IMG/VR virus record: IMGVR_UViG_3300021254_001514
Span: 1 to 64,000 of that record
Source: a virus
Taxonomy: Duplodnaviria; Caudoviricetes
Reading direction: 5' to 3' (one strand)
DNA: 64,000 nt
Part shown: piece after piece, positions 1-64,000 of the stretch
Layout of the letters: each line of letters begins with the position of its first letter
How positions within the stretch are numbered: the first letter of the stretch is position 1
The notes under the pieces: model-generated
The model's database searches: none
Told to the model about the DNA's origin: nothing
The model's input: only the letters and a program-made list of their open reading frames with translations
Position numbers and translations under genes: made by a program

Positions 1-843
1 TGCTTTTCAAATGCTTTGAAGATGATGTCTGTAAAGTATAAAGATGAGTTTCAGTCAATAAACGAACTATTAAAAAAGATTGCAAAGGCAGAGGCTGCGG
101 CTGAGCGAGCGCGCCAGCAAGTTTTAAATGCAACAAAAGAAATTGAAAAGAATCAAAAGAAAAAGGTATTTGCATCAGATAAGTTAAAGGATGCAGAATT
201 TCTTGGAGAAAACTCAACACTTTTAATTGTTGAGGGTGACAGCGCGATGGGTGGTATGGCTCAAGCAAGAGATTATACCAAATATGGACTTTTAGCAATC
301 CGCGGAAAAATTATTAACTGTTTATCTAATCCTGAAGAAAAGATTTTCCAAAATGAAGAGATAAAACTTTTACTTAGTGCTATGAATATTACACCAGGTA
401 AATATAATGCTTCTAAATTAAGATATGGAAAGATTGCTATTTGTACTGATGCTGACTCAGATGGAGGGCATATAGGACTTTTAATTATGGCGGCGCTTGC
501 ATACCTTGCGCCAGATTTTATTAAAGAAGGTCGACTTTGCTGGCTTCGTTCTCCATTATATATAGTTAATAATAAGGGTAAAGAAACTTACTATTTTACA
601 GATGAGGAGTTTAATAAAGTTAGAAAAACTATTAAAGGCACAGTAACAAGAGCAAAAGGATTAGGCGAATTACCGGCAGAAACAGCTCACGCTTCTATGT
701 TTACTGAAGAATATCAAAGAATGGAGATCTTAGAATATAACAGTAGCGCGATTGATTTACTTTATGATTTAATGGGTGAGGATGTAGAGCCAAGACGTAA
801 TTTTATAATGAAGAAAGTAGATTTTAGTAAGGTGAGGGAATAA
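1..843 (+). CDS. gyrB: Type IIA topoisomerase B subunit (GyrB/ParE-like), C-terminal TOPRIM part; 5'-truncated by the window edge
   Basis: Frame is open from base 1. TOPRIM motifs IVEGDSA, LAIRGKIIN, CTDADSDGGHI and KGLGE, with a C-terminal LMGEDVEPRRNFI. Confidence 0.9.
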   Translation, partial: CFSNALKMMSVKYKDEFQSINELLKKIAKAEAAAERARQQVLNATKEIEKNQKKKVFASDKLKDAEFLGENSTLLIVEGDSAMGGMAQARDYTKYGLLAIRGKIINCLSNPEEKIFQNEEIKLLLSAMNITPGKYNASKLRYGKIAICTDADSDGGHIGLLIMAALAYLAPDFIKEGRLCWLRSPLYIVNNKGKETYYFTDEEFNKVRKTIKGTVTRAKGLGELPAETAHASMFTEEYQRMEILEYNSSAIDLLYDLMGEDVEPRRNFIMKKVDFSKVRE

Positions 844-1587
844 ATGAGTATTGTTTTATATAATGAAGATTGTTTGGAAACTTTAAAAAACATTCCAGAC
901 AAATCAATAAATTTAATTTTGTCTGATTTACCCTATGGTATGACTAAAATGGAATGGGATAAACAGTTACCTTTTCCTATTTTATGGAAAGAGTATGAAA
1001 GAGTTCTAGCGCCAAGTGGTAATATTGTATTATTTTCTTCTGGGTTATTTACGATAGATTTAATTAATTCTAATCGTAAGTTATTTAAATATAAGTTAAT
1101 TTGGAAGAAAAATGTACCAACTGGAATGAGTAGCGCAAAAACAAGACCAATGAAATATTATGAAGAAATTTGTATTTTTAATAAAGGTCACGCTACTTAT
1201 AATCCAATTATGAAACCAAGAGAAGGCAAGGGAAAAGATTGTTATAAGTATGAACATTACTTTGGTAAAAGTAACCATTTGGATTTGGAAAAGCAACCAA
1301 AAAAATATGACCCCAACTGGGTACAACCTTCTGATATATTAGAATTTAAAACAGTACCTAATCGTAATGGGAAATTACATCCAACTCAAAAACCAGTAGA
1401 GCTATTAAAATGGTTAATTCATACCTATTCTAATGAAGATGAAACAGTTTTAGATAATTGTATGGGTTCTGGTAGCACAGGAGAAGCTTGCATAGAATTA
1501 AATCGTAATTTTATTGGTATAGAAATAGACCCTAAATATTTTGAAATAGCAAAAAATAGATTGCAAGTAGGGGACACAAATGAATAA
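844..1587 (+). CDS. Orphan amino-DNA methyltransferase (N6-A/N4-C, beta class)
   Basis: Motif IV DLPYG near the N-terminus, HPTQKP, and motif I VLDNCMGSGSTG near the C-terminus. Confidence 0.9.
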   Translation: MSIVLYNEDCLETLKNIPDKSINLILSDLPYGMTKMEWDKQLPFPILWKEYERVLAPSGNIVLFSSGLFTIDLINSNRKLFKYKLIWKKNVPTGMSSAKTRPMKYYEEICIFNKGHATYNPIMKPREGKGKDCYKYEHYFGKSNHLDLEKQPKKYDPNWVQPSDILEFKTVPNRNGKLHPTQKPVELLKWLIHTYSNEDETVLDNCMGSGSTGEACIELNRNFIGIEIDPKYFEIAKNRLQVGDTNE

Positions 1588-1589
1588 AT

Positions 1590-1618
1590 TTGACTTTTAT
1601 TAAAAATTTTAGTATAAT
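1590..1618 (+). promoter_or_regulatory. Sigma-A-like promoter of the topoisomerase A gene
   Basis: TTGACT-17-TATAAT. Confidence 0.75.
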
Positions 1619-1651
1619 TAATTCATAAAATAAAAGTAAAAAGAGGGAAAA

Positions 1652-3997
1652 ATGGCTAATTTACAAAACACAATTAATGATAGTTTTGTTCAATATGCGG
1701 GAGCGGTTCTACAGAACCGCGCCCTTATTGATGTGCGTGATGGATTAAAACCTTCAGCACGCCAAATCTTTTATTCAATGTTAACTCATAAGCTTGTAAG
1801 TAAGAACCCCCATAAAAAGACAATGAACGCTGTTGGTATGGCCATGGCTGATTTTTATATTCATGGTGATTCAAGTTGTGAAGGCGTTATAATGCGTGCG
1901 GGGCAGCCTTTTGCTATGAGATACCCTCTTATAGATATAAAAGGTAACGCTGGGTCACTTATTGCAAGTGGTAACTGGGCGGCGCCTCGTTATACAGAAT
2001 CACGTCTTTCAAAAATTATGGATGTTATGTTTAAAGATATAGAAAAAAACACAATATCCGAATGGCGTGATTCGTATGATAACACAAAGCAATATCCAGC
2101 AGTATTGCCTTCAAAGGGTTTTTATAATATTGTTAATGGCTCGACGGGGATAGGTGTTGGTATGGCTTCGTCTATACCTCAATTTAATATAAAAGAATTG
2201 AACAATGCACTTATTTATTTAATTGACCATCCTGATTGTGATTTTGAAGATATATACTGTGCGCCCGATTTTGCAACAGGCGCGATCTTATATAACGAAT
2301 CTCAAGTAAAACAATCAATGAAGGACGGGACTGGTTTTGCTTGTAAATTAAGAAGTGTTGTTGATTTTGATAGTAAGGAACGCTGTTTTATTGTAACGGA
2401 GATTCCTTATGGTGTTTATACTAATACCATTTGTGGAGAACTGGAAGATATTATTAATGGAGAAGAAAATCCTGGAATTGAAAGATTTAATGATTTAACA
2501 GGTAAATCTCCTTTAATTAAAATTTATCTTACAAAAAAAGCAAATCCAGATAAAGTTTTGAAGTATATTTTTAAAAATACTTCTCTTCAATCTTATTTTG
2601 GTATTAACTTTACAATGCTTGATATGGGAAGATTTCCTAGAGTTTTTACTTGGAAAGAAATGTTGCAAGCTCATATTGACCATGAAAAAGTTGTATATAG
2701 AAGAGGTTTTGAGTTTGACCTAAAGAAAATAGAAGATAGGATTCATATAATTGATGGATTACTTATTTGTCTTGCTTCTATAGAGGAAGTTGTTCAAACT
2801 ATTAAATCTTCTTCTTCGGCGGCGAAAGCAGCCATAGTTTTACAAGAAAAGTTTTTACTTGATTCTGTTCAGGCTGAAAATGTTTTAAATATGAAACTTA
2901 GTCGTTTGGCTCATCTTGAAGTAGAAAAATTAAAAGAAGAGCGCGCGAATCTTCAAAAAGAAGCTTCTCAGATTCATTTAATTTTGGATGATGAAGAACT
3001 TTTTAAGAACGAGCTTAAGAAAGGATGGGAAGAAGTCTCTAAAAAATTTGGTGACGAAAGACGAACAAAAGTTATAGATAGTTTAGATAATGATTCAGAT
3101 GAGCCGATTGAAGTAAAACAGCTTTCAATTTCATTTTCTAATAATGATGCAATATATATATCTGAAACAAGTAATTTGTATACGCAAAAGCGTAATGGGA
3201 CTGGTACAAAATTTAAGCTTGATAAAGGAGAATATATTGTAGACAGTCTTGTTGGAGAAAATACTGATACAATTCTCTTCTTTACTTCTCATGGTAACTA
3301 TTACCACACTAAAATCAATGATTTTACACTTAACGAGAAGCAGTATTTATCCAACTATGTAACAATGTTACCTTACGAGCATATTGTCGCGGCAGCAATA
3401 ACCTCAAAAAAAGATTCAAAACCATATATAATTTTTGTTACTAAGAATGGTCTTGTGAAGAAATCAAGTTTAGAGGAATATAATTTAAGCCGCAGAGTGG
3501 GCGCGACCGCCATTAAATTGGATAAGGATGACAAAATTGTTTCTGTTTTATTTACAGATAACGAAAATATTGGAATCGTTTCTAAGTCTGGCAATTTTAT
3601 AATGATTACCACTTCTGACATTAAACCTATTGGTAGAGTTACTCGTGGGGTAATAGGTATAAAATTGAATACGGGTGATGAAGTAGTTAGCTCTATGGTC
3701 ATACCCAAAAACACAACAGAAATCATTTCGATTTCTACCGATGGTTACATCAAACGTAGCGCACTTTCTGAATTTAAAATTACAGGGCGCGCTACGAAAG
3801 GAGTAAAAATTCAAAAAACTGATGAATTATGCGACTTTTTGCCAATTAACAATAATGAGGACATATTGGTTGTATCCAACTCTTCTCAAATTAGATTAAA
3901 ACTTTCAGATATTCCTCTTATAGGGCGGGGTACTCAGGGAGTTAAATCTATTAAGTTGTCTGAAAATTCAAAAATCTTAAAATTGAACAGCTTATAA
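1652..3997 (+). CDS. gyrA: Type IIA topoisomerase A subunit (GyrA/ParC-like) with beta-pinwheel CTD
   Basis: DVRDGLKP, IHGDSS and catalytic AAPRYTE. C-terminal blade repeats (GRVTRGVIGIKL, GRATKGVKI, GRGTQGVKSIKL). Confidence 0.9.
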   Translation: MANLQNTINDSFVQYAGAVLQNRALIDVRDGLKPSARQIFYSMLTHKLVSKNPHKKTMNAVGMAMADFYIHGDSSCEGVIMRAGQPFAMRYPLIDIKGNAGSLIASGNWAAPRYTESRLSKIMDVMFKDIEKNTISEWRDSYDNTKQYPAVLPSKGFYNIVNGSTGIGVGMASSIPQFNIKELNNALIYLIDHPDCDFEDIYCAPDFATGAILYNESQVKQSMKDGTGFACKLRSVVDFDSKERCFIVTEIPYGVYTNTICGELEDIINGEENPGIERFNDLTGKSPLIKIYLTKKANPDKVLKYIFKNTSLQSYFGINFTMLDMGRFPRVFTWKEMLQAHIDHEKVVYRRGFEFDLKKIEDRIHIIDGLLICLASIEEVVQTIKSSSSAAKAAIVLQEKFLLDSVQAENVLNMKLSRLAHLEVEKLKEERANLQKEASQIHLILDDEELFKNELKKGWEEVSKKFGDERRTKVIDSLDNDSDEPIEVKQLSISFSNNDAIYISETSNLYTQKRNGTGTKFKLDKGEYIVDSLVGENTDTILFFTSHGNYYHTKINDFTLNEKQYLSNYVTMLPYEHIVAAAITSKKDSKPYIIFVTKNGLVKKSSLEEYNLSRRVGATAIKLDKDDKIVSVLFTDNENIGIVSKSGNFIMITTSDIKPIGRVTRGVIGIKLNTGDEVVSSMVIPKNTTEIISISTDGYIKRSALSEFKITGRATKGVKIQKTDELCDFLPINNNEDILVVSNSSQIRLKLSDIPLIGRGTQGVKSIKLSENSKILKLNSL

Positions 3998-4000
3998 AAT

Positions 4001-4029
4001 TTGCAAAAAGTTCAAATTTCAGTTATACT
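4001..4029 (+). promoter_or_regulatory. Sigma-A-like promoter
   Basis: TTGCAA-17-TATACT. Confidence 0.65.
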
Positions 4030-4123
4030 ATTTATAGAAAGTTAAGGAAAACGCTTTCAAAACTGGCCGTCCAGTTAAAAAAATAAAATAAAATAAAAAA
4101 GACGGATAAAAAGGAGAAAAAAA

Positions 4124-4378
4124 ATGAGACTTAAGGAAAAGACACAGGAAGCATTTGATTTTATCAAGAACCATGGTGGTAGCTGCACTACAGCAGAAAT
4201 TAAGGACGGTCTTGGACTGGAGAAGATTGCATCTGTAACAGGACGTGTTAATAGCCTTGTTAAGAATGAGCTGGCTACGACTGAAGATGGTGGTAAGACT
4301 GAGGATGGTAAGAAGATTACTATCGTAACCCTGACAGAGAAGGGTCAGAACTATGTACCTTCTGATGACGAAGAGTAA
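4124..4378 (+). CDS. Small winged-helix DNA-binding protein
   Basis: AAGGAG RBS. wHTH-like pattern TTAEIKDGLG...VTGRVNSLVKNEL...VTLTEKG. Confidence 0.6.
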   Translation: MRLKEKTQEAFDFIKNHGGSCTTAEIKDGLGLEKIASVTGRVNSLVKNELATTEDGGKTEDGKKITIVTLTEKGQNYVPSDDEE

Positions 4379-4394
4379 TTAGTTAAAATAATCG

Positions 4395-4430
4395 TGGTGG
4401 ACTTAAATTTTTCTAAATTTAAGTCCACTT
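4395..4430 (+). terminator. Hairpin, probable intrinsic terminator
   Basis: GTGGACTTAAATTT..AAATTTAAGTCCAC followed by TTT. Confidence 0.5.
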
Positions 4431-4494
4431 TCCCCTCAAACAAAGTAAAAAAGAATATGATAAAAATGAAAAGTAAAAATAAAAGGAGAAAGAA

Positions 4495-5421
4495 ATGTAT
4501 AGAAAAGCAGATAATAGAGTAAGAATTGAGGGTATCCTTGCAGAAAGCGATCTTAAATATACTTCTTATACAAAGAATGGCGTTCCTGTCGACGCTATCG
4601 GTGGAAGTATTAAAGTCCTTGTAGAACAGGTTATTAATGACAAGCCCGTAAGTGTAGAAATTCCTGTTTATATGTTTTCTTCTAAACTTACAAAGGCCGG
4701 TGGAATTAATCCTTCTTATGAATCTATTGAGAAGGTAATGAATGAATTTGTTTCTATTGCTGCCGCGGGTAGTTCTGCGCAGGCAGATAGAATTCGTATC
4801 ACCAACGGTGACATTAGAATGAATGAGTTTATTGGGCAGAATGGTCAGCTTGTATCTCAGCCTAGAATTCATGCTTCTTTTGTTAGTCGTGCGGTAGGTG
4901 ATTTTAAACCTGAAGCCACTTTTAACATCGAATTTATGGTGTCTAGCATCAATCAGGTGCTGGATAAGGATGGTGTAGAGCTTGATCCTCCCAAACTTTG
5001 CGTCCAGACGATTGTTCCGCAGTACACCGCCGAATCTGCGGCAGCCATGAATGTCGATGTAATACCTCTATATGCAACGGCTCCCGGCGTGATTGATGCC
5101 ATTTCCAATTATTGGGAGGCGGGCGCTTGTTATCGTGCAAATGGGCGTCTTAACTTTTCTTCTCGCGTCGAGGAAGTCGTTGCCGAAGGAGGTTTCGGTG
5201 AGCCGCAGCGTTCAACCAGAACCATTAATGTGAGTGAGTTTATTATTACTGGTGGATCGGAAGCTCCTCTTGAAGATGAACTTGCTTTTAATCTTGAAGA
5301 TATTAAGGCTGGTATGGCAGCGCGCAAGGCTCGTATTGAGGAAAGAAAGACAAGTAAAGAAGGTGCTAAGCAGACTCCTGCTAAGGAAACTTCTAAGGGA
5401 AAACTTGATCTTGGCTTCTAA
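4495..5421 (+). CDS. Putative single-stranded DNA-binding protein
   Basis: OB-fold-like start (RVRIEGIL), charged tail ending LDLGF, and position directly before a Sak4-like ATPase. Inferred. Confidence 0.55.
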   Translation: MYRKADNRVRIEGILAESDLKYTSYTKNGVPVDAIGGSIKVLVEQVINDKPVSVEIPVYMFSSKLTKAGGINPSYESIEKVMNEFVSIAAAGSSAQADRIRITNGDIRMNEFIGQNGQLVSQPRIHASFVSRAVGDFKPEATFNIEFMVSSINQVLDKDGVELDPPKLCVQTIVPQYTAESAAAMNVDVIPLYATAPGVIDAISNYWEAGACYRANGRLNFSSRVEEVVAEGGFGEPQRSTRTINVSEFIITGGSEAPLEDELAFNLEDIKAGMAARKARIEERKTSKEGAKQTPAKETSKGKLDLGF

Positions 5422-5437
5422 TTAAGGGGGTGACATA

Positions 5438-6406
5438 ATGGCTATAGATATTTTAAATATTCAGCCTAGTGTTATCTCTCGTGACTTAAAAGGAAAATAT
5501 GTTCTTATCTACGGACAACCTAAAGTTGGTAAGACATCTTTTGCCGCTAAATTCAAGAAAAATCTTATTCTTGCTTTTGAAATGGGTACCAATGCACTTG
5601 ACGGTGTATTGGTACAACCCATTCAGAAATGGGCGGATTTAAAATTAGTTTTACGTCAGTTAGATAATGCTAAAGCACATGAGCTGTATGACACAATTAC
5701 TATTGACACGGCAAGTATCGCCTATGATTTATGCGAACAGTTTATATGTCAACAGAATGGTGTACAAAAAATTAGTGATATTGCCTGGGGTCAGGGTTAT
5801 AGTGCGGTAAAGAAAGAGTTTGAAAACACTTTACGAAAAATAACCATGCTTGGGTATGGACTAATTCTTATTGCTCACAGCGAAACTCGTAAAGAAACTA
5901 TTGGAGATTCTGAAAAAGAATTTTATAGTCCAGCTCTTAATAAGAGATGCTATGAAATTTGTAATAGACTGGTTGATGTAATCGGTTATATAGCTTTGGA
6001 ATGGGATGAAGATGGTAATGCACATCGTTATCTCTATACTCGACAAACTCCATACGTAATGGCTGGTAGTCGTTTTAAATATTTGGCACCAAAAATTGAG
6101 TTTGGTTATCAAAATCTGGTAGACGCTATCGCAGAAGCTCTTGAAAAGAGTGAAACTCTTGATGGAGCAAAAGTTGTTGACAAAGCGTTAACAGCAAATG
6201 TTGAAGAAAAAATTGATTTCAATACCGTCCGTGCGGAAGCTCAAGAATTATGGAAAAAGCTTATTGAAAAAGATGAGTCAAATGCAGATACGATTCTAAA
6301 GAAAATCGAGATTATTATGGGTCATCGAATGAAGCTGTCAGAATTTACAGAGGACCAGGCAGATTTAATGTATTTATGCGTCCTGGAAATGAGGGACATG
6401 GTATAA
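5438..6406 (+). CDS. Sak4-like (AAA_24) ATPase / ssDNA annealing protein
   Basis: IYGQPKVGKTS Walker A, TITIDT Walker B, WGQGY, LIAHS. Confidence 0.8.
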   Translation: MAIDILNIQPSVISRDLKGKYVLIYGQPKVGKTSFAAKFKKNLILAFEMGTNALDGVLVQPIQKWADLKLVLRQLDNAKAHELYDTITIDTASIAYDLCEQFICQQNGVQKISDIAWGQGYSAVKKEFENTLRKITMLGYGLILIAHSETRKETIGDSEKEFYSPALNKRCYEICNRLVDVIGYIALEWDEDGNAHRYLYTRQTPYVMAGSRFKYLAPKIEFGYQNLVDAIAEALEKSETLDGAKVVDKALTANVEEKIDFNTVRAEAQELWKKLIEKDESNADTILKKIEIIMGHRMKLSEFTEDQADLMYLCVLEMRDMV

Positions 6407-6451
6407 GCTTAACGGAAAGGCGAAGTTTTAAATACTTCGTCTTTTCTTAAT

Positions 6452-6480
6452 TTGACTTTTTTAGAAAATTTTGATATAAT
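6452..6480 (+). promoter_or_regulatory. Sigma-A-like promoter
   Basis: TTGACT-17-TATAAT with extended -10 TG. Confidence 0.75.
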
Positions 6481-6513
6481 TATTTTAGAAAAAAGTTAAA
6501 GAAAGGAGAGATT

Positions 6514-7047
6514 ATGGCTCACGAGATTCAATGTCGTCTTTGTAAGGTTAGATTTGATACCGAAAAAGAGGACTTTGTTTTAGTTGGAAAGAAATCTTAT
6601 TATCATAAGAAATGTTATGAAGATTGGCTACATGGACGAAATAATGTAAAAACTCGAGGAGACGAGGATTTTTGGTATGAAAGTGTTGTTGATTATCTTT
6701 ATCGGGATGTACATATGTCTGTCAATTTTTCTAAATTAAAGAATCAATGGGAAAATTTTATTAAGCCAGAACGAAAGATGACTCCAAAAGGAATTTATTT
6801 TGCAGTGCGATATTACTATGATGTAATTCACGGGAATAAAGAGAAGGCACTTGGCGGCATAGGTATAGTTCCTAATGTTTATAAGGAATCTGCGCAGTAT
6901 TGGACAGATTTAGAAATAAAGAAAACAGGAACCCTAGATGCTATTATTGAACAAATAAAAACGAGACAGAATCGTGATATAAAATTAATCACAAGAAAAG
7001 CTCCTGAAAAAAAGGATAAAGCAAGATTTAGCTTAGATGATGTTTAG
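6514..7047 (+). CDS. Zn-binding hypothetical protein upstream of the helicase (possible loader)
   Basis: CRLC...YHKKC at the N-terminus. Function inferred from position only. Confidence 0.5.
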   Translation: MAHEIQCRLCKVRFDTEKEDFVLVGKKSYYHKKCYEDWLHGRNNVKTRGDEDFWYESVVDYLYRDVHMSVNFSKLKNQWENFIKPERKMTPKGIYFAVRYYYDVIHGNKEKALGGIGIVPNVYKESAQYWTDLEIKKTGTLDAIIEQIKTRQNRDIKLITRKAPEKKDKARFSLDDV

Positions 7048-7057
7048 AGGTGTTTAG

Positions 7058-8611
7058 ATGATTGATAAATCTACTAATCTTCAAATTTTTGGATGTTTAA
7101 TGAAACATCCTCAGTATTTAAGTGAATCTGATAAATATAATCTAACACCAGACGACTTCTACTCCAGATTTGAAACTTATATTTTTGTAGCAATAGATAG
7201 CTTATATAGAAACGGCGCAGAGCATATTCAGCCTATTGATGTAGAAAATTATTTAAGTACAAACGAGAATGCTAAATTAGTTTTTAAAGAAGAAAATGGT
7301 ATCGAATATCTACAGGATGCAGATTTTTTATCAGATGAAAAAAATTTTTCTTATTATTATAAGAAATTAAAAAAGTTTAATCTTTTAACTTCCTTTCAAA
7401 AGAAAGGCTTTGATATAAGTGATTTTTATGTAGAGAATCCTATTAAAGATAAGGACTTTGAAGTAAATAATAAATTTGAAAAGCTTGAAATAGAAGATAT
7501 TTTAACAGGTATTAAACAAAAACTTTTAGGAATTGAAAGAAGCTTCATTCAAAACGATACAACTGAAACAATAAATGTTTTTAACGGAATAGAAGATATA
7601 TTAGATGAAGCAACCTTGCAAACAGATGTGGGTATGCCAATTCAAGGAGAAATTTTTAATGAAGTGCTTGCTGGTGCGCGCAGGGGAACATTTGTATTAA
7701 GGTCTGGCTCTAGTGGTGTTAGTAAAACTCGTCAGGCTGTTGGTGATGCCTGTTACCTAGCTTTTCCTTTTAGATATGAAGAAAATGAAGATAAATGGGT
7801 ACAGGTTGGTAGTGGAGAAAAAGTTTTATTTATTGCAACTGAACAAAATACAAAAGAAATTCAGAAAATGATTTTAGCTTATTTAACCGGTTTTAATGAG
7901 ACTAAATTTCGTTATGGCGGTTTCACAGAAAAAGAACAGGTTATTATAAAACAGGCTTTATCAGTTCTTGAGGCTTATCAAGATAACTTTTATATAGTTA
8001 GGATGCCAAATCCAACTATAGAATTAGTTAAAACAATAGTAAGAGAAAATGTCTTACTTCATGATATAGGGTATGTGTTCTATGACTATATTTTTATTTG
8101 TCCAAGTTTACTAAATGAATTTAAAGGGTTTAATTTAAGAAACGACGAAGTTTTGTTAATGTTTTCTACTGCTCTGAAGGACTTAGCTGTAGAATTAAAT
8201 GTTTTTGTGATGAGTTCTACTCAAGTAAATGCAAATGCAGATAATTCTTCTAATATAAGAAATGAAGGCTCGATTGCGGGATCTCGTTCAATAATAAATA
8301 AAGCAGATGTTGGTGCGATAATGGCGCGGCCAACAAAAGAAGAAATGGAAATGTTAGAGAACGATGGTGGTATCTCATTTTATCCTAATATAGTAACAGA
8401 TATTTATAAAGTTCGTAGTGGAGAATGGAACCAAGTTAGAATTTGGAGTGATGTAAACTTAGGAAATTTGAGAAAAAAAGATTTGTTTGTTACTAATTCA
8501 AGAATGGAAGTTTTGAATGTTGGTACAAGTTATAACTACCAAACTGATTGGGATGATGAGCGATTAATGGATTATAGAGAACAGCTTAAAAAGTTAAACG
8601 AAGGAAGATAA
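7058..8611 (+). CDS. DnaB-like replicative helicase
   Basis: Walker A variant SGSSGVSKT, LFIATEQ, FYDYI, SSTQVN, GSRSIINKAD. Confidence 0.85.
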   Translation: MIDKSTNLQIFGCLMKHPQYLSESDKYNLTPDDFYSRFETYIFVAIDSLYRNGAEHIQPIDVENYLSTNENAKLVFKEENGIEYLQDADFLSDEKNFSYYYKKLKKFNLLTSFQKKGFDISDFYVENPIKDKDFEVNNKFEKLEIEDILTGIKQKLLGIERSFIQNDTTETINVFNGIEDILDEATLQTDVGMPIQGEIFNEVLAGARRGTFVLRSGSSGVSKTRQAVGDACYLAFPFRYEENEDKWVQVGSGEKVLFIATEQNTKEIQKMILAYLTGFNETKFRYGGFTEKEQVIIKQALSVLEAYQDNFYIVRMPNPTIELVKTIVRENVLLHDIGYVFYDYIFICPSLLNEFKGFNLRNDEVLLMFSTALKDLAVELNVFVMSSTQVNANADNSSNIRNEGSIAGSRSIINKADVGAIMARPTKEEMEMLENDGGISFYPNIVTDIYKVRSGEWNQVRIWSDVNLGNLRKKDLFVTNSRMEVLNVGTSYNYQTDWDDERLMDYREQLKKLNEGR

Positions 8612-8612
8612 A

Positions 8613-9659
8613 ATGATAAATTATCAAGAAATAATAGAAAATCTTGAATTAGACGGAGTAAAAAATCTTCTTAACTCACTCGATATTCCATACAAAGATA
8701 CAGAAAATGCCCTTATAATGCCAACTGTTTGTCATAACGCTGAAGCCGAGAGCGCATCTTGGAAACTTTATTACTATAAAAACACTCACTGTTTTTATTG
8801 CTTCACAGAGGATGGAGCGATGTCTATTTTTAAATTTCTTCAACATTTTTATGAGGCAAGAGGCGTTATTTACGACTGGTATCAAGATATATATAAGGTA
8901 GTAATAGACTGTTCTTCTTCAAGAAAAATAAATCAGAAAAAACACTATACCTCAGTAAAAGAAGATTATTTACAAAAAAAAGATAGAAAAGAATTAGTTT
9001 CCTATCCAAGTGGAGTCTTGGAGGTTTTCGTTCATTATTATCCTATTGAGTGGCTGAATGATAATATTTCTAAAGAAAGTATGGATAAATATGGTATTCT
9101 ATATTCTATAACCCAAAATAAGATTATAATTCCTCATTTTGATATAAATAATAGATTGGTTGGAATAAGAGGGCGCGCTTTAAACGAATGGGATATAGAA
9201 AATTTTGGTAAATATATGCCAGTTCAAATCGAAGGCAAATGGTATAGTCATCCTTTAAGTTTAAATTTGTATGGATTGAATAAGAATAAAGAAAATATAA
9301 AAAAATATAGGCGTGTTTATGTATTTGAAGCAGAAAAATCAGTACTTCAGTTAGAAGATTTTAGCGCACCTAATTGTTCCGTCGCGGTCTGCGGTAGTAA
9401 TTTTAATAAAATCCAAATGGATTTACTTATGAGATACTGCGCACCTTATGAAGTTATTCTGTGTTTTGATAGAGAAGAATTAGAAGGTGAAGATAAATAT
9501 TTTTTGAAACTATGGAATATATGTAAGAAATATAATAAATATTGTAATATGAGTTTTGTCTATGATAGAAGAGGACTTTCAAAAATGAAAGATTCTCCTA
9601 GTGATAATGGTGAAGAAATTTTTAAAAAATTAATTCAAGAAAGGGTAATGGTAAAATGA
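8613..9659 (+). CDS. DNA primase
   Basis: N-terminal Zn region (CHN...FYCFT), IIIPHFD...VGIRGR, TOPRIM FEAEKS and CFDRE. Confidence 0.85.
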   Translation: MINYQEIIENLELDGVKNLLNSLDIPYKDTENALIMPTVCHNAEAESASWKLYYYKNTHCFYCFTEDGAMSIFKFLQHFYEARGVIYDWYQDIYKVVIDCSSSRKINQKKHYTSVKEDYLQKKDRKELVSYPSGVLEVFVHYYPIEWLNDNISKESMDKYGILYSITQNKIIIPHFDINNRLVGIRGRALNEWDIENFGKYMPVQIEGKWYSHPLSLNLYGLNKNKENIKKYRRVYVFEAEKSVLQLEDFSAPNCSVAVCGSNFNKIQMDLLMRYCAPYEVILCFDREELEGEDKYFLKLWNICKKYNKYCNMSFVYDRRGLSKMKDSPSDNGEEIFKKLIQERVMVK

Positions 9660-9862
9660 AATTTTTTCTTATTGTATCAGAAAATTTTGATTATGATGAA
9701 TATGATGGTGTGGTGGTCGCTGCGGAATCTAAAGAGGAAGCTTTGGATATGTTAGACTATTATAAAAATGGCCAAGGAGAAATTGAATTAGAAGATGTTA
9801 CAGAAAAGGGAATAGATTTACCTTCCTTTATGCTGATTACTAAAATATCTGGAGTGGAGTAG
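9656..9862 (+). CDS. Small acidic hypothetical protein, paralogue of 60370..60600
   Basis: YDEYDGVVVAAESKEEA...GEIELEDVTEKG resembles YNEYDACIVLADSEEEV...GKIHIEEVTEKG. Confidence 0.7.
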   Translation: MKFFLIVSENFDYDEYDGVVVAAESKEEALDMLDYYKNGQGEIELEDVTEKGIDLPSFMLITKISGVE

Positions 9863-9871
9863 TTAAAAAGA

Positions 9872-11602
9872 ATGAAAACAAAATTAGTAAATGAAAACTT
9901 TAAGTCGGAATGGGTAAAAAATCTTCTGATTTCTCGAGGTGTTGATGGCGCGCGCCTTGAAGAATTTTTTAATCCAAGTTGGGCAAACATTTTAGACCCT
10001 TCTTTGCTTGATAATATTGATGAAGCTGCAAGAGCGATTATTGATGCGGTTAATTCAAATTGTCACATAGGTCTCGTAATTGATAGTGATGTGGATGGTA
10101 TTACTAGTGCGACAATTATTTATCAGTATCTTCACGAAGTTAATCCTGATGTAAATATTACCTATTTTTTTCATTCAAGTAAACAACATGGGCTTGAGGA
10201 CTGTTGGGAAAAGTTTATCGAAGCTGGAGTTTCTTTGGTAATTGAACCTGATGCCGGTATAAATGATAAAATTTACCATGATAAATTAGGAGAATGTAAA
10301 ATAAAGACCGTCGTTTTGGATCATCACGAATATGAGAATGGTGGTTTTTCACAGTATGCTATTTATGTAGATAATCAGACTTCTTCAAATTACTTAAACA
10401 AATCTCTGGCTGGTTGCGGAGTGACGTGGCAAGCTTGCCGAAGAATGGATGAAATCTTAGGAACTGATTACTCAAAAAAATATATAGATTTAGTCGCCCT
10501 CGGTTGTGCATCAGATGTAATGAGTCCACTGACTCTTGAAAATCGAGCTGTCTTTGATATAGGTTTTGATAATGTTCAGAATCCAACCTTTAGAGCTTTC
10601 TGTGACAAGCAAGCTTATTCGATGCAGAATATTATTAACTACACTACAGTAGCTTTTTATGTTGCGCCTCTTATTAATGCCTGTATGAGAACTGGTAATT
10701 CTGAAGAAAAGCTTCTTATGTATAAAATGTTTCTTCATCCTGATCGTATGGTCGAGTCTCATAAACGAGGCGCGAAAGGAGAAAGCGTTTCTATTCTTGA
10801 AGAAGGTCTTAGGGTTCTTACGAATGTAAAAGCGCGCCAGCAGCGTTTAATAGACAACTATATAGGTCAATTTCGAGGAAGAATTTTAGAAAATGGCTTG
10901 TCAGATAATAATATTATTGTAATTCCATTAACTGATGAAGATGATTTTACTAGTGAACTAAATGGATTACTAGCTATGAAACTTTCCGGAGAGTTTCATA
11001 AACCATGCTTGTTTTTGCGGGCAAGCAGTGATGGACTTTCCAAGGGAAGCGCGCGAAATCCTAATGGTAGTCCTATTTCAGACTTAAAAGAGTTCTATAG
11101 CGATTGTCCTTATGTTGAGTGGGCTTTTGGTCATGCTAGCGCGCACGGAGTAGCCGTTCAGACAAAACATCTTAATGACTTTGTAGATTGGTTTAATAAA
11201 AAAAGTTCTTGTTACACTTTTAATGAAAATAGTTATGAAGTGAATTTTGAATTAAAAGCAACAGACGAATACTTAAAAGATTTATGTTTAGAAATAGGAC
11301 AATATGATCGTTTATGGGGTGGCAATAATCCAACTCCAGTCATTAGCGTTCGACAAATTCATTTAAACACTAACGAGATTAAAATTCAAGGGAAGAATAA
11401 GGATAGTATTAAATTTGATGTAAATGGTGTTGCCTGTGTAATGTTTAGATGCAAGGAAATCATTGAAAAACTTAGTGCTTATAATCGCGTAACTTTAAAT
11501 TTTGTGGGAAAGGCAAAATTAAATGAGTGGATGGGAAAAACATCGGCTCAGTTAATTATAGAAGAAATAGAAATTTTAGAAGATAATCCTTTAGAGTTTT
11601 GA
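9872..11602 (+). CDS. recJ: RecJ-like DHH ssDNA exonuclease
   Basis: DSDVDG, VLDHH, LAGCGV, DLVALG, APLINA, GSAR, FGHASAHG. Confidence 0.9.
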   Translation: MKTKLVNENFKSEWVKNLLISRGVDGARLEEFFNPSWANILDPSLLDNIDEAARAIIDAVNSNCHIGLVIDSDVDGITSATIIYQYLHEVNPDVNITYFFHSSKQHGLEDCWEKFIEAGVSLVIEPDAGINDKIYHDKLGECKIKTVVLDHHEYENGGFSQYAIYVDNQTSSNYLNKSLAGCGVTWQACRRMDEILGTDYSKKYIDLVALGCASDVMSPLTLENRAVFDIGFDNVQNPTFRAFCDKQAYSMQNIINYTTVAFYVAPLINACMRTGNSEEKLLMYKMFLHPDRMVESHKRGAKGESVSILEEGLRVLTNVKARQQRLIDNYIGQFRGRILENGLSDNNIIVIPLTDEDDFTSELNGLLAMKLSGEFHKPCLFLRASSDGLSKGSARNPNGSPISDLKEFYSDCPYVEWAFGHASAHGVAVQTKHLNDFVDWFNKKSSCYTFNENSYEVNFELKATDEYLKDLCLEIGQYDRLWGGNNPTPVISVRQIHLNTNEIKIQGKNKDSIKFDVNGVACVMFRCKEIIEKLSAYNRVTLNFVGKAKLNEWMGKTSAQLIIEEIEILEDNPLEF

Positions 11603-11627
11603 TTTTTAAAGAAAAATATATTATAAT
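11599..11627 (+). promoter_or_regulatory. Sigma-A-like promoter (first copy of a 41-bp direct repeat)
   Basis: TTGATT-17-TATAAT. Confidence 0.7.
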
Positions 11628-11660
11628 ATTATTATAAAATAAAAAAAGAGGTCAAAACTA

Positions 11661-11999
11661 ATGAAAAAAATACTTGAAAATAATGCTAAAACAAGAGCCT
11701 ATTTAGATTCTTTACCAAAAATTTATATAACTGGGCGCTGGGCGCACTGGGGTATATTAGATTTTCCTTTTAGCGGAAAGTTTGAAGTAGTTCATAATAA
11801 TTTAACAGGGAAAGATGAATACCATCCTCTAGTCTGGAATTATTATGACTATAATGGCCTTGCAGATCAATATCAGTTAGTAGATATTTTTCATACAACA
11901 ACCGGAGTTATTTATGATTGGAGCTTTTTTAAACGATCGGCCGAACTTCTTGCAGAAACTCTTGAATATAAAGATAATAATACCTACACTTCTATTTAA
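11661..11999 (+). CDS. Hypothetical protein bracketed by duplicated promoters
   Basis: GAGG RBS and a 112-aa ORF. No recognisable motif. Confidence 0.7.
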   Translation: MKKILENNAKTRAYLDSLPKIYITGRWAHWGILDFPFSGKFEVVHNNLTGKDEYHPLVWNYYDYNGLADQYQLVDIFHTTTGVIYDWSFFKRSAELLAETLEYKDNNTYTSI

Positions 12000-12000
12000 T

Positions 12001-12029
12001 TTGATTTTTATAGAAAAATGTGTTATAAT
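12001..12029 (+). promoter_or_regulatory. Sigma-A-like promoter of the DNA polymerase gene (second repeat copy)
   Basis: TTGATT-17-TATAAT with extended -10 TG. Confidence 0.75.
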
Positions 12030-12058
12030 ATTATTATAAAGTGGAAAGGAGTTGAAAG

Positions 12059-15000
12059 ATGGATTACTATGGTTCTCTTCATAATCATACACATTATTCA
12101 AACCTTCGTCTGAGGGATTGTATAATTAAAGAAAACGAACTGATAGATTACGCAATAGAACTAGGCCATAAGGTCGTAGCATTTACAGACCATGAATCGT
12201 TGGCTAATGCAGTAAAAGTTGAAAAATATTATAATAAAATCAAGAAAGATAATCCAGACTTTAAAGTAATCCGTGGTAATGAGATTTATCTTGTTAGAAA
12301 TGGATTAAACGCAGACAACTTCGTAAGAGAAATTGATAGATATTACCATTTCATTTTATTAGCAAAAGATTTGGTAGGGTTTTATCAGCTATGTGAAATT
12401 TCCTCTCGAGCTTGGAAGAGATCTTATATGACACGAGGTATGCGTAGAGTTCCTACTTATTATCAAGATATAATTGATGTAATAGGAAACAATCCAGGTC
12501 ATGTAATTGGTAGTACCGCCTGCTTAGGTGGCGCGCTCGCCACACAAATTTTGCGCGCGACTGAAAGAATGGATGAATCTCTTTGGGGAAAGATTGACTT
12601 ATGGATTTCTCAGATGGATGAAGTATTTGGTCATGGAAATTTCTTTTTTGAGATGCAGCCGTCACATACGAAAGAGCAGATTATTGTAAATAAAAAAATT
12701 ATTGAATATAGTAAAAAATTTAATATACCTTATATTATAACTACGGATTCTCATTATCTTAAAAAAGAAGATAGAATTATTCATAAAGCCTATCTTAATG
12801 CACAAAATGGCGAGAGAGAGGTAGATGATTTTTATGCAACAACCTACATGATGGGAACCGAAGAACTTGAATCTTATTTCTCTTATTTAACAAGAGAGCA
12901 GCTTGATGAAGCATATTTAACAATAAAAAAAATTGCTGATAGTTGTGAAGATTATTCGATCTTAAAGCCGCTAAAAATTCCTAACTTAAAATGGAAAGAT
13001 TTTAATTGTGAAATAAGTGATAAAGAAAGAGAGAAACTTTTTGAAAAGATTCCTTATTTAAACACTTTTGCAAAATCTGAATATGTAAGCGACCAGGTAT
13101 TGGTAGACGCCATTATAAAAGGTATCTACACTCATACAGATCTTCAAAATCAAGAAGCATATGATGAAATAAATGCTTGTCTTGAAGATACTTGGGTATC
13201 CTCAAACGTAAATAATGCTCGATGGAGTGCTTATTATTTAAATCTTCAGAATATTATTGATATTTGTTGGGAAGCGGGCAGTTTAGTTGGCCCAGGAAGA
13301 GGTTCGGGTGTTGGCTTTATCTTACTTTATTGCTTAGATATAACCCAAATAAATCCATTAAGAGAAACAACCAAGTGTTATAGATGGAGATTCTTAAATC
13401 CAAATCGTGTTTCTGTTTTGGATGTTGATTTTGATATAGAGGGCGGCCGCAGAGCACAAGTTCTGAATGCTTTTCGTAAATATTATGGAGAGGATAGAGT
13501 TGCTAATGTAGCAACTTTTAGAACAGAAAAGTCTAAGTCGGCAATCCTTACCGCCGCAAGAGGTCTGGGTATTGATGTGGATATTGCTCAATATATAGCA
13601 AGCTTAATCCCAGCAGATAGAGGACAGTTAAGATCTCTTAAACAATGTATGGAAGGAGATCAAGAAAATGATTGGAAACCAATTAAACAGTTTGTAACAG
13701 AAATGACACAAAATTATCCTGAATTATGGACGGTAGCTCAAAGAATTGAGGGATTAATTTGTGGATACGGTATTCATGCAGGCGGAGTTATTTTTGTTGA
13801 CGAGCCGTTTACTAACTCTACTGGTTTGATGCGGGCGCCTGATGGAACAATCTGTACTCAGTTTGAGCTTCATGATTGTGAGGATGTAAGTCTTATTAAA
13901 TATGACGCATTATCCGTAGAAGCGATGGATAAAATTCATAATTGTATTGATTTGTTATGTGAATATGGATATGCGAAAAAGAAAAATACTTTAAAGGAAA
14001 CATACGAAAGTTTAATTGGTATTTATAATCTTGAAAGAGAAGATGAAAAAATGTGGAAGATGGTATTGAACCATGAAATAAATTCTCTCTTTCAGATGGA
14101 AAAACAGTCTGGTATAAATGGTATTGCAGCCTTAAAACCGACCTCGGTAGACGACTTAGCCACATTAAATTCTGTTATTCGTCTTATGGCACAAGAAAAA
14201 GGTGGTGAAATGCCAACTGAAAAACTTGCACGATTTAAAGCTAATCCTTCTTTATGGGACAAAGAAATGGAAGAATGGGGACTTTCTTTAGAAGAACGGA
14301 AGCTTCTTCATTCTGTTCTTGATACTTCTTATGGTATTTGTGAGTCACAAGAAGGTTTTATGACATTAGTGCAGATACCAGAATGTGGTGGATTTGATCT
14401 GACTTGGGCAGATCGCCTTCGTAAATCTATTGCAAAAAAGAACCCGAAGGAGTTTGACCAGCTTACGATTGAATATTTTAATAACTGTGAAGAAAAGAAT
14501 CTTAGTCGCAATCTTTGTAATTATGTGTGGAAAGTATTGGTTGCATATAGCAGGGGGTACGGATTTAATAAGAGTCATACTCTTGCCTATAGTTTGATAG
14601 CTCTTCAAGAAATGAATTTAGCTTTTAAATATCCAATAATCTTTTGGAATACGGCTTGTTTAATTAGTGATGCTGGCGGCAACGGTAATGAGGACATAGA
14701 AGAAAGCGAAGAGTATAAGGAAGAGACTTGTTTTGATGAGTTTGTAGATTTTGGAGAAGAAAAAGAAGATGATGAAGAAAGTGATGAAGATGATGAAGAT
14801 TCTGTAAAGGATAAAGTAAAAAAGAAAAAAGTAAAATCTACCAACTATGGAAAAATAGCCAGTGCAATAGGCAAAATAAAATCTTCCGGAATAAAGGTAG
14901 TGTCACCTGATATTAATGAATCCACATTCACCTTTTCTCCAGATGTAGAAAATAATCAAATTAGATATGGAATGTCTGGAATCACTAAAGTAGGCGAAGA

Positions 15001-16030
15001 ATTGGTTAATAGTATTATTGCTGGGCGCCCTTATAAAGATATTGATGATTTTTTAAGTCGCATCAAAGTTAATAAACCTCAAATGATAAATCTTATTAAG
15101 TCTGGCGCGTTCGATCGTTTTGGAGAACGAATTGACATAATGCACCAGTATATAAATAAGATAAGTGACACAAAAAAGAGAATCACTTTACAAAACATGA
15201 AAATGTTAATTGATTTTGGTCTTATTCCGGATGAGTATGATCTTCAACGTAGAGTGTTTAATTTTAATAAATATATAAAGAAAAGCAAGAAAGATGAGTT
15301 CTATTTAGTTGACGAAATAGCTTTCAATTTTTTAGAGAAAAATTTTGATATAGACGTTTTGGTTCCAAGTGAAGAAGCAGAAAGTGGTTTTAAAATTAAA
15401 CAAACAGTATGGGATAATATTTATCAAAGACAAATGGATATTATAAGACCCTACGTTAAAAAGAATAATGCAGAATTACTTGAAAAAGTAAATAATAAAT
15501 TAACAGAAGATGTATGGAATAAATATTGTAGCGGTTCTATTAGTAAGTGGGAAATGGATTCAATTTCTTGTTACATCCATAAACATGAATTAAGTGAAGT
15601 CAACTATGAAGAATACGGATGGAAACATTTTAATGATTTACCCACGACGCCTGAAATAGAAAAATACATTCCAATAAAAGGAAAAATGATTCCAATTTTT
15701 AAGTTAAATAGAATTGCCGGAACAGTGCTTGATAGAGATAAATCAAAAAAGACAGTGACTTTATTAACAGAAGATGGAGTTGTAGTTGTAAAAATTTATG
15801 GAGTTTTTCAAAATTATGACAAACAAATTTCTGAAAAGGGTGCAGATGGAAAGAAGCACGTTTTAAGAAAAAGCGAGTTTTCTCGTGGAAATAAAATTGT
15901 AGTGATAGGAATACGAGATGATGAGGGATTCCGCGCGAAGAAATATAAAAACACCCCATTTCATATCATAGAAACTATAGGTTCTATTGAAAATGGAAAA
16001 GTATTTATTGACAATAGGAATGATGAGTAA
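12059..16030 (+). CDS. dnaE: DNA polymerase III alpha subunit (family C, with PHP domain)
   Basis: LHNHTHYS, FTDHE, TTDSHY, GPGRGSGVG, LDVDFD, GIHAGG, IKYDALS, YGFNKSH. Confidence 0.95.
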   Translation: MDYYGSLHNHTHYSNLRLRDCIIKENELIDYAIELGHKVVAFTDHESLANAVKVEKYYNKIKKDNPDFKVIRGNEIYLVRNGLNADNFVREIDRYYHFILLAKDLVGFYQLCEISSRAWKRSYMTRGMRRVPTYYQDIIDVIGNNPGHVIGSTACLGGALATQILRATERMDESLWGKIDLWISQMDEVFGHGNFFFEMQPSHTKEQIIVNKKIIEYSKKFNIPYIITTDSHYLKKEDRIIHKAYLNAQNGEREVDDFYATTYMMGTEELESYFSYLTREQLDEAYLTIKKIADSCEDYSILKPLKIPNLKWKDFNCEISDKEREKLFEKIPYLNTFAKSEYVSDQVLVDAIIKGIYTHTDLQNQEAYDEINACLEDTWVSSNVNNARWSAYYLNLQNIIDICWEAGSLVGPGRGSGVGFILLYCLDITQINPLRETTKCYRWRFLNPNRVSVLDVDFDIEGGRRAQVLNAFRKYYGEDRVANVATFRTEKSKSAILTAARGLGIDVDIAQYIASLIPADRGQLRSLKQCMEGDQENDWKPIKQFVTEMTQNYPELWTVAQRIEGLICGYGIHAGGVIFVDEPFTNSTGLMRAPDGTICTQFELHDCEDVSLIKYDALSVEAMDKIHNCIDLLCEYGYAKKKNTLKETYESLIGIYNLEREDEKMWKMVLNHEINSLFQMEKQSGINGIAALKPTSVDDLATLNSVIRLMAQEKGGEMPTEKLARFKANPSLWDKEMEEWGLSLEERKLLHSVLDTSYGICESQEGFMTLVQIPECGGFDLTWADRLRKSIAKKNPKEFDQLTIEYFNNCEEKNLSRNLCNYVWKVLVAYSRGYGFNKSHTLAYSLIALQEMNLAFKYPIIFWNTACLISDAGGNGNEDIEESEEYKEETCFDEFVDFGEEKEDDEESDEDDEDSVKDKVKKKKVKSTNYGKIASAIGKIKSSGIKVVSPDINESTFTFSPDVENNQIRYGMSGITKVGEELVNSIIAGRPYKDIDDFLSRIKVNKPQMINLIKSGAFDRFGERIDIMHQYINKISDTKKRITLQNMKMLIDFGLIPDEYDLQRRVFNFNKYIKKSKKDEFYLVDEIAFNFLEKNFDIDVLVPSEEAESGFKIKQTVWDNIYQRQMDIIRPYVKKNNAELLEKVNNKLTEDVWNKYCSGSISKWEMDSISCYIHKHELSEVNYEEYGWKHFNDLPTTPEIEKYIPIKGKMIPIFKLNRIAGTVLDRDKSKKTVTLLTEDGVVVVKIYGVFQNYDKQISEKGADGKKHVLRKSEFSRGNKIVVIGIRDDEGFRAKKYKNTPFHIIETIGSIENGKVFIDNRNDE

Positions 16031-17172
16031 TGGGTACGATAGCTGTACATGATGCTGACTTTTTTAAATATGAAAATGTTATTCCAAACTTAGAATGTGC
16101 TAAACTGGTAACTTATTATAGAAATAATAATGAGATCGCGCTTCTGACGCCGCACTTGGCGCCAGAGCGCTATACCAAATTTATTGTAAGAAAAGAATAT
16201 AATGACGATGATTTTCCAAAAGAATTGTTTGCTCCTAACTGTGAATATGGCGGGCGAGCGTTTAATCCAAGTAAATATATACCGCTATCGCCCAAGATAG
16301 AAAAAACAATTCCAGATATGCACATTTATGATAAATATATCTCCTATTTTGGAAAAAAGAAAACTCATATAACGCAAATAAAAAGAATTTTAAATTGCGC
16401 GCACATAAGACTTGCGCCGGATTCAAAAAATTTATTGCCTTTTGAAGCTTTTAAACCATATTTTGATTTAAAGCCAACCGGAATATTTTTACACGATTAT
16501 GATTTAGCTTCTTTAAAACCTTATGATTTAATAAAACAGTTACAAGATCAAAGGAAGTTCATTACAAAATTTGGAATTAATCCTTATCCTGTTGGTAATA
16601 AGTACCCTATAATAATAAACAATCCCGAAGAACTTGAGAAATGGATGCAAATAGTAACTATCCCTAATGCTTTTTTTCTTGAGTACAGAGGATTTATGCC
16701 TGACGCACTTTTGTATAAACTATGCCTTGATAATAAACGCATGGCGCGTCAAATATATTATAATGTCTCTAGTGGATGCTCCTCAGAGAACGATTTTTTT
16801 ATAAATGTATTACCAAAAATTTTTATTCAGGCTTTATTTTTACGAAAGGCTGGAGTAAAAATTTTACTTACATACGATGAAGATTTTTTAAAGACCCATG
16901 AATTAAAAAAATTTATAGAGTTAATAAATTGCTGGATAAGTTTTCAGTGGAAAGAAGGCTTTGCGCCGCTCAGACAGACTCTATATGTTTTTTGTAGAGA
17001 TAATAAAAAACTTCATTATACAAACTGGGCATTTCAAAATGTTACTGTAAGTGTTGATGAATGTAGAGATATATTTCAATATACAAGAGAAAAAAATTAC
17101 GATTTTTTTAAACTATTTTATGAATGTGACTCAGTAATTCTTAAAAAGGGGGTGTTTGTGAGTGAGTGGTGA
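16030..17172 (+). CDS. Hypothetical protein; N-terminus resembles a phage radical-SAM-associated family but there is no CxxxCxxC
   Basis: DADFF..VIPNLECAKLVTYY...YGGRAF...IEKTIPDMHIY. Family resemblance is recalled, not computed. Confidence 0.45.
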   Translation: MGTIAVHDADFFKYENVIPNLECAKLVTYYRNNNEIALLTPHLAPERYTKFIVRKEYNDDDFPKELFAPNCEYGGRAFNPSKYIPLSPKIEKTIPDMHIYDKYISYFGKKKTHITQIKRILNCAHIRLAPDSKNLLPFEAFKPYFDLKPTGIFLHDYDLASLKPYDLIKQLQDQRKFITKFGINPYPVGNKYPIIINNPEELEKWMQIVTIPNAFFLEYRGFMPDALLYKLCLDNKRMARQIYYNVSSGCSSENDFFINVLPKIFIQALFLRKAGVKILLTYDEDFLKTHELKKFIELINCWISFQWKEGFAPLRQTLYVFCRDNKKLHYTNWAFQNVTVSVDECRDIFQYTREKNYDFFKLFYECDSVILKKGVFVSEW

Positions 17173-17356
17173 AGAGATTAGAAAAAATATTATTTCTCTT
17201 AATGAATCTATAATGGATGCAGTTAATCCCGCTGTTTTTGTATTAAATTCAAAAGTGCAGGAAGCACAAAAAGAGATTTTAAGACTTAGGGGTCTTTGTA
17301 ATCACGAATATGATGATTTAGGGTATTGTATTTATTGTGATAAAAGGAAGGATTGA
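17162..17356 (+). CDS. Small hypothetical protein with a Cys/His motif
   Basis: CNHEY...YCIYC. GTG start overlaps the previous stop. Confidence 0.65.
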   Translation: MSGEEIRKNIISLNESIMDAVNPAVFVLNSKVQEAQKEILRLRGLCNHEYDDLGYCIYCDKRKD

Positions 17357-17358
17357 AA

Positions 17359-17571
17359 ATGAAAGTGATTTTATATACAACACACTGTCCAAGATGTAAT
17401 GTATTGGCGGCTAAATTACAAGAAAAAGAGATTGAATATCAGGAAGTTACTGATGTAAAGAAAATGTTAGAAATGGGAATTACTACCGCGCCGAAGCTAG
17501 AAGTAGAAGGTAATCCATTAATGGATTTTAAAGAAGCTGTTGAGTGGGTTAGAAAATTTGGAGGAAGATAA
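17359..17571 (+). CDS. nrdH: Glutaredoxin/NrdH-like redoxin
   Basis: LYTTHCPRC and TAPKL; directly upstream of nrdD. Confidence 0.8.
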   Translation: MKVILYTTHCPRCNVLAAKLQEKEIEYQEVTDVKKMLEMGITTAPKLEVEGNPLMDFKEAVEWVRKFGGR

Positions 17572-19493
17572 TGAATATTAATATCAAAACAAAGAAGAAT
17601 TTTCAGACTCAGTTCAATAAAATGGTTGAACAATATGGAGAAGAATTTCTTCGCTTACAAGGTCTCAATGATGAAAAATTAAGTTTAACAGAGTTCATTG
17701 ATAATTTTATAGACTCTGATAATGTTGCTAATACTTCCGTAGATTCTAATGCAAATATTGCTCAGAAAGACATAGTTACTCTTACATCTGAAATGTCTAA
17801 GCCTCACCAAAAACTTTTAGCTTTTAATAAGTTATATTATGAATTAAATAAAAAATATGGCTTTAAGATTGCTAACCAGGCCATGGAGGCTCTTTGGTCA
17901 TATGCAATTTATATGCATGATTTTAATACAGCAACTTTTACCAGCTATTGTTTTGCGTATGATATTAAAGATATAGTAGAAAAAGGCCTATTCTTTATTG
18001 ATAATTATAATGCCAAGCCCGCGCGGCATTTAGATAGTTTTATCCAAATTCTAATGGAATCTATTGCTTTTCTTAGCCGGAGACAGTCTGGTGCAGTTGG
18101 TTTACCAAACTTAATTCCATATCTTTATTATTATTGGAGTCGTGATGTAGCTTCTGGATACTACACAAAAGACCCAGAAACTTACAAGCATCAACAGCTT
18201 CAGTCTTTAATTTATAGATTAAACCAGCCTTGGGTACGTTCAGACCAAGCTGCATTTACTAACGTCAGTGTTTTTGACCACCCTTATTTTGAAGCTATAT
18301 TTGGCGGCGCGCAGTTTCCTGATGGGAAATTCATGATAGATGAAGAAGAGGAAATTATCCAATTTCAGAAAGATTTTGTGGATGTAATAAATGAAATTAG
18401 AGAAGAGAACATCTTCACGTTCCCGGTAATGACAGCTTCTCTTCTTTATCAGGGACATTTTGTTGATGAAGAATTTGCTAGGTGGGCTTGCGAAGCTTCG
18501 AGAAAATGGAATCTATTCAATTTCTTCACGGACAGTACGGTCAATAGTTTGTCTAATTGTTGCCGACTAAAATCTGACGTTACTGACCTTTACTTTAATA
18601 GTATTGGAGGTACAGCATTAAAAGTAGGTTCCGTAAAAGTATCAACACTTAATATTGCAAGAGTCGCATATCAGAGTAGTGATGAAACGGACTTCTTGAT
18701 TAAATTAAGAAACTTAACAAATCTTAACCTAAAAATTCTTGATGTACAAAGAAATATTATTAAGAGAAATGCAGAAAAAGGTCTCCTTCCTAACTTTTCG
18801 TCTGGCTTAATTGACTTTGAACATCTTTATTCCACCATAGGTATTAATGGTATTTACGAAACAATGAAAACCTTTGGTTATGTTGAGGTTGATGAGTTTG
18901 GAAACAGCTTTTATAAAGAAGAAGCCTTTAGTTTAGGAAAACGATTATTTAAAGTAATTAAAACCTGTATTGATGACTTCGTTCTTGATAAGGATTATAA
19001 ATTAAATATTGAACAAGCTCCCGCTGAGCAGGCGGCAGTTAAAATGCAAGCCGCAGATAAATATTTATATCCTAAAGAAGTTGTTGAAGATTTGCCTCTT
19101 TATGGAAATCAATGGATTCCTCTTGGTATCAAAGCTACAATAGCAGAGCGTACAAGAATTTGTGCAGCTTTTGATTCTTATTGTAACGGTGGTTCCATCG
19201 AACACATAAATGTTGATGCTCCTTTTGAAAACTTTGAACAAGCTTGGCATATGCTTAATTGGGTGGCTGAACAAGGAGTAACTTATTTTGCTTTTAATGG
19301 AAAAATTTCTCAGTGTAAAAATAAGCACAGTTTCTATGGAGAAATTTGCCCAAAGTGCGGAGAACCAAAAGATTTGGAATATACTAGAATTGTAGGTTTT
19401 TATGTTCCAACTATTACTTGGTCAGAGCAAAGAAAGCAAGAAGGGCTATTGCGAGAATGGATGCCCGTTAATGAAAAAGGAGAGCTTGCTTGA
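17571..19493 (+). CDS. nrdD: Anaerobic (class III) ribonucleoside-triphosphate reductase
   Basis: QSGAVG, TFPV, SNCCRL, STIGINGIYE, GGSIEH, the Zn ribbon CKNKH..CPKCG and the glycyl-radical motif TRIVGFY. Confidence 0.92.
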   Translation: MNINIKTKKNFQTQFNKMVEQYGEEFLRLQGLNDEKLSLTEFIDNFIDSDNVANTSVDSNANIAQKDIVTLTSEMSKPHQKLLAFNKLYYELNKKYGFKIANQAMEALWSYAIYMHDFNTATFTSYCFAYDIKDIVEKGLFFIDNYNAKPARHLDSFIQILMESIAFLSRRQSGAVGLPNLIPYLYYYWSRDVASGYYTKDPETYKHQQLQSLIYRLNQPWVRSDQAAFTNVSVFDHPYFEAIFGGAQFPDGKFMIDEEEEIIQFQKDFVDVINEIREENIFTFPVMTASLLYQGHFVDEEFARWACEASRKWNLFNFFTDSTVNSLSNCCRLKSDVTDLYFNSIGGTALKVGSVKVSTLNIARVAYQSSDETDFLIKLRNLTNLNLKILDVQRNIIKRNAEKGLLPNFSSGLIDFEHLYSTIGINGIYETMKTFGYVEVDEFGNSFYKEEAFSLGKRLFKVIKTCIDDFVLDKDYKLNIEQAPAEQAAVKMQAADKYLYPKEVVEDLPLYGNQWIPLGIKATIAERTRICAAFDSYCNGGSIEHINVDAPFENFEQAWHMLNWVAEQGVTYFAFNGKISQCKNKHSFYGEICPKCGEPKDLEYTRIVGFYVPTITWSEQRKQEGLLREWMPVNEKGELA

Positions 19494-19729
19494 TGAACAT
19501 AATTGATAAACCAGTTAAAACAAAAATTTTAATGCCTGAGGTGCCGGCAAAGAGAGTTCGGCACCTCGTAGAGGTAATAAAAAATATGGATGACAATGAT
19601 CCAGTTACCTTACAATTTTTATTAGTTGCGCTTTTCCCTAATGTTTGGAATAATATAAAACAATACGCTACAGACTGCTATACAAACGGATATATTCAAG
19701 GACTTGAGGATGCAAAAAATGAGAATTAA
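19493..19729 (+). CDS. Hypothetical protein
   Basis: Coupled ORF between nrdD and nrdG. Confidence 0.65.
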   Translation: MNIIDKPVKTKILMPEVPAKRVRHLVEVIKNMDDNDPVTLQFLLVALFPNVWNNIKQYATDCYTNGYIQGLEDAKNEN

Positions 19730-20252
19730 GAATCTGATAGATGAAGATTTTATTAACTATAAGCTCCCATCTATGTATATAGCTTTTCCAAGTTGCTCCT
19801 TCAAATGCGACAGAGAAAACGGTTGTGCTTTATGTCAAAACTCTCATTTAACAAAAGAAAAAGACATAGTTATAGAGAAAGAAGAGTTAGTGGAAAGATA
19901 CTTGAAAAACCCCATAACAAGCGCAATCGTATTGGCCGGACTAGAACCTTTTGATAGTGAATTTGATTTACTACCTTTTATTGATTGTCTTCGACGAAAA
20001 TATGATTGCAAAGATACTGTGGTAATTTATACTGGTTATACAGAAGAAGAATTAAAAAAAGGTGAGTTTGGCACTGGAGAAAATAGTGAATTAAAATCTA
20101 AATATTGGGAAGAGCTAATTGGCTACGGAAATATAATCGTAAAATTTGGACGTTTTAGACCTAATAATAAGAAACATTTTGATAATGTATTAGGAGTTTA
20201 TTTGTGTAGTGACAATCAATATGCTAAGGAGTATATTAATGAAAGTTTGTGA
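19719..20252 (+). CDS. nrdG: Class III RNR activase (radical SAM)
   Basis: DEDFINYKLPSMYIAF, CSFKCDRENGCALCQN, LAGLEPF, VIYTGY, KFGRF, SDNQY. Confidence 0.85.
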   Translation: MRIKNLIDEDFINYKLPSMYIAFPSCSFKCDRENGCALCQNSHLTKEKDIVIEKEELVERYLKNPITSAIVLAGLEPFDSEFDLLPFIDCLRRKYDCKDTVVIYTGYTEEELKKGEFGTGENSELKSKYWEELIGYGNIIVKFGRFRPNNKKHFDNVLGVYLCSDNQYAKEYINESL

Positions 20253-20433
20253 AAGCGCGGATAAGGAACTTGTAAAAGAAGTAAGAAAACAGTTAAAAGA
20301 AAATAACGGATATTGCCCTTGCGCGCTTATAAAAGATGAAAATACAAAATGTATGTGTGCAGATTTTAGAGAAAAAATTAAAAATCAAATCCCTGGGGAA
20401 TGTATATGCGGTTTATTTGAGGTGATAGTATGA
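20239..20433 (+). CDS. Ferredoxin:thioredoxin reductase catalytic-subunit-like protein
   Basis: GYCPC...CMCADF...GECICGLF; AAGGAG RBS before ATG 20239. Confidence 0.75.
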   Translation: MKVCESADKELVKEVRKQLKENNGYCPCALIKDENTKCMCADFREKIKNQIPGECICGLFEVIV

Positions 20434-21029
20434 GTGTTGTTAAAATAGATGATTGCGGGCCAGTTAGTAACTGTATGGTATATGGATTAACTGAAAGTAT
20501 TAAAAGAGCTAAATATCCTATGGCAGAAGATGTAAAAAAAGTGAATGATTCGCTAACTAATGGAATACGTTCTCTTGGAAAAAGTGTTCGTGGAGAAGGA
20601 CATGACCAGTGGTTAACTGGTATTATTGTTCAATTTGATCTAACCTTTTCCAATAAAGCTTGGGTAGAAATGGAAAGATACCATTTTATAGATTTCGTAA
20701 GCTCTCAAAGCACTATGCATAAGATTACTTCTTTTGATTTAGATTATGCTTATAATAGTTATGTAGATAGAAGAATAGTAGAAATTATAAAAGAAAAAGT
20801 TGAAGAATATAACAATATACCGGACAATTCACCTGAAAAACGAAAAGATAAATATTTAGAAATTTTGTATAGTAACCCCGCTGGTTTTAGACTAACCGCT
20901 GGTATAACAACCAATTATCGTCAGTTAAAAACAATTTACAAACAAAGAAAAAACCATCGCTTACCAGAGTGGCGAGCCTTTTGTAGGTGGATAGAAACTT
21001 TACCATATAGCGAATTTTTAACGGTTTAA
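20430..21029 (+). CDS. Divergent ThyX-like (flavin-dependent thymidylate synthase fold) protein
   Basis: GHDQWL..IIVQFD, ERYHFIDFVSSQST, TNYRQL, QRKNHRLPEWR. The RHRxxS motif is degenerate. Confidence 0.6.
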   Translation: MSVVKIDDCGPVSNCMVYGLTESIKRAKYPMAEDVKKVNDSLTNGIRSLGKSVRGEGHDQWLTGIIVQFDLTFSNKAWVEMERYHFIDFVSSQSTMHKITSFDLDYAYNSYVDRRIVEIIKEKVEEYNNIPDNSPEKRKDKYLEILYSNPAGFRLTAGITTNYRQLKTIYKQRKNHRLPEWRAFCRWIETLPYSEFLTV

Positions 21030-21032
21030 AAT

Positions 21033-21061
21033 TTGATTTTTTGTCCATTATTTGGTATAAT
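21033..21061 (+). promoter_or_regulatory. Sigma-A-like promoter
   Basis: TTGATT-17-TATAAT. Confidence 0.7.
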
Positions 21062-21093
21062 AATTATATAAGGAATTAAAAGGAGATAAAAGA

Positions 21094-21312
21094 ATGATTT
21101 TTGAAGAAACAGTCAAAATTAGTGCCAATGACGAATCTAAAGCTAAGAATATAATCGAAGAATACCGTGAAAGAGCCAAGTCTGATGGATCTATTATTAA
21201 AAAGGCTGGCTATGAATATAAAACCAAGAAATCAAAAGGTGAAATTATCGCAGAGGTTTGGGTCGTAACAATTACTCAGGTATTCGGCGATGTTTGGGAG
21301 GGTCTAATTTAA
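21094..21312 (+). CDS. Hypothetical protein
   Basis: AAGGAG RBS; the stop overlaps the next ATG (TAATG). Confidence 0.75.
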   Translation: MIFEETVKISANDESKAKNIIEEYRERAKSDGSIIKKAGYEYKTKKSKGEIIAEVWVVTITQVFGDVWEGLI

Positions 21313-22202
21313 TGGAAGAAAAAATCAGTACAGAAAAGATAAATGAGCTAGTAGAATCTCTTGAATCAGTTGTTAATCAAGACGATAGTGTTAAGGCTCT
21401 AGTTGAGCTACTCGCTATGCCAGATGAAGAGTTTGAACTACTCGCGCCAGGTGTTTTACAATCTTACCAGCAGCAACTCAATAATCCAAATGATAGAATC
21501 CTTCTTGCTCAATCACTCAATGCTACTGGACAGAAAAGTGAAGATCTTATTGAAGTATTTAATGAGTTATCTAAGGCTATTGATTTAACTGATTTTACTA
21601 AAGTGAAGAGAGATTTCTTAAAGGAATTTTTTGGTTCTCTTGTTAACACTATTAATGAAACAGAGGGCATAGCAAAGCGTTACGTAACAGTACCGGTTCA
21701 GCTTTGTCATCCAGATGCAAAAATTCCTCAGTATGCTCATATCTCCGACAGCGGAATGGATGTGTATGCAATAGAAGATATTACTATCCATCCTGGAGAA
21801 ACTGTCTTAGTAAAAACTGGCATTAAAGTAGCTCTTCCTCCTGGATATGAACTTCAAGTTAGACCAAAAAGTGGACTTTCTTTAAAAACAAAAATGAGGG
21901 TAGCTAACACACCTGGCACAATAGACCAGGAGTATCGAGATGAAATCGGGGTTATCATTGATAATATAGACCCTCCTATTAAATCAATCGAAACAGAAGA
22001 AGTGTTTAAAGAAGATGGGACTATTGATTATCTTAAAGTAAAATCTATTGTTTATGGGTCTGATTATTATATAGAAAAAGGACAAAAAATTTGTCAACTT
22101 GTACTTTCAGAAGTACCTAAAGCGGCAGTATATACAGTATTAGATGTTAAAAATTTTGAGGGTGATAGAAATGGCGGCTTTGGAAGTACCGGAGCTTTCT
22201 AA
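21312..22202 (+). CDS. dut: Trimeric dUTPase with a long N-terminal extension
   Basis: Motifs SGMDVYA, QVRPKSG, GTIDQEYRDEIG, ICQLV and RNGGFGSTG. Confidence 0.9.
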   Translation: MEEKISTEKINELVESLESVVNQDDSVKALVELLAMPDEEFELLAPGVLQSYQQQLNNPNDRILLAQSLNATGQKSEDLIEVFNELSKAIDLTDFTKVKRDFLKEFFGSLVNTINETEGIAKRYVTVPVQLCHPDAKIPQYAHISDSGMDVYAIEDITIHPGETVLVKTGIKVALPPGYELQVRPKSGLSLKTKMRVANTPGTIDQEYRDEIGVIIDNIDPPIKSIETEEVFKEDGTIDYLKVKSIVYGSDYYIEKGQKICQLVLSEVPKAAVYTVLDVKNFEGDRNGGFGSTGAF

Positions 22203-22827
22203 AATAGATTTATCTATAATAGTTCCTTGTCATAACCTAGAAAACTACATAACTCCACTTTTGGTAAGTCTTGAATTACAAGTTTTATCCAATTATAAAG
22301 TAGAAATTATTTTTGTTTGTGATGCCTGTGAAGATGAAACAGCCGGAAAAATTAGAAGTTTTCATTTTTATAACTATGAAAGAGTCGAAATCTTAGAGTG
22401 TGAAGTATTCTCCGCTGGACTCGCGCGCAACGTAGGTAAAAGAGAAGCCAAAGGAGAATACACATGGTTTGTTGATGGTGATGACTGGCTTTTATACCCA
22501 TTTGCAATAGAATGTATCATGGAGAGGCTAATTGAAGAAGGTCGACCAAATGTACTAAAAATTGCGTATGATTGCCCTGAGTATTTCTATGCAAAGGGAA
22601 GCCCCACTATGGTGTGGCAATATATATACAAAACAGATTTTATTAAATATACCTCTTTCACAGGAATTAGTCCTCATGAGGACTCTGCATTTAACCAGAG
22701 AGTGGGAGAGCTTAATGGTGGTTTAGAGAAATTACCTTTCATTGGTAAACCATTATATTATTATAATTTTTTAAGAAAAGGGTCTACAATGCAACAATTC
22801 TTTACAAAAGGAAGAATTGACCCTTAA
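22171..22827 (+). CDS. GT2-family glycosyltransferase
   Basis: LSIIVPCHN, GLARNVG, WFVDGDD, HED. Confidence 0.85.
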   Translation: MAALEVPELSKIDLSIIVPCHNLENYITPLLVSLELQVLSNYKVEIIFVCDACEDETAGKIRSFHFYNYERVEILECEVFSAGLARNVGKREAKGEYTWFVDGDDWLLYPFAIECIMERLIEEGRPNVLKIAYDCPEYFYAKGSPTMVWQYIYKTDFIKYTSFTGISPHEDSAFNQRVGELNGGLEKLPFIGKPLYYYNFLRKGSTMQQFFTKGRIDP

Positions 22828-22838
22828 GGAAGGAGTGA

Positions 22839-23564
22839 ATGGCGCGAATAACTTTAGAGAGTATCGCGCAGGAACTCGCAAAAGAAAACTGGAAAATTTT
22901 GTCAACAGAATATACCAATCTTTCTACAGAAATGTGCTTTGAATGTAATGAGGGTCATAAGGTCTATACATCATGGGACAAATTGCGTAGAAAGCGCGAG
23001 TGTCCTGTGTGTAAACAAAATGAATTAAAAGAAAATAAACCGGTTATATTAAAAAAGAAAAAAGATAAAAATAGAATCCTTGCACTTGACCAAGCAACGC
23101 ATAATACCGGTTGGTCTGTGTTTGATGGAGAAGAACTTATAAAATACGGAGTCTTTAGAGCAGAAGAAGGTTTTGAAAATGAGGCTGAAAGACTTCATGA
23201 TATAAGAATGTGGCTATTTTCCATGATAGAAAATTGGAAGCCTGATATAGTAGCAATAGAAGGAATACAATATCAACCTACCATGGGAGTAACGACTTTT
23301 CAAACACTCGCTCGATTACAGGGCGTTCTGATAGAATTGTGCTTTGATATGAAGGTTACTTGCAAAGTTTGTCACAGTAGTACCTGGCGCGCCCACTGTG
23401 GAGTTAAGGGAAAACAAAGAAATGATAAAAAACGGTCGATGCAATTACTGGTAAAAAAATGGTTTGATATAAGCGTCACTGATGATGAATCTGATGCAAT
23501 AGGTATCGGAAAGTATGCAGCAGACGCCTTCAAAAAACAAACAGAAATTGTTAATTGGGAATAA
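22839..23564 (+). CDS. RuvC-like Holliday junction resolvase with an N-terminal Zn ribbon
   Basis: ILALDQATHNTGWSVF, VAIEG, DDESDAIGIG; N-terminal CNEGH...CPVC. Confidence 0.8.
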   Translation: MARITLESIAQELAKENWKILSTEYTNLSTEMCFECNEGHKVYTSWDKLRRKRECPVCKQNELKENKPVILKKKKDKNRILALDQATHNTGWSVFDGEELIKYGVFRAEEGFENEAERLHDIRMWLFSMIENWKPDIVAIEGIQYQPTMGVTTFQTLARLQGVLIELCFDMKVTCKVCHSSTWRAHCGVKGKQRNDKKRSMQLLVKKWFDISVTDDESDAIGIGKYAADAFKKQTEIVNWE

Positions 23565-23603
23565 AAAGAACCGCTCAGAATTAACTGAGCGGTTCTATTT
23601 TTT
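23563..23603. terminator. Bidirectional intrinsic terminator between convergent operons
   Basis: AAAA-AGAACCGCTCAG-aattaa-CTGAGCGGTTCT-ATTTTT. Confidence 0.9.
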
Positions 23604-25833
23604 ATAAAGTCTTTAAGTCTAAAACGTGACTAACTCCTGAAGCGATATAAGTAATTGTTCCATTTGGTATATCTATTACCCAATTTACATCATTATGAGT
23701 ATTTGGATCTTTCCCTCTAAGATAGATTTTTGTTACGGTATCCGCCTTATTGGAGTTTATATCTACGATTGCATCACTAGCAGGCTCTTCTGTATTTATT
23801 CCTATAGAATTTTTTCTATAAGAAATCGTTGGTTCTAAAGCAAAAACATTTAAGAAGTTTGTTGTAAATGTTTTTCTTCTAGTTGCCATAGCAGAGCTTT
23901 CAGTGACTAATTTTATAGTAAGACTTTTATCGCTCCAGTCTGTAATGTCACAATTAATTGGAGTGTCTAAAGTAGGTGTTTGTGAGGAAAGCGTTATATA
24001 TGGTGTAATTTGATTACCATCAGAGTCACAAATACAATATTTAATGGTCGTTGTACTATTGTCTGATATTCCGTAGTCAGTTACAGTACAATTATAATCA
24101 AGAGTCCAATTAGTTGGGTCTGATATTTCACAAGAATTTAATTTATAATTAGGTTTAGTATGTCGAATAGCTGGGTAAGTTTGTGGAACAACTTCAGCGA
24201 TACCACCATTCTTAACTGTAAAAGTACAGGTATAAGAATCTTGAGTAAGTTCTTTACAATAAAAACTTAAAGGAATATTAGTTCTTCGTCCTGATAAAAT
24301 GTCCCATGATGGATTATATCCTTCAGGAAAGTCTGGATAGGATGTTGTACTTACTGAAACATTTAAGGGATAAAAAGGTAAATCCGAAAAATAACCAAAA
24401 CTCAGATTATCTTCAGACCAAAAATCTATAGTAACTTTATTCTCATAAAAGATATTTCCAGCCCCTTCCCCTTCCTGTAAATAATGAGAAGAGGGATCAA
24501 AAGTTGTCCAAGGCCCTCTTAGAGATCTACTAAAATTAAATTCATGACTTATTATATTGGGAGCCTTATCAAAATTTACCTTAAAATCAACCCTTCCATT
24601 CTTATTGTTTTTATTACTGTTGTAATATAAATTATCAAAAACACTATTAAATCTAATAAAACTTCTTACAGTGTACTGTCCAGCAAAAGGATTAAACCAT
24701 TTTCTTATATGAGCATAATCACTCACAGTTGTAACACCTTGTTCTGTACGAGTGTTCCAAACAAAAATATTTTTCTTTTTAGCACTTAATGTAAGTCCAT
24801 TAACTCCATCTATACCACCTACCATAGCCTCTACAACAAAGCCAGGCACTCCCGTTGCATCCGGCCCCGAACCTGTTCTGTAAAAGCAAAAACTTACAGA
24901 TTTTAATGAAAAGTCTTGCTTAAATTGCGCCCAGCCTGTAGATATATAATCGTCTATAATACCGCCTTTAAGATTTAGATTTATAACTTGATCGTCTGAG
25001 TAGGTATCAAAAGCGTTTAGAGTATTATCTGTAAGGCCAGACAATGTTAAAGTCGTTCCAGTTAGGTCTGGTTCGCCAACCTCAGTAAAAATAGCAGATG
25101 GAGAAATCTTTGTAAAATTAGAACCTATATGACTTATCTGAACTTCAACGGTCGCGCCAGGAGGTACTGAATCACTTAGTTGAATATCTGTATAACATAG
25201 AAGCTGTTCTGTTTCTTCTATTGTATGAGTAAAGGTATTATCAATAACATAAAATGTGCTATCTTTTATGTATCCAACTCTTATTTCAACACTATCATTT
25301 GCGGAATCGTCTACATATTGAACAATTCTAATCTTATCTTTTATGTACCCAGCGGTACTTCCCGGAACATTAGAATTATCAAATTGATTATAAGTAGCTA
25401 CATTGTCTGATGCAGGAGGTAGCTCTTCAAAATAACCTGATGTAGAAGGAAAATATTTAGTATCTTTAGTTCCACCACTATTAGGAAGAAACTCGCATTT
25501 TATCCTCCACCGGATTCCTGTATTTTTTAATTTTCCACCATATAAATTAACATAAGCCTGCTCTACATCTATCTTTGGTAACTCAATTCTTTCAGTAGTA
25601 TCAATAGATGTAAGCCCTAATTTAATCGCCTTATTTGGGTGAATATGGCGTGGTTCAAGAGGATCGTCCAAGGTCTCTTCCATCTCTATAGACAACTCTA
25701 TCGTTCCTGGTTCATCTACCTGTATTCTCGGAGTCATTCCAGAAGCAAATTGCATTCTTGGCGCGGGACCTGAATATAGTCCCCACGCAATAAAAGCGTC
25801 AACTTGTGCAGCATCAAAACTTATAATTCCCAT
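23602..25833 (-). CDS. Tail-tip / tail fibre-associated structural protein
   Basis: Last gene of the tail operon; beta-rich, with a C-terminal ISYRKNSIGINT motif. Confidence 0.6.
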   Translation of the reverse strand: MGIISFDAAQVDAFIAWGLYSGPAPRMQFASGMTPRIQVDEPGTIELSIEMEETLDDPLEPRHIHPNKAIKLGLTSIDTTERIELPKIDVEQAYVNLYGGKLKNTGIRWRIKCEFLPNSGGTKDTKYFPSTSGYFEELPPASDNVATYNQFDNSNVPGSTAGYIKDKIRIVQYVDDSANDSVEIRVGYIKDSTFYVIDNTFTHTIEETEQLLCYTDIQLSDSVPPGATVEVQISHIGSNFTKISPSAIFTEVGEPDLTGTTLTLSGLTDNTLNAFDTYSDDQVINLNLKGGIIDDYISTGWAQFKQDFSLKSVSFCFYRTGSGPDATGVPGFVVEAMVGGIDGVNGLTLSAKKKNIFVWNTRTEQGVTTVSDYAHIRKWFNPFAGQYTVRSFIRFNSVFDNLYYNSNKNNKNGRVDFKVNFDKAPNIISHEFNFSRSLRGPWTTFDPSSHYLQEGEGAGNIFYENKVTIDFWSEDNLSFGYFSDLPFYPLNVSVSTTSYPDFPEGYNPSWDILSGRRTNIPLSFYCKELTQDSYTCTFTVKNGGIAEVVPQTYPAIRHTKPNYKLNSCEISDPTNWTLDYNCTVTDYGISDNSTTTIKYCICDSDGNQITPYITLSSQTPTLDTPINCDITDWSDKSLTIKLVTESSAMATRRKTFTTNFLNVFALEPTISYRKNSIGINTEEPASDAIVDINSNKADTVTKIYLRGKDPNTHNDVNWVIDIPNGTITYIASGVSHVLDLKTL

Positions 25834-25854
25834 TTATCTACCCTCCTTTGTCTC

Positions 25855-28800
25855 CTACATTATATATAAATTACATCCATTTGTAACAGGTTTATATTGC
25901 ATCTTATTCTTAATACTTAAACTTCCTTCTACATTAACTTTATCATTATTAATAGATATTTCGCTATCCGTCATAGAAATATTAGTATCTTCATCTTTAT
26001 AAAGTTTTATTTCTTCATTATTTAATTCTAGTTTTGCACCACCAGAACTATCTATTTTATCTTCATATATATGTAAAGAATCATCACCAGTTGTATATAA
26101 ATTTCCTAATTCTGCGGCGGAGCCTACGAAACTGGCTGCACCGTTATTAATTGAGATAAAACTTTCTCCATTGGCGGTAAATCCTGTCTGTCCAATAATA
26201 AATACTGGTGTCTGAGTCTGATCCTCATCATAATCAACATCATAGAAAGCAATTCCATTAGTAGTGTTAAAGAAACTTAACCCAGGCGCGCCATTTTCGC
26301 CAATTCCGTGAATCCTTGAAGCTTCAATGTCTGCACTTCGCACTGTACCTTCAAAAATTCCTTTATTAGCATACAGTGAACCATTTTTAGTAACTTGAAA
26401 AGCAGCATTTCTAATTCCTTCTTCGGTTGTTGAATTAGCGCCACCCCATATAATAATTCTGTTCCCGTCATTATCTTCACCACCAAATTTGTCAGAAATT
26501 ACCGGCGCCATTGTATTAATACCAGCGTAATTATTTCCATCAATTTGAGTAGTTAAAGAACCATTTAAAAATGCGTTTGAACTATAAAGTCCATAACCAC
26601 TAACTCCACTAATATTTAAATTACTTAGATTTCCAAGAAAAGCTTTTGTATTAAAAGTGGCTGAGACAGGTATCTGTTCAGTACCTTCTTGCGCGACTAC
26701 CTCTGAAATTGTAATTCCCTGACTCTTTAAACTTTCTATGCTATTCTCAGTCGAATTTATACCGATGACTATTTCGCCATCTTTACCAAGAGATACGATA
26801 CTGAAAACTTCTGTACTATCTATATTACTTCTAAAAATCGCATTTATATAAGGATGTCCCTCATCACTAGAGCTACTTATTGAAGTAACTTTTCCCAAAC
26901 TAACATTTCTACCATTACTATTAATTACATAGATATAATCGCCTACACTTCCACTGTATTCTTCTTCTAAATAAATAGTTCCGCTATTTTCGGTTATATC
27001 TGTCGATTCAACTTTGTAAGCAGTCTTGAAAAACATGACGCCGCCAACTACTTGTGTTTTGTCTGTTTCAAATATTACACTGGAAATTTTACCTCTAGCT
27101 TGGATATTATTAAACACTGCTAACTCAGGAGAAATACTGAACGCTTGTCCACCATTAGCTTCAATAGTAGAATCGGTTCCATTAAGAACTATATCCCCTA
27201 CAGTAATAGAAGTTTGGTTGCTCTCTGTTCCATCATCACTTTCTATTTTTATATAAGGATCAAAGTTATCTTCAGTGCCTTCTCCGGCTTTTGAGTAGAT
27301 ACCCTTCTCTCCAATAGTAAATCCACCAATACTACCTGTACTAGCAGAAATTTCTCCGCTAAAAGTACCTTCTTTAGCAACAATAGAACCATCTTCATAA
27401 ACAATAAAATTATCACTAGAGTTGATGACTTGCGCCTTGTCTTCTCCTTGCGCGATCCCTAAGTTGCCGATTTTTACATCATATACTTGTGTTTCTCCAC
27501 CAGAAGTATCTTCTCTATGTACGATATGTAACTTATCTTCAAGCCATAACTCCCCGTTATCTTTTGCCTCAAGTACAGTATTACCATCAGCGTCATTTAT
27601 AACCATACCATACTTAGTTGCTTCATTAGGGTCGTTAATCCTACCAATCTTTATTCGGTCTATAGTTTGAACTTCTCCAGACACTTCTTTATTTTGACTA
27701 ACTAAAATATCGTTATCTGTAGAAATTTCTACCTGACCCTGTCCGGTTATACTTTTTAAGAAGAATCCTTTCCAAGTAAGACCAAATCTTCCATCATCCC
27801 AAATGGCTTGTTCATTAGCTGGTACATAATTCGCGCCATCTAGCGCCTTGTTCATACCATAGACACCGTACTGATCAAATCTTACAAATTTACCAAAGTT
27901 AGCGCCACTCTCTGTATGGTTATAAGCAGTAATACCTTCTGTATCCCAGCGGAAAGTAGGATAGTTTCCATCAATTATAACTACTTCTTTAGTATCAAGC
28001 TGTCCAGAGGTTATTAAATTAGCAGAAACACCATTTCCATTAACCGCACTTGTCCATGTAGTGCCACCGTCTGTAGTAACAAAGACACCACCTGAAGTTA
28101 CTTTTGTTTTATAATTTGGATTCTGTGAATTTGATACAGTAATTCCGGTAGAGTCATTTTTTACAAGTTCGTTCTTTGCGCTATATACTAAGTTTTGATT
28201 CGCTTGAAGAGAGGCTTCTAATGTAGATGCTTGGATAGTTCCTTGAGTTGTCACTACATTTGCGGCCCGCGCATATTGTCCGGAAGCAAATTGTAAAGCC
28301 TGCGTCTGCGCGGTAATTCTTTGGAATAATTCTTCAAACTGAGTCTTATAATTCTGAATTTTAAATGAATCTTTTTCAGGTTCATCAAAATTGTAAGTAA
28401 CTTCAGAAATTAAAACCTTTTCCTTATAAGGAGTTTTAATACCATTTATGTAGACATATCCAAAGAAATCAGTATCTATAATAGATCCTATATCACCTAA
28501 ATTAAATACCTTACTCTTAAATTCCTCAAGAGCGTCTAATTTTAAAACAGATATGTTATAACTAACCTGAGGACGAGAAGAAGTATAAGCAACACTCAAA
28601 GCATCTAAATAATATAAATTATCATCTTCATAGTCATCACTATACCAAGTTCCTTCTTGAATAAAGCGAGAATACTTATTAAAAAACTTTTCATTTAAAG
28701 CCTTAATTTGGTCACTATAACCTTCTTGTTCTTCTTCTTTTTCTTCTATATCTTCGTTAAGCTTGTTGTATGCAGAAGTTAATTTAGTAATTTGGTCGTT

Positions 28801-31413
28801 AATAAAAGGAAGGCTATCTTGTAGTGAGGCTATTGCTGCCACTTTTGTATAAACAGCCTCATTATTTTTATTATCATTTATATATTTCTGTGCCTGTGCC
28901 CACGTAGTTACGTTAGCAAGTCTAATTAATTCGCCTTTTTTTTCAGTAATTGCTTTTTCCGTAGCGGCCTTTTGTTCAACGTAAATATCTTTCCAACTCT
29001 CGATTTGATCTCGTTCATTCTTTTTATTTGGAAGATATTCCTGTATTGCATTATATGCAGAACCAAGTTCATGTAAATGATAATAATATCCTATTGAATC
29101 ATCAGTAGATAAATATAAATCCTTATTTAATTGTCCACCGTCTAATAATCCTTGACTTATATAGTAATCAAAATTAAGAATAAAATCAGTTAAAGGATAA
29201 TTTTCTTCACTACGACCGATTGCACAATATCCTTGTTTACCAAATTCATTATTATTGGGTGGAACAATGACCTTTGTAACAATCTGATTAGATTGAACCG
29301 TTCTTTGAATAGATTTTAAATCAATTCCATAGATAAAACTTAGTCCAGTTTCTTCGCCTACAGTCTCTACAAAATTAATATGTTTTTGAGGTTTCCCGTT
29401 TATGTAGATGAGATTGCCGTTTTCTTCATGTTCAATAGTAAATCTAACCCAACATTCAAAAGTCTCTGCAATAGTTTGTAGAATGTTAAAACGATTAGAT
29501 TTTTCTACCGTAATACTTCTTATCTTTTCATAGTCATCGTTAAACTGCGGTTTAACATAGCTTAAATTTAACGGTTCTGTTGCTTTGTATAAATATTTTA
29601 TTTCTTTCGGGTCTGTAATTTTGGACGCGGTAGTTTTAGTTTTATTATAGTAATTATAATAAACCTTTGATACAGATTGTGTATCTAAATCACCAGGATT
29701 AATACGGACAATATTGCCATTTGCGTCCTCGCCTTCTACATATTTAAAAACTTGTATTTCTTCTATCCATAAATCGCCCCTAATTAAATTCAGTACAAAG
29801 CGAACCCCATTATCTCCGTAAGTTTCTGATCGTGGAAAAGATTTTATACAAGTTAATTCCCGTTCAACCCAGTGTGTCGCGCTATCATATGTAATTGCAC
29901 CGAGTCTAAAGAATGTCTCTGACGCGCCAGCCCCACGCTGAATATACAGATTTATCCTTGGGTCAGTGCTGCTTGCAGTAACATAAGTATCGCTTGGTAA
30001 ATTACCGTTGCTCTTTCTAGCTTTGTATCTAAATATATACTTTTCTCCAATAGAAATTCCATTTGGAATATAGTTAGATAATTCTTTTAAGCCAGAATTA
30101 CTATACTTACCAGCATTAGGGTCTGAAGTTGACCCCATTTTTAATAATAAATAACTTTTTGAATCTAGCCAGTCATCCGCAGTTTGTGCGCTGGACGCGC
30201 TAATCTCTGGATAAAGTTTAAAGATTGGTATGTTAGAACCTTGCTCTGCCTGCCATCCATCTGTAGTAGTAAAATCTTTATTATTTACGAAAAGATTATT
30301 AACAGAAGTTGGTGATTTAAACTCAGAACTTCTATGGCAATAAATTACGTCGTCTTTAGAAATTAATCCAGAGTATGGGTCTTGTGAACCACTAGGAGCA
30401 TCTGCTGTTGCTTTATATACATAGCAATATTTATTAGTTAAAGCATCATGTACGCATACTTGAGACTGAACAAGGCGCGAAGCCCTATATCTAAAAGAGA
30501 TTCCTTCTAAGTAATAAACAGCACCAATAATAGAACCATTTACTTTGAATACAACATACTGTACTCCATCAACTTCGGTCTTTTCCCAAGTACACCCTTC
30601 TATTTTATAATTAGTACCATTAGATACTAATTGTCCGTTTGTTTCTGTTGTATAATTTGAACTATACACAAATTCTAAATCTATAGTTCCTGAATTATCA
30701 CTGCTTTCTACTATCTTTTGAATTTCACTATAAAAAACTAAAACTGTTGAATCTTGAGGAATAGAAAAGGTCTCTTTTGTTATTTCATCAGTTGCATTAA
30801 ATTGTATTTCTGTAACAAGTTCATATACAGGCTCTTCTTTGTATTGACGAAGTATATCATTTCCTGTTTCACTAATATCCCAATCAGTGCCTTCTACTAC
30901 TTTTTTACCCAGTTCTACTGCGGTGCCTTGGTTGTTTTCCAATTCCGTATCAAAAGTTAATTCAAAACCGGTTTTAGATAATTCATTAATAAAACTATCA
31001 ATACAGGTATATGTAATAGATTTTCCGGCAGAGTCCTCTTGGCAATTTTTTATTACAAAATCATACCATTTGTTGTTGAAAAGAACTTTTACTTTTCTTT
31101 CATTTACAAGATATGGAAGATACGGATTTTGTACATTCGTTTCATCATAAACGATCTTTTTAATTTGTTGACCATTAATAGTAACATATTCATCTTCAAC
31201 ACTTTCTTTTTTATAGCTATAATACATTTTGAAAGTAAAGGTGTTTGTACCATTTATATTAGATACAAGTTTTGGCTCTACTGCACGACTCCTATCATTC
31301 ATAGCATTAGAACCAATTATAGCTATCTTCTTTTCTTCGTAATGTTCAGGAACATTACCTGTTGCAGGGACTAAATAATCTTCCCATAATGATATTTCAT
31401 ATTTACTTGTCAT
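25855..31413 (-). CDS. Large tail-tip protein (Tal / central fibre-like, 1852 aa)
   Basis: Follows Dit; coiled-coil centre and beta-rich C-terminal half (FQVTKNGSLYA, FIVYEDGSIVA repeats). Confidence 0.75.
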   Translation of the reverse strand: MTSKYEISLWEDYLVPATGNVPEHYEEKKIAIIGSNAMNDRSRAVEPKLVSNINGTNTFTFKMYYSYKKESVEDEYVTINGQQIKKIVYDETNVQNPYLPYLVNERKVKVLFNNKWYDFVIKNCQEDSAGKSITYTCIDSFINELSKTGFELTFDTELENNQGTAVELGKKVVEGTDWDISETGNDILRQYKEEPVYELVTEIQFNATDEITKETFSIPQDSTVLVFYSEIQKIVESSDNSGTIDLEFVYSSNYTTETNGQLVSNGTNYKIEGCTWEKTEVDGVQYVVFKVNGSIIGAVYYLEGISFRYRASRLVQSQVCVHDALTNKYCYVYKATADAPSGSQDPYSGLISKDDVIYCHRSSEFKSPTSVNNLFVNNKDFTTTDGWQAEQGSNIPIFKLYPEISASSAQTADDWLDSKSYLLLKMGSTSDPNAGKYSNSGLKELSNYIPNGISIGEKYIFRYKARKSNGNLPSDTYVTASSTDPRINLYIQRGAGASETFFRLGAITYDSATHWVERELTCIKSFPRSETYGDNGVRFVLNLIRGDLWIEEIQVFKYVEGEDANGNIVRINPGDLDTQSVSKVYYNYYNKTKTTASKITDPKEIKYLYKATEPLNLSYVKPQFNDDYEKIRSITVEKSNRFNILQTIAETFECWVRFTIEHEENGNLIYINGKPQKHINFVETVGEETGLSFIYGIDLKSIQRTVQSNQIVTKVIVPPNNNEFGKQGYCAIGRSEENYPLTDFILNFDYYISQGLLDGGQLNKDLYLSTDDSIGYYYHLHELGSAYNAIQEYLPNKKNERDQIESWKDIYVEQKAATEKAITEKKGELIRLANVTTWAQAQKYINDNKNNEAVYTKVAAIASLQDSLPFINDQITKLTSAYNKLNEDIEEKEEEQEGYSDQIKALNEKFFNKYSRFIQEGTWYSDDYEDDNLYYLDALSVAYTSSRPQVSYNISVLKLDALEEFKSKVFNLGDIGSIIDTDFFGYVYINGIKTPYKEKVLISEVTYNFDEPEKDSFKIQNYKTQFEELFQRITAQTQALQFASGQYARAANVVTTQGTIQASTLEASLQANQNLVYSAKNELVKNDSTGITVSNSQNPNYKTKVTSGGVFVTTDGGTTWTSAVNGNGVSANLITSGQLDTKEVVIIDGNYPTFRWDTEGITAYNHTESGANFGKFVRFDQYGVYGMNKALDGANYVPANEQAIWDDGRFGLTWKGFFLKSITGQGQVEISTDNDILVSQNKEVSGEVQTIDRIKIGRINDPNEATKYGMVINDADGNTVLEAKDNGELWLEDKLHIVHREDTSGGETQVYDVKIGNLGIAQGEDKAQVINSSDNFIVYEDGSIVAKEGTFSGEISASTGSIGGFTIGEKGIYSKAGEGTEDNFDPYIKIESDDGTESNQTSITVGDIVLNGTDSTIEANGGQAFSISPELAVFNNIQARGKISSVIFETDKTQVVGGVMFFKTAYKVESTDITENSGTIYLEEEYSGSVGDYIYVINSNGRNVSLGKVTSISSSSDEGHPYINAIFRSNIDSTEVFSIVSLGKDGEIVIGINSTENSIESLKSQGITISEVVAQEGTEQIPVSATFNTKAFLGNLSNLNISGVSGYGLYSSNAFLNGSLTTQIDGNNYAGINTMAPVISDKFGGEDNDGNRIIIWGGANSTTEEGIRNAAFQVTKNGSLYANKGIFEGTVRSADIEASRIHGIGENGAPGLSFFNTTNGIAFYDVDYDEDQTQTPVFIIGQTGFTANGESFISINNGAASFVGSAAELGNLYTTGDDSLHIYEDKIDSSGGAKLELNNEEIKLYKDEDTNISMTDSEISINNDKVNVEGSLSIKNKMQYKPVTNGCNLYIM

Positions 31414-31428
31414 TATTTAGTCACCTCC

Positions 31429-32772
31429 TTAATAAAATAAATAATCATACTGAACTTGTTCTATTTTTTTTGAATCATCATTTGTCGAAAGGACGCTAAA
31501 ACCAGGTGGAAGTTTAAAAAAGTCTCCCGCAGTGATTAAATCATTTGCTGTACGGACTGGAGCTTTATTAATATCACAATAATTTACTAAATTTGTTTTG
31601 GAGTCTATAGATAAATAAACATATTGCTTATTATCTTCTGGTTCAGAAAGACACAAAACGGGGTTAGTTTCATTTCCATAGGAACTAGTTAAAGATAAAA
31701 TAGTGATTCCTTCGTATTCAAAAGTACCACCATCTTTTATTTTTGGATTACTTTCTATATTAGTATCACTAAATTGCGCCCATGTTCTTCCTAAGTGCGC
31801 AGTTAATTCAAAACAAGATTGACTACTATTATATCGGATTCCATTTAATTGTGTATAATATAATTTTCCATTAAGTATTTGGTCTTGTTGGTCAACCTCG
31901 TATTCTTCTGCATAGCAAAAAATGAATTTTGGACAAGAATATAAGGTACTTGGTGACTGTTTCGCGCGAGCCATTACTTCCTCTAAAGCAGTTTGTCCAG
32001 TTGGAATATAGAGTATTTTTAATTTAGGAATAGATTGTACTTCTTTCCTAGTTAAATCATCTTCAATAGGAAACATATACGCGCCATAAACTTGATTATA
32101 AGTATTAACTCTCATAGAAGTTGTGTTTCCAGTTCTTATTGGAATCCAAATAGTCGGATCAGCCTCTATATCCCCTGCATTGTATAATTTTATAACGCTA
32201 CTATTGTGACCATCATAATCACCCTGACTGTCTAACATTGTGGTCGCGTTTTTCCACTCGTTAATATTATTCCAAGACGGAGTTCCTTCAGGATCATCCT
32301 CTGTATTTACATATTGATCTAAAAATTTATAATAAGACCGCGCATATGGATAGTAACAAATAAACTGAATAGTTCCTTCTCCTTTATACACTCTTTGCTT
32401 TGTGCCATTGACTTCTTCGTCAAAACAAAGAAAGTTAAATTGCGGCGGCGCCTGTATTTTTGCGGTATAAACCTTATAAGGCTCTTCATCAAAGATTAGC
32501 GGCCCGGTATCTTTTCCATTAAAGTGATGTCTAAATACCCGATACTGAAATTCTGTCATAGAATCGGTAGCAAAATTTATACTAAAAGTTCTATTTGTAT
32601 AGTTTGAACTAAAAAAATAAGTCCCATCTCCTCCCGGAACAGCAACGGTTTTGTCTTGAAAGGCCGGTACTAAATTGCTTTGATACCTACTTCCGTTACT
32701 GACCCTAACAATACCAAATTCAGAGGAATGGTGACCATTAAACCAAAATCCATAAAAATCCATACTCGCCAT
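31429..32772 (-). CDS. Distal tail protein (Dit) with an inserted domain
   Basis: GFWFNGHHSSEFG, VPGGDGTYF, LIFDEEPYKVY; directly after the tape measure gene. Confidence 0.8.
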   Translation of the reverse strand: MASMDFYGFWFNGHHSSEFGIVRVSNGSRYQSNLVPAFQDKTVAVPGGDGTYFFSSNYTNRTFSINFATDSMTEFQYRVFRHHFNGKDTGPLIFDEEPYKVYTAKIQAPPQFNFLCFDEEVNGTKQRVYKGEGTIQFICYYPYARSYYKFLDQYVNTEDDPEGTPSWNNINEWKNATTMLDSQGDYDGHNSSVIKLYNAGDIEADPTIWIPIRTGNTTSMRVNTYNQVYGAYMFPIEDDLTRKEVQSIPKLKILYIPTGQTALEEVMARAKQSPSTLYSCPKFIFCYAEEYEVDQQDQILNGKLYYTQLNGIRYNSSQSCFELTAHLGRTWAQFSDTNIESNPKIKDGGTFEYEGITILSLTSSYGNETNPVLCLSEPEDNKQYVYLSIDSKTNLVNYCDINKAPVRTANDLITAGDFFKLPPGFSVLSTNDDSKKIEQVQYDYLFY

Positions 32773-32827
32773 TTCTAAAACCTCCTTTACTCTCTTTTAA
32801 TAAGTAGCTTTTTCTAATTTTGTATCC

Positions 32828-32859
32828 AAAAAGTTGAGGGTCTTTACAAGACCCTCAAC
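32828..32859 (-). terminator. Intrinsic terminator after the tape measure gene
   Basis: Minus strand GTTGAGGGTCTT-gta-AAGACCCTCAAC-TTTTT. Confidence 0.8.
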
Positions 32860-32869
32860 ATATAAAATA

Positions 32870-35800
32870 TTATCTAATAAATCCAATAGAAGTAGTGTTT
32901 CTATAAGCACTATCATCCTGAATCTGTTTCTTAATCTTTTCTGCTAACTGATCTACATCGTAATCAGAACCAAGCTCAGCAGATATATCAATATCGTAAT
33001 AATTATTACCACCCGCGCCAAGTGAAGATTGATTACCATTTTTATTTAAAGAGCTTAAGGTATCTATTAAAGAAATAAAGTTCTGAGTATCTTGTTGATT
33101 AAGTACAAGTTCAGGTTTTGTTTTTGTACCATCGAGCCAAGCGGGGCCTGTAAAGTCTGCGAGACCACCAGTCTTAAACAATTTATACTCTGTTGGACTA
33201 CCATTTTTATCTACTTTTGCTGCTTGGAAACCAATGTTAGCTTTCTTCACGGCTTCAATTAAATCATTCGTCCAAGTCTGTTTACCAAAACTACTTAATG
33301 AGTTATATAGGTCATTATTTTTAAGTAACTTTTCGAGTTCAGAACCTATAACGCCATTAGTAAGAGCTTGTTGAATAAGTGGTCCAACCGTATTCCATAA
33401 TGTGCCATTCTCTTGGTCAATTTTTAGTTGCTCTCGCATTATTTCGATCTGATTAGCTCTTTGCTCAGCCGCCACATCAGCCTCATCTTGCATCTGTTGC
33501 AAGGATTGGTCAATTAAAGAATCTTGATAACTCTGTCTTGATTCTTCAAGTTCTTTTTCAAGTTGAAGTATCTCTTTTTGATTTGCACCAGAAGTATCTC
33601 TTCTTAAATATTCAAGACGAGACTCTCTTTGAGCTATTTCCTCTTCAGTCTTTTCATTTTGTCTAGCCTGTCGCTCCGCTTCAACTTGTTGCCTCATATC
33701 ATCAATAACTTTATCACTAGAATCTTTTATTGTGTCAGACAGGTTTTCGAGTTTATCAATCTCTTTTTCTCTTGCGGCTATAACTGCGTCAAGTACACGA
33801 TCTTCTAAGCTTTTAAAAGAATCAACCATAGATTTATTTAATTCATCAATGGCATCTTGGGCTTCATTCATTCCGTCTAAGGCTTCTTCGTAATAATTTG
33901 CCTGGTCTTGAACATAGTTGTAATAGGCTTCAATAAAAGAACCTAAATCATCCGCGCCTTCAACATTTTGAACACCATGAACTTTGTTCCAGGCTAAAAA
34001 CTGCTCATTATTACCAATTCTATCATTACCTATCATCATAGAATGAGTATTAAAATCATAATGAATTAAATCCATCATTTCTTTATAAGCAAATAACGGA
34101 CTACCTTTTTTCGCGTTAGCTATATTTCTAAATTGAACCCTCTTTCCTTCTGCATTAACATAACTACCACCTTGCCCTTTATTTGCATTCTCAACATCTT
34201 TCTTCTTCTGATTCATTATAGCTTCTTGAAGATCTTTTTGTTTCTTCAAAGCCATTACTTCGTCTTCATAAAGCTTATAAGATTGAGCATTAGTTTGATT
34301 AGTGTCTCTAACAGTCTTTTGGAAATCCCTTTCTAATCTTTCTCTAATTTTCATTAAAGATTCTGTTTCTTTAAGAGCATTATGTAGTTTATCATAAGGA
34401 TTAGTCCAAAGAGCAGTATTTTTGTTATCTGCTGCCTCACTAGACTTTTTTCCTCCACCTCCAGTTGAGCCTGTTGGAGGGTTATAAGTAGTAGGAGTAG
34501 AAGAACCTACAGCATTAAAATGGAGCTGTTTTGGAACTCTTAATTTATAATGCTGTTTTACCATTTCCGCTACAGCACCAGCCGATTGAATATATCCTTT
34601 AGTATCTCCAACTCTACCATTACTAAGCCAGTCAACTTCAATATCTTCATATTCAACCTGAGTATCAAAACCTGCTGCTGCCCAAACTTTAGCAAGTTCA
34701 TTAGCAGACATTGTACCAGTTCTCAGCATTTCATTACATTTATCTATAAAAGATTGAACTCCTGCGTCGACATTGGTCAAGTCCATCCCAGGCTCTAGGT
34801 CTGGTAAATCTAAGTTTTCTAATTCCCTCGAAAGTTCATTGATTTTGTTCCAGGTTTCCCTATCAGCAACGGGGTCGAATTGATCTCTAATTTGGATAGT
34901 TATATCCTTAGCCGCAGCCAATCTTAGCTGCTCTATAGCCTCCATGTCCCCTTGCGCAGCTTGCTGTAAAAGTTCCATATTTTCAGAACTTTCCCAAAAA
35001 GCGTCTGATAATGGTTCCGTTACATTTAACAACATTCCAACTGATTCCTTTAGGTCGTTAAAAACCTCGGAATCTACTGCGGAGTTGGCTTTTATTAAAC
35101 CAGTGTTTTCATCAATTAAAGCGTTCCAATCTTCATAACTATCACTAATTTGTTTAAGACCTTTATTAAATTTAATATTTAAGAAAGCTACTTCCGCAGC
35201 AGTCGTGTTATCAAGTTCTTTATTAGCTTTCTTAAGCTCAGTGGCTAAATGTTCTATCTCAGAGGTATCTATATCTATCTTATTTGCCTCTTCGTACATA
35301 GTAGTTATTTGACCAAGCTCAAAAACTGCCGACTGACTACCTTTTTCTATTTCAGTATATAATTCTGCATAAGCCTCTTGAGTAACACCGGCTTGAGCCG
35401 CTTGAACTTTTAACGCTTTAACTGCTGCCTCATCGCCTTGCATACCAAGATCGGCATTTTGAGTAGCAGTATTGGTACTCTGATAAGTTAGTATTTTGCC
35501 TTCTTGTGTTGCTTTAGCTTGAGCAGCTTTATTCTCAGCATAGTTATTCATGGTTGTAAAGAGTTTGTCTAAGTAACCATGAATTTGTTCCTCTGAAAAG
35601 GAATCCGCAGAAGAATTTTGGTCTATGCCAAGTAACGTACTCAGGTCTACTCCACCCGCACGAAGGTTATCTAAATATCCCTGAAAAACGTCTTTTAATT
35701 CTTGTCCTTGAAGAGAAGCTCGATCTTCTAATCCAGAAATAACATCATGAGGAGTACCGCCTTCATAACTAAGATAAGAAGATTCTCCCAAGACCTCGGC

Positions 35801-38800
35801 CGCCTTGATTTGATTATCAAGCTGCTTGTTTGCTTCTTCTAATACTGCTCGTGTGTTTTCGTCTAAAGCAGCGGTCAGGTTTTCCATCCTTTGACCGACA
35901 TATATATAGTTACCAGATAAATCTTTCTCAAAATCAGCAGCTATTTCCGGAGCAACCTTTATTAAGTTATTATATTCATCTTCTGAAAAAGTCCTGTCAT
36001 GCTCACCAGTTCTAATATCTTTTTGAAGTTGACCAATCGTGCGTATTTGTTCAATAATATTGTCCATATTGAACTGTTTTACTGAATGCGCGCCAGCTTC
36101 TATAGCTTTAATGAATCCTTGCATTTCAGATTCAGCAAAGATTGATTCACCGCCAAGATCGGCTAATATATTAGGTAAATCTTCTACCTCATCAATATTC
36201 CTCGGATCTATCATATTAAGCGCGGCAGCAACTTTTTCAAGATCGCCTGCACTTAAACCTTCTAAATAATCACTTATATTCTTTGAAGCTTCTTTTCCTG
36301 AGGCAGCGATTATATTATTGAAAAATTCACTAAAAGTTTTTACAGTACCAGCATCAGCATTCTCTAAGCTATCTTTTATTTCTTTTGGTAAAGATTCAAG
36401 ATACTTGTTTATGACTTCTAATGAATTAGTTGATGCATTTATAGCATCACTAATTATTTGTTCGTATTCAGTACTATCTTTTATTTCATTAGTAACTTCT
36501 TTTCCTGTCAAATAAGTATAAAGTGCATCTGTATTTCCGCTAAGACTATTAATTCTTTTTGCTTGCTCTTCATTTAATCCTAAGCCATTTTCTTTTCCAT
36601 AAATACTTTTTAATAATTCTCCTTGACTACCATCTAGCGCTTTAGCAAACTCTCTTGTAGCTTCAGTAGCCTTATCCATGGCATCAAGCTTCGCAAGCTC
36701 AGCTGATATTTCTTTATCGGAAATTTCTTCAACATTACGAGCTTTTAATAAATCATCGTAGTTGGTATACCCAAGTCGACCAGCGAGTTCGTTCTGTAGT
36801 TTTTGTCGATTCTCACCTTCATACTTACTAGTATCTACCGCATCTTCATAAGCTTTTAATCTATCAGAACTTAAAAAGTTATTTATGTATTTATTTTGTT
36901 CTTCTGTAAAATTTTCAGAACTTTCGATCTGTGCTGCGGTAGCTTTATAATAAGCTTCAAGTTTAGAATCGTTAGCTAATAATGTTTCGCCAGTTTTTCT
37001 CATGGCAGAAATCCATTCACCACCATTCTGTTTGGCGGCTTCAGCTAGTTGTTCCGTGGTTACCCCGAGCTTTTTAATTGATTCAGCATCTCCTGCTAAG
37101 GCTCTTGCAACATCTTCGTTAGTACCAAAAGCTGATGCGGTTATTGGATCAAAAAGTTCTTGTTGTTTACTAGTTAAAGCTTTATTTTGAGCTTCTATTA
37201 AGTCTCTTTGTGTAGAAATATTAATAAGTTGAGCATTTGATGCTCCTCTAGATTGATTACTTAAAATACTTTGTACTTCTGAAGAATTTGTATCTAAGAT
37301 AAGTTGGCCATTATTATTCTTAACATATTGAGCTAATTCACCATAGTTTTCAATCAAGTCAAGAACTTGTTTATTGGTATCCTGTACAGCATTTTTCCAC
37401 TCAGTAGTACCAACTGTCATTTTCTCAATGTTGGATTGAGATTCTTTCAATGAGTCAAGAGAATTCTTTAAGTCGTTATACCTTTTAGTAGCTTCTTCTG
37501 CTCCTTTCGCCGCGGCTTCCGATTTTTCTTGAACTTTCTTTAATTTTTCTTCAGGACTTTCTGATTTAAAAGCCTTAAAAGCGTTAACAAGAAGTAATCC
37601 TGCGCCCGCAGCTATTTTTAACGGTGTAGGTAATGCTTTGATCTGTGGACCAAAGGTCATAAGAGCTGTGCCGGCTTGAGAAAAAGTGTCACTAAGGGTT
37701 TGTCCAATCTTACCTACTGTTGAATCTGATTCTTTAGCAAAATGGTTTATAGCCGCGCCAACCATTGCAAGTCCTACGCCGACAGCTCGATAACTAATAG
37801 TAACCTTTTTATTTACCTGTTCTACTTGGCCACCCCAATCTCTAACGGCCTGATTGGTACTATTTAAAGTTACTCCATATTTAGAAGCCGCCTGAACAGC
37901 ACTTTCGTACCCTTTAGTTTTATAGACAGTAATGATTTCTTGTTTTTGTTCATCAGTTAATTTACTACCCTTTGACTCCCCTTCTTTTATTTTTAATCCG
38001 CTTAAAGATTTCTTTATGGATGTCAGGGCTTCCTTTGAAGGCTCCCCTACTAGCTTTTTTGAAATTACTTTTTCTGTAGTGAAGAATTTCTTTAGACCTT
38101 CTTTAAAACCTTTTCCATAGGATTGACTATTAGTTTCTCCTGTCTCTTCTAATTCGCTTCCTTCTTTTCCTAATTCTTTATTAACTATGCCTAAACTTTT
38201 ACCGATATTACCTAATAGTTTATTACCACCAGTCTTACCAAGTTTAAAACCACCAAAAATTAAGCCTATTCCAGCAAAACTTTTTGTCCAGCTACCACCA
38301 AACTTTCCGACCGTATCTAAAACTTTATTCAAACTGCCTATTAACTTAGTTAAAAGATCGACAACAAGTTTAATAGCCTCGTTGTTGGCTAAGGTCATTA
38401 AAAAAGTATCCCAGGCATTTTTTAACTGATTTAATTTAGTTTGTAAAGAGTCAAGTGTTTTTGCAAATTGTTCCTGAGAAGCCCCTGCTGCGTCATTAGC
38501 ATAACCTAATAACTCAGTCATTCTTGAGCTATCTTGCATTAAGGCAATAAAACGAGACTGCTGACGAGAACCGGCAGCCATTGTGGCAATATATCTTTGT
38601 TGTACTTGATCTAAGCTATCCCACTTAGATGACAGCTCAATAAAGATCTCATCAAGTCCTTTTGCACCAGTTAGATATTCATTAAGATTAATTCCTGCGG
38701 AACGAAGAGCTTGGGAAACCTTGTTTACATCAATTTCTTGGCCTTCCTCATCTGTTCCTAACAACTCTCCTTTTGAACGAAGCTCTTTTACTTCTGAAAA

Positions 38801-40381
38801 ACGGGCAATAACTGTTTTAAGCGCAGTACCCGCTGTTTCAGCAGACTCACGAGTTGTTTCAATAATTTGCGCAAGGAATGCAGCTGTATTTTCAAATGAC
38901 ATATTAGCGTTATTTGCTAATGATGCCACTTTCGTCATAGCGACAGAAATTTCATTTACATCGGAAGCAGTTTTAGCTGCTAAGTTAGAATACACATCAT
39001 TAATATTCTGCGCATTTGCTTCAGTAATTTCCATATTGAAACCACGAAGCGCATTTGTCATACGGTCGGTAGCTTCAGCAGCATCAAGTCCGGCAATACG
39101 AGCCATTTTTAGTGTCTCGTTAGAAACAGCCATTACCTCGTTAGTAGACAAACCTTGCTGGTAATAAAGTGTCGCAGCTTCGTATGCATCATGGATGGAA
39201 ACGCCAAGTTCATTCGCACGTTTTGTGTATTCGGGCAACTGATCCCACATATCACCGACACTAAAGTCAGTAACTACCGCAGTCTCAGTCATAACGGCAT
39301 CAAGGTCTTTAACAGTCTCGAAAGCAGCACTTACAGCTCTTTTAAACAGATTTACTGCATTTTCAAGACCGAAAAAGTATTTAACTTTATTTTTAAAATT
39401 TTCAAGAGTATTATCTAACTCTTTCGCATTTTCAGTACTCTCTTCTATGCCTCCACCAAGAGCTTCTGCCGCGTGAGCACCCTCAATAGCATTAGAAGAA
39501 AACTTCTCAACTATTTTTGAAGCTTTCTCTAAATTTTTTGAATCAATATCTTTGAGAGCGGAACGGAGTTCGTCGACACTCTTAATTGACGATGGATCAA
39601 AATCAAGTTTTATTTCACCAGCTTTTTGAGCGTCAGACAGCGCTTTTGTCACTTCTAACAAGCTGTCAGCTTTGATTTTATTTAAACTATCATTAAGTTC
39701 ATTTATTTCTTTATCGTATCTAGAAATCTGTTCTTCCGCGACAGCGATTTTTTGGTTTGAACCATTGATAGTAGTTTGTAATTTTTTTTCTTGATTTTCT
39801 AGCTTTTCTATTTCCGCGGCAGTCTCTTCTGTTGCTGTTTCGAGACCCCGTAAATTTACTAACTGTTCCTTTACTTCTTTTAAGTTAGTTTCAGCGACAG
39901 TTTTAGTTGCTATATTTTTTTCTTTTGTATTTTCTGCCTTACTTCTTTTTGATCTTACGCTACCTAACTCACTCCGAGTCTGTCTCTCTCTTTCGGCAAT
40001 TTTATTGTAGTAATTATCAATAGCTTTTTGTAAAGCATCAGCTTCTTTCTTTGCTACTTTAAACTTATCAGCTAAAGTAATTTTGCTTGAACCGCTATTT
40101 ATCTTTTTGAAGATTTTATCAAACTCACTACCTATACTATTAACTTCTGAGCGAATCTTCTTCTCGTCAAGTAAGCTTATTTTATTATCCTTGGTATATT
40201 GTTGAACATTTTTAATTTTATTCTCCAACTCATCCAAAGATTTTTCAATAGACCCTTTTAAATTATCGGGCATTTTTAGTTTAGATAGCTCTTTTTGTAT
40301 TTTAGTAAGTTGACTACTCATGTCACCTACTTTCGCAGCTACGTCAACCGTCAACTTCACAGTTCTATCATTTTGTCCCAT
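32870..40381 (-). CDS. Tail tape measure protein (2503 aa)
   Basis: TP901-type core (DLDAVMTETAVV, RIAGLDAAEA, ETAGTALKT), long coiled coils, C-terminal TGGLADFTGPAWLDGT..PELVL. Confidence 0.92.
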   Translation of the reverse strand: MGQNDRTVKLTVDVAAKVGDMSSQLTKIQKELSKLKMPDNLKGSIEKSLDELENKIKNVQQYTKDNKISLLDEKKIRSEVNSIGSEFDKIFKKINSGSSKITLADKFKVAKKEADALQKAIDNYYNKIAERERQTRSELGSVRSKRSKAENTKEKNIATKTVAETNLKEVKEQLVNLRGLETATEETAAEIEKLENQEKKLQTTINGSNQKIAVAEEQISRYDKEINELNDSLNKIKADSLLEVTKALSDAQKAGEIKLDFDPSSIKSVDELRSALKDIDSKNLEKASKIVEKFSSNAIEGAHAAEALGGGIEESTENAKELDNTLENFKNKVKYFFGLENAVNLFKRAVSAAFETVKDLDAVMTETAVVTDFSVGDMWDQLPEYTKRANELGVSIHDAYEAATLYYQQGLSTNEVMAVSNETLKMARIAGLDAAEATDRMTNALRGFNMEITEANAQNINDVYSNLAAKTASDVNEISVAMTKVASLANNANMSFENTAAFLAQIIETTRESAETAGTALKTVIARFSEVKELRSKGELLGTDEEGQEIDVNKVSQALRSAGINLNEYLTGAKGLDEIFIELSSKWDSLDQVQQRYIATMAAGSRQQSRFIALMQDSSRMTELLGYANDAAGASQEQFAKTLDSLQTKLNQLKNAWDTFLMTLANNEAIKLVVDLLTKLIGSLNKVLDTVGKFGGSWTKSFAGIGLIFGGFKLGKTGGNKLLGNIGKSLGIVNKELGKEGSELEETGETNSQSYGKGFKEGLKKFFTTEKVISKKLVGEPSKEALTSIKKSLSGLKIKEGESKGSKLTDEQKQEIITVYKTKGYESAVQAASKYGVTLNSTNQAVRDWGGQVEQVNKKVTISYRAVGVGLAMVGAAINHFAKESDSTVGKIGQTLSDTFSQAGTALMTFGPQIKALPTPLKIAAGAGLLLVNAFKAFKSESPEEKLKKVQEKSEAAAKGAEEATKRYNDLKNSLDSLKESQSNIEKMTVGTTEWKNAVQDTNKQVLDLIENYGELAQYVKNNNGQLILDTNSSEVQSILSNQSRGASNAQLINISTQRDLIEAQNKALTSKQQELFDPITASAFGTNEDVARALAGDAESIKKLGVTTEQLAEAAKQNGGEWISAMRKTGETLLANDSKLEAYYKATAAQIESSENFTEEQNKYINNFLSSDRLKAYEDAVDTSKYEGENRQKLQNELAGRLGYTNYDDLLKARNVEEISDKEISAELAKLDAMDKATEATREFAKALDGSQGELLKSIYGKENGLGLNEEQAKRINSLSGNTDALYTYLTGKEVTNEIKDSTEYEQIISDAINASTNSLEVINKYLESLPKEIKDSLENADAGTVKTFSEFFNNIIAASGKEASKNISDYLEGLSAGDLEKVAAALNMIDPRNIDEVEDLPNILADLGGESIFAESEMQGFIKAIEAGAHSVKQFNMDNIIEQIRTIGQLQKDIRTGEHDRTFSEDEYNNLIKVAPEIAADFEKDLSGNYIYVGQRMENLTAALDENTRAVLEEANKQLDNQIKAAEVLGESSYLSYEGGTPHDVISGLEDRASLQGQELKDVFQGYLDNLRAGGVDLSTLLGIDQNSSADSFSEEQIHGYLDKLFTTMNNYAENKAAQAKATQEGKILTYQSTNTATQNADLGMQGDEAAVKALKVQAAQAGVTQEAYAELYTEIEKGSQSAVFELGQITTMYEEANKIDIDTSEIEHLATELKKANKELDNTTAAEVAFLNIKFNKGLKQISDSYEDWNALIDENTGLIKANSAVDSEVFNDLKESVGMLLNVTEPLSDAFWESSENMELLQQAAQGDMEAIEQLRLAAAKDITIQIRDQFDPVADRETWNKINELSRELENLDLPDLEPGMDLTNVDAGVQSFIDKCNEMLRTGTMSANELAKVWAAAGFDTQVEYEDIEVDWLSNGRVGDTKGYIQSAGAVAEMVKQHYKLRVPKQLHFNAVGSSTPTTYNPPTGSTGGGGKKSSEAADNKNTALWTNPYDKLHNALKETESLMKIRERLERDFQKTVRDTNQTNAQSYKLYEDEVMALKKQKDLQEAIMNQKKKDVENANKGQGGSYVNAEGKRVQFRNIANAKKGSPLFAYKEMMDLIHYDFNTHSMMIGNDRIGNNEQFLAWNKVHGVQNVEGADDLGSFIEAYYNYVQDQANYYEEALDGMNEAQDAIDELNKSMVDSFKSLEDRVLDAVIAAREKEIDKLENLSDTIKDSSDKVIDDMRQQVEAERQARQNEKTEEEIAQRESRLEYLRRDTSGANQKEILQLEKELEESRQSYQDSLIDQSLQQMQDEADVAAEQRANQIEIMREQLKIDQENGTLWNTVGPLIQQALTNGVIGSELEKLLKNNDLYNSLSSFGKQTWTNDLIEAVKKANIGFQAAKVDKNGSPTEYKLFKTGGLADFTGPAWLDGTKTKPELVLNQQDTQNFISLIDTLSSLNKNGNQSSLGAGGNNYYDIDISAELGSDYDVDQLAEKIKKQIQDDSAYRNTTSIGFIR

Positions 40382-40397
40382 AACTCCCTCCTAACTT

Positions 40398-40428
40398 AAA
40401 AAATCGGCATTAGTTTCACTAATGCCGA
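40398..40428 (-). terminator. Intrinsic terminator directly upstream of the tape measure RBS
   Basis: Minus strand TCGGCATTAGT-gaa-ACTAATGCCGA-TTTTTT. Confidence 0.75.
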
Positions 40429-40430
40429 AT

Positions 40431-41225
40431 TTAAAAGTCACTATCTATATCATCACCCAAAAAGCAAAAATCGCTCACATAGGTGTCTCCTCTCGATCCC
40501 ACCGGAACCCCGATTGCGGAAAAATTACCAACAACAGGATTTGCTTGCGCTCCGAGCCTTATAGATAATTCAGACATTAGCTTTAATTTTGGAACCCTTA
40601 TAATACCGGTACTAATAGTTCCTGTCTTATCATCTTTAGCTTTCGTTTTTCCCTCTAACTCCAAAAAACCATTAAGCAATCGCTGTCCTATTTTATAAGA
40701 CTGCGCGCTTCCCGAATAATCAAATGTATAATCAATAACTACTGTTGTATATGGTGCATCAATAGTAATTATGTTATCTTCTAATGTAAAATTAGTAATT
40801 TTCTCCCCAGTTTCTTCCTGATAAATAAAAACTGAAGAAATATCATTGGGAGAATACTTTAACTCTATTCTATTGTTTTGGTCACTTTCTAATATCTCTG
40901 TCTTAGTAACCGAAATTGGCGTCTCATTCTCTAAAGTAACTAAATGCGCGCCAGTTAATAAAGCAAATTGAGTTTTTGAAAAGACTCCTTGAGAAAAATA
41001 AATGTTAATTTCTTTTGTTGTCTCCCAAAAAACGTGAGGCCTGTTATCAAAACCACCATTAGCAGTAACTCGTGTTACTATTTCTGATAAACCGCTAATC
41101 ATAATTTTATCAAACTTGGCAATAGTTTCGCCTTTTAAGATTTTTCTATTACCTATACCTATATCATAAGTAGCTTTTAACCTTACGTCCTCAAACTCTT
41201 TGAACGAAAATTTTTCTTCTGCCAT
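40431..41225 (-). CDS. Tail-tube-like paralogue
   Basis: Shares its layout with 41290..42075 (KEFEDV vs KEVADV; IIRVPKLKLMS..SIRLGAQANP vs FIIPKAKVQS..TITLEAEGDP). Confidence 0.6.
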   Translation of the reverse strand: MAEEKFSFKEFEDVRLKATYDIGIGNRKILKGETIAKFDKIMISGLSEIVTRVTANGGFDNRPHVFWETTKEINIYFSQGVFSKTQFALLTGAHLVTLENETPISVTKTEILESDQNNRIELKYSPNDISSVFIYQEETGEKITNFTLEDNIITIDAPYTTVVIDYTFDYSGSAQSYKIGQRLLNGFLELEGKTKAKDDKTGTISTGIIRVPKLKLMSELSIRLGAQANPVVGNFSAIGVPVGSRGDTYVSDFCFLGDDIDSDF

Positions 41226-41239
41226 CTTCTTTTCCTTTC

Positions 41240-41268
41240 AAAAAAGGTGGAGGCAAAAAGCCTCCACC
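41240..41268 (-). terminator. Intrinsic terminator after the major tail protein gene
   Basis: Minus strand GGTGGAGGC-ttttt-GCCTCCACC-TTTTTT. Confidence 0.8.
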
Positions 41269-41289
41269 ATCCATTAGTCTTATATTAAA

Positions 41290-42075
41290 TTAGCCTTCCG
41301 CGCCAGCATCCGGTGTAATATCATACTTAATAAGTCTCATCATAACACCATCATCAGGACGCAGAACACGAAGATCCATATTGAATACAGAAGGATCGCC
41401 TTCAGCTTCAAGAGTGATTGTGTTACCAGACTGAACCTTAGCCTTAGGAATGATGAACTGGAAGTACTCATCATCACCGGTAACAGAAGAACGTGCATAA
41501 GTATCACCAGTTACATAGTATGTGCCTGGGAATGTGTCGCCACTAATCTCAATCATACCACTCTTATCAGTCTCAACAGGTACGTTAAAGGTAACGTAAA
41601 ATGTTTCGCCTAGTTTAGTGCTTGCCGCAGCAGAAGAAATGGTAGAACCAGAAGCATCATAAATTGTGTACTCACTAGGAATCGTATAAGTTTTACCCTT
41701 TCCACCCTTATAGGTCTTTGGCATTTCCGGTGCAGAACCATTAACTGTCCATTTGATAGTTTTCTTTAACTCTGTAGGAGCTGTAGCATAGTTTCCATCA
41801 CCGAACATGATCGCCATGGACTTAGCAGAAAACAGTGCATCTTCAAGAGTTACAGTAATCTCTTTACCATAATCCCAGCTTACGAGTGCCGGATTACCCT
41901 TACCACCATTTGCAGTAACCTCTTCTGCGGTCTGTTCAATAGTGGAAACTTTTAAAGTATCAAGATACAGTACGGGATAAGTTGGCATTCCCTTGTTAGC
42001 GCCTGAATCACCAATTTTGTAAAAGGTAACATCGGCAACTTCTTTAATACCATATTGCTCTAAAATGTTAGACAT
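41290..42075 (-). CDS. Major tail (tube) protein
   Basis: Position, codon usage typical of high expression, GGKGNPALVSWD and TLEAEGDPSVF. Confidence 0.7.
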   Translation of the reverse strand: MSNILEQYGIKEVADVTFYKIGDSGANKGMPTYPVLYLDTLKVSTIEQTAEEVTANGGKGNPALVSWDYGKEITVTLEDALFSAKSMAIMFGDGNYATAPTELKKTIKWTVNGSAPEMPKTYKGGKGKTYTIPSEYTIYDASGSTISSAAASTKLGETFYVTFNVPVETDKSGMIEISGDTFPGTYYVTGDTYARSSVTGDDEYFQFIIPKAKVQSGNTITLEAEGDPSVFNMDLRVLRPDDGVMMRLIKYDITPDAGAEG

Positions 42076-42086
42076 TGTATAGCCTC

Positions 42087-42821
42087 CTATTTATCTTCTA
42101 AATTTTTAATCCAATATTCAGGTTTTATTTTTTTGCTATCTGCACCAGCAAGCAGGCTATCTATATCTATCTGATATTTTTCTTTTCCTTGATAGACACT
42201 CATAAGAATTGGTATTGCAGCATAGCTTAACTCTCCAATATTAAGTGGACTTAGTCCTATTTGCATACAAGAAATTGAAGCAATTATAGATTCAATTTTT
42301 AAACCCTTTCCTTGTTTAGCTTTAATACGGTCTCGATACCTTGCCTTAGCCTTGATTGCCTTTACACGAGGGTCTTCATCTGGTCTAGGCGGTTCTATTT
42401 CCTTATCGCCAACACAGGATCTTATTAAATTTTGAAATTCAAAGTAATCTTCTTCTTTGAGGATTCTTAACTCATTTACGTCTTTAACATTAGTAATATC
42501 CCCAATAATAATTTGTTTCGTTTCAAATAAGATGAAAATAGGTTCGTGAGTAAAAAATAAGAAGGCTTTTTCTAGCGCAATCTTAAATTGTGGACTATTA
42601 TAAGCTCCATTCAATATATATTCAAAAGGAGTTAATATATCTTTTGTGTCTTGTCCATTTCGTACATATTCATCTTCTATTTCTTCTTGAGAAAGAGTTA
42701 ATATCTTTAAAAATACCCCATAGTCTTTTGTTGCGATTACATCTTTTAATTTTGGTGGATAAACTAAAAATAAATTCTTAAACTCTACGGGGTATCCAAG
42801 CATAAAACAAGCTTTATTCAT
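42087..42821 (-). CDS. Tail assembly protein (chaperone-like)
   Basis: Position among the neck/tail genes; C-terminal SLLAGADSKKIKPEYW. Confidence 0.5.
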   Translation of the reverse strand: MNKACFMLGYPVEFKNLFLVYPPKLKDVIATKDYGVFLKILTLSQEEIEDEYVRNGQDTKDILTPFEYILNGAYNSPQFKIALEKAFLFFTHEPIFILFETKQIIIGDITNVKDVNELRILKEEDYFEFQNLIRSCVGDKEIEPPRPDEDPRVKAIKAKARYRDRIKAKQGKGLKIESIIASISCMQIGLSPLNIGELSYAAIPILMSVYQGKEKYQIDIDSLLAGADSKKIKPEYWIKNLEDK

Positions 42822-43302
42822 AATTTATAATTTCAAAGGTCATTTCATAACAGGAAATTTCATCTGTTAAGAAATTTAACGAAAAATCTCCACCTACAAT
42901 TTTTCCTAAACCATTGACATTTTTATCACAAAGACTTTTTTGAATTTCTCCCATTATACAGAATGGTCTTAAACTATCACTTTTAATTAACCATTGGGTA
43001 AGAGGTACAAAAACTTCTATACCAAGAGAGATGTCTCTAAATTCTCCATTCTCTATATTTGTCTTTCCTCTAACAACCCGTAAAGAAACAATACTCTGCG
43101 CCGTCTCCTTTGGGCCGACTCTAGGAATTATCTTTATAAGTTTACCAAAAATCAGTGATTCAATCTGTTCTTTGGTTAAATCCGCACCATTTAAGGGGTC
43201 TTTATCAGTATAATATAATAACTTCAGAAGATTCTGATTACTCATAAGTCTATTCATAATCTTCTGAAGGTTAAGTCCTAGTTCTCCTAAATTTCTAACC
43301 AT
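42814..43302 (-). CDS. Neck / tail-terminator-like protein
   Basis: ATG 43302 (MVRNL) follows a GGAGG RBS. Function inferred from position. Confidence 0.55.
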   Translation of the reverse strand: MVRNLGELGLNLQKIMNRLMSNQNLLKLLYYTDKDPLNGADLTKEQIESLIFGKLIKIIPRVGPKETAQSIVSLRVVRGKTNIENGEFRDISLGIEVFVPLTQWLIKSDSLRPFCIMGEIQKSLCDKNVNGLGKIVGGDFSLNFLTDEISCYEMTFEIINYE

Positions 43303-44026
43303 TCTCCACACCTCCCATTTTAAACCAATAATAATCATCCTCATTATCGGAAGGGGTTTGTTCTGGTGCAGGAGATAAATCATACTCATAAACAGGATCA
43401 ACAGTTACATATTCTACTCCATCAGTAGATTGTATATCATAACCAGTAACCCTATAATATTCCTGAAAAGGATCTTCTCCTATAATAAAATAGTCGTCCT
43501 TTTTAACAAATTCATTTCGAGGCATAATGAAGAAACTTGATTTTAAATTCTCTCCATAATATGTATCCATACGACTTCTTGATTTTAACTCGTCCTTCAA
43601 CATATTATTTTCTTGCCCATACATATATGCTAAAGCCGTCTGATGTGAACCATCGCGCGCAACCCAGGAAAGATTATGAGTCATGCTTAACATGACATAT
43701 CTATTATAACCACTAGCTTCTATACTTTCTAACCAGTAAACCATCCAAGGCTTTAAAACATCATCTTTGTCTGGAATATATAAAATAGTTCCGCCAGGGA
43801 AATTAGTATTTACATCGACCAATAAATATTGTAAAATCTTGGTGTCATTCTGTCGGTATCTTTCAAAACTACCAATTACAATTTGGTTATTATATTCTAT
43901 TTCAACTCTATAAACGCTTTTGGCTAAATAAAGTTGAAACTCTTTTTCTCTCTTATGCTGGATTCTTGACTGATAATCAGTCCCATATCTATTAAGTCTT
44001 TTTGTATAAATATCATAGTATTCCAT
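43295..44026 (-). CDS. Head-tail joining protein (putative)
   Basis: Position after the connector gene; coupled ORF. Confidence 0.5.
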   Translation of the reverse strand: MEYYDIYTKRLNRYGTDYQSRIQHKREKEFQLYLAKSVYRVEIEYNNQIVIGSFERYRQNDTKILQYLLVDVNTNFPGGTILYIPDKDDVLKPWMVYWLESIEASGYNRYVMLSMTHNLSWVARDGSHQTALAYMYGQENNMLKDELKSRSRMDTYYGENLKSSFFIMPRNEFVKKDDYFIIGEDPFQEYYRVTGYDIQSTDGVEYVTVDPVYEYDLSPAPEQTPSDNEDDYYWFKMGGVENG

Positions 44027-44288
44027 CGTTCTTATCCCTGGAAAGCAGACTCATACAATCAAAGACTGTCTTTCTAAAATATTCATATCTTAAATAACGA
44101 AGCATATTAACTTTATTACAGATAGTTAAGTAGTTAATAGTTTTTAACTCTTCAGGAAAACCTTGTAATTCAATAATAATGGCATCAAGGAACTGTTCCC
44201 AGGGGCCATCCTTTTCATATTCACAAAGCAATCCGAAGAGTTTATTTTTTAATTTATTATTATAGCCTTCTACAATACTATTATTCAT
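44013..44288 (-). CDS. Hypothetical protein
   Basis: Coupled ORF in the neck region. Confidence 0.6.
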   Translation of the reverse strand: MNNSIVEGYNNKLKNKLFGLLCEYEKDGPWEQFLDAIIIELQGFPEELKTINYLTICNKVNMLRYLRYEYFRKTVFDCMSLLSRDKNDGIL

Positions 44289-44709
44289 TTCCGGCTAATT
44301 CTCTATATGGGAATGGTTTATTATCAATAGAGCGATAATAAATACTTTCAAGTTTCGCTGCATTTTTCTGCTCGGCCGCCAACATAGCGTTAAACTTATC
44401 TAATAAATTGGCTTGAGAGAAATCTCTTTCATCATACAGCGGCTTAACATTTTCCCATGTAAGAATAGTTCTATTTAACCACTCACACTTCATATAACAA
44501 GCTAAAATCTGAACTTCGCTATTACTTAAATCATTATCAAATCCAGCACTTGTATAAGATAATGAAGTTCTCGGAAACTTAAAACGAACAACCGCGGCCT
44601 CTAAGAGAGTAAAAAGGTCGCGCTCGGTATCGCTTTCTTCCCAAGTTTCCCACTCATCATCTAAAATTTTACTTAAAAAAGCGGTATATACAGTATCAAA
44701 AGAGGTCAT
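44281..44709 (-). CDS. Head-tail connector/adaptor (putative)
   Basis: Helical 142-aa protein (TSFDTVY..FL, EVQILA..M) downstream of the capsid genes. Confidence 0.55.
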   Translation of the reverse strand: MTSFDTVYTAFLSKILDDEWETWEESDTERDLFTLLEAAVVRFKFPRTSLSYTSAGFDNDLSNSEVQILACYMKCEWLNRTILTWENVKPLYDERDFSQANLLDKFNAMLAAEQKNAAKLESIYYRSIDNKPFPYRELAGNE

Positions 44710-44712
44710 AGA

Positions 44713-45186
44713 TTAGTCCTCCTTATTCTGTTTCGCTAAACGAACTGCGGCAATTACATCACGACCGCATTTCTCCTTAATATATTCACACTTGTCAAAA
44801 TCAACAAGTTTATTTTTCACAGCATAATCAGCTAAAGCTTCAATCTGCTCGTAACCAAGCTTGTCCACATTAGCCTTAAATTCATCGAGCGGAAGATTTA
44901 CCATATACTTTCTGCGCTCTTTATCTGTTAAAACAATCACATTAACCGGTTCAGTAGCATCCTCAGGCTCAATGCCTAATTCCTGTTTAACTTTCAAATC
45001 TTCAATATATACAATTCCGGTATCAATCATATACTTAATCCCAGGCTCATAAAGTAACTGAGAAAAAATTTCTTTATCAATAGAAATAGAAGCACCATTA
45101 GGTGCCAACTCTCTTTTAAAATTCTGCATAGCTGACATAATAGTCACTGGAGAATTTGTAGTATTTTTAATTACAACCTTATCCAT
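44713..45186 (-). CDS. Hypothetical virion-morphogenesis protein
   Basis: GGAG RBS; directly after the MCP gene. Confidence 0.6.
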   Translation of the reverse strand: MDKVVIKNTTNSPVTIMSAMQNFKRELAPNGASISIDKEIFSQLLYEPGIKYMIDTGIVYIEDLKVKQELGIEPEDATEPVNVIVLTDKERRKYMVNLPLDEFKANVDKLGYEQIEALADYAVKNKLVDFDKCEYIKEKCGRDVIAAVRLAKQNKED

Positions 45187-45212
45187 ATTTTTACTCCTTT
45201 AACTCCTTTTTA

Positions 45213-45242
45213 TAAAGGGGAGAGGTTTATCCCCTCCCCTTC
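45213..45242 (-). terminator. Hairpin after the MCP gene (probable attenuating terminator)
   Basis: Minus strand AGGGGAGGGG-ataaa-CCTCTCCCCT-TTAT, with a weak U-tract. Confidence 0.6.
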
Positions 45243-45257
45243 CTATTTATTTTCTAT

Positions 45258-46331
45258 TTAGAAACCGTAAGGTGACTCAAAAGTCTGTGTAATTGCTGTA
45301 TTCTGGTAAATAGCCCAGTCATGCTGAGTCAGAATAGCGCAACCCATCTTTTTGTACGCATAAACTTCAAGCGAATTATCTCTGTTCTTGAAGTCATTAA
45401 TCTGTGTAGCACCCTCAAGTACAACCTTAACAACCTTTTGACGTCCAGTAGGCAGAATGTATGCTAACTGAGGATCAATCCAAGTCTTTTTATTGTTCTC
45501 GTCAATAAAGGACTGAGGAATCTGAACGATCGGAGTACCACGGAACAGATTAATATAACCCGTTCTATGAATAGCGTCAATATCTTCAGGAGAATAAACT
45601 CCTTGAATAGCGCTACTTGTTGCACCAGAACCGTAGGTAGTAATTGGAACGATTGCATCCGGTCCCATAGCACCTACGAACTCGGGCGGAGCAAAGATTA
45701 CAGCGCCGTCGCCATATGCTCTTACAACAGTGATAAGTTTCTGCATCTTATCGCCATCGAAACCGCTGACAATTTCCTTATTTGCAGCAGGACGATCAGA
45801 ATCATTTAGAGCAGCTCTCAGAGCCTTGTGAACTTCAAGATAAACTGCATCTGTAAGACCTTCAGTAATAATGGATACTACTTCAGCCAGAGATTCAACA
45901 CCATCAAGCATTCTCTCGAAATCAATGGTAGCTCCACCACCGACTGCGTGAGCCTTTACTGTAAATGTTTCGCTATCAAGACGGAAGGTTTCATATACAC
46001 CAGAAAGACCTACCTGAGTAAGGAACTTCTTAGCACGCTGTCTACCAACACCTCTCTTAAAGATAGCCTGTTGACCCTGAGGTACTACCTGTACTTCAGC
46101 AAAAGCGCTTAAAGCACTGATAACTCTCTTAGGCATAACTTCATCTACAGTATCAATAACAATATCATAAATATCATAACGATTTTTCATGAACTGGTTT
46201 ACAGAACCAGCAAGTTCTTTTAAACCATCCAGGAAAGCCGCATTTACATCAATGTCCTGATTAGCATAGCAAGCAGGTACGGTACCCTTAGCGGCATGAA
46301 GGGCGATTTCTTTTAATTCTTTAATAGTCAT
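45258..46331 (-). CDS. Major capsid protein
   Basis: Size, position after scaffold and decoration genes, and highly biased codons; SPbeta-like arrangement. Confidence 0.8.
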   Translation of the reverse strand: MTIKELKEIALHAAKGTVPACYANQDIDVNAAFLDGLKELAGSVNQFMKNRYDIYDIVIDTVDEVMPKRVISALSAFAEVQVVPQGQQAIFKRGVGRQRAKKFLTQVGLSGVYETFRLDSETFTVKAHAVGGGATIDFERMLDGVESLAEVVSIITEGLTDAVYLEVHKALRAALNDSDRPAANKEIVSGFDGDKMQKLITVVRAYGDGAVIFAPPEFVGAMGPDAIVPITTYGSGATSSAIQGVYSPEDIDAIHRTGYINLFRGTPIVQIPQSFIDENNKKTWIDPQLAYILPTGRQKVVKVVLEGATQINDFKNRDNSLEVYAYKKMGCAILTQHDWAIYQNTAITQTFESPYGF

Positions 46332-46346
46332 TTTCTCATACCCTCC

Positions 46347-46901
46347 TTAGCAAGAATAAACCTGAAGCTTAACAGCTTTCTGTCCATCAGGCATTGTTGT
46401 GTACTCAACAACTCTCATAGCAAGACCACTAGTCGGCGCACTAGAAGAGATTGCAGGAGTACCATCTGAACCTACAGAAGCATACAGGTTAGTTGTCTTA
46501 TAACTACCAAGAGCAGAAATAAATGCTGCCTCTGTAGCAAACTCAGTATCATTATAACTAATGCAGTTAGTTGTGTATTTGTCACCTACTGCAAGGTAAC
46601 CAATTCTCGGTAAAAAGTCGTCTGTTGGGTTAAGAGCAAAATCTTTCAGACCAGTTGCTCTTTCATCATATAGATGTTCTGCGCTATAAACAAGACCGAT
46701 TGGAAGTTTTTCGTCACCGCTAGGTGAGCAAGTACGCTTAACATTGTCTACATGAAGTAGCATACCATTCTCGACTTTCTTACCAGAAAATGCGGATGCA
46801 TCAGGCGCGCATTGAGCCTCAATACGACCGTCTCTACGGAAGGCACAGTTGTTAATTTCAACCTGGCCATAACCGTCAATAGTCATTCTTTGAAGAGCCA
46901 T
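46347..46901 (-). CDS. Capsid decoration/cement protein (putative)
   Basis: Lies between the protease-scaffold and MCP genes; YTTMPDGQKAVKLQV C-terminus. Confidence 0.6.
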   Translation of the reverse strand: MALQRMTIDGYGQVEINNCAFRRDGRIEAQCAPDASAFSGKKVENGMLLHVDNVKRTCSPSGDEKLPIGLVYSAEHLYDERATGLKDFALNPTDDFLPRIGYLAVGDKYTTNCISYNDTEFATEAAFISALGSYKTTNLYASVGSDGTPAISSSAPTSGLAMRVVEYTTMPDGQKAVKLQVYSC

Positions 46902-46921
46902 TTCATAAATCCTCCGTATTA

Positions 46922-48271
46922 TTATTTCTTATAACGAGCTAAAATTTCTTCTACACCGGTTCTAGGAACGTCAGTTGGTAAAATACCTCCTGTTCTTTCC
47001 GGCGTTAATGCAGCGGAGTTGGTCTTTTTCAGTTCATAAGCAAGATGCATATCAAGCTCCTCTGGAGTAAAATCATCAAATTTTTCGCGGTAAGATTCAA
47101 GCAGATCTTCGGATAATTTGTTGTTGTACTCGGCGACTACAGCCTCTTTTGACTGGGTCTCGATATTCTTCTTATATTCTTTTAAAGATTCGTTCTCTGC
47201 TGTAAGTGTTGCAATATTTTCCTGAGCTACACTGTAGCTAGATTGAACTTCTTGCACTTCTGTTTTTAAAGTAGAGTTCTCTTTAGTCAACTCTTCAATT
47301 TTGTTGCTAAATTCTGCACAATCAACGGCATTTTTCTCTGCATTAGTTAAATCTTCTTTTACTAATTCATATGTATCTCCGTTTAGTGCGCGAAGAGTAT
47401 CAAGAGTCTTCTTCTCATTTTCAGTTACGTCTACTATATAAACCGTAACTCTTTCACCAAGAGTCACTGAATCATCTTCATCATTTTTAGTGTAAAATAC
47501 TCTTTCAAAATTGCCAGTTTCATAATTAACAACAAGAGCATAATCATCAAAGACACTGCAAATACCATAAGTAACTGTCCAGTTATTATCAGCATTATAC
47601 TCTTCGTTTAGTAATTCCCAAATAGCATCATGTTTCTGGCTATCAGAAAGCTTAAAGTTTAACTTAGGCATTTCCGATCCTCCTTCATAACTATATTCTT
47701 TAATTTTTTGAATAGCTTCCTCAATAGTTTTCTGAAGAGAAAAGAAAGAAGCACCTTCAAAACAAGGTTCAACCTTATCTCCTAAAACCTGAAGTCCTAA
47801 GAAACTACCATGGTCGAAAACAACGTACTTCATTCCATTTATAATAGACATATGGTACTGAAGAGAGGGTTCATAAAGTTCCATTGATAAACTCTTCCCT
47901 ACTATTTTTGAAGCTTCAGGATATAAAGCAGAGTATATATATACATCAGTACAAGCATATACTCTTTCTACTCCATCTTCATCAATATGACTTTCCCAAG
48001 AAAAATTGTTGTTCTCAGGAACAATACCATAAATCCTACCTTCTGCTCTTGAATTACCGTGATCTGTATAATCACCGTCCCCATAAATACCTTTTACGGG
48101 TACATAAGGAAGAGTTGTAATGAGTTCATTAGCAAATTCTTCTGTGATATAAGTACCGTTTCTGTTTTCGTTTCGGTAAAAAATTCTGCATCGAGCCTTT
48201 GTTAGAATGTCATTTACTTTTTCAAAATCTCCATAAATACTAATGGGAAACTCTAACATTTCTTTATTCAT
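46922..48271 (-). CDS. Prohead protease-scaffold fusion
   Basis: N-terminal protease-like domain (NRNGTYIT, SLSMEL, LGDKVEPCF) plus an acidic coiled-coil C-terminus. Confidence 0.75.
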   Translation of the reverse strand: MNKEMLEFPISIYGDFEKVNDILTKARCRIFYRNENRNGTYITEEFANELITTLPYVPVKGIYGDGDYTDHGNSRAEGRIYGIVPENNNFSWESHIDEDGVERVYACTDVYIYSALYPEASKIVGKSLSMELYEPSLQYHMSIINGMKYVVFDHGSFLGLQVLGDKVEPCFEGASFFSLQKTIEEAIQKIKEYSYEGGSEMPKLNFKLSDSQKHDAIWELLNEEYNADNNWTVTYGICSVFDDYALVVNYETGNFERVFYTKNDEDDSVTLGERVTVYIVDVTENEKKTLDTLRALNGDTYELVKEDLTNAEKNAVDCAEFSNKIEELTKENSTLKTEVQEVQSSYSVAQENIATLTAENESLKEYKKNIETQSKEAVVAEYNNKLSEDLLESYREKFDDFTPEELDMHLAYELKKTNSAALTPERTGGILPTDVPRTGVEEILARYKK

Positions 48272-49745
48272 TATCAGAGCCTCCTTGACGATCTAATGAT
48301 TGCTCATTTTGAATCGTTTTTTCAGCTTTTTCTTCTATTGGTTTTTCAGGCGCGCCAACATCATTTGATGACTCAGTATAAGAAGAATATAAAGGAATTA
48401 ATTTTTCCCTTAAATCAAGAACATCATTCTCAAGAGCCTTTAGGTTGATAAGTTGCTGTTGATTGATACCCATCGCCGCAGACACATATAAGAAACTATA
48501 ACCGCTTTGCGCGAGCTTTAATGCATCTTTTATTATATCACTTTGAGTATATAAACTTACTGGTAAAACTAAATATTTAAAATCAATATTACTATTACCA
48601 AATAAGAAGTTAGTAATATAAGTTATAAAACGGGCGTACTTCGTAGCAAGAATCATCATTATAGAAATGTCATTCTTAATAGATGTTCCTAAAGCCTGAG
48701 AACCCGTCGGTGCGAATATCTGAGCACTTACACCTGCTTCAGAATATACATTTTGAAGCATTTTTTCTATTGATGTTGACACATTATCTGCTGACGTTTT
48801 AGAAATAATAGCATCTACATCAGCATAAGTTGTCAAAATAGAAAGATTAGGATTCTTCTTCATCATATTAACGGCGCCACGATGCATCTCGCGCGCCTCG
48901 TCTGGCTCAAACAGTAGCTGGCCATCATTTAAATGAGGAATTTTCTGTACTATAATCTTTCTAATTTCTTCAAGCTCTCTTTCTCTTTCAGTATCCACCG
49001 CATCATCATATTGTATTGTATTAGGAATAATATCAACAAACAATGGACGATGGTCATCAAAGAAAGAAAAGCATACGCCAATATCTGCGGGAAGTATTAA
49101 CCACGAAGTATCTGTTTTTCCTTTACTGTATTTCTTATAAAAAGAAGATACTATAGAAGGATAGGTTTTTAACGCAGTATCTTTTATTGCGGAATCAAAA
49201 ATAGAATCAAAATAACTAACATCAAATTCTACAATATCATTCCCGTAAATATCTCTAAAACGAGAGCGAGCATAACCAGAAGGAAGATCAAATATAACTA
49301 ATTTCTCTTTATTAAGAGTTTGAATTATACCATAATAACATCCATCAATAAGCGCACGGATAGACATTCTTGTCATTAATTCTACTAAGTTGGCTTTATC
49401 AAGATATTTTACCGCCGCGTAATACCTTTTTTCGATATGTGAACTGGAGAGTTTCTGACCGAATTTTGGATTAGGTATCAATAAACCTGAATATGTTAAA
49501 AGCGACGCGTAGTATAAAACTAATTTCTTATAAAGACCATTTCTTTCATAGAAATAACGGGAAAGCCTTTGTATTTCTACTGGATCGGTAGAACCTAATA
49601 TTCTTTCCACCTCTTCAAAACTATAATCTTTTTGGAAAGTCGTAATCTGCCATCTACCACCACTATTCCAAGAAGATTCGTTTGAAGCAACCATATCATC
49701 CATTGCTTTTTTGAAGGTAGCTATGTCAACAGTTTTTTCTTTCAC
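48264..49745 (-). CDS. Portal protein
   Basis: Position after the terminase gene, 493 aa, with a GCYYG stem pattern. Confidence 0.8.
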   Translation of the reverse strand: MKEKTVDIATFKKAMDDMVASNESSWNSGGRWQITTFQKDYSFEEVERILGSTDPVEIQRLSRYFYERNGLYKKLVLYYASLLTYSGLLIPNPKFGQKLSSSHIEKRYYAAVKYLDKANLVELMTRMSIRALIDGCYYGIIQTLNKEKLVIFDLPSGYARSRFRDIYGNDIVEFDVSYFDSIFDSAIKDTALKTYPSIVSSFYKKYSKGKTDTSWLILPADIGVCFSFFDDHRPLFVDIIPNTIQYDDAVDTERERELEEIRKIIVQKIPHLNDGQLLFEPDEAREMHRGAVNMMKKNPNLSILTTYADVDAIISKTSADNVSTSIEKMLQNVYSEAGVSAQIFAPTGSQALGTSIKNDISIMMILATKYARFITYITNFLFGNSNIDFKYLVLPVSLYTQSDIIKDALKLAQSGYSFLYVSAAMGINQQQLINLKALENDVLDLREKLIPLYSSYTESSNDVGAPEKPIEEKAEKTIQNEQSLDRQGGSDNE

Positions 49746-49750
49746 TGACT

Positions 49751-51559
49751 TTATGCCCCTCCTGTATAAAAAATTAACGTCCGTCCACTAAAAGCAGATT
49801 TTCTTTTTTGCTTTTGGTAAGCTTCTTCTTCTAACTCTTTAATTCTCCACTGCCCGTAAGCAAAAGCAGAATATTTATCTTTAGGAAAACGTGAGTTAAT
49901 TTGTTCCAAAGTTATGTCTGTGCCGGTTCTTTTAAGTCTTAAATTTGCCATCTCATCAAACAACTTTGTAGTAAGTTCATGAGGAAGTAAACGCTTTACT
50001 CGTTTTTCTACAGACATTTTTGAACCGACCTTTGACGCAAGTAGTTTTGCCCGTGCTTCCTGCTCTGTGATTAAAAATCTTACCATGCCGCTGTTTAGTC
50101 TTGTATAAGCATTCCCATGAATTTTTGGATTCAAAACTCCAGTAGCTTTCATGGAGTATAATATCATAGATGCATCCTTGGGTTGAATTTTTTTATAATC
50201 ATCATTATTGAAAAATCCATACGCGGGAAGAACATTTCCAAATATATCTGTTTGAGTCCTAATCATTTCATCGGCAAGTCCAATACCCAAGCCGTTGCAG
50301 TCAATCACGACCTCGCGCGGATTATATCTTTCAATAAGAAGCTTTAAATCTATAGCTTGCTGATTAAAAGTTTTAGTTTCCGCTTGTCTACCCAATACCT
50401 CTAAATTAACAAGAGTAGAATAATATTTATTATCCCTTATGTTAACTCTGAAGATACAAGCCACTGTCTGGTCTGACAATCTACCTACGTCTACTGATAT
50501 TAAGTAAAAAACATTAGGTTCTCCTCTAAACTTTTGCTTCAATTCCGGATTTTTTAAGCGTCGATATTTTTCCATCTTATCAAGTCTGAACCAGGACTCT
50601 TCTGATCCACCAAGCCAAACTCCCATATACTCACTAGCAAAAGTGCTTTCATTATAAGAAGGAGATAGTTTTAAATCCCTAACATACTTTCCATCAATAA
50701 GACCGTGCATTACGGGGATTCTATAGTCAAGACCTATGCAAAAATTTCTTTTAGGATCAATGATAGCTTTTTCAAAAGTATCTATTAAAGCCTCATAGGC
50801 ATAAGAAGACTTCATCCCCGCCGAAGTAGCATAGATAACCTGTGTGTTTATATTTTCATAAGGGTTAACAAGTCCATTAGCCATTCTTCGAGACACATTC
50901 ATCTGAGGTAAAATAACCTCACTAATCATCTGACCATCCTGGTCTCTAACCTCATCTATTAATGTAGCGTGCGTACGAATACCACGGTCAGAATTAATCG
51001 CACCACCAATAGATAAACGCGACCCATTCTTAAAATAAAGGTCGCAATAATCTTTACCGAAATTCGCATGAGGCGCGCCGCCTACTTCTTCCAATTCTTT
51101 CTTTAATAAAGGCCATATGCGCCAAATCTCTTCAATTTTTTGTCTTGATATTTTTGCTGCCTGATTTTTATTAGGAGCCACTATAGAGCCAACATGATTA
51201 GGAATAAACATACACTGCATATATTTACCTAATATAGAAAGAAAGGTTTTTGAAGTAGCACGCGCGGCAGTAATATAAAGAGTAGTATATCTCATGCAGG
51301 CGCGCAGAAAAACTCTTTGATAAGGAAAAAGAGTAAAACTTGAATTAACCGGTTGAATAGTGTCTAGGTAAATGTCCGGATAAGCAGAAAAAATTTGCCA
51401 GTATTCCTGTAACAAATTTTCATTTTTCTCTAACCACTCGGGAGTTATAATAACACCCTTTTCCAACTCTATGCCCTGTCTATATATTTTCTCTTTTACG
51501 TTAAAAGAAAAAGGTTTAGGCTCGCGCAGTTTAATAATATTACTTTCCTCATTGTTCAT
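49751..51559 (-). CDS. Terminase large subunit
   Basis: Walker A variant AARATSKT, Walker B LIDEVRD, nuclease ISVDVGR, C-terminal KDKYSA. Confidence 0.88.
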   Translation of the reverse strand: MNNEESNIIKLREPKPFSFNVKEKIYRQGIELEKGVIITPEWLEKNENLLQEYWQIFSAYPDIYLDTIQPVNSSFTLFPYQRVFLRACMRYTTLYITAARATSKTFLSILGKYMQCMFIPNHVGSIVAPNKNQAAKISRQKIEEIWRIWPLLKKELEEVGGAPHANFGKDYCDLYFKNGSRLSIGGAINSDRGIRTHATLIDEVRDQDGQMISEVILPQMNVSRRMANGLVNPYENINTQVIYATSAGMKSSYAYEALIDTFEKAIIDPKRNFCIGLDYRIPVMHGLIDGKYVRDLKLSPSYNESTFASEYMGVWLGGSEESWFRLDKMEKYRRLKNPELKQKFRGEPNVFYLISVDVGRLSDQTVACIFRVNIRDNKYYSTLVNLEVLGRQAETKTFNQQAIDLKLLIERYNPREVVIDCNGLGIGLADEMIRTQTDIFGNVLPAYGFFNNDDYKKIQPKDASMILYSMKATGVLNPKIHGNAYTRLNSGMVRFLITEQEARAKLLASKVGSKMSVEKRVKRLLPHELTTKLFDEMANLRLKRTGTDITLEQINSRFPKDKYSAFAYGQWRIKELEEEAYQKQKRKSAFSGRTLIFYTGGA

Positions 51560-52532
51560 CTATATCTACCTCAAACTCTTCTTCCTCTCCCTCAACTATA
51601 TAGCCCGCATTATCATACTCGTCAAGATCAAACTCTTTTTCTAACTCAAACACATTCTCTTCCAATTCTGTAGCATTTTGAAGAGATTGAAGTCTTTGTC
51701 CAATTTCATCACCAATTCCGCCTTCATTTATATAAAGCCTCTGGTTATAATTCTCAATATTCTTTAGAGTTTCATCAATAACATCTCTCGTTACATTATC
51801 ATAAAATTTATTTATGTGTCCTCTCTTCTCAAGCCACATACCTACTTCTGCGAAAGAATCAAAGTCGACCGCATTCTTTGTATTTTTTGGAGTAAATTCC
51901 GCAATTTTAACTAATCTATCATAGCTTGAAAGAAGTTTATCAACATCTTTATCTCCAGCACGAATCTTACTATCAATCTCTAAAGATAACTTACAAATCT
52001 TTCGCGCCTGATCTATAGGGAGCGCGCCATTAACTGACTGGGACACCAACAGTCCCTTATATAAATCTTCAAGATAATATAATTCTTCTTCTGAGTAATT
52101 CTCTCCCCAGGTCTTTCTAAGAACTTCAAGTTCATGTTCATGGACAAGCGGAATCTCATCCTCTAACATTCCTACTTCTCTTAACTTCTTATATTGTTTA
52201 AAATAATCTCCCCATCCAATAGACTTATAATCATCAGAAGAAAAAACATTAGCATAAATAGGCCAGGTATTCTCTTCGCCATTTAACTCTGCTAACCGCT
52301 CCCATTCCTTTACAATAAAAGGAATATCACTCCATTGACAAACTTTATCTATAACTTCCCAGTCAAAATTGTTCTCGCGCAAAAAGTCGCAAATACAATC
52401 ATTACAAACTGGTAAGACTCCTTCGGGATAGAAAATGGAATGAGTCTTAGCAAAATTATCCCCCAAATTCCCGCATTTCACGCATTTCTTAAATAGCGCG
52501 GCCTTCTTCGGAATTTTTGGTACTATCGCCAT
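51549..52532 (-). CDS. Zn-finger protein upstream of the terminase (terminase small subunit candidate)
   Basis: CVKCG...LPVCNDC. Function inferred from position. Confidence 0.5.
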   Translation of the reverse strand: MAIVPKIPKKAALFKKCVKCGNLGDNFAKTHSIFYPEGVLPVCNDCICDFLRENNFDWEVIDKVCQWSDIPFIVKEWERLAELNGEENTWPIYANVFSSDDYKSIGWGDYFKQYKKLREVGMLEDEIPLVHEHELEVLRKTWGENYSEEELYYLEDLYKGLLVSQSVNGALPIDQARKICKLSLEIDSKIRAGDKDVDKLLSSYDRLVKIAEFTPKNTKNAVDFDSFAEVGMWLEKRGHINKFYDNVTRDVIDETLKNIENYNQRLYINEGGIGDEIGQRLQSLQNATELEENVFELEKEFDLDEYDNAGYIVEGEEEEFEVDIDEQ

Positions 52533-52785
52533 CTATAACTCCTCCCTTATCAGAATTAGCCTTATTTAAAATTTTCAGCAATTCCTTTTTCTTTTTTCTT
52601 GATAGCTCATTATATTTCTTCATTATATCTTCAAAGATCTCGTCAAAATCTCTTGGTAGAGATTTTCCTTCACTATCTTTCTCTTCTTTTACCAGGCGGG
52701 CGCCCGTTAAAGAAGCGAGTCCTACAAAAATTTCAGGCTGTTTAATCTTTGAAATTTCAATCATAAACTTATCATTTAATTCCAT
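52489..52785 (-). CDS. Hypothetical protein
   Basis: GGAG RBS; coupled ORF. Confidence 0.65.
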   Translation of the reverse strand: MELNDKFMIEISKIKQPEIFVGLASLTGARLVKEEKDSEGKSLPRDFDEIFEDIMKKYNELSRKKKKELLKILNKANSDKGGVIDGDSTKNSEEGRAI

Positions 52786-52789
52786 TCCT

Positions 52790-54148
52790 CTACTCCTTAA
52801 CCTTAATTCTCTTTATTTTCTCGCACTTCTTACATCGAGGAGAAAATCCATCGCTAGACCTAGCTCTTTTAACAAAATTAATCTCATCCATAAGTAGAAC
52901 TCTGCCGCAATCTTTACACTTTTTGAAGTTTTCTGGAAAGAAAATATTCTCCAAGACTTCTCTATGTCTGCGCGCGGTCTGCGCAATTCCCTCTAAACAT
53001 TTCTTACAATATAAAGTAGAAATATAATTGGCTCTATACTTCTTCCCATATTTTTGATTAATAAAATTTACAATATCTTGATTCTGTACCTTTTGAATTT
53101 TTAAATCTAATATATCTTCTAAAATAGGATCTAAGTTACTAAGTTTCCTATAAACCATGGCGGCGCGCATAAATAAGCCCCTATTAGAATAAATAGAATC
53201 TTCAGGTTCTTCTAACTCTTCCCACATACTAAAAAGTGCATATAGGTGATCCGTATTTGTAAAATCAAAATACTTTTTTGTACCCGCCGCAGTATAAGCC
53301 AGCTTTTCTGGCTTCTCTACCTGTTCCTTTCTTTCATATTGACTTCCATCCCATAAAATTTTACTAATACTAATTAGCTCTTCCTCTCTAAAATCTTCGG
53401 GTTCCGGAAACCTATCCTCTCTAAAAATCTTTTCTCCTAATTCTCCTTTGAAGGGAAGTCCAATCGGTCTAACTAAAATTTCTTCACCAAAAGTCGGCCC
53501 GATTCCCTCATTAAAATTAAAAGTAGGTCTACTTAAATGAGTCTCATTAAAACTATCCCTATACGTATATTGCTCTCTTCTCATTTCAACTAGTGAATGC
53601 TTGAGTTTTAAATAGTTATAAGGAGAAGTTTGTTCAGAAAGACTCTTAATATTTTGTTGTTCTTCTGGAGAAAATTTGTCTAAGAGAGTTTGACGAGGTG
53701 GATTTTTTCGCTTATTATGCGCCAGGTCGTAAAAATTGATTAGAAGTTCTGTTTTGTCGATTTCTTTCCAGAGTTGTTCAAGAGCAGATAGAATGTGCGG
53801 TGGGGCGTTTTTGCGCGCCTCTGAACGAGAAAAGACTTCTCGTGAGATTTTTGTCGGAGGGTCGGATGGCCCTTTTAGCATTGTTTCAGAAAAGTTTGGA
53901 TTTTCGATTAAGGCATCGAGAGATTCGATTTTATTGGTGTCCCAAGTTCCGTATTTAGTTTCGAGTTCCAAGCCTTCTTGGCGGCCGTTTAGACCAGTTT
54001 CAGAATCTTTTCCCCATAAAATATATTTGGCCATTATATCAAGTTCGGACTCGTTGGGTGTAAAACGAATTTTTTGGAGGTAGTCTTGGATAAAGGTAAG
54101 ACGTTCTGAACGAGTTTGAAGTTGGAAGTTTAGTTGTAAGCGATTCAT
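52790..54148 (-). CDS. Hypothetical protein with a sigma-4/HTH-like segment and C-terminal Zn ribbon (regulator candidate)
   Basis: ILEDILDLKIQKVQNQDIVNFINQKYGKKYRANYISTL, then CKKC/CKDCG/CKKC. Confidence 0.5.
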   Translation of the reverse strand: MNRLQLNFQLQTRSERLTFIQDYLQKIRFTPNESELDIMAKYILWGKDSETGLNGRQEGLELETKYGTWDTNKIESLDALIENPNFSETMLKGPSDPPTKISREVFSRSEARKNAPPHILSALEQLWKEIDKTELLINFYDLAHNKRKNPPRQTLLDKFSPEEQQNIKSLSEQTSPYNYLKLKHSLVEMRREQYTYRDSFNETHLSRPTFNFNEGIGPTFGEEILVRPIGLPFKGELGEKIFREDRFPEPEDFREEELISISKILWDGSQYERKEQVEKPEKLAYTAAGTKKYFDFTNTDHLYALFSMWEELEEPEDSIYSNRGLFMRAAMVYRKLSNLDPILEDILDLKIQKVQNQDIVNFINQKYGKKYRANYISTLYCKKCLEGIAQTARRHREVLENIFFPENFKKCKDCGRVLLMDEINFVKRARSSDGFSPRCKKCEKIKRIKVKE

Positions 54149-54164
54149 TTTAGCTCCTTATATA

Positions 54165-54252
54165 AGCCAGACCAGTAGACTGGTCAGTAAGCCAGTGAGT
54201 AGACCAGCGAGTAGATTAGTAGAATTAATACTGGCGTATTGACTGGCGTATT
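54165..54252. repeat. Short tandem and inverted repeats in the leader of the leftward operon
   Basis: CCAGTGAGTAGA/CCAGCGAGTAGA in tandem (54192-54215), ACTGGCGTATT twice (54230, 54242), palindrome ACCAGT-AG-ACTGGT (54171-84). Confidence 0.75.
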
Positions 54253-54271
54253 TATTTTTCTTTCTATTCTT

Positions 54272-54300
54272 AGTATACAGAAAATTGGGGGAAAAGTCAA
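54272..54300 (-). promoter_or_regulatory. Leftward sigma-A-like promoter of the packaging/structural operon
   Basis: Minus strand TTGACT-17-TATACT. Confidence 0.7.
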
Positions 54301-54334
54301 ATTTTCGGAGTCACAATTTTTAAGAATCTCCTTA

Positions 54335-54510
54335 TTTTTTATTTCAAAAGTCTTTTTAAATTTTTTATTTCAAAAGTCTTTGTTACCAGGTGGGAGGGCA
54401 GTTAGACGCGTCTAACTCCAGTTTCCTAAAACCAACCCCGGGTAGGCGTACCTAACCTGAGTTAGCCGCCCCTAATCGCAATTAGATATGTTTAACCTCA
54501 GTTAGGTACA
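54335..54510. repeat. 21-bp direct repeat plus a GTTAG/CTAAC palindrome cluster
   Basis: TTTTTTATTTCAAAAGTCTTT at 54335 and 54361; perfect palindrome AGTTAGACGCGTCTAACT at 54400-17; TACCTAAC...GTTAGGTA inverted pair. Confidence 0.75.
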
Positions 54511-54693
54511 GAACGTTATTTTATAAACATAAAAGACAGTCTATAAATTTTATAACATAGTAGCGATAAAAAGCAAAAATATGCAAAAAAAATTTTTTTA
54601 AAAAAATGAAAAAAGGGGGTTGACAAGCTTTTTTTAGTGTGTTATAGTGTATACAGAAACAAGGAAAACCGAACCGCAAAAGGGGGGTACACT

Positions 54694-55170
54694 ATGAAAC
54701 GTAAAACCTATTCTATCAATATAGACTACGTCTATGACTCCGCGCGCAAGGGCGCAAAGTATAGCTTTAACAACGGCGCAAGCTGGGTCAATGGTGGTGA
54801 GGCTATTGAGATTTTTGTTAAGTCAGCGCTGGGTCTCTCAGCTGAGAAAGACGCTAACACGCCCTTCGATGTAGACAGTGATATCCCCGAATACCACGCA
54901 AGCGTGAAAAGCTCCGCTTTTACCTTAACAAGTGAAAAGCTGGGTGAGACTTTCGAGGAAGTGAAAGCTGAATACTTCCGCCGGACGGCTAGCACCTGCA
55001 CAGTATATGGATACGCTACAGAAGATACGCTGGTAACCTATTGGATGACAATGGAAGAGTTTGCAGAGTACCTGGACAAGTGGGGAACCTGGGAAGCCAG
55101 CCGCAAGGTAATCAGAGGAAAGAAGCTGAGTGGAAAGATGATAGAATGGTTCGAATCTAAGGTAGCGTAA
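54694..55170 (+). CDS. Hypothetical protein (first gene of the small-gene region)
   Basis: AGGGGGG RBS, own promoter, terminator hairpin at 55157-55180. Confidence 0.8.
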   Translation: MKRKTYSINIDYVYDSARKGAKYSFNNGASWVNGGEAIEIFVKSALGLSAEKDANTPFDVDSDIPEYHASVKSSAFTLTSEKLGETFEEVKAEYFRRTASTCTVYGYATEDTLVTYWMTMEEFAEYLDKWGTWEASRKVIRGKKLSGKMIEWFESKVA

Positions 55171-55452
55171 GCTACCTTAGAGGGAAATCAGTAAGTATAG
55201 AGAGAAGAACACTATGAGAACAAGAGAAGAAGCTGAGGTAAGAATCAACCATTGGAAAGCTGGTTGTTCATGCTGGATATGAAAGACCATTGGAAAGCTA
55301 AAGATTGGATACGCTATTATAAGATGAAGAAGGAAGCTGAAAAGCTTAAAGAAGGATTAAAGGTAAAAGCTTAGGCTCTTACCAAACAAAAACCTTGACA
55401 AGATAAATAAAGTATGATATAATTAAGCTATCAAAGATGAGGAGATAAAGCC

Positions 55453-55626
55453 ATGACAAGAGAAGAGATGTTAGATGAGGTTATTAGAGTAAGAGGGTTT
55501 GAGGATAGGTGGACAATCTGGTTTGCGGAACTAATGGAGAGTGAGACAATCTCTGATAGTGCTTTACAGAGTGCAATGGTTGCGGCGGTTGTAATGCCTT
55601 TCGATGATGAAGATGAGGATGAGTAG
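55453..55626 (+). CDS. 57-aa acidic hypothetical protein (MTREEMLDEVIRVRGFEDRW...)
   Basis: Not in the ORF track. Has a promoter at 55395, a GAGGAG RBS and a hairpin over the stop. Confidence 0.75.
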   Translation: MTREEMLDEVIRVRGFEDRWTIWFAELMESETISDSALQSAMVAAVVMPFDDEDEDE

Positions 55627-55769
55627 TCCTCATCTCTTTTACGCGTGGAGTATCAGCGCCCGGGCGATTTAGATTGTACACAATCTAAAATTTTTTATAA
55701 AAACTACTTGACAAAGTCTTATAAATAATGTATAATATAATTACAAAAAGAAAGAGAGGGAAATAAAAA

Positions 55770-55982
55770 ATGGGAGTTTATGAAGAGTTAGTAGAATATT
55801 TTGAGAATGGTTATGAAATATTCTTTGGTTCTTATTATGGTGATGATGATGAACCGATAGAGAGTTTACAGGAATTAGAATGGGCGTATAAGGATTCTAC
55901 TTGCGATTCTCTTTATATAGCATCCGTCGATGTTGATGATGAAAACCAATCCGTTTATGTATATGTAGGAGATGATGAGTAA
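55770..55982 (+). CDS. Very acidic small protein
   Basis: Own promoter and GAGAGGG RBS. Confidence 0.8.
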   Translation: MGVYEELVEYFENGYEIFFGSYYGDDDEPIESLQELEWAYKDSTCDSLYIASVDVDDENQSVYVYVGDDE

Positions 55983-56199
55983 TGGTGTATCTGTATATTT
56001 TTTGGATTATTTTATTCATTTTAAATTTAGTTGTTCTCTATATGTTTCGGCATTCCGAAAAATTTTTTAAAGACAGATTTAACAAAAGTTAAGTCTGTCT
56101 AACCTTGCCCGGGCGCGCCGTCATTTTGCATAAATTTTTTCTATTTTTTTGTATAATTTTTTACTTGACTTTATAGAAAAAATATGATAATATATAACC

Positions 56200-56346
56200 A
56201 TAGAAAACAAAAAACCCTTTCCTTTCCTAAAACTTTATAAGAGGGATTAAGGGGTAAGTGGCTTGAGGTTTGACGAGTAAAAAATTTTGCGGCGACCAGT
56301 CTCCCGTGGGATTTTTAAAAGCTTACTAACCATATCCCCTCCCTCT
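56200..56346 (+). ncRNA. Structured leader or sRNA candidate
   Basis: No ORF. Long-range pairs AGAGGG/CCCTCT, AGGGG/CCCCT and GTAAGT/GCTTAC behind promoter 56165. Confidence 0.45.
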
Positions 56347-56382
56347 AAAAAATTTTTCAAAAAAATTTAAGAGGAAAAAAAG

Positions 56383-56577
56383 ATGTCATTAAATAAAGCA
56401 ATTCAATATAATAAAGAACATAGAAAACCTTTCACAGGTGCAAAAAGTATTTGTAAAAGTTGCCGCAATCATGGCGGTTGTCCGTGGTGTGAAGGCAATA
56501 GGAAATATAAATACAAAAAAGTTGAAGAAAAAACAGAAAAAGACTTGACAAATTTTGAAAAATATAATATAATGTAA
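56383..56577 (+). CDS. Cys-rich small phage protein
   Basis: KEHRKP...CRNHGGCPWC. Confidence 0.8.
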   Translation: MSLNKAIQYNKEHRKPFTGAKSICKSCRNHGGCPWCEGNRKYKYKKVEEKTEKDLTNFEKYNIM

Positions 56578-56605
56578 TTACAAAAAAAGAAAGGAGATTC
56601 CTAAA

Positions 56606-56725
56606 ATGTGTATAATGGATGGAGTTGTAATTGCAGGTTGTGCTTTTGGATTATATATAATTGCCCTTATTGATGAAGGAATTAAGCAATTCAAAAAGAG
56701 GTTAAATGAAAAGAGAGGAAAATAA
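56606..56725 (+). CDS. 39-aa membrane peptide
   Basis: AAGGAG RBS; MCIMDGVVIAGCAFGLYIIALIDEG... Confidence 0.65.
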   Translation: MCIMDGVVIAGCAFGLYIIALIDEGIKQFKKRLNEKRGK

Positions 56726-56726
56726 A

Positions 56727-56921
56727 ATGGAAAATGTTCATATAAGATATGAGGGCGATTTATTTCTCACAGGACTTGCGCTTTTATTTATTGCACTAAA
56801 ATTGTGTGGCGTTATTCATTGGTCGTGGTTGTGGGTTCTTTCACCACTTTGGATTCCTTTTGGATTGATAGTTATATTTATCTTAGTTATTTTAGTTTGT
56901 AAAATTATAAAAAAGGGTTGA
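56727..56921 (+). CDS. Small membrane protein, paralogue of 60836..61051
   Basis: LKLCGVIHWSWLWVLSPLW. Confidence 0.8.
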   Translation: MENVHIRYEGDLFLTGLALLFIALKLCGVIHWSWLWVLSPLWIPFGLIVIFILVILVCKIIKKG

Positions 56922-56974
56922 CAAAACAAAAGTAGTGTGATATAATAAAGAAAAAAAGAAAGAGAGGATTTCAT

Positions 56975-57037
56975 ATGGCATTTATTTTCGTTTTCATCTA
57001 TTTTTCTGCATTATTCGTTGTAGCAAAAGAGGATTGA
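56975..57037 (+). CDS. 20-aa hydrophobic micro-ORF
   Basis: Own promoter (56918) and GAGAGGA RBS; MAFIFVFIYFSALFVVAKED. Confidence 0.45.
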   Translation: MAFIFVFIYFSALFVVAKED

Positions 57038-57048
57038 AGGAAAAAAAC

Positions 57049-57387
57049 AAAATCAAGAAAATTTAAGAAAAATGATTGACAACTTGAATTATATATGATA
57101 TAATTAAATCAGAAAAACGGAAAGACTTGCATCCAGTGGTTCGATGAAGATGGAAAATTTACTGGAAAAATTGAATGGGTATAGAGGGAAGAATATGAAA
57201 GATATAATTAAAAGAGAAACAGTAAAAGATTATACTTCTTGGGATTTAAACGCAAAATGTGTCAGAGTAAAAAATAGACAGGAACTTGAATCTAAATTCA
57301 AGAGAAAAGCAAGAAGAAAAAATCGAGAAAATTTAAGAAAAATGGTTGACAACTTGAATTATATATGATATAATTAAATCAGAAAAA
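57049..57387 (+). repeat. 69-bp promoter-containing direct repeat (57049-57117 / 57319-57387)
   Basis: Two mismatches; period exactly 270 bp. Confidence 0.92.
57195..57368 (+). CDS. Basic hypothetical protein
   Basis: GAGGG RBS before ATG 57195; the C-terminus is encoded by the second repeat copy. Confidence 0.65.
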   Translation: MKDIIKRETVKDYTSWDLNAKCVRVKNRQELESKFKRKARRKNRENLRKMVDNLNYI

Positions 57388-57406
57388 AAGAAAGAGAGGA
57401 ATTTAT

Positions 57407-57616
57407 ATGGAATGGACAAAATGGTTTTCTGTTGATGAGAGGTTGCCAGTATCAGGTGACACCGTGCTTGCGTATGATGGTTCAGATATGTTTGTAGCGT
57501 GGTGTTTTATTGACACTGATGAAAACTGCGTGCGATGGCATAGTTTTGATTCCAATTTCGATAAAGATACACCGATAATAAAATGGATGCCATTACCAGA
57601 CCCACATGAAGACTGA
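57407..57616 (+). CDS. DUF551-like protein
   Basis: WFSVDERLP...VLAY...IIKWMPLPDP. Confidence 0.8.
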   Translation: MEWTKWFSVDERLPVSGDTVLAYDGSDMFVAWCFIDTDENCVRWHSFDSNFDKDTPIIKWMPLPDPHED

Positions 57617-57822
57617 AAAATAAATAGTATAGATGGGCGCAAATGTATGTTTGCGCCTTTTTGTGGTCTTGAGTGCAAACGTCCTTTAATTATAGTTAGA
57701 CGTGTCTAACTTTTACCCGGGCGAGGTTAAGCGAGTCTAACTAAAATTAAATAAAAAAATACTTGACAAAACAAACTAAATGTGATAATATATAATCAGA
57801 AAAGGAAAGAGAGGTAATAAAA

Positions 57823-58131
57823 ATGATTAATATTAGAACACTTAGAAAAATTTCTGATAATGGCGGTCTCACTCTTAAGAATGGCAAACCGATTTCCTAT
57901 AAAAGCGGATGGCAAGTAGCAACCGAAGGAATCGAAACTACAGATATTCTTGAAGCGATGAAAGCAATTAAAGGATATAAGGGAAATTGCGGAATTTGGT
58001 TCTCTGATGGAATCTGGTACATAGATAAAAGTAAAAGAGTAGATACAAAGCGCGAAGCCATGGAGATTGGGCGCAAGTGCAATCAGATTTCTATTCTTAG
58101 ATGGCGCGATATGGGTTTGGCGTACTGCTAA
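57823..58131 (+). CDS. Hypothetical protein
   Basis: Own promoter, GAGAGG RBS, and a stop inside hairpin 58107-58141. Confidence 0.8.
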   Translation: MINIRTLRKISDNGGLTLKNGKPISYKSGWQVATEGIETTDILEAMKAIKGYKGNCGIWFSDGIWYIDKSKRVDTKREAMEIGRKCNQISILRWRDMGLAYC

Positions 58132-58255
58132 ACCCATATCGAATATTCGTTTTTTTTGCCCGGGCGCCACGTAGTTAGACGAGACTAACTAAAATTAAAT
58201 AAAAATTTTTTTAAAAGGGGTTGACAAACCATAAACTCCGTGCTATAATGTATAC

Positions 58256-58465
58256 ATAAGGTGAGAGATGGCAGAACGAGAGAAGGTCACAAGTCGACCG
58301 TATAAGACCATTTGACGAAAGTCCCCACCACCGCAAGCCGAAGTCCAACTTTGCGGTATATAAATGTGAGGCAACAGCGCACGCTCTTGGAAGTGCGAGG
58401 GTGGTTGGATTGAGAGAAAATGAGTTCGAGAGGTTTATCCCTCTCGGACTCGGCGCCCGGGCGCC
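58256..58465 (+). ncRNA. Structured ncRNA candidate with a pseudoknot
   Basis: Consensus promoter at 58221; no long + strand ORF (a 15-codon ORF at 58268); several stems, a GAAA tetraloop and an 8-bp loop-tail pairing. Confidence 0.6.
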
Positions 58466-58578
58466 GTTTTGTTATTTTGCACAAAAATAAAATCAATTTT
58501 TGTATATTTTTTTTCTTGACTTTTTATATATTAAGTGATATAATATATACATAAGATAAAGAAAAGGAGAAAAACAAA

Positions 58579-58683
58579 ATGGCAATCATTAAACTTGACG
58601 GTTATGTAATCGGTACGGAAAGAATTGAAGAAATCAACATAAGAGAACTTGAAGAAAATGGTTTCGTTGTTGTTATAAAGTAA
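58579..58683 (+). CDS. 34-aa hypothetical protein (MAIIKLDGYVIGTE...)
   Basis: Own promoter and AAGGAG RBS. Confidence 0.7.
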   Translation: MAIIKLDGYVIGTERIEEINIRELEENGFVVVIK

Positions 58684-58731
58684 AACGTATGTATTAAATA
58701 TAATAATAATAACTGAAAGGTAGGAGAAAAT

Positions 58732-58926
58732 ATGAAAGTTGAACTTATTTATTCCACTAAAGTAACTGTTTACTTTGATGACCTTTTTGAAAGAACAATG
58801 ACAGGAACTCTTGGAGAAATTCTTGATGAAGTAAAACTTTTAATGAGAGGATATAATTTTTCAAAGAGTGAACTTGTAGATGGTTTTACTGGTGAAATTA
58901 TAGCCATTGTTAAAACAGAAGTTTAG
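58732..58926 (+). CDS. Hypothetical protein
   Basis: AGGAG RBS; stop inside hairpin 58916-58949. Confidence 0.8.
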   Translation: MKVELIYSTKVTVYFDDLFERTMTGTLGEILDEVKLLMRGYNFSKSELVDGFTGEIIAIVKTEV

Positions 58927-59069
58927 TGCTTTAATGCACTAAATTTCTGCCCGGGCGCGCCGTCATTTTGCACAAAAAAAGACAAGAATTTTGTACACTT
59001 TTTTTTCTTGACAAATAAATAAAAATATGATAATATAATTATAGAAAATAAAGGAAAGGCGGTAAGGAT

Positions 59070-59504
59070 ATGGTAAAGGAAATTTGGTTTGATATGGACG
59101 GAACAATCGCAAATCTGTATGGTGTTGATGGTTGGCTTGATATGCTTATCGCTCAGGATTCTACACCCTATGAAGTAGCCGCTCCTATGGTGCGCATGGC
59201 AACGCTGGCAAGGTTGTTGAATCGTCTACAGAGACAGGGTTATAAAATTGGAGTTATCTCTTGGCTGAGCAAAACTTCCACCCCCGAATATGATAAAGCT
59301 GTCACAAAAGCAAAAAGAGCTTGGCTTGCAAAGCATTTAAAAAGCGTAAGGTTCGATAGAATAGATATAGTAAAATACGGTACACCAAAACAGAAAGGTA
59401 GAAACGGAATCCTGTTTGATGACGAAAAGCCGAATCGTGAAAACTGGAACGGCACTGCCTACAATGTAGACAACATTATCGAGGTATTGAAGGGGCTTGC
59501 ATAG
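59070..59504 (+). CDS. HAD-superfamily phosphatase (5'-nucleotidase-like)
   Basis: WFDMDGT, ISW, K, and ILFDD motifs. Confidence 0.85.
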   Translation: MVKEIWFDMDGTIANLYGVDGWLDMLIAQDSTPYEVAAPMVRMATLARLLNRLQRQGYKIGVISWLSKTSTPEYDKAVTKAKRAWLAKHLKSVRFDRIDIVKYGTPKQKGRNGILFDDEKPNRENWNGTAYNVDNIIEVLKGLA

Positions 59505-59547
59505 CCCTTTCTTTCAATGCGCCCGGGCGAACTTGTTCACCCGAGTT

Positions 59548-59576
59548 ATTATAACACATTGGGAGAGATTTGTCAA
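59548..59576 (-). promoter_or_regulatory. Antisense (leftward) sigma-A promoter 1
   Basis: Minus strand TTGACA-17-TATAAT. Confidence 0.8.
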
Positions 59577-59716
59577 TAGGCAATTCATACAAATATTTTC
59601 TATAAAATTTGTGTATTCTGACATATTGCATTTTCATAAAACTTGTGATATACTTTAATTACAGTAAAGGAAGAAGATAAAGTTAAATATTATTATGAAA
59701 CATGGAGGTATTGATT

Positions 59717-59929
59717 ATGTATATTATTACTGTATTAACTTCTGGGAAGTACCATAATGTAACACTTGGTCATCGGGTTGCTTTTACTCGATTTGGTTTA
59801 AAATATATGACAAATAACTTCTATGAATGTGATTGTAGTTTTACAGTAGAAAAAACCTTTAAATTACATAATTTAGTCTTTGGAACGAAATTAATTTATT
59901 TCAGAAAGGCAAAACGAGAGTACAAGTAA
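59717..59929 (+). CDS. Hypothetical protein
   Basis: GGAGG RBS before ATG 59717. Confidence 0.75.
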   Translation: MYIITVLTSGKYHNVTLGHRVAFTRFGLKYMTNNFYECDCSFTVEKTFKLHNLVFGTKLIYFRKAKREYK

Positions 59930-59965
59930 TCGTCCTCTCGGGCGCGCAAGCGTCCGCGCCCGGGC

Positions 59966-59995
59966 ATTTTATCACAGGAAAGGAGTGTTTGTCAA
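59966..59995 (-). promoter_or_regulatory. Antisense promoter 2
   Basis: Minus strand TTGACA-18-TAAAAT with extended TG. Confidence 0.65.
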
Positions 59996-60116
59996 GAGAA
60001 AATTTTAAGAAAAAATAAAAATTTTTTTGAAGTTTTTTCTTGACAAATTTTAGATTTTTTGATATAATTTAATTACAGAAAGGGAAAAAATCCCATAAAT
60101 AGAAAGGAGAATATAA

Positions 60117-60353
60117 ATGTATATTGATGAAACAGCAAAAATGGAAGCTTATTTTAATGATCGAGAAAAGGAATCTTTTATTGATACTATTGGAATCCTT
60201 GAAAAATTAATTGACAAAATGATAGACTATGAACGTCGTTATATTGAATATGATAATTATGATGATGATGGTTATAATGCTTATAGTATTGTAACAATTA
60301 AAGATGTAAAAGAAACACTTGAAAATATTAAAGAGATGAATTTTATTTATTAA
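60117..60353 (+). CDS. Acidic hypothetical protein
   Basis: Own promoter and AAGGAG RBS. Confidence 0.8.
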   Translation: MYIDETAKMEAYFNDREKESFIDTIGILEKLIDKMIDYERRYIEYDNYDDDGYNAYSIVTIKDVKETLENIKEMNFIY

Positions 60354-60369
60354 AGAAAGGAAAACAAAA

Positions 60370-60600
60370 ATGAAATGTTATATGGTATATGTAGACAAAG
60401 TTAATTATAATGAATACGATGCTTGTATTGTGTTGGCTGATTCCGAAGAAGAAGTTCGTAGTATGTTTAAAAAAGAAGAATCTTATGAATATATTCCTGG
60501 AATAGAAGAGGATGTTTACTTTTATAACTATCAAGGAAAAATTCATATAGAAGAAGTAACAGAAAAAGGTTTGGTTCTTGCAAGTTTTAATGCAGGATAA
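60370..60600 (+). CDS. Hypothetical protein, paralogue of 9656..9862
   Basis: Shared motif described for 9656..9862; AAGGA RBS. Confidence 0.8.
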   Translation: MKCYMVYVDKVNYNEYDACIVLADSEEEVRSMFKKEESYEYIPGIEEDVYFYNYQGKIHIEEVTEKGLVLASFNAG

Positions 60601-60673
60601 ATGAAAGGAGAAGAATAAAATTTTAATACCGAGAAGGCGCACCCTTCTCGGGTGTGCTTTGCACACCCGAGTA

Positions 60674-60703
60674 ATTATACCGCCCGGGGTGCAACTTTGT
60701 CAA
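60674..60703 (-). promoter_or_regulatory. Antisense promoter 3
   Basis: Minus strand TTGACA-18-TATAAT. Confidence 0.7.
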
Positions 60704-60835
60704 TAGGAAAACTTCACAAATTTATAAAAAATATTTTGTTTATTTTGTCTATTGCCTTTTTTTTATATTGTGATATACTATAATTACCGAAAGGGAAGAA
60801 AACAAAAACACACAAAAAGAAAAGGAGAGAGTAAA

Positions 60836-61051
60836 ATGAAAAATAATAATACAAAAAGAGTAGGTCTTGGTTTCTTTGATGCTTTAACAATCGTATTCAT
60901 TGTATTAAAACTTTGTGGCGTAATTACTTGGTCATGGGTATGGGTACTGGCGCCACTGTGGGGACAGATTGCAATAATTTTACTAATTGTAATTATTGGT
61001 GTTTCTATCGTATTGATAAGGGACAGAAGATGCAATGGAATGTTTTTTTAA
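60836..61051 (+). CDS. Small membrane protein, paralogue of 56727..56921
   Basis: LKLCGVITWSWVWVLAPLW; AAGGAG RBS. Confidence 0.8.
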   Translation: MKNNNTKRVGLGFFDALTIVFIVLKLCGVITWSWVWVLAPLWGQIAIILLIVIIGVSIVLIRDRRCNGMFF

Positions 61052-61200
61052 GTAAGACATGGAGAGTGAAAAAATGTTTGCTTTCTTAATTGTCGTAACA
61101 GACGAAAAACAAAAATAAAAAACCTTTTCCTTCCTTAAAAAAGAGTAGAGATTTTTCTCTACTCTTTTCCTTTTCTCGAGCGTGCGCGCACGCCCGAGCA

Positions 61201-61229
61201 ATTATACTACTTCGCGCCGGATATGTCAA
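61201..61229 (-). promoter_or_regulatory. Antisense promoter 4
   Basis: Minus strand TTGACA-17-TATAAT. Confidence 0.8.
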
Positions 61230-61335
61230 TAGTAAATTTTAACAAAAATTTTTTATTTCTTTGTGCAAAATTTTACTTGACTTTTTTTCTCTTTTCTGAT
61301 ATAGTATATATAGAAAGAGAAAGGAGATTTCTAAA

Positions 61336-61572
61336 ATGAGAGAATTTTTCTGTATCGAAGAACCTTATACTTTCGAGGTCATGGATTTATTTTCCGTCAT
61401 CACTGTATTAAACGTGGTTTTAGTTCTTGTAGGTCTTTGGTGGGCGCCAATTATCGGACTTGTAAATTGTGCTTTAAACATTCTGTACAGTGTAAAGCAT
61501 AAAAGTCATATAAATGGTTATGTGATGCAGATTGCACTCATTGTATTAAATAGTTATTTTTTAACTTTATAA
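61336..61572 (+). CDS. Small membrane protein
   Basis: AAGGAG RBS; two to three hydrophobic segments. Confidence 0.8.
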   Translation: MREFFCIEEPYTFEVMDLFSVITVLNVVLVLVGLWWAPIIGLVNCALNILYSVKHKSHINGYVMQIALIVLNSYFLTL

Positions 61573-61775
61573 AAAAGTTCTTGACTTTTTAACTTTTATA
61601 GTATATAATATAATTACAAAGTTAAGGAAAGGCTTTTAAAACTTCTGATAAAACCCCATAGGAGTGTGTAAGGAAGTCAAGGTGCGCACAGGGTTGAAAA
61701 AATCTTTTTAAAAGGGTCTTGACAAACCTTTCCTACTTTGATATAATAAAGAAAAAAGAAAGCGAGGATTTAAAA

Positions 61776-61988
61776 ATGACAGAGTGGTACAATTTCCTTT
61801 ATGAAATCGTTGGAGAAGAAAGCGACCTTTGCGGAGAAGAATTTCTCGTTGCGGTTAATGTACCTTGGGAAAATGCGCAAGATTATGCAAATGGTATTGC
61901 AAGAACATCATTTCCCAATGAAGAAATCAGAGGTTATGGTTATGTAACCGAAGAAGAAGCGGAAATGATGGGACTTGATACATACTAA
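61776..61988 (+). CDS. Acidic hypothetical protein
   Basis: GAGGA RBS before ATG 61776; own promoter. Confidence 0.8.
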   Translation: MTEWYNFLYEIVGEESDLCGEEFLVAVNVPWENAQDYANGIARTSFPNEEIRGYGYVTEEEAEMMGLDTY

Positions 61989-62061
61989 AAAGAAAAGGAC
62001 TTAACAAAAGTTAAGTCCCTTTAACTTTACCCGGGCGCGGCGGATTAAGGCATAATCTTAT

Positions 62062-62090
62062 ATTATATCATATTATTTCTTTCTTGTCAA
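62062..62090 (-). promoter_or_regulatory. Antisense promoter 5
   Basis: Minus strand TTGACA-17-TATAAT with extended TG. Confidence 0.8.
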
Positions 62091-62209
62091 TAGGCAAATT
62101 ACACAAATTTTTCTTTTTATTTTTGTCACTTTGTATATTGCAATTTTTATAAAATAGTAGTAATATAATATATGAAAGGTGAGGGAAGTCTGGCGACTAT
62201 CCCAAAACC

Positions 62210-62435
62210 CTTCAAAAAAAAGTTAAAAAAACTCTTGACAAACTCCTTAAAATCTGATATAATAAAGATACAAAAGAGGTCAAGAAAAACTTCTTAAAAA
62301 AGTTAAAAAAAGACTTGACAACTCTTTAAGAATCTGATATAATAAAGGTACAAAAAGAGAAAAGCCTTTAAAAAACTTCTTAAAAAAAGTTAAAAAAAGA
62401 CTTGACAAGCAACCGAAAAGGTGCTATAATAAAAG
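62210..62435 (+). repeat. Triplicated promoter unit (periods 80 and 87 bp)
   Basis: AAAAAAGTTAAAAAAA...CTTGACA-17-TATAATAAA three times. Confidence 0.9.
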
Positions 62436-62517
62436 TGTAAAAAGGAAGAGATAGGAACTCTTCCATAACAAATAAAAATTGCGCCCACTGCATAAGTGTG
62501 GGAGAAAGAGGTCTATT

Positions 62518-62871
62518 ATGACAAAGAGAATGTTTCTGGAAGCTGTAGTAAATGGTTCTGAGCTTACTGATGAGATGAGAGCTTTCGCTCGTGAGACTAT
62601 TGATAAGCTTGACGCTACAAATCGGTCTCGCTCCGCTAAGGTCGCTGAAAAGCGTGCTAAGGAAGATGCTCCGCTGATTGCAAAAATCATGGAGTACCTC
62701 GCCGCTAAGGGTACTGGTGCTACCGCATCTGAAATCGCTAAGGAAGTAGAGGTCTCTACCGCAAAGGCTTCCGCTCTGTGCGCAAAGCTTGAGCGTGAGG
62801 GTGAACTCGTCTCCTCCAAGGCTAAGGAGCGTGCGCCTAAGGTCTACGCTATTCCGTCTGATGCGGAATAA
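62518..62871 (+). CDS. Winged-HTH DNA-binding protein, probably highly expressed
   Basis: ATASEIAKEVEVSTAKASALCAKLEREGELV; GCT/AAG/CGT codon bias; GAGG RBS. Confidence 0.75.
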   Translation: MTKRMFLEAVVNGSELTDEMRAFARETIDKLDATNRSRSAKVAEKRAKEDAPLIAKIMEYLAAKGTGATASEIAKEVEVSTAKASALCAKLEREGELVSSKAKERAPKVYAIPSDAE

Positions 62872-62875
62872 TCCC

Positions 62876-62906
62876 AAAGGGGGAAAGGGTCTTTCGACCC
62901 TTTCCC
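62876..62906 (+). terminator. Hairpin after the wHTH gene
   Basis: GGGAAAGGGTC-tttc-GACCCTTTCCC. Confidence 0.65.
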
Positions 62907-63139
62907 AATAACTAAATAAAACTTGACAAAATTTAAAATTTATTATATAATAAATATAGAAAATGAAAGGGCGTAGACTATCTGCGCCCGGATAACTTCA
63001 TTTCATATTTGCCCGGGCGCGGTTAGACAAGTCTAACTAAAATTAAAGAAACTTTTTTAAAAAAGTTGTTGACTTTTTTCTTATTCTGTGGTAATATAAT
63101 ACTTGTAAGGAACAGAATAAACGAAAGAGAGGACTTAAA

Positions 63140-63781
63140 ATGAAAGTTATCGTTCTTGACACGGAGACTACTAACTCTATTGATGACCCCATCTGTTATG
63201 ATATTGGGTGGGCAGTAGTTGATCCTGAAACTGGAGAAATTTTTAAGACAAGAAGCTTTGCGGTAGCTGAGATTTTTCTTGATAAAGAGCTGATGAGCTA
63301 TGCGTATTTTGCTGATAAAATCCCCTCTTATTGGGATGAGATTAAACGTGGAGAACGGAAACTTGCTCGCCTCTATAATATTAGAAAGGCTTTACAAGCT
63401 GATTGCAAGAAATATTTCATTTCTGAAATTTATGCACACAACGCTCGATTTGATTATCGTTCGTGCAATCTCACGCAAAGATTTTTGACTTCTTCTAAAT
63501 ATCGTTATTTTTTCCCTTACGGAATAACGATTTGCGATACGCTAAAAATGGCAAGGGAAGCCTTCAAGAATTGCCCAGAATACTGCGATTTTTGTGAGAG
63601 AAATAACTATAAAACTGAGAAAGGACAAAACCGTTATACCGCTGAAATTCTTTATAGGTTTTTTACAGGTGATAATGATTTTATGGAAGAGCATAAAGGT
63701 CTTGATGATGTTAGAATTGAAAAAGAAATTTTAAAAGAATGCTTGCGAAGAGGTATTACAAAAAGTGCGCTTTGGTCTTGA
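63140..63781 (+). CDS. DEDDh 3'-5' exonuclease
   Basis: VLDTETT, YAHNARFD, CDTL, EEHKGLDD. Confidence 0.9.
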   Translation: MKVIVLDTETTNSIDDPICYDIGWAVVDPETGEIFKTRSFAVAEIFLDKELMSYAYFADKIPSYWDEIKRGERKLARLYNIRKALQADCKKYFISEIYAHNARFDYRSCNLTQRFLTSSKYRYFFPYGITICDTLKMAREAFKNCPEYCDFCERNNYKTEKGQNRYTAEILYRFFTGDNDFMEEHKGLDDVRIEKEILKECLRRGITKSALWS

Positions 63782-64000
63782 CCAAGGCGCCCGGGCGCGG
63801 TTAGAGACATCTAACTAAAATTAAAGAAAAATTTGAAATTTATGCTTGACTTTTCTGAAAATATCGTGTATAATCTTATTAAAGAGTTAAGGAAAGCGCG
63901 CAACTCCCAAAAAAAATTGAAAAATTTTTTAAAAAGTCCTTGACAAACCAAATAAAGTATGCTATAATAAGTATATAAAAAAGAAAGAGAGGTAACTACT

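Follow-up and report, generated by a model that had tools for sequence, protein, structure and literature searches.

The DNA analyzed here, a 64-kb stretch (the window) of an 82.9-kb record of an AT-rich gut and rumen phage, over-uses the tetranucleotides GCGC and CGCG. This over-use is genuine and operates at the level of the DNA. The enriched unit is an alternating G/C tract of 5 to 8 nt with the core GCGCG/CGCGC, not a GCGC restriction or methylation site. On the best reading, the excess marks, at the DNA level, the genomes of an entire family of uncultivated siphophages (90 to 127 kb) that come from gut metagenomes, those of ruminants included. We tentatively attribute it, with a probability of roughly 0.4, to a context-dependent substitution or fixation bias on double-stranded DNA, operating in the phage lineage or in its hosts.

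The initial annotation had counted by hand 22 GCGC, 14 CGCG, 3 GGCC, and 3 CCGG in bases 1 to 5400. These numbers were exact on recount, and the totals for the whole window were 214, 125, 41, and 73, respectively. In a synonymous-codon shuffle that held the amino-acid sequence and the codon usage of each gene (35 genes; 50.8 kb), GCGC was found 163 times versus 72.2 expected (z 12.3) and CGCG 106 times versus 48.4 expected (z 9.8). They ranked first and second of the 256 tetranucleotides, and the words of the same composition were near expectation (GGCC, 0.91-fold; CCGG, 1.18-fold). The proposed over-use of GCGC is thus above background when protein sequence and codon usage are held. Both words kept their ranks when the codon-junction dinucleotides were also preserved (GCGC, 1.37-fold, z 8.3; CGCG, 1.65-fold, z 7.8). 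In a maximal-order Markov model, GCGC was enriched just 1.36-fold (z 6.5); this value is modest because the bulk of the excess is already contained in GCG/CGC, the top trinucleotide (1.48-fold).

The view that codons are bent toward the motif was borne out by the context-dependent choice of three codons. The Ala codon GCG was used in 39% of cases when C came next and in 8 to 19% in other contexts, the Gly codon GGC in 47% when GC came next versus 10 to 17%, and the Arg codon CGC in 23% when G preceded versus 3 to 6% after A or T. Furthermore, all codon examples cited earlier were present, with GGCGCGCGCC at 9947 and GCGCGC at 10832, 11049, and 11139. The tracts referred to in the text are the following:

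1 to 64000, no strand assigned: dispersed alternating G/C tracts built on GCGCG/CGCGC, at a density of about 3 islands per kb, in spacers and in genes of both orientations.
9947 to 9956, plus strand: tract GGCGCGCGCC within a RecJ-like gene (9872 to 11602), the earlier GGC-GCG-CGC example.
10832 to 10837, plus strand: tract GCGCGC within the RecJ-like gene, the earlier KARQ example.
11049 to 11055, plus strand: tract GCGCGCG within the RecJ-like gene, the earlier GSARN example.
11139 (start), plus strand: tract GCGCGC in the RecJ-like gene.
26285 to 26292, no strand assigned: octamer palindrome GGCGCGCC, which occurs 7 times in the full record.
51072 to 51082, minus strand: tract GGCGCGCCGCC within the large-terminase gene (49751 to 51559, minus strand).

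In phages, the usual fate of palindromes is depletion, a form of restriction-site avoidance. Unlike GCGC and CGCG, other palindromes were indeed depleted in the phage DNA: GATC was at 0.49- to 0.56-fold, and GAATTC, GATATC, CAATTG, ATCGAT, and CTGCAG were present in 0 to 3 copies versus 7 to 20 expected.

Although GCGC and CGCG are both top tetranucleotides, the 4-mer palindrome itself is not the unit. When flanked by A/T, GCGC was not enriched (1.00- to 1.01-fold) and CGCG was depleted (0.33- to 0.58-fold). The excess started only at 5 nt, with 3.5- to 4.2-fold for GCGCG and 3.7- to 4.7-fold for CGCGC, and reached 4.5- to 9.5-fold for GCGCGC (synonymous-codon shuffle). On both strands of the window, 142 GCGCG matches were found, compared to 18.5 ± 5.3 in dinucleotide-preserving shuffles. 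In line with this, the probability that an alternating run is extended by one base rose from approximately 0.22 to 0.25 at 2 to 3 nt to 0.44 to 0.55 at 4 nt and dropped beyond 8 nt. The more alternating steps a G/C-only 6-mer contained, the more it was enriched (Spearman 0.755, P 1e-7). A search for a flanking consensus around the tracts revealed none, and T was the rarest base after GCGCG (9%).

The tracts are independent of reading frame and strand. The excess was seen in all three codon phases, and enrichment was present in core genes (2.06-fold), partly shared genes (2.07-fold), and genome-specific genes (1.71-fold). In the non-coding DNA of four clades, GCGCG/CGCGC was the commonest class of G/C-only 5-mers, at 2.5 to 3.8 times the mean of the others. 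The 254 islands were spaced in a Poisson-like manner (CV 1.01 to 1.08) and were uncorrelated with local GC content, and the tract excess persisted through the remainder of the 82.9-kb record. The octamer GGCGCGCC was found in this record at 23386, 26285, 48349, 51072, 56112, 58954, and 68535 (approximately 0.5 copies expected). In the initial annotation, the bias had seemed to continue on minus-strand genes and in an intergenic GCGCCCGGGCGC element. Genes on both strands are affected, but the element is a repeat family of its own. The 14 CCCGGG copies found in the record all fall within 54437 to 64723.

The excess was not confined to the window's phage. When the coding DNA from the loci of 58 relatives was pooled (468 kb), GCGC (1.90-fold, z 36) and CGCG (1.68-fold, z 28) again ranked first and second. 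The same ranks were obtained in three complete relatives (z 15 to 22), in which the bias was stronger than in the window's phage. Across relatives, its strength was 1.7 to 6.0 times the base-composition expectation, with clade 1 and genome G001 above clade 2 and the window's phage. In contrast, the bias was missing or much reduced in nine controls. These comprised Enterococcus phage VRE9_4, SPbeta, Bacillus phage C30-3, MT836163, MT836002, and Phass-1, as well as the Butyrivibrio plasmid pCY360, the Ruminococcus albus plasmid pRUMAL01, and the other contigs of a metagenome bin with a related phage contig. Related phage contigs within metagenome bins look mis-binned.

The window stretch occurs only in gut metagenomes, mostly with a bovine or sheep label. 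Since strong Shine-Dalgarno sites are present at 29 of the 35 genes, and since the nearest cultured terminase relatives are phages of Bacillus, Geobacillus, Enterococcus, and Lactococcus, the hosts are likely to be Bacillota (Firmicutes).

Between the major clades, the identity at four-fold degenerate sites was 0.37 to 0.40 versus 0.32 to 0.34 by chance, and just 17 to 23% of the alternating words shared an alignment column. Because synonymous sites between the clades are saturated, the tracts are not a passive relic, and a single ancestral origin of the excess is excluded. In two well-sampled subclades, losses outnumbered gains at the word level (134:34 and 170:47) and at the site level for 5-mers (33:6), while other G/C-only words in both subclades were balanced or gaining. 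Given this recent net loss, present-day substitution in these subclades does not sustain the excess. In three denser but smaller 20-kb sets, the ratios of losses to gains were 15:18, 5:4, and 13:5. The tracts are not hypomutable: their loss rate in the two subclades equaled that of other GC-rich words.

Among A/T-to-G/C transitions, those completing GCGCG were found at 6 of 95 opportunities (6.3%), compared to 2.7% for the others (odds ratio 2.4, P 0.044). These six events are a hint of a creation bias for GCGCG. In clade 1 alone, polarized with an outgroup, the odds ratio was 4.1 (P 0.01). Clade 2 showed no effect (odds ratio 1.0), and the comparison with transitions creating other G/C-only words was not significant (P 0.28); both results, like the small number of events, count against a creation bias.

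We infer that the force behind the tracts is a creation or fixation bias and not selection for function. Wherever the encoded protein tolerates it, an existing GCGC or CGCG would be lengthened by further alternating bases. The most plausible route would be biased mismatch correction in replication or recombination, by a putative enzyme, in the phage lineage or in its hosts. The strength of the bias would differ by clade, and some of today's subclades may have it turned off or only weakly active. The replication module of SPbeta is homologous, yet this phage lacks the bias, which speaks against the explanation. As to a phage-encoded enzyme, the searches argue against one recognizable as a C5 methylase (PF00145; 0 of 29 relatives and absent from the window's own record), Vsr (PF03852; 0 of 23 phage genomes, i.e., the 82.9-kb record and 22 complete relatives), or an HhH-GPD glycosylase (none among the 22 complete relatives).

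A dispersed protein-binding motif, also considered in the initial annotation, or an otherwise functional one is possible, and that the tracts are such an element under selection is a somewhat doubtful alternative. As candidate roles, they might act as a bidirectional Chi-like attenuator of the host AddAB/RexAB nuclease, might be bound by an abundant DNA-binding protein, or might clamp the duplex where the phage's own gyrase keeps AT-rich DNA highly supercoiled. Consistent with such roles, the excess is kept in every clade despite the saturated synonymous sites, the palindromic hexamers read GCGCG on either strand, and the family encodes GyrB and GyrA. Moreover, genomes G018 and G029 share 65% of the alternating words versus 42% of other GC-rich words, which could point to selection instead of a creation bias. 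Known Chi sites of Bacillota (AGCGG, GAAGCGG, and GCGCGTG; table in PMC5959072) are likewise short and GC-rich, contain GCG at their core, and are over-represented through the action of a DNA-processing enzyme; the lactococcal/streptococcal site even starts with GCGCG. However, Chi is a defined, oriented word, whereas the phage tracts are variable in length (5 to 8 nt), have undefined flanks, and show neither polarity nor a spacing constraint (CV approximately 1). On the plus strands of 13 genomes, GCGCG and CGCGC were nearly equal in number (e.g., 90 versus 87 and 312 versus 289), with only a slight lean toward the coding strand (53:47). The form GCGCGTG is almost absent from the record (0 and 1 times on its two strands), and T is rare after GCGCG. 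Furthermore, the frequency spectrum bore no sign of selection (losses to gains, 33:11 for singletons and 23:10 for high-frequency derived alleles; P 0.62), the neutral-looking loss rate argues in the same direction, and G/C-flanked cytosines mutated more, not less, than A/T-flanked ones. A narrower version, in which selection maintains the tracts throughout the genomes of this abundant gut-phage family as a DNA signal, such as a putative bidirectional Chi-like or "self" mark, is unlikely. If true, a DNA-processing machine of the host or of the phage would read the mark, and the mark would be kept in every clade against AT-biased mutation.

A similarly improbable view is that a strong generating process, either a past one or one limited to certain hosts, left the excess as a non-equilibrium legacy that is now decaying in the sampled lineages. 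Nearly all polarized branches in the two subclades were net-losing, at rates that look neutral, and the weaker bias in clade 2 and the window's phage than in clade 1 and G001 would fit such a decay. On the other hand, approximately 80% of the words have no counterpart at the same position, an ancestor would have had to carry them at no less than five times the present density, and two of the denser 20-kb samples (15:18 and 5:4) were balanced in flux. Since a single origin is excluded, the process must have acted repeatedly or for long in all lineages, and decay thus becomes an episodic-force variant of the substitution or fixation bias.

A methylation-linked repair bias, a cause proposed in the initial annotation, found no support. 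The Dcm/Vsr very-short-patch repair of Escherichia coli leaves a footprint in which CCWGG is increased and the T:G products are decreased, and it is a known repair route that raises the frequency of a methylated palindrome. In the phages, there was no specific depletion of deamination products. One-step variants of GCGC were at just 0.83- to 0.97-fold in the 468 kb of pooled coding DNA, with transitions no different from transversions: GTGC (0.95) and GCAC (0.86) behaved much like GAGC (0.90) and GCTC (1.00). Neither was there a C>T hot spot at the supposedly methylated position, since the inner C of GCGC changed at 1.95%, compared to 2.01% in GCG without a following C and 1.6 to 2.2% in other CpG contexts. 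Enrichment of the sites by a C5 methylase of the host that targets GCGC and/or CGCG, together with Vsr-type repair, is therefore very unlikely. Methylase-linked models have been proposed for cyanobacterial HIP1 (Elhai 2015, PMC4390886), and CpG cytosines underwent C>T approximately 1.55 times more often than other cytosines; however, the behavior of the A/T-flanked 4-mers and the lack of Vsr and C5 methylase genes in the family also stand against it.

The phage's own orphan methylase gene (844 to 1587), whose only support is its presence in the same genome, is refuted as the driver by its enzyme class and its absence from relatives. The product matches PF01555 (E 4.5e-33), and its motif IV DLPY (SDLPYG, residues 27 to 32) lies N-terminal to the SAM-binding motif I (NCMGSGSTG, near residue 205; FxGxG type). 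Its best solved matches are M.RsrI, DpnA, MboIIA, and CcrM (E 1e-13 to 1e-19), and N4-cytosine enzymes match at E 1e-5 to 1e-7 only. By these features, it is predicted to be an N6-adenine-type beta-class DNA methyltransferase, and GCGC contains no adenine. None of the 29 related genomes searched, of which 22 are complete, has a PF01555 gene, and the bias is present in the relatives examined for it. The gene itself has 29% GC, 2 GCGC, and 0 CGCG.

The tracts resemble HIP1 (GCGATCGC) and the other highly iterated palindromes of cyanobacteria (Elhai 2015, PMC4390886) in that a short, GC-rich, self-complementary word is over-represented many-fold genome-wide, is shared by a lineage, arises by substitution, and lies within genes via bent codon choice. 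As given above for GCGCG and GCGCGC, the excess inside genes remains many-fold after codon and amino-acid correction. HIP1, however, is one fixed octamer, while no single palindrome carries the excess in the phage, where GGCGCGCC with its 7 copies is a minor part, 4-mer palindromes alone are unenriched, and the alternating unit lacks fixed flanks. Moreover, HIP1 frequently goes together with orphan methylases of matching specificity (CGATCG, GATC), whereas the phage family has no cytosine methylase, neither PF00145 nor PF01555 occurs in the 29 relatives, and the one methylase of the window is of the adenine type. Finally, the carrier of the alternating tracts is a phage family and that of HIP1 a cellular lineage.

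The over-use of GCGC and CGCG, which the initial annotation had proposed from hand counts of GCGC, CGCG, GGCC and CCGG, was confirmed, and those counts were exact on recount. Against base composition, GCGC was present at 3.4x and CGCG at 2.0x in the 82.9-kb record (GGCC, 0.85x; CCGG, 1.14x). Under a maximal-order Markov null, the GCGC value was only 1.36x (z 6.5), because its component trinucleotides GCG and CGC are themselves the top over-represented ones (1.48x). In a synonymous-codon shuffle, which keeps the protein sequence and the codon usage of each gene, GCGC occurred 163 times versus 72 expected (z 12.3; rank 1/256), CGCG 106 times versus 48 expected (z 9.8; rank 2/256), and GCGCGC 31 times versus 3.3 expected. 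Both 4-mers still held ranks 1 and 2 in a stricter shuffle that also kept the dinucleotides at codon junctions, and context-dependent codon choice was seen in all three codon phases. Thus, the excess survives the preservation of amino acid sequence and codon usage, under which the initial annotation expected an artefact to disappear, and the two shuffles rule out a codon or amino acid artefact.

The excess is not a property of the 4-mer palindromes. Between A/T bases, GCGC was found at 1.00x and CGCG was depleted (0.33-0.58x); GCGCG and CGCGC reached 3.5-4.2x and 3.7-4.7x, respectively. On both strands of the window, 142 GCGCG were counted versus 18.5 +/- 5.3 after shuffling with dinucleotides preserved. 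An alternating G/C run gained a further base with a probability of ~0.22-0.25 at 2-3 nt and 0.44-0.55 at 4-6 nt, and this value collapsed beyond 8 nt. Furthermore, the more alternating steps a G/C-only hexamer contained, the more it was enriched (Spearman 0.755, P 1e-7), with 4.5x for CGCGCG and GCGCGC, 0.49x for GGGCCC and 0.28x for CCCCCC. The tracts had no flanking consensus, except that A was avoided before and T after them. A general excess of dinucleotide repeats was ruled out (TGTGT, 0.88x; AGAGA, 1.16x; ATATA, mildly raised at 1.46x).

The record is linear (82,852 bp; CheckV completeness 71%), the window is its first 64 kb, and the GC content of the window is 35%. The replication module shows synteny with Bacillus phage SPbeta, and an array of small genes starts at 54.4 kb. 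The genes of the two main blocks are as follows.

Features of the replication and virion blocks
16-843, +, GyrB, replication block
844-1587, +, N6/N4-type methylase, replication block
1652-3997, +, GyrA, replication block
5438-6406, +, Sak4-like ATPase (AAA_24), replication block
7058-8611, +, DnaB, replication block
8613-9659, +, primase, replication block
9872-11602, +, RecJ-like nuclease, replication block
12059-16030, +, DnaE-type polymerase, replication block
17571-19493, +, NrdD, replication block
19704-20252, +, probable NrdD-activating Fe-S protein, replication block
21258-22202, +, dUTPase-like protein, replication block
22144-22827, +, family-2 glycosyltransferase, replication block
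22839-23564, +, RuvC-like resolvase, replication block
25855-31413, -, 1852-aa tail protein with endopeptidase domain, virion block
31429-32772, -, Dit-like tail protein, virion block
32870-40381, -, 2503-aa ORF, probably the tape measure by size and position only
48264-49745, -, portal, virion block
49751-51559, -, large terminase, virion block

The 314-aa protein encoded at 21258-22202 is dUTPase/dCTP-deaminase-like and has a long N-terminal extension; the glycosyltransferase gene, at the end of the replication block, overlaps it and is not shared with three relatives. Uncharacterised proteins conserved in the family are encoded, for example, at 4495-5421 and 16030-17172.

The alternating tracts were strand-symmetric, their spacing was Poisson (CV 1.01 across the big-gene part), and their density did not correlate with local GC. 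Core, partly shared and genome-specific genes all carry them, and in the non-coding DNA of four clades alternating 5-mers were the commonest class of G/C-only 5-mers; in the 4-mer test on non-coding DNA of this genome alone, RNA genes lift all G/C-only words. Together, these results point to a property of double-stranded DNA and not of translation or mRNA. Regular spacing was ruled out (CV 1.0), and neither a polar Chi-like skew nor a GCGCGTG Chi was seen. Per gene, the density of GCGC/CGCG ranged from 0 to 14.7 per kb, with the maximum in the RNA-ligase gene (record 67771-68997); the Sak4-like AAA_24 gene, a core gene with 35.8% GC, contains none versus ~5 expected.

The bias is shared by a phage family. 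In IMG/VR, 80 related loci were found (terminase 49-83% identical), and nearly all of the 54 that are at least 13 kb long exceeded the expectation from base composition for GCGC (2.4-6.0x) and CGCG (1.4-4.7x), a distant locus (L057) being weaker (1.7x and 1.3x). In pooled coding DNA (468 kb from 58 loci), GCGC at 1.90x (z 36) and CGCG at 1.68x (z 28) ranked first and second, as they did in three complete genomes of 116-121 kb (z 15-22); the window's phage is a mild case within its family. An identical GyrA is encoded on a 104-kb contig, and another relative is 95% identical in GyrA; GyrA homologues number more than 7,000 at E <= 1e-50, the best 120 of them being 71-100% identical. The bias was absent or weak in nine controls: Enterococcus phage VRE9_4, SPbeta, Bacillus phage C30-3, Phass-1 (weak), two unannotated human-faecal phage scaffolds, a Butyrivibrio and a Ruminococcus albus megaplasmid, and the remaining contigs of a 'Methanobrevibacter' bin. 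An excess of CCGG (1.6-2.5x base composition), not of GCGC, was noted in ruminant-gut L090 (Butyrivibrio pCY360), L091 (R. albus pRUMAL01) and contigs C2/C3 of genome entry G030.

The history of the tracts was followed in whole-genome alignments of two subclades with six genomes each (2-8% divergence), both from one gut-virus data set and outside the clade of the window's phage. Singleton differences were polarised by the remaining five genomes, to which an outgroup was added for clade 1. The loss rate of GCGC/CGCG words did not differ from that of other G/C-only words (5.6% versus 5.6% and 7.8% versus 7.8% in the two subclades), and G/C-flanked cytosines mutated more than A/T-flanked ones (1.61% versus 1.25%); protection by duplex stability (hypomutability) is therefore ruled out. 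A/T-to-G/C transitions that complete a GCGCG occurred at 6.3% per opportunity versus 2.7% for the others (odds ratio 2.4, P 0.044; 6 events). Clade 1 accounted for all of this creation signal (odds ratio 4.1, P 0.01), with none in clade 2; an unfiltered odds ratio of 5-7.5 was too high because of the way one tip was rooted, and 2.4 is the filtered value. We regard a context-dependent bias in creation or fixation, which rests in part on these six creation events, as the most likely cause, with a probability of roughly 40%. Such a bias could arise if mismatches are corrected unevenly in the course of replication or recombination, whether in the phage or in its hosts.

Alternatively, the tracts might be selected for a dispersed function, which we consider possible but rather doubtful. 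Genomes G018 and G029, which are at intermediate divergence (85% amino acid identity), share 65% of their alternating words versus 42% of other GC-rich words, and this excess is not accounted for by tip rates alone. In the frequency spectrum, the ratio of losses to gains did not differ between singletons (33:11) and derived alleles at high frequency (23:10; P 0.62). An old internal branch on which gains and losses were equal (23:23), at first taken as a sign of purifying selection, was resolved by the outgroup into two branches that changed in opposite directions.

It is unlikely that the tracts are an episodic legacy that is now decaying. Losses to gains of GCGC/CGCG words were 134:34 in clade 1 and 170:47 in clade 2, and at site level 33 losses of 5-mers were found versus 6 gains; other G/C-only words were balanced or gaining (185:203 and 328:427). 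In three smaller, denser-sampled 20-kb sets, losses to gains were 15:18, 5:4 and 13:5. Among 32 of 237 read differences, which were examined with low power, 2 lay in GCGC/CGCG words versus 0.56 expected. A single ancestral relic is ruled out, since identity at four-fold degenerate sites between major clades is near chance (0.37-0.40 versus 0.32-0.34) and such a relic would need at least 5x the present density; only 17-23% of the words of the window's phage lie in the same alignment column of a distant relative.

Enrichment by a host methylase together with Vsr-type repair is quite improbable. One-step variants of GCGC were present at 0.83-0.97x if the new base was A/T and at 1.0-1.25x if it was G/C, with transitions equal to transversions, and the Vsr-like depletion for which the initial annotation had proposed a test was not found. 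The inner cytosine of GCGC underwent C>T changes (1.95%) as often as other CpG cytosines did (1.6-2.2%), so GCGC is no methylation hot spot. A phage-encoded cause of this kind was ruled out: a C5 methylase was found in 0/29 relatives and not in the 82.9-kb record, and Vsr and an HhH-GPD glycosylase each in 0/22 complete relatives. The orphan methylase at 844-1587, to which the initial annotation had tentatively tied the bias, can be practically dismissed, as it is a beta-class enzyme of the N6-adenine type (motif IV SDLPYG; best solved relatives M.RsrI, DpnA, MboIIA and CcrM, with N4-cytosine enzymes far behind), GCGC contains no adenine, and PF01555 is missing from all 29 related genomes (22 complete). 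By this absence, the gene (29% GC; 2 GCGC, 0 CGCG, 0 GATC, 0 GANTC) is an accessory one, inserted between gyrB and gyrA. An orphan methylase beside a skewed motif is no evidence of a link; here, the comparison of relatives refuted it directly.

With a coding artefact, the orphan methylase, a cytosine methylase plus Vsr encoded by the phage, a methylation footprint at the 4-mer, hypomutability, regular spacing, a polar Chi-like word and a single relic all excluded, what remains is a force on double-stranded DNA that favours extension of GCGC/CGCG into alternating tracts of 5-8 nt, with a family-long history, a clade-dependent strength and little present effect in the two best-sampled subclades. 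As a unit, the tracts are loosely defined and differ in length; they have no orientation, are placed at random and occur in all types of sequence. Such a pattern resembles the trace left by a process and not a recognition site. Phages usually purge short palindromes. The window's phage does so with GATC and many hexamers, yet its large, abundant and uncultivated family carries alternating G/C tracts at 4-8x expectation. If a repair or replication bias is responsible, the family would be a clean natural system for context-dependent substitution in viruses, and the tracts a compositional marker by which to recognise it, and perhaps the hosts too, in metagenomes. Under selection, the tracts would instead represent a new type of dispersed signal in phage DNA.

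Side observations were made on substitution in clade 1. At the tips (G018, G024 and the G017 entry), C>T changes at CpG cytosines were 1.55x those at other cytosines, whichever of the four CpG contexts was taken, and these youngest branches were AT-biased (295 G/C-to-A/T, 141 A/T-to-G/C); the longer branches were balanced (about 1:1). Many site patterns fit no single tree, which indicates frequent recombination among relatives.

The closest cultured terminase relatives belong to phages of Geobacillus, Enterococcus, Bacillus and Lactococcus (35-40% identity), 29 of the 35 confident genes have a GGAGG-like ribosome-binding site, and near-identical DNA is restricted to gut metagenomes, the sequencing runs that hold the stretch being mostly labelled bovine or sheep. 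The host is therefore likely a member of the Bacillota. A tblastn search with the tail protein gave no match, and the scanned proteins of the record, which is 71% complete, included no endolysin. The sole matches of a gyrA scan of genomes were related phage contigs in Bacteroidales, Prevotella and Methanobrevibacter bins. The largest contig of the Methanobrevibacter-labelled bin (L084/G030 contig C1, 138,782 bp) is a more distant relative (GyrA 49% identical) and encodes a C5 methylase (C1:47565-48503) ~5 kb upstream of gyrA; further related contigs are binned under Bacteroidales and Prevotella. These contigs look like mis-binned phage, because the remaining contigs of the Methanobrevibacter bin are without GCGC bias.

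Other words are biased as well. The intergenic GCGCCCGGGCGC element, counted by the initial annotation as part of the GCGC bias, turned out to be distinct: the 82.9-kb record contains 14 copies of CCCGGG, all at 54437-64723 in the 10-kb small-gene array (54437-63795 in the window, plus 64723 beyond), mostly as intergenic GCCCGGGC(GC) palindromes, with none in the remaining 72 kb. These repeats form a family of their own, apart from the dispersed excess of alternating G/C tracts. GATC is avoided (0.49-0.56x in the window, 0.18-0.21x in two relatives), as are GGACC/GGTCC (0.14x) and GAAGAC (0.18x); CAATTG, ATCGAT and CTGCAG are absent, and GATATC and GAATTC occur once and three times, versus 7-20 expected. 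Type II restriction evidently acts on the phage DNA, and this speaks against a blanket base modification. Finally, three octamers in the 82.9-kb record are biased to the plus strand versus the other strand, CACTTTCT (18 versus 2), TCACTTTC (15 versus 2) and CTTGACAA (12 versus 3), and may be promoter or regulatory words.

Follow-up and report, generated by a model that had tools for sequence, protein, structure and literature searches.

The Locus and Its Genomic Setting

The window considered in this study, a stretch of 64,000 nucleotides, belongs to a phage record of 82.9 kb that is siphovirus-like, has a GC content of 33% and signals of Firmicute type, and represents a linear fragment, about 71% complete. 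This large phage, uncultured and from the rumen, reads normally under code 11 and encodes a tape measure protein of 2503 aa. The nearest cultured terminases are less than 40% identical to its own, and since the relatives of that terminase all come from Firmicute phages, the host would be a Firmicute, probably a member of the Clostridia.

An array of about 10 kb spans 54.4–64.8 kb, continuing beyond the end of the window to about 64,800. It holds some 25 tiny genes, mostly orphans, each with its own bacterial-type promoter as judged by consensus. About 24 of the array ORFs have strong ribosome-binding sites, whereas an ORF is lacking behind the promoter in five or six further stretches. The features are listed below, with junctions labelled A, B, or C after three designs proposed in an earlier note on this DNA and with "perfect" denoting a promoter that matches TTGACA-N17-TATAAT.

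54149–54619 (+): gene-free left border, between the last minus-strand gene of the structural block and the first array promoter; GTTAGAC-GC-GTCTAAC (54401), CCCCGGG (54437), nested palindromes, short tandem repeats; partly conserved in relatives L002 and L004
54620–55170 (+): promoter 54620–54648 and g01 (54694–55170, 158 aa, no family)
55395–55626 (+): perfect promoter 55395–55423 and g03 (57 aa)
55658–55736 (+): variant class A junction; GCCCGGGCG, AT-rich hairpin with T-run, perfect promoter 55708–55736
55770–56092 (+): g04 (70 aa) and g05 (36 aa, hydrophobic)
56076–56193 (+): class B junction; TTAAC-AAAA-GTTAA terminator hairpin (a part shared with 61997), GCCCGGGCGCGCCGTC, dyad TTTGCATAAA..TTTGTA, promoter 56165–56193; parts in repeat families D9, D16, and D20
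56197–56382 (+): ORF-free 190-nt leader or non-coding unit behind promoter 56165; weak structure (z-score −0.35), no homolog in relatives
56383–57037 (+): g06 (Cys-rich, 64 aa), promoter 56545, g07, g08 (membrane protein paralogous to g19), promoter 56918, 20-codon ORF
57037–57395 (+): g10 cassette between 89-nt direct repeats (57037–57125 and 57307–57395, 91% identical, family D4), each with a perfect promoter (57076, 57346); the left copy also repeats g10 3'-end sequence; g10 homolog located elsewhere in L002
57407–57616 (+): g11, DUF551 (69 aa)
57635–57791 (+): class A junction; terminator 57635–57658, GTTAGAC-GT-GTCTAAC (57695), ACCCGGGCG (57716), second dyad, TAAAATTAAA, promoter 57763–57791
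57823–58131 (+): g12 (102 aa)
58107–58249 (+): class A junction; T8 terminator, GCCCGGGCG (58158), GTTAGAC-GA-GACTAAC, TAAAATTAAA, perfect promoter 58221–58249
58256–58466 (+): ORF-free, GC-richer unit behind a perfect promoter, closing with hairpin CGGCGC-CCGG-GCGCCG and a T-run (z-score −1.88); candidate non-coding RNA, with no Rfam family and no homolog in the sampled relatives
58451–58544 (+): class B junction; GCCCGGGCGCCG, dyad TTTGCACAAA..TTTGTA, T-run, promoter 58516–58544
58579–58926 (+): g13 (34 aa) and g14 (64 aa)
58949–59036 (+): class B junction; GCCCGGGCGCGCCGTC, dyad TTTGCACAAA..TTTGTAC, T8, promoter 59008–59036
59070–59504 (+): g15, HAD-type 5'(3')-deoxyribonucleotidase; no other array gene is conserved as widely (96 loci)
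59521–59653 (+): class C junction; GC hairpin 59522–59545, backward promoter 59576–59548 (minus), dyad ACAAAT..ATTTGT, weak forward promoter TTGCAT-17-TATACT (59625–59653)
59717–59929 (+): g16 cassette (70 aa), missing from the closest relative, L028
59937–60068 (+): class C junction; hairpin CTCGGGCGCG..CGCGCCCGGG, backward promoter 59995–59966 (minus), perfect forward promoter 60040–60068
60117–60600 (+): g17 (78 aa) and g18 (76 aa), acidic ORFans
60629–60779 (+): class C junction; two tandem hairpins, backward promoter 60703–60674 (minus) with CCCGGGG in its spacer, dyad, forward promoter 60752–60779
60836–61051 (+): g19, membrane protein
61139–61305 (+): class C junction; bidirectional terminator 61139–61168, GC hairpin 61175–61198, perfect backward promoter 61229–61201 (minus), dyad, forward promoter 61277–61305
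61336–61988 (+): g20 (membrane, 78 aa), promoter 61581, perfect promoter 61719, g21 (70 aa); the 100-nt ORF-free leader of promoter 61581 is 80% identical to L028:6126–6291, which there precedes g24
61993–62166 (+): class C junction; bidirectional terminator 61993–62022, ACCCGGGCGCGG (62030), perfect backward promoter 62090–62062 (minus), dyad, weak forward promoter 62138–62166
62205–62430 (+): three tandem perfect promoters (62235, 62315, 62402) ahead of g22, in 80–87-bp repeat units (families D1, D11); kept in L028
62518–62871 (+): g22, winged-helix DNA-binding protein, IclR/MarR-like HTH
62923–63097 (+): perfect promoter 62923 and its hairpin unit of 55 nt, followed by a class A junction; GCCCGGGCG (63011), GTTAGAC-AA-GTCTAAC, TAAAATTAAA, promoter 63069–63097
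63140–63781 (+): g23, DEDDh/DnaQ-like exonuclease (213 aa)
63789–64000 (+): class A junction; GCCCGGGCG (63789), GTTAGAG-AC-ATCTAAC, TAAAATTAAA, promoter 63846–63874, short leader, perfect promoter 63940–63968
Beyond the window end: g24, g25, and the right border, with CCCGGGCG (64723) and backward promoter 64762

Abundance and Confinement of Junction Motifs

The perfect promoter sequence occurs at 17 sites in the window, where 0.06 would be expected, and all lie within 55,395–63,968. If one mismatch is permitted in either hexamer, the number of forward sites rises to 23 (54,620–63,968), and these, together with three weaker forward promoters (59625–59653, 60752–60779, and 62138–62166, all in class C junctions), make up the 26 promoters that the earlier note had counted. 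Five consensus promoters lie on the opposite strand. Terminator-like hairpins number 14 (5.3 expected) and the GC palindrome GCCCGGGC is present in 9 copies (0.14 expected). All 14 instances of CCCGGG in the 82.9-kb record are found inside 54,437–64,723, four of them (54437, 57716, 60683, 62030) deviating from GCCCGGGCG. The palindrome, in the form YGCCCGGGCR, is specific to the array and does not extend past 10 bp. This excess and confinement bear out the description of the region as a modular array of small genes with their own promoters and hairpins.

The motifs of all three junction classes are confined to the array, but the classes themselves required some revision. The dyad of class A, GTTAG-N6-CTAAC, is found at five places (0.08 expected), whereas the exact form GTTAGAC-N2-GTCTAAC that had been proposed occurs only at 54401, 57695, and 63022; a further class A sequence, CTAACTAAAATTAAA, is present in four copies and absent from the remainder of the genome. 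The class B motif, TTGCAYAAA-N-TTTGT, was placed correctly, having three copies restricted to the three sites previously named (56107, 58455, and 58949). A backward promoter does lie beside a hairpin at all five sites assigned to class C, but the hairpin at 62030 is of a different kind.

The classes are real, but instead of a closed grammar they represent combinations of seven or so smaller parts: terminator hairpin, GC hairpin, backward promoter, GC palindrome, dyad (one of two), A/T tract, and promoter with leader. Classes B and C have their right half in common, promoter-leader families recur within the genome in up to 12 copies, and sister lineages use other sets of parts. The common order begins with a gene-specific terminator, followed by an optional GC hairpin and backward promoter, YGCCCGGGCR, an optional dyad (GTTAG-N6-CTAAC or ACAAA-N-TTTGT), and finally the promoter with its leader. 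The conserved backward promoters are predicted to face GC hairpins.

Order, Content, and Breakpoints in Related Genomes

The same array is found at the same place in relatives, with widely variable order and content, while nine neighbouring structural genes, taken as a control block, are perfectly collinear in 26 of 26 relatives. Only about four of 24 array genes (g15, g22, g23, and g24) are often found again, and they stand in at least 10 different orders; the neighbours of g03, g06, g12, g20, and g21 differ between genomes. Relatives contain 173 distinct copies of GCCCGGGC, and where a relative's record is whole, as in three cases, all of its copies fall inside the array. A strict promoter follows within 100 nt downstream of 55% of the copies in relatives, as compared to 15% of random positions.

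Breakpoints were mapped to the nucleotide in about ten close genome pairs, which differ by clean cassette indels; the breaks fall inside repeated junction parts, in most cases marked by direct repeats of 10–53 bp on either side. One informative event involves the genome considered here, in comparison with L028; all others come from sister lineages. The junction after g15 in L028 consists of the left half of the class C junction at 59521 and the right half of that at 59937, the crossover falling in ATTTGTCAA, inside the backward −35. Positions 59988–60117 are 98.5% identical to L028:1809–1937 (130 nt), as against 78.5% for g15, and the homology stops at the ATG. One hairpin of L028 is a chimera of two others. 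In the sister lineages, L018 has a 435-bp cassette between CCCGGGC and TCGGGC where L017 has the hybrid TCCGGGC, a cassette of 694 bp in L027 has a 30-nt promoter-leader repeat on its flanks, and an additional segment of L017, 1211 bp long, extends from a −35 to a −10. In nine further close pairs, 12 of 14 clean indels are flanked by direct repeats of junction parts (10–53 bp), comprising promoter with leader, GC palindrome, and terminator, and including CGCCCGGGCG in L036/L039 and L062/L064. In one pair the structural side was compared as well, and the indels there proved to be exact insertions within genes that lack repeats of this type. The flanking repeats and hybrid motifs argue for homology-driven events.

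Interpretation of the Array

I read 54.4–64.8 kb, with a probability of about 0.78, as an early accessory (hyperplastic) array dependent on host polymerase, whose cassettes recombine via shared junction parts in the manner of the PeSL cassettes discussed below. The observations behind this reading are the motif statistics, the conservation and confinement of the motifs in relatives, the permutation of gene order next to a collinear block, and the breakpoints within parts. Each tiny gene or ORF-free unit would be expressed autonomously: an A/T-rich tract lies upstream of a sigma-A promoter with consensus extended −10, a standard leader carrying a strong ribosome-binding site follows, and a hairpin closes the unit. 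Because shared parts of 10–130 bp recur at every junction, they may serve as patches of homology, and recombination between them would delete, insert, duplicate, or reorder whole cassettes, as with PeSLs in T4-type phages. The phage encodes a Sak4-like annealing protein (kept in a 97%-complete relative), a RecJ-like exonuclease, and a RuvC-like resolvase, and either these or enzymes of the host presumably carry out the exchange. Promoter and terminator activity and early timing are likewise presumed; the terms "early" and "co-regulated" in the earlier note derive solely from the host-type promoter consensus. Its proposal of a platform shuffled by recombination is supported, since gene order is not fixed in relatives and the breakpoints are tied to the modules. 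The dyads and the GC palindrome are putative protein-binding sites, operators or insulators, and g22 is a candidate regulator; its presence in relatives does not track with any motif family.

Whatever the mechanism, breakpoints should cluster to some extent in intergenic DNA, because viable recombinants need intact genes. It is conceivable, if unlikely, that the repeated parts are purely regulatory, that turnover proceeds by illegitimate or other recombination, and that selection for viability, acting on short and densely packed genes, would alone leave the breakpoints at junctions. Two of the 14 clean indels indeed lack flanking repeats (L082/L083 and the last L075/L086 event), and some replacements begin exactly at the ribosome-binding site or ATG with no obvious repeat. 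Against this reading stand the homologous overlaps at both ends of the other 12, the crossovers inside parts as marked by the hybrid motifs and the chimeric hairpin, a promoter-leader part far better conserved between genomes than the adjoining gene, and the lack of such repeats at structural-side indels. An integron-like, site-specific system, with GCCCGGGC (GGCCGGCC in sister lineages) as the core site for a phage enzyme, is very improbable. The palindrome is confined to the array here and in the three whole relative records, it is located at cassette boundaries, three indels cross over exactly within it, and an adjoining conserved ORF of 452 aa has a weak C-terminal match to endonuclease VII (E = 3.7e-4). 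Most breakpoints, however, fall in promoters and leaders, promoter-dense arrays exist without the palindrome (L044 has 39 promoters and no copy of GCCCGGGC), and every cassette has its own promoter, contrary to integron cassettes; moreover, no tyrosine or serine recombinase or integrase was found in this record, about 71% complete, or in the 97%-complete relative.

A more serious possibility, though still a tentative one, is that the class C units serve first of all to encode a family of short antisense or hairpin RNAs (60–95 nt) transcribed from the backward promoters, with shuffling secondary; such RNAs would act in early-gene shut-off, RNA-polymerase roadblocking, or counter-defence. The backward promoters are fully consensus, including the extended −10 (five plus one here, eight in L028), and occur with other GC hairpins in L044, L053, L084, L091, L096, and L046. 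In the hairpin that they face, the outer stem is invariant and the inner one covaries, and the upstream terminator at 61175, 62030, and 64723 reads also as a minus-strand terminator. No minus-strand terminator follows 59521 or 59937, however, and no Rfam family is matched. Since the hairpins are predicted to double as plus-strand terminators, with the backward −10 as U-rich tail, the covariation is explained without an antisense RNA.

Comparison with Known Systems

PeSLs are promoter-early stem-loop cassettes in the hyperplastic regions of T4-type phages (Arbiol et al. 2010, PMC2839356; Comeau et al. 2014, PMC4122927). As here, they are repeated composite motifs in which a host early promoter of sigma-70 type and consensus sequence is combined with an A/T-rich tract upstream and a G/C-rich stem-loop; they cluster before small orphan genes in a variable region, and indels and replacements between close relatives break within them. 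Mini-circles and promoter or terminator activity have been shown for PeSLs (PMC2839356, PMC4122927), whereas the promoters and terminators of the present array are predicted. It also belongs to an unrelated, siphovirus-like phage group with Firmicute-type extended −10 promoters, and its stem-loop lies upstream of the promoter, while that of the PeSL lies inside or overlaps it. It has in addition a GC-only palindrome of 8–10 bp, two families of dyads, and consensus backward promoters facing a hairpin. The earlier note knew of no description of the three-class grammar; the extra parts have not been described for PeSLs, but the T4-type cassettes are a close described analogue. The array would be a PeSL-like system in a new phage group.

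The host-takeover module of the Bacillus phage SPO1, with which no sequence relationship is expected, comprises, in a Firmicute phage as here, about two dozen small early genes with many strong sigma-A promoters, strong ribosome-binding sites, and few terminators. That module lies in the terminal redundancy, whereas the array is known from a fragment record, and SPO1 is not known to have families of junction parts, GC palindromes, or shuffling mediated by such parts.

Two other systems offer an analogy only. In cluster A mycobacteriophages, many gene boundaries carry stoperators, short conserved sites with a proposed effect on transcription read-through; these are asymmetric 13-mers bound by an immunity repressor of temperate phages. 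The REP/BIME elements of enterobacteria are extragenic palindromes rich in GC, to which gyrase and other proteins bind; REPs form true hairpins of greater length and are scattered along a chromosome, while the GC palindrome here is at most 10 bp.

The nearest published relatives are gut siphoviruses of the phAss-1 group (PMC10607447), which have in common with this phage the terminase (37% identity), the g15 nucleotidase (42%), a long tape measure protein, and a host predicted to belong to the Clostridia. phAss-1 recodes TAG, whereas the present phage reads under code 11, and no GCCCGGGC array was found in phAss-1. Promoters are nowhere mentioned in the phAss-1 paper (PMC10607447). There are 13 consensus promoters in the 14 kb around the g15 homolog of phAss-1.

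The phage genome and its small-gene array

The virus record is linear, 82,852 bp long (bases 1-64,000 forming the window), about 71% complete, with a GC content of 33%. Its replication genes lie on the plus strand. They encode topoisomerase II, DnaB, primase, a polymerase of 1323 aa, NrdD and dUTPase, together with a Sak4-like annealing protein, a RecJ-like exonuclease and a RuvC-like resolvase. The structural genes, among them those for terminase, portal and a tape measure protein of 2503 aa, form a long block on the minus strand (23.6-54.1 kb). The gene set is siphovirus-like and so falls outside the T4-like myoviruses in which PeSL (promoter-early stem-loop) cassettes were defined. The cultured neighbours by terminase, all below 40% identity, are large siphoviruses that infect Bacillus, Geobacillus, Enterococcus, Lactococcus and Clostridium, and no near-identical phage was found among the records returned. 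Among published phages the gut phage phAss-1 stands nearest; a Clostridia host is predicted for it, and TAG is recoded in it (PMC10607447). Two genes outside the array of small genes enter the argument:

844-1587: N6/N4-type DNA methyltransferase (PF01555, E = 1.7e-34)
52790-54148, minus strand: 452-aa ORF adjoining the array, kept in all relatives at 38-66% identity

PHROG matches of the 452-aa protein are weak: one to a sigma factor (E = 7.5e-4), the other, in the C-terminal part, to endonuclease VII (E = 3.7e-4). The protein is a possible late-gene sigma factor.

The array is set apart by its promoters. The window has 17 copies of TTGACA-N17-TATAAT where 0.06 would be expected, and all of them lie within 55,395-63,968. 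If one mismatch is tolerated, the forward sites in 54.6-64.0 kb number 23, and the rest of that strand has only two; three weaker forward promoters, which lie inside class C junctions (hairpin, backward promoter, forward promoter), bring the number to the 26 claimed in the earlier note. Shuffled sequences rule out chance or low complexity as the source of the excess of motifs. Most of the promoters have the extended -10 TG, and most lead into a standard leader and then the ribosome-binding site AGAAAGAGAGG. No consensus host-type promoter is found anywhere in the minus-strand structural block. Terminator-like hairpins number 14, with 5.3 expected.

About 24 ORFs of the array have strong ribosome-binding sites. 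Twenty of the 24 genes (numbered g01 onwards in array order) belong to no family, and most lack a counterpart in relatives. Family matches were obtained for five genes only: g11 (DUF551), g15 (a HAD 5'(3')-deoxyribonucleotidase), g22 (a protein of winged-helix type), g23 (a DEDDh exonuclease) and, as a weak match, g19. Ahead of g22 stand three promoter units in tandem, and a promoter-bearing 89-nt repeat, 91% identical, brackets the g10 cassette. The motifs are confined to the array, which extends beyond the 54600-64000 noted earlier: it passes the end of the window and continues to about 64.8 kb, where the last CCCGGGCG and a backward promoter form its right border.

Junctions as combinations of parts

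The junctions between cassettes had been sorted into three designs, A, B and C. The classes hold up, yet the junctions are better described by about seven parts, combined in a fixed order, and classes B and C have their right half in common.

Parts of the junctions, in order
Part 1: gene-specific terminator hairpin (predicted)
Part 2: GC hairpin, class C only; outer stem CTCGGG/CCCGAG invariant, inner stem covarying
Part 3: GC palindrome
Part 4: one of two dyads, GTTAG-N6-CTAAC with TAAAATTAAA in class A and ACAAA-N-TTTGT in classes B and C
Parts 5, 6 and 7: A/T tract, then promoter, then leader

Even the predicted terminator is reused, the same TTAAC-AAAA-GTTAA hairpin closing both g05 and g21. 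The GC palindrome, GCCCGGGC, is present in 9 copies where 0.14 are expected, and all 14 copies of CCCGGG in the whole record lie within 54,437-64,723. GTTAG-N6-CTAAC is found 5 times (0.08 expected). Neither the tail of class A nor the dyad of class B is found outside the junctions to which it had been assigned. An A-rich tract sits 3' of the GC motif and 5' of the -35. In class C junctions the position of the palindrome is bracketed by the -10 and -35 of the backward promoter, a minus-strand promoter facing the hairpin; the palindrome or its relic lies within the spacer of that promoter, and the backward -10 doubles as the U-rich tail of the plus-strand hairpin.

Arrays in related phages

Relatives were collected with two anchors, the conserved 452-aa gene (26 IMG/VR loci) and g15 (80 metagenome loci). 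Promoter-dense arrays occur throughout the family, with up to 39 consensus promoters per 16 kb. In phAss-1, the 14 kb surrounding the g15 homolog (OQ749652.1, 122042-135976) contain 13 consensus sigma-A promoters, an array that goes without mention in the phAss-1 paper (PMC10607447). Part sets differ by lineage: some arrays hold up to 18-19 copies of GCCCGGGC and others none, and there are lineages with GGCCGGCC at the position of the palindrome or with CTTTA-N6-TAAAG dyads. The class B dyad, TTGCACAAA..TTTGTGCAA, is found even where the anchor protein is only 42-66% identical.

Five loci (L085, L066, L099, L063 and L072) have GGCCGGCC or CGGGCCGGCCCG where this genome has GCCCGGGC, beside AGTTAGTT..AACTAACT dyads. 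Like GCCCGGGC, the GGCCGGCC/CGGGCCGGCCCG motif is a palindrome of G and C only and is centred on CCGG, but its sequence is a different one.

Gene order was compared with that of a control block, the nine structural genes adjoining the array, which are present and collinear in 26 of 26 relatives. Array genes are permuted, as expected of the recombination-shuffled cassettes proposed in the earlier note. Only g15, g23, g24 and g22 among the 24 recur frequently, and they do so in at least 10 different orders, while g03, g06, g12, g20 and g21 have changed neighbours and sides. The order g12-g03-g06-g21-g15 in one relative (L044), for example, is g03-g06-g12-g15-g21 in this genome, and g06, which is immediately 5' of g15 in several lineages, is here 2.7 kb away from it.

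Breakpoints between close relatives

The closest relative, L028, encodes a g15 protein 85% identical to that of this genome but lacks the g16 cassette. The junction after its g15 is chimeric, the left part resembling the junction at 59521 of this genome and the right part that at 59937. The latter resemblance amounts to 98.5% over 130 nt, as compared to only 78.5% for g15 itself. The switch falls within the shared ATTTGTCAA, and the two genomes cease to be homologous at the next start codon, the gene that follows being a different one. The g22/g23 and g23/g24 junctions are class A in this genome and class C in L028, and one leader lies 5' of g21 here and 5' of g24 there. A class C hairpin at L028:2659-2683 has inner arms, TTCGC on the left and GCACA on the right, that come from two different L028 hairpins, leaving two mismatches; it is the footprint of a loop crossover.

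Three further loci at 90-95% identity to one another (L017, L018 and L027) show single events. A 435-bp cassette lies between CCCGGGC and TCGGGC, and the shorter allele has the hybrid TCCGGGC. A cassette of 694 bp lies between copies of a 30-nt promoter-leader repeat, a 1211-bp segment has a -35 and a -10 as its ends, and a 128-bp terminator-plus-promoter module is an indel in itself. Among nine further close pairs, direct repeats of junction parts, 10-53 bp long, flank 12 of 14 clean indels, in two of which the crossover lies in CGCCCGGGCG. The suspected relation of breakpoints to modules is thus borne out by these indels and by the chimeric junction. Unlike these, two exact insertions in coding sequence on the structural side of the 92% identical L017 and L018 (349 bp at L017 6185-6534 and 964 bp at L018 6634-7598, in rc-locus coordinates) have no flanking repeats and look like intron or homing-endonuclease insertions.

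Proposed mechanism and comparison with known systems

Every unit of the array would be transcribed by the host sigma-A polymerase straight after infection, as I infer from the promoter consensus and from the lack of such promoters in the structural block. The junctions would terminate and insulate adjacent units, and their operator-like dyads could define sub-classes of early promoter controlled by regulators of the phage, one candidate being the winged-helix protein g22, whose gene is strongly promoted (in the partial loci, g22 and any one motif family show no pattern of co-occurrence). The recurring parts would also offer short stretches of homology to single-strand annealing and recombination, through which cassettes would be deleted, inserted, duplicated and permuted, probably by phage-encoded enzymes: the Sak4-like protein, RecJ and RuvC.

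Two kinds of cassette system invite comparison. Integron arrays lie next to a gene for the tyrosine recombinase IntI, and their promoterless cassettes, each closed by an imperfect palindrome (attC), are read from one common promoter. Here, nearly all cassettes have a consensus promoter of their own, and the boundary palindrome is only 8-10 bp. No match to tyrosine or serine recombinases (PF00589, PF00239) was found in the record or in a 97%-complete relative. The lack of such a match argues against an integron-like mechanism; so do cassettes that carry their own promoters, and crossovers that are scattered over several kinds of part.

PeSL cassettes are defined by an early promoter of consensus sequence, combined with an A/T tract and a stem-loop rich in G/C; they stand before orphan genes of a plastic region and have breakpoints in the motifs (PMC2839356, PMC4122927). 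Mini-circles excised between adjacent motifs are a further trait of PeSLs. Judged by its sequence, the array answers to the functional definition, as the analogy drawn earlier would have it: a repeated motif joins a promoter of host sigma-70/sigma-A consensus to an A/T-rich upstream tract; the motifs are confined to 54.4-64.8 kb and stand before small orphan genes; and the breakpoints of indels and replacements between close relatives lie inside the motifs, unlike those on the structural side. The two differ in the placement of the stem-loop, which is within or overlapping the promoter in the five PeSL subclasses (PMC2839356, PMC4122927) but upstream of the promoter, at nearly every junction, in the array. 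The array also belongs to an unrelated phage group, uses Firmicute signals and has additional parts. The other analogue that had been suggested, the host-takeover module of SPO1, which is situated in that phage's terminal redundancy and shuts off synthesis in the host, is apt for architecture only, both being clusters of small genes with multiple strong sigma-A promoters in phages of Firmicutes.

Promoter-terminator-mediated modular shuffling, described so far in T4-like myoviruses of Gram-negative hosts, would extend to uncultured siphoviruses of Firmicutes that come from rumen and gut and make up a large, diverse family. Their more than 100 natural arrays are a record of many independent gains, losses and reorderings and a catalogue of (predicted) compact, strong and standardised parts for expression in Firmicutes. 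They also hold a stock of small, presumably early orphan genes that are likely to act in host takeover or counter-defence.

The GC palindrome and the backward promoters

How dense, strong transcription units are insulated from one another is a puzzle posed by the array-confined GC palindrome and by the backward promoter with its hairpin. In relatives, 173 distinct copies of GCCCGGGC give the consensus YGCCCGGGCR, and the DNA 3' of them is A-rich. In three whole relative records all copies lie inside the array. A strict promoter is found within 100 nt downstream of 55% of copies (median 41 nt), as compared to 15% of random positions in the same arrays. The palindrome is not a true hairpin, since complementarity over the 173 copies falls to background past 10 bp, nor is it needed by every array, since promoter-dense arrays without it exist. 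At 8-10 bp it is too short to fold back on itself, and it stands at varying distances from the promoter. These features suggest a DNA site recognised by a dimeric protein or else a structural clamp separating strong units. A literature search for the palindrome 8-mer returned only primer sequences. A tie between the methyltransferase at 844-1587 and the CCCGGG or CCGG-centred palindromes is conceivable, since PF01555 includes N4-cytosine enzymes. For the class A tail, a trans-acting complementary RNA was considered and is ruled out, as the genome has no reverse-complement copy.

Backward promoters with an extended -10 are kept in at least eight lineages with differing GC hairpins. (Those of L085, L066, L093 and L099 were rejected as class C units; they drive ordinary minus-strand genes.) A plausible minus-strand terminator is present for only three of the six in this genome. 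They could block transcription head-on, shut it off by antisense RNA or encode hairpin RNAs of 60-95 nt. A bolder proposal, which I consider rather unlikely, is that the array-specific palindromes (YGCCCGGGCR or, in sister lineages, GGCCGGCC) and the backward promoters firing into GC hairpins are dedicated boundary devices. They might form a protein-bound insulator or crossover site, or else head-on collision terminators or tiny genes for hairpin RNA, which would insulate cassettes and also direct the site of exchange. If so, the array would be a purpose-built system of cassette exchange and insulation rather than a product of incidental homology between promoters.

Other features of the array

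No Rfam family exceeds the gathering threshold in the window, the sole sub-threshold match (STnc400) being at chance level. A 210-nt ORF-free, GC-richer unit at 58256-58466 lies behind a perfect promoter and ends in a GC hairpin with a CCGG loop and a T-run. With a fold z-score of -1.88, no Rfam family and no homolog in about 100 related arrays, it is a candidate lineage-specific small RNA. Within the gene-free left border, the stretch 54230-54330 holds TTATTTCAAAAGTCTTT in short tandem repeats along with nested palindromes, partly kept in two relatives (L002 and L004). Two genes in separate cassettes, g08 (56727-56921) and g19 (60836-61051), encode paralogous small membrane proteins with the common motif LKLCGVI.WSW.WVL.PLW, and their homologs form adjacent pairs in four relatives (L036, L068, L070 and L095).

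Follow-up and report, generated by a model that had tools for sequence, protein, structure and literature searches.

A probable uncatalogued family of pseudoknotted RNAs in large phages of ruminant-gut Clostridia

The window analysed here, the first 64 kb (64,000 nucleotides) of an 82.9-kb IMG/VR phage record, contains on its + strand, from 58256 to approximately 58420, what is very probably a real and independent structured RNA of an uncatalogued family. Its conserved body is approximately 165 nt in length, is non-coding, without any conserved reading frame, and is found in at least 138 distinct full-length copies from IMG/VR phage, metagenome and Clostridia MAG contigs; its carriers are large phages of virulent type that infect ruminant-gut Clostridia. 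The fold predicted by comparing these copies is a kinked 5' arm, a core hairpin whose loop takes part in two pseudoknots, and a 3' H-type pseudoknot, with three crossing interactions in total. The best explanation of the whole, put forward tentatively, is that of a stand-alone structured RNA that would act in trans as an early binder.

The RNA lies in an early-gene module, which occupies the + strand of the window from approximately 54.5 kb onward and accounts for 14 of the 18 perfect TTGACA-N17/18-TATAAT promoters between 50 and 64 kb. The module also contains short ORFs and GC-rich hairpins built on the GCCCGGGCGCC repeat, of which 11 copies are observed in the window against an expectation of 0.05. 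One such repeat (58158-58168, not assigned to a strand) forms the upstream junction of the cassette that includes the RNA: the sequence of a bovine-gut relative matches the window as far as 58164 and again from 58456, with different DNA in between. Every sequence element named in the first-pass annotation, made from the letters of the window, is present where it was placed. These include the perfect promoter, a sigma-70/sigma-A consensus at 58221-58249 on the + strand (TTGACA at 58221-58226, a spacer of 17 nt with TG, and TATAAT at 58244-58249), which scores 12/12 with TG in a promoter scan. At the other end of the cassette, a terminator scan identified a 3' end at 58422-58479 (+ strand) composed of a hairpin at 58422-58451, a GC palindrome at 58452-58465 (GGCGCC-CG-GGCGCC), which doubles as the downstream cassette junction, and a T-run continuing to 58479. 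The 3' hairpin that had been counted among the structural elements of the RNA does therefore exist, but as a window-specific terminator outside the conserved body; it is not kept in relatives, which have other terminators, the next promoter, a gene or a tRNA in its place.

The cassette is GC-rich relative to its surroundings, as had been remarked: its GC content of 0.445-0.48 exceeds that of both flanks, most clearly downstream (approximately 0.25-0.33, compared with 0.39-0.415 in the adjoining upstream gene). The proposal that the RNA occupies a cassette of its own is upheld, in that the unit runs from promoter to terminator and comprises a non-coding pseudoknotted RNA. Transcription is predicted to be from the + strand, both by the logic of promoter and terminator and by strand-specific pairing: several of the conserved pairs are G-U and would turn into A-C if the other strand were read, and so the structure belongs to the strand read by the promoter. 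No RNA run is listed as containing the stretch, and two metatranscriptome runs from the probable source sample of the contig have next to none of it as contigs, which has no bearing on expression. Folded as a single sequence, the cassette is only mildly more stable than its shuffles (z = -2.7, with z = -2.3 for the opposite strand), and hence the case for the structure rests on the comparative evidence, which is strong.

No relatives were recovered by direct similarity: blastn matched the cassette to none of 50,697 phage records, and an exact-match search of IMG/VR with a 25-mer from the core found none. A set of 80 related loci was collected through the 102-aa gene situated just upstream of the cassette. 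Distant copies of the cassette were detected by nhmmer in seven of these loci, covariance models produced matches too, and according to the covariance model the RNA is present in 9 of the 80 loci having the same upstream gene. The window copy is scored at 86.5 bits (E = 4e-15) by covariance model R1 and at 34.6 bits by R2. The first copies had in common the core ...ACCGCA-loop-UGCGGUAUAYAARUGUGA..., and a scan for this pattern retrieved 41 IMG/VR contigs, 13 contigs of GTDB species genomes and at least 119 metagenome contigs. A second scan, which relied on the loop of helix P4 and the UAAG motif described below, added members with a differing core. The homologues through which the first-pass annotation proposed to judge its structure were thus gathered in number, 138 of them being distinct and full-length. 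They fall into three sub-types, A, B and C, differing chiefly in the 3' domain, and the window copy belongs to type A.

All 13 of the GTDB genome contigs are from MAGs, mostly labelled Clostridia, Acutalibacteraceae or Eubacteriales, and several of the carrier MAGs originate from yak, sheep or other ruminant gut, with titles that name yak or sheep colon. Among the samples searched, the runs containing DNA of the window phage or its close relatives are from bovine, sheep and other animal gut. The large terminase encoded in the window is 36-40% identical to that of Geobacillus virus E3 and to the terminases of large Enterococcus and Bacillus phages. Carriage of the RNA is patchy: when 151 genomes were sampled in the family to which one carrier MAG belongs, it was found in just 2. 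Five near-complete phage records (133-402 kb) have one copy each at sizes of 133-177 kb and two copies in the 402-kb record. The patchy distribution, along with the swap of DNA between the cassette junctions in the bovine-gut relative, implies that the element is phage-borne and optional, and is exchanged as a cassette at GC-rich junctions.

Base pairs were counted on alignments specific to each type (type A, seven sequences including the window; type B, 13 sequences), because, when all sub-types were placed in one covariance-model alignment, the 3' domain came out misaligned in types A and C. In type B, 87.4% of cells are paired, against 33-47% in slid controls, and covariation stands at 0.335, against no more than 0.093 in the controls. 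The equivalent figures in type A are 91.1% against 39-49%, and 0.241 against no more than 0.095. In neither type did any of 500 shuffles reach the observed level. Covariation of the pseudoknot, on which the first-pass annotation had made its proposal depend, is strong.

The core hairpin, H (58330-58357, + strand), is formed by ACCGCAA at 58330-58336 and TTGCGGT at 58351-58357, and has a 14-nt loop at 58337-58350. It is constant in the members found through the core pattern, although this constancy, like that of the linker that follows H, is partly an artefact of the motif search, which the second pattern relieved only in part. In members identified via the other motif the stem covaries (AGCGCA/UGCGCU, CCGCG/CGCGG), and its seventh pair may be A-U, C-G, U-A or U-G; this stem, already recognised from the window sequence, is retained as the core hairpin on the basis of its covariation in these independently found members. 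Two strands in the loop pair elsewhere. In PKa, GCC at 58337-58339 (+ strand) pairs with GGC at 58370-58372, and over the 138 copies this interaction is a two-state switch, in which a GCC loop goes with GGC(A), and a GGU or UGG loop with ACC or CCA. In PKb, AGTCCAAC at 58342-58349 (+ strand) pairs with GTTGGATT at 58404-58411, the 8-bp pseudoknot between loop and 3' region on which the original proposal centred. PKb is completely paired in type A (100%) and almost so in type B (99%), where six of the eight pairs show double changes. A total of 55 PKb helices are listed among the 138 copies, of which a few are mis-picks, such that approximately 50 are distinct, real complementary sequences, with lengths of 7-9 bp.

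H is followed by the near-invariant linker ATATAAATGTGA (58358-58369, + strand; consensus AUAYAARUGUGA), which varies at one or two positions, another variant having a hairpin inserted after AUACA. The 3' domain begins with hairpin S1 (58378-58397, + strand), in which CGCAC at 58378-58382 pairs with GTGCG at 58393-58397. This helix had also been picked out previously, and it covaries (GGGG/CCCC, GCAC/GUGC, CCUCG/CGAGG, CCACG/CGUGG). The loop of S1 carries the 5' strand of S2, CTCT(T) at 58384-58388, which pairs with (G)AGAG at 58412-58416 (+ strand) and so closes the 3' H-type pseudoknot; together, S1 and S2 enclose the partner strand of PKb. In type A, S2 is 91% paired, with double changes at three of its five pairs, and in type B it takes the forms GGCU/AGCC, GAGGU/ACCUC and UUGCU/AGCAA.

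As cis and trans pairing are inseparable by covariation, the pairing between the loop and the 3' region could alternatively be intermolecular, with the RNA assembling into homo-oligomers (rings or cages) like those of phi29 pRNA, ROOL and GOLLD and serving as an RNA-only scaffold. The covarying kissing loop of GOLLD proved to be an intermolecular bridge, and the covarying loop contacts of ROOL and GOLLD in general can be of this nature (PMC12286853). These two are also the closest in kind to the new family, as orphan, ornate, pseudoknotted RNAs of phages and prophages that are often near tRNA genes or tRNA islands, with ROOL having first been found in the rumen (PMC12286853); the new family likewise occurs in ruminant-gut phages and sometimes abuts tRNAs. 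Assembly of this kind is nonetheless improbable, given that an intramolecular fold is sterically plausible, that Rfam returns no match to ROOL, GOLLD or pRNA, and that the RNA is three to five times below ROOL and GOLLD in size. Membership of the ROOL or GOLLD families themselves was rejected on the same lack of a model match and on length, 580-800 nt or more against approximately 165 nt. The pRNA of phi29 (RF00044) is similar in being a promoter-driven phage RNA, approximately 120-174 nt long, with a covarying loop-loop 'pseudoknot' as its key interaction. It too was rejected: there is no model match, the architecture differs, and the carriers are phages of 80-180 kb with a conventional large terminase (82.9 kb for the record studied here and 133-177 kb for complete relatives), rather than 20-kb phi29-like podoviruses. 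A packaging role of the pRNA type is unlikely because the phage has an ordinary large terminase.

The 5' arm starts with helix P1, the 5' strand of which, GGTGAGAG (58260-58267, + strand), pairs with CCCCACC at 58323-58329. P1 is 89.8% paired and mostly invariant in type A, and covaries in other sub-types (GAGAUG/CAUCUC, GAGUUG/CAACUC). Next is P2, in which ATGG at 58268-58271 (+ strand) pairs with CCAT at 58308-58311; the forms of this helix in type A are GGAAG/CUUCC, ACAGG/CCUGU and AUGG/CCAU, and those in types B and C include GCGAGG/CCUCGC and GCGGGG/CCCCGC, among others. P2 is capped by a junction of a variable hairpin, P3, which is degenerate in the window, a second hairpin, P4, and an invariant UAAG. 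P4 (GGTC-ACAAGTC-GACC at 58285-58299, + strand) is 100% paired in type A, where the middle pair exchanges between AU, UA and GC, and is represented in types B and C by GAC-CCACGAGA-GUC. The UAAG motif (58303-58306, + strand; alignment columns T50, A51, A52 and G53) is constant in 23-24 sequences and is found at the junction in 132 of the 138 relatives, in most as GUAAGA.

P2 and P1 are separated by an asymmetric linker of the conserved GAYAAAG type, which in the window is TTGACGAAAGT (58312-58322, + strand). In 74 of the 138 copies, the window among them, the arm has a GA bulge and a conserved 1-by-7/8 loop, with an A opposite GAYAAAG, and no K-turn; the remaining 64 copies include a K-turn form, CCC-NAU-GA-YCC, and a GCCAAAG variant. 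In the part of the family that has it, the K-turn consensus is GGY-GA-GGG/CCC-NAU-GA-YCC, consisting of a three-base bulge and then tandem G-A pairs, and its carriers are of types B and C (for example, loci L104, L090, L114, L082, L101 and L019).

These features of the arm displace two helices of the first-pass annotation. The tetraloop hairpin GAC-GAAA-GTC (58314-58323) falls in the conserved unpaired GAYAAAG linker, and relatives with AACAAAGAC or GACAAAGAC in this position cannot form it. The helix CACC/GGTG (58326-58329/58400-58403), which was thought to close the structure, is replaced by GGCT in the six other type A members, and CACC pairs with the 5' GGTG at 58260-58263. Neither helix is conserved, and both are chance features of the window copy. 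The topology is pseudoknotted, as was envisaged, but in place of a multi-way junction that CACC/GGTG would close, a kinked 5' arm is followed by the core hairpin and the 3' H-type pseudoknot.

In the K-turn sub-type, the strands of the kink (...CCC-NAU-GA-(A)ACC/YCC) are nearly identical to those of the K-turn in helix P2 of the SAM-I riboswitch. This likeness of a K-turn is confined to that sub-type. Both RNAs have, on the kinked helix, an element that might be able to dock onto a pseudoknotted core. However, the kinked helix of the new RNA is capped by a two-hairpin junction and not by a loop, the sub-type found in the window has the GA bulge and GAYAAAG loop in place of the K-turn, and the RNA lacks both the four-way junction P1-P4 and the SAM-binding core, besides being a stand-alone molecule and not a leader. 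The SAM-I riboswitch (RF00162) was rejected as an identification, as it gives no match even at a permissive E and the covarying helices form no P1, P3 or P4. A phage-encoded K-turn protein of the L7Ae type was searched for in five carrier records, and none was found.

The earlier impression that the RNA belongs to no known family is confirmed by searches of Rfam 15 (4227 models). The whole window contains no match at the gathering thresholds; relaxing E to 10 over 58100-58600 gave chance hits only, of at most 21.9 bits and far below the cut-offs; and in 13 homologous loci nothing scored other than flanking tRNAs. Similarly, ARAGORN called no tRNA or tmRNA in the window, and its calls in relatives were limited to genuine adjacent tRNAs. 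Six variants of a conserved 17-mer had no occurrence in the literature searched. Kinship with bacterial RNase P RNA was considered and rejected: GAUAAAGUCC is found in part of the family only, and there is no model match. In RNase P RNA, GGAAAGUCC (CR-I) forms the P4 pseudoknot with a 3' strand (CR-V); here the partner of UCC(C) in GAUAAAGUCC is GGGA, on the 5' side of P1, and no 3' strand is involved. Mimicry of the GTPase centre or sarcin-ricin loop of 23S rRNA (ACGAGAG, GUAAGA) was dropped for want of sequence support.

The only ORF behind the promoter is one of 15 codons at 58268-58315, and it is extremely unlikely that the product of the cassette is the peptide this encodes, MAEREKVTSRPYKTI, with the structure being incidental. 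A good Shine-Dalgarno-like sequence, AAGGTGA, is located 5 nt before the ATG, but this purine-rich 5' end is the conserved strand of P1, and the ATG itself sits inside P2, as part of the AUGG strand of AUGG/CCAU. An early ATG, within the first 35 nt, is found in 28 of the 116 promoter-bearing copies, in which the peptides range from 3 to 60 aa, are in differing frames and are unrelated. With an early ATG absent from the other 88, it is the RNA that is conserved, and not the 15-aa ORF that had been raised as the possible alternative. Antisense ORFs over the RNA vary in frame and length, and were rejected as products since they merely reflect the conservation of the DNA.

A consensus-like promoter of its own precedes the RNA in 123 of the 138 copies, with the end of the -10 element usually 77-90 nt (range 75-161) before the core hairpin; the constancy of this distance implies that the 5' end of the RNA is fixed. 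The sequence on the 3' side is heterogeneous. Among the 129 copies with enough flank, 50 have a further promoter within 200 nt and 22 an RBS with ATG. A tRNA gene lies downstream in 11 of the 138 copies, mostly within approximately 0-30 nt of S2 but up to approximately 180 nt from it in one, and other copies, including that in the window, end in terminators. Common neighbours are an NT5C/HAD-like protein, an exonuclease-like protein and small unknown proteins, all syntenic members of the early module.

The exonuclease-like ORF comes directly after the RNA in loci L099 and L115, which is one reason to consider a cis-acting leader, either a riboswitch or a protein-binding attenuator, governing read-through into a downstream gene such as this one. 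An RBS and ORF follow next in L086, L088 and L122, a U-run is present after the last helix in some type A copies, and the K-turn is reminiscent of that in SAM-I P2. Such a function has little probability when set against the variety of downstream partners, be they promoters (50/129), tRNAs (11/138) or unrelated ORFs, and the failure of any riboswitch family to match; moreover, in the window two terminator hairpins intervene, the next gene has its own promoter and the exonuclease-like gene is 4.7 kb distant. An obligatory partnership with the exonuclease-like gene was rejected for the same reason, the two adjoining in some loci and being 4.7 kb apart in the window, and their adjacency is unspecific because both belong to one syntenic early module. 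The typical context of a riboswitch, a constant place ahead of genes with a coherent function together with an expression platform, is similarly lacking, given the mixture of promoters, terminators, tRNAs and unrelated ORFs downstream. Lying at the 5' terminus of its transcript and being tightly pseudoknotted, the RNA would suit the role of a stabiliser, that is, an exonuclease-resistant knot shielding early transcripts from 5'-3' decay of the RNase J type. This is very unlikely, as the window copy and many relatives have no downstream transcript to protect, and 165 nt with invariant unpaired residues far exceeds the needs of a roadblock. The context fits a discrete trans-acting RNA that sometimes matures together with tRNAs, and not a regulator of a single gene. 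Phages T4 (species 1 and 2 RNAs) and T5 (small RNAs) produce discrete stable RNAs that are co-transcribed and processed with phage tRNAs; in contrast, most members of the new family own a promoter and lie outside tRNA clusters.

Theta ribozymes are small HDV-like double-nested pseudoknots of approximately 50-70 nt. As pseudoknotted RNAs of gut phages that adjoin tRNA genes (PMC10879173), they are a precedent for a further explanation, namely that the RNA is a new self-cleaving or catalytic class that trims itself from early transcripts or from RNA-tRNA co-transcripts. Many copies are without a terminator and run into the next unit, a tRNA gene follows 11 of the 138, mostly within approximately 0-30 nt, and small ribozymes typically have compact folds of this sort, with several pseudoknots and a few unpaired nucleotides that do not vary. 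Catalysis of this sort is nevertheless distinctly unlikely: no Rfam 15 ribozyme matches even at E up to 10, the helices are not arranged in the HDV-like order, conservation of the 5' end begins where transcription starts, and RNase P could generate the 3' ends adjacent to tRNAs. HDV-like and theta ribozymes were rejected as identifications because the helix order is wrong and there is no model match: in their nested double pseudoknot P1 begins at the cleavage site and its 3' strand comes immediately behind P3, whereas the AUAYAARUGUGA after the core hairpin is unpaired, with no complementary 5' strand.

The reading preferred here, an early RNA that binds a partner in trans, takes its cue from the pattern of conservation, in which the helices drift freely in sequence and UAAG and the 12-nt linker stay fixed. 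The helices would then serve as scaffolding, presenting the unpaired nucleotides that do not vary as a compact pocket or surface, and UAAG together with AUAYAARUGUGA may constitute the binding or active site. Large amounts of the RNA would be produced as soon as infection begins, and it would act in trans on a specific partner. This could be a small molecule, or else a host protein or sensor for which the RNA is a decoy or sponge; neighbouring genes would probably be left unregulated. That the RNA is in fact such a binder or decoy, with a host protein, sensor or small molecule as its target, is possible and is suggested with less assurance. Invariant unpaired residues in a complex fold are as much to be expected of a ribozyme or riboswitch aptamer as of a decoy. 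It is somewhat unlikely that the family is a new functional class of RNA with its own chemistry or mode of recognition, whether a natural ribozyme or an early free-standing aptamer that acts as an anti-defence sponge by sequestering a signal or defence factor of the host.

To combine a K-turn arm, a dozen unpaired bases that do not vary and three helices that cross one another within approximately 165 nt is a rare degree of elaboration, and comparably elaborate folds have earlier proved to be riboswitches, ribozymes or RNP cores. Since the RNA is abundant in ruminant-gut phages, lies behind the strongest type of early promoter, can be missing or swapped between strains, and has no entry in Rfam, it is a concrete target for the discovery of a new RNA function. 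Should it act as a decoy or sponge, phage counter-defence would gain an RNA arm; should it prove catalytic, a new class of ribozyme would be established. It is also a small and synthesisable RNA through which to study phage-host conflict, being easier to handle experimentally than ROOL or GOLLD. A fragment of the family may already stand, undescribed, as a 'DNAVirus_N' candidate in a catalogue of approximately 8,500 unnamed candidate structures from IMG/VR (PMC10690425).

In the 50-64 kb region, 18 promoters of the sigma-70 type reach a perfect 12/12 score; 17 of the 18 fall within positions 54600-64000 of the window, where 14 lie on the plus strand. This region looks like an early module of the host-takeover style, made up of many one-gene cassettes. 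Palindromic motifs of the form GCCCGGGCGC(C) are repeated at boundaries between cassettes of the module, with 11 sites between 55655 and 63799 (e.g. 58158-58168, 58452-58465 and 63786-63799). As two copies of the motif bracket the RNA cassette exactly, and a relative from the bovine gut has other DNA in place of this cassette, it is suggested that these palindromes are recombination joints in addition to being terminator stems.

The early module also encodes a 213-aa protein (63140-63781, plus strand) with 62% identity to the protein directly 3' of the RNA in the related locus L099. By eye, it contains a DTETT motif resembling DEDDh exonucleases; no match to this protein was found in Pfam. The leader of the exonuclease-like gene in L089 (3990-4055) starts with AAGGUUAGGGAAGCGAAGGCAAGCCC, which resembles the 5' end of the RNA before the likeness stops, and may be the remnant of a duplicated promoter and RNA start.

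In L086 (5017-5090, minus strand) and L037 (4555-4630), the promoter is separated from the RNA by a tRNA-like piece of approximately 66 nt, with paired ends and a T-arm of GCGGA-UUCGAGU-UCCGC; it has no clear anticodon arm, and neither ARAGORN nor Rfam made a call on it. GC-rich family members on the minus strands of L019 (200-460) and L145 (319-437 and 1762-1877) have an additional hairpin within the otherwise invariant linker, giving AUACA-[hairpin]-AAAUGUYRA, which shows that this position tolerates insertion.

In a different type of phage (L117, 2140-2510, minus strand; also L083, L087 and L095), a non-coding stretch of approximately 370 nt follows a 65-aa ORF and contains GUAAG-ACCGCA-CCAUCA-UGCGGU-AUACAAAUG-UGAUGG. 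This is the core of the RNA family in the form of a minimal H-type pseudoknot, set in structured sequence that is otherwise unrelated.
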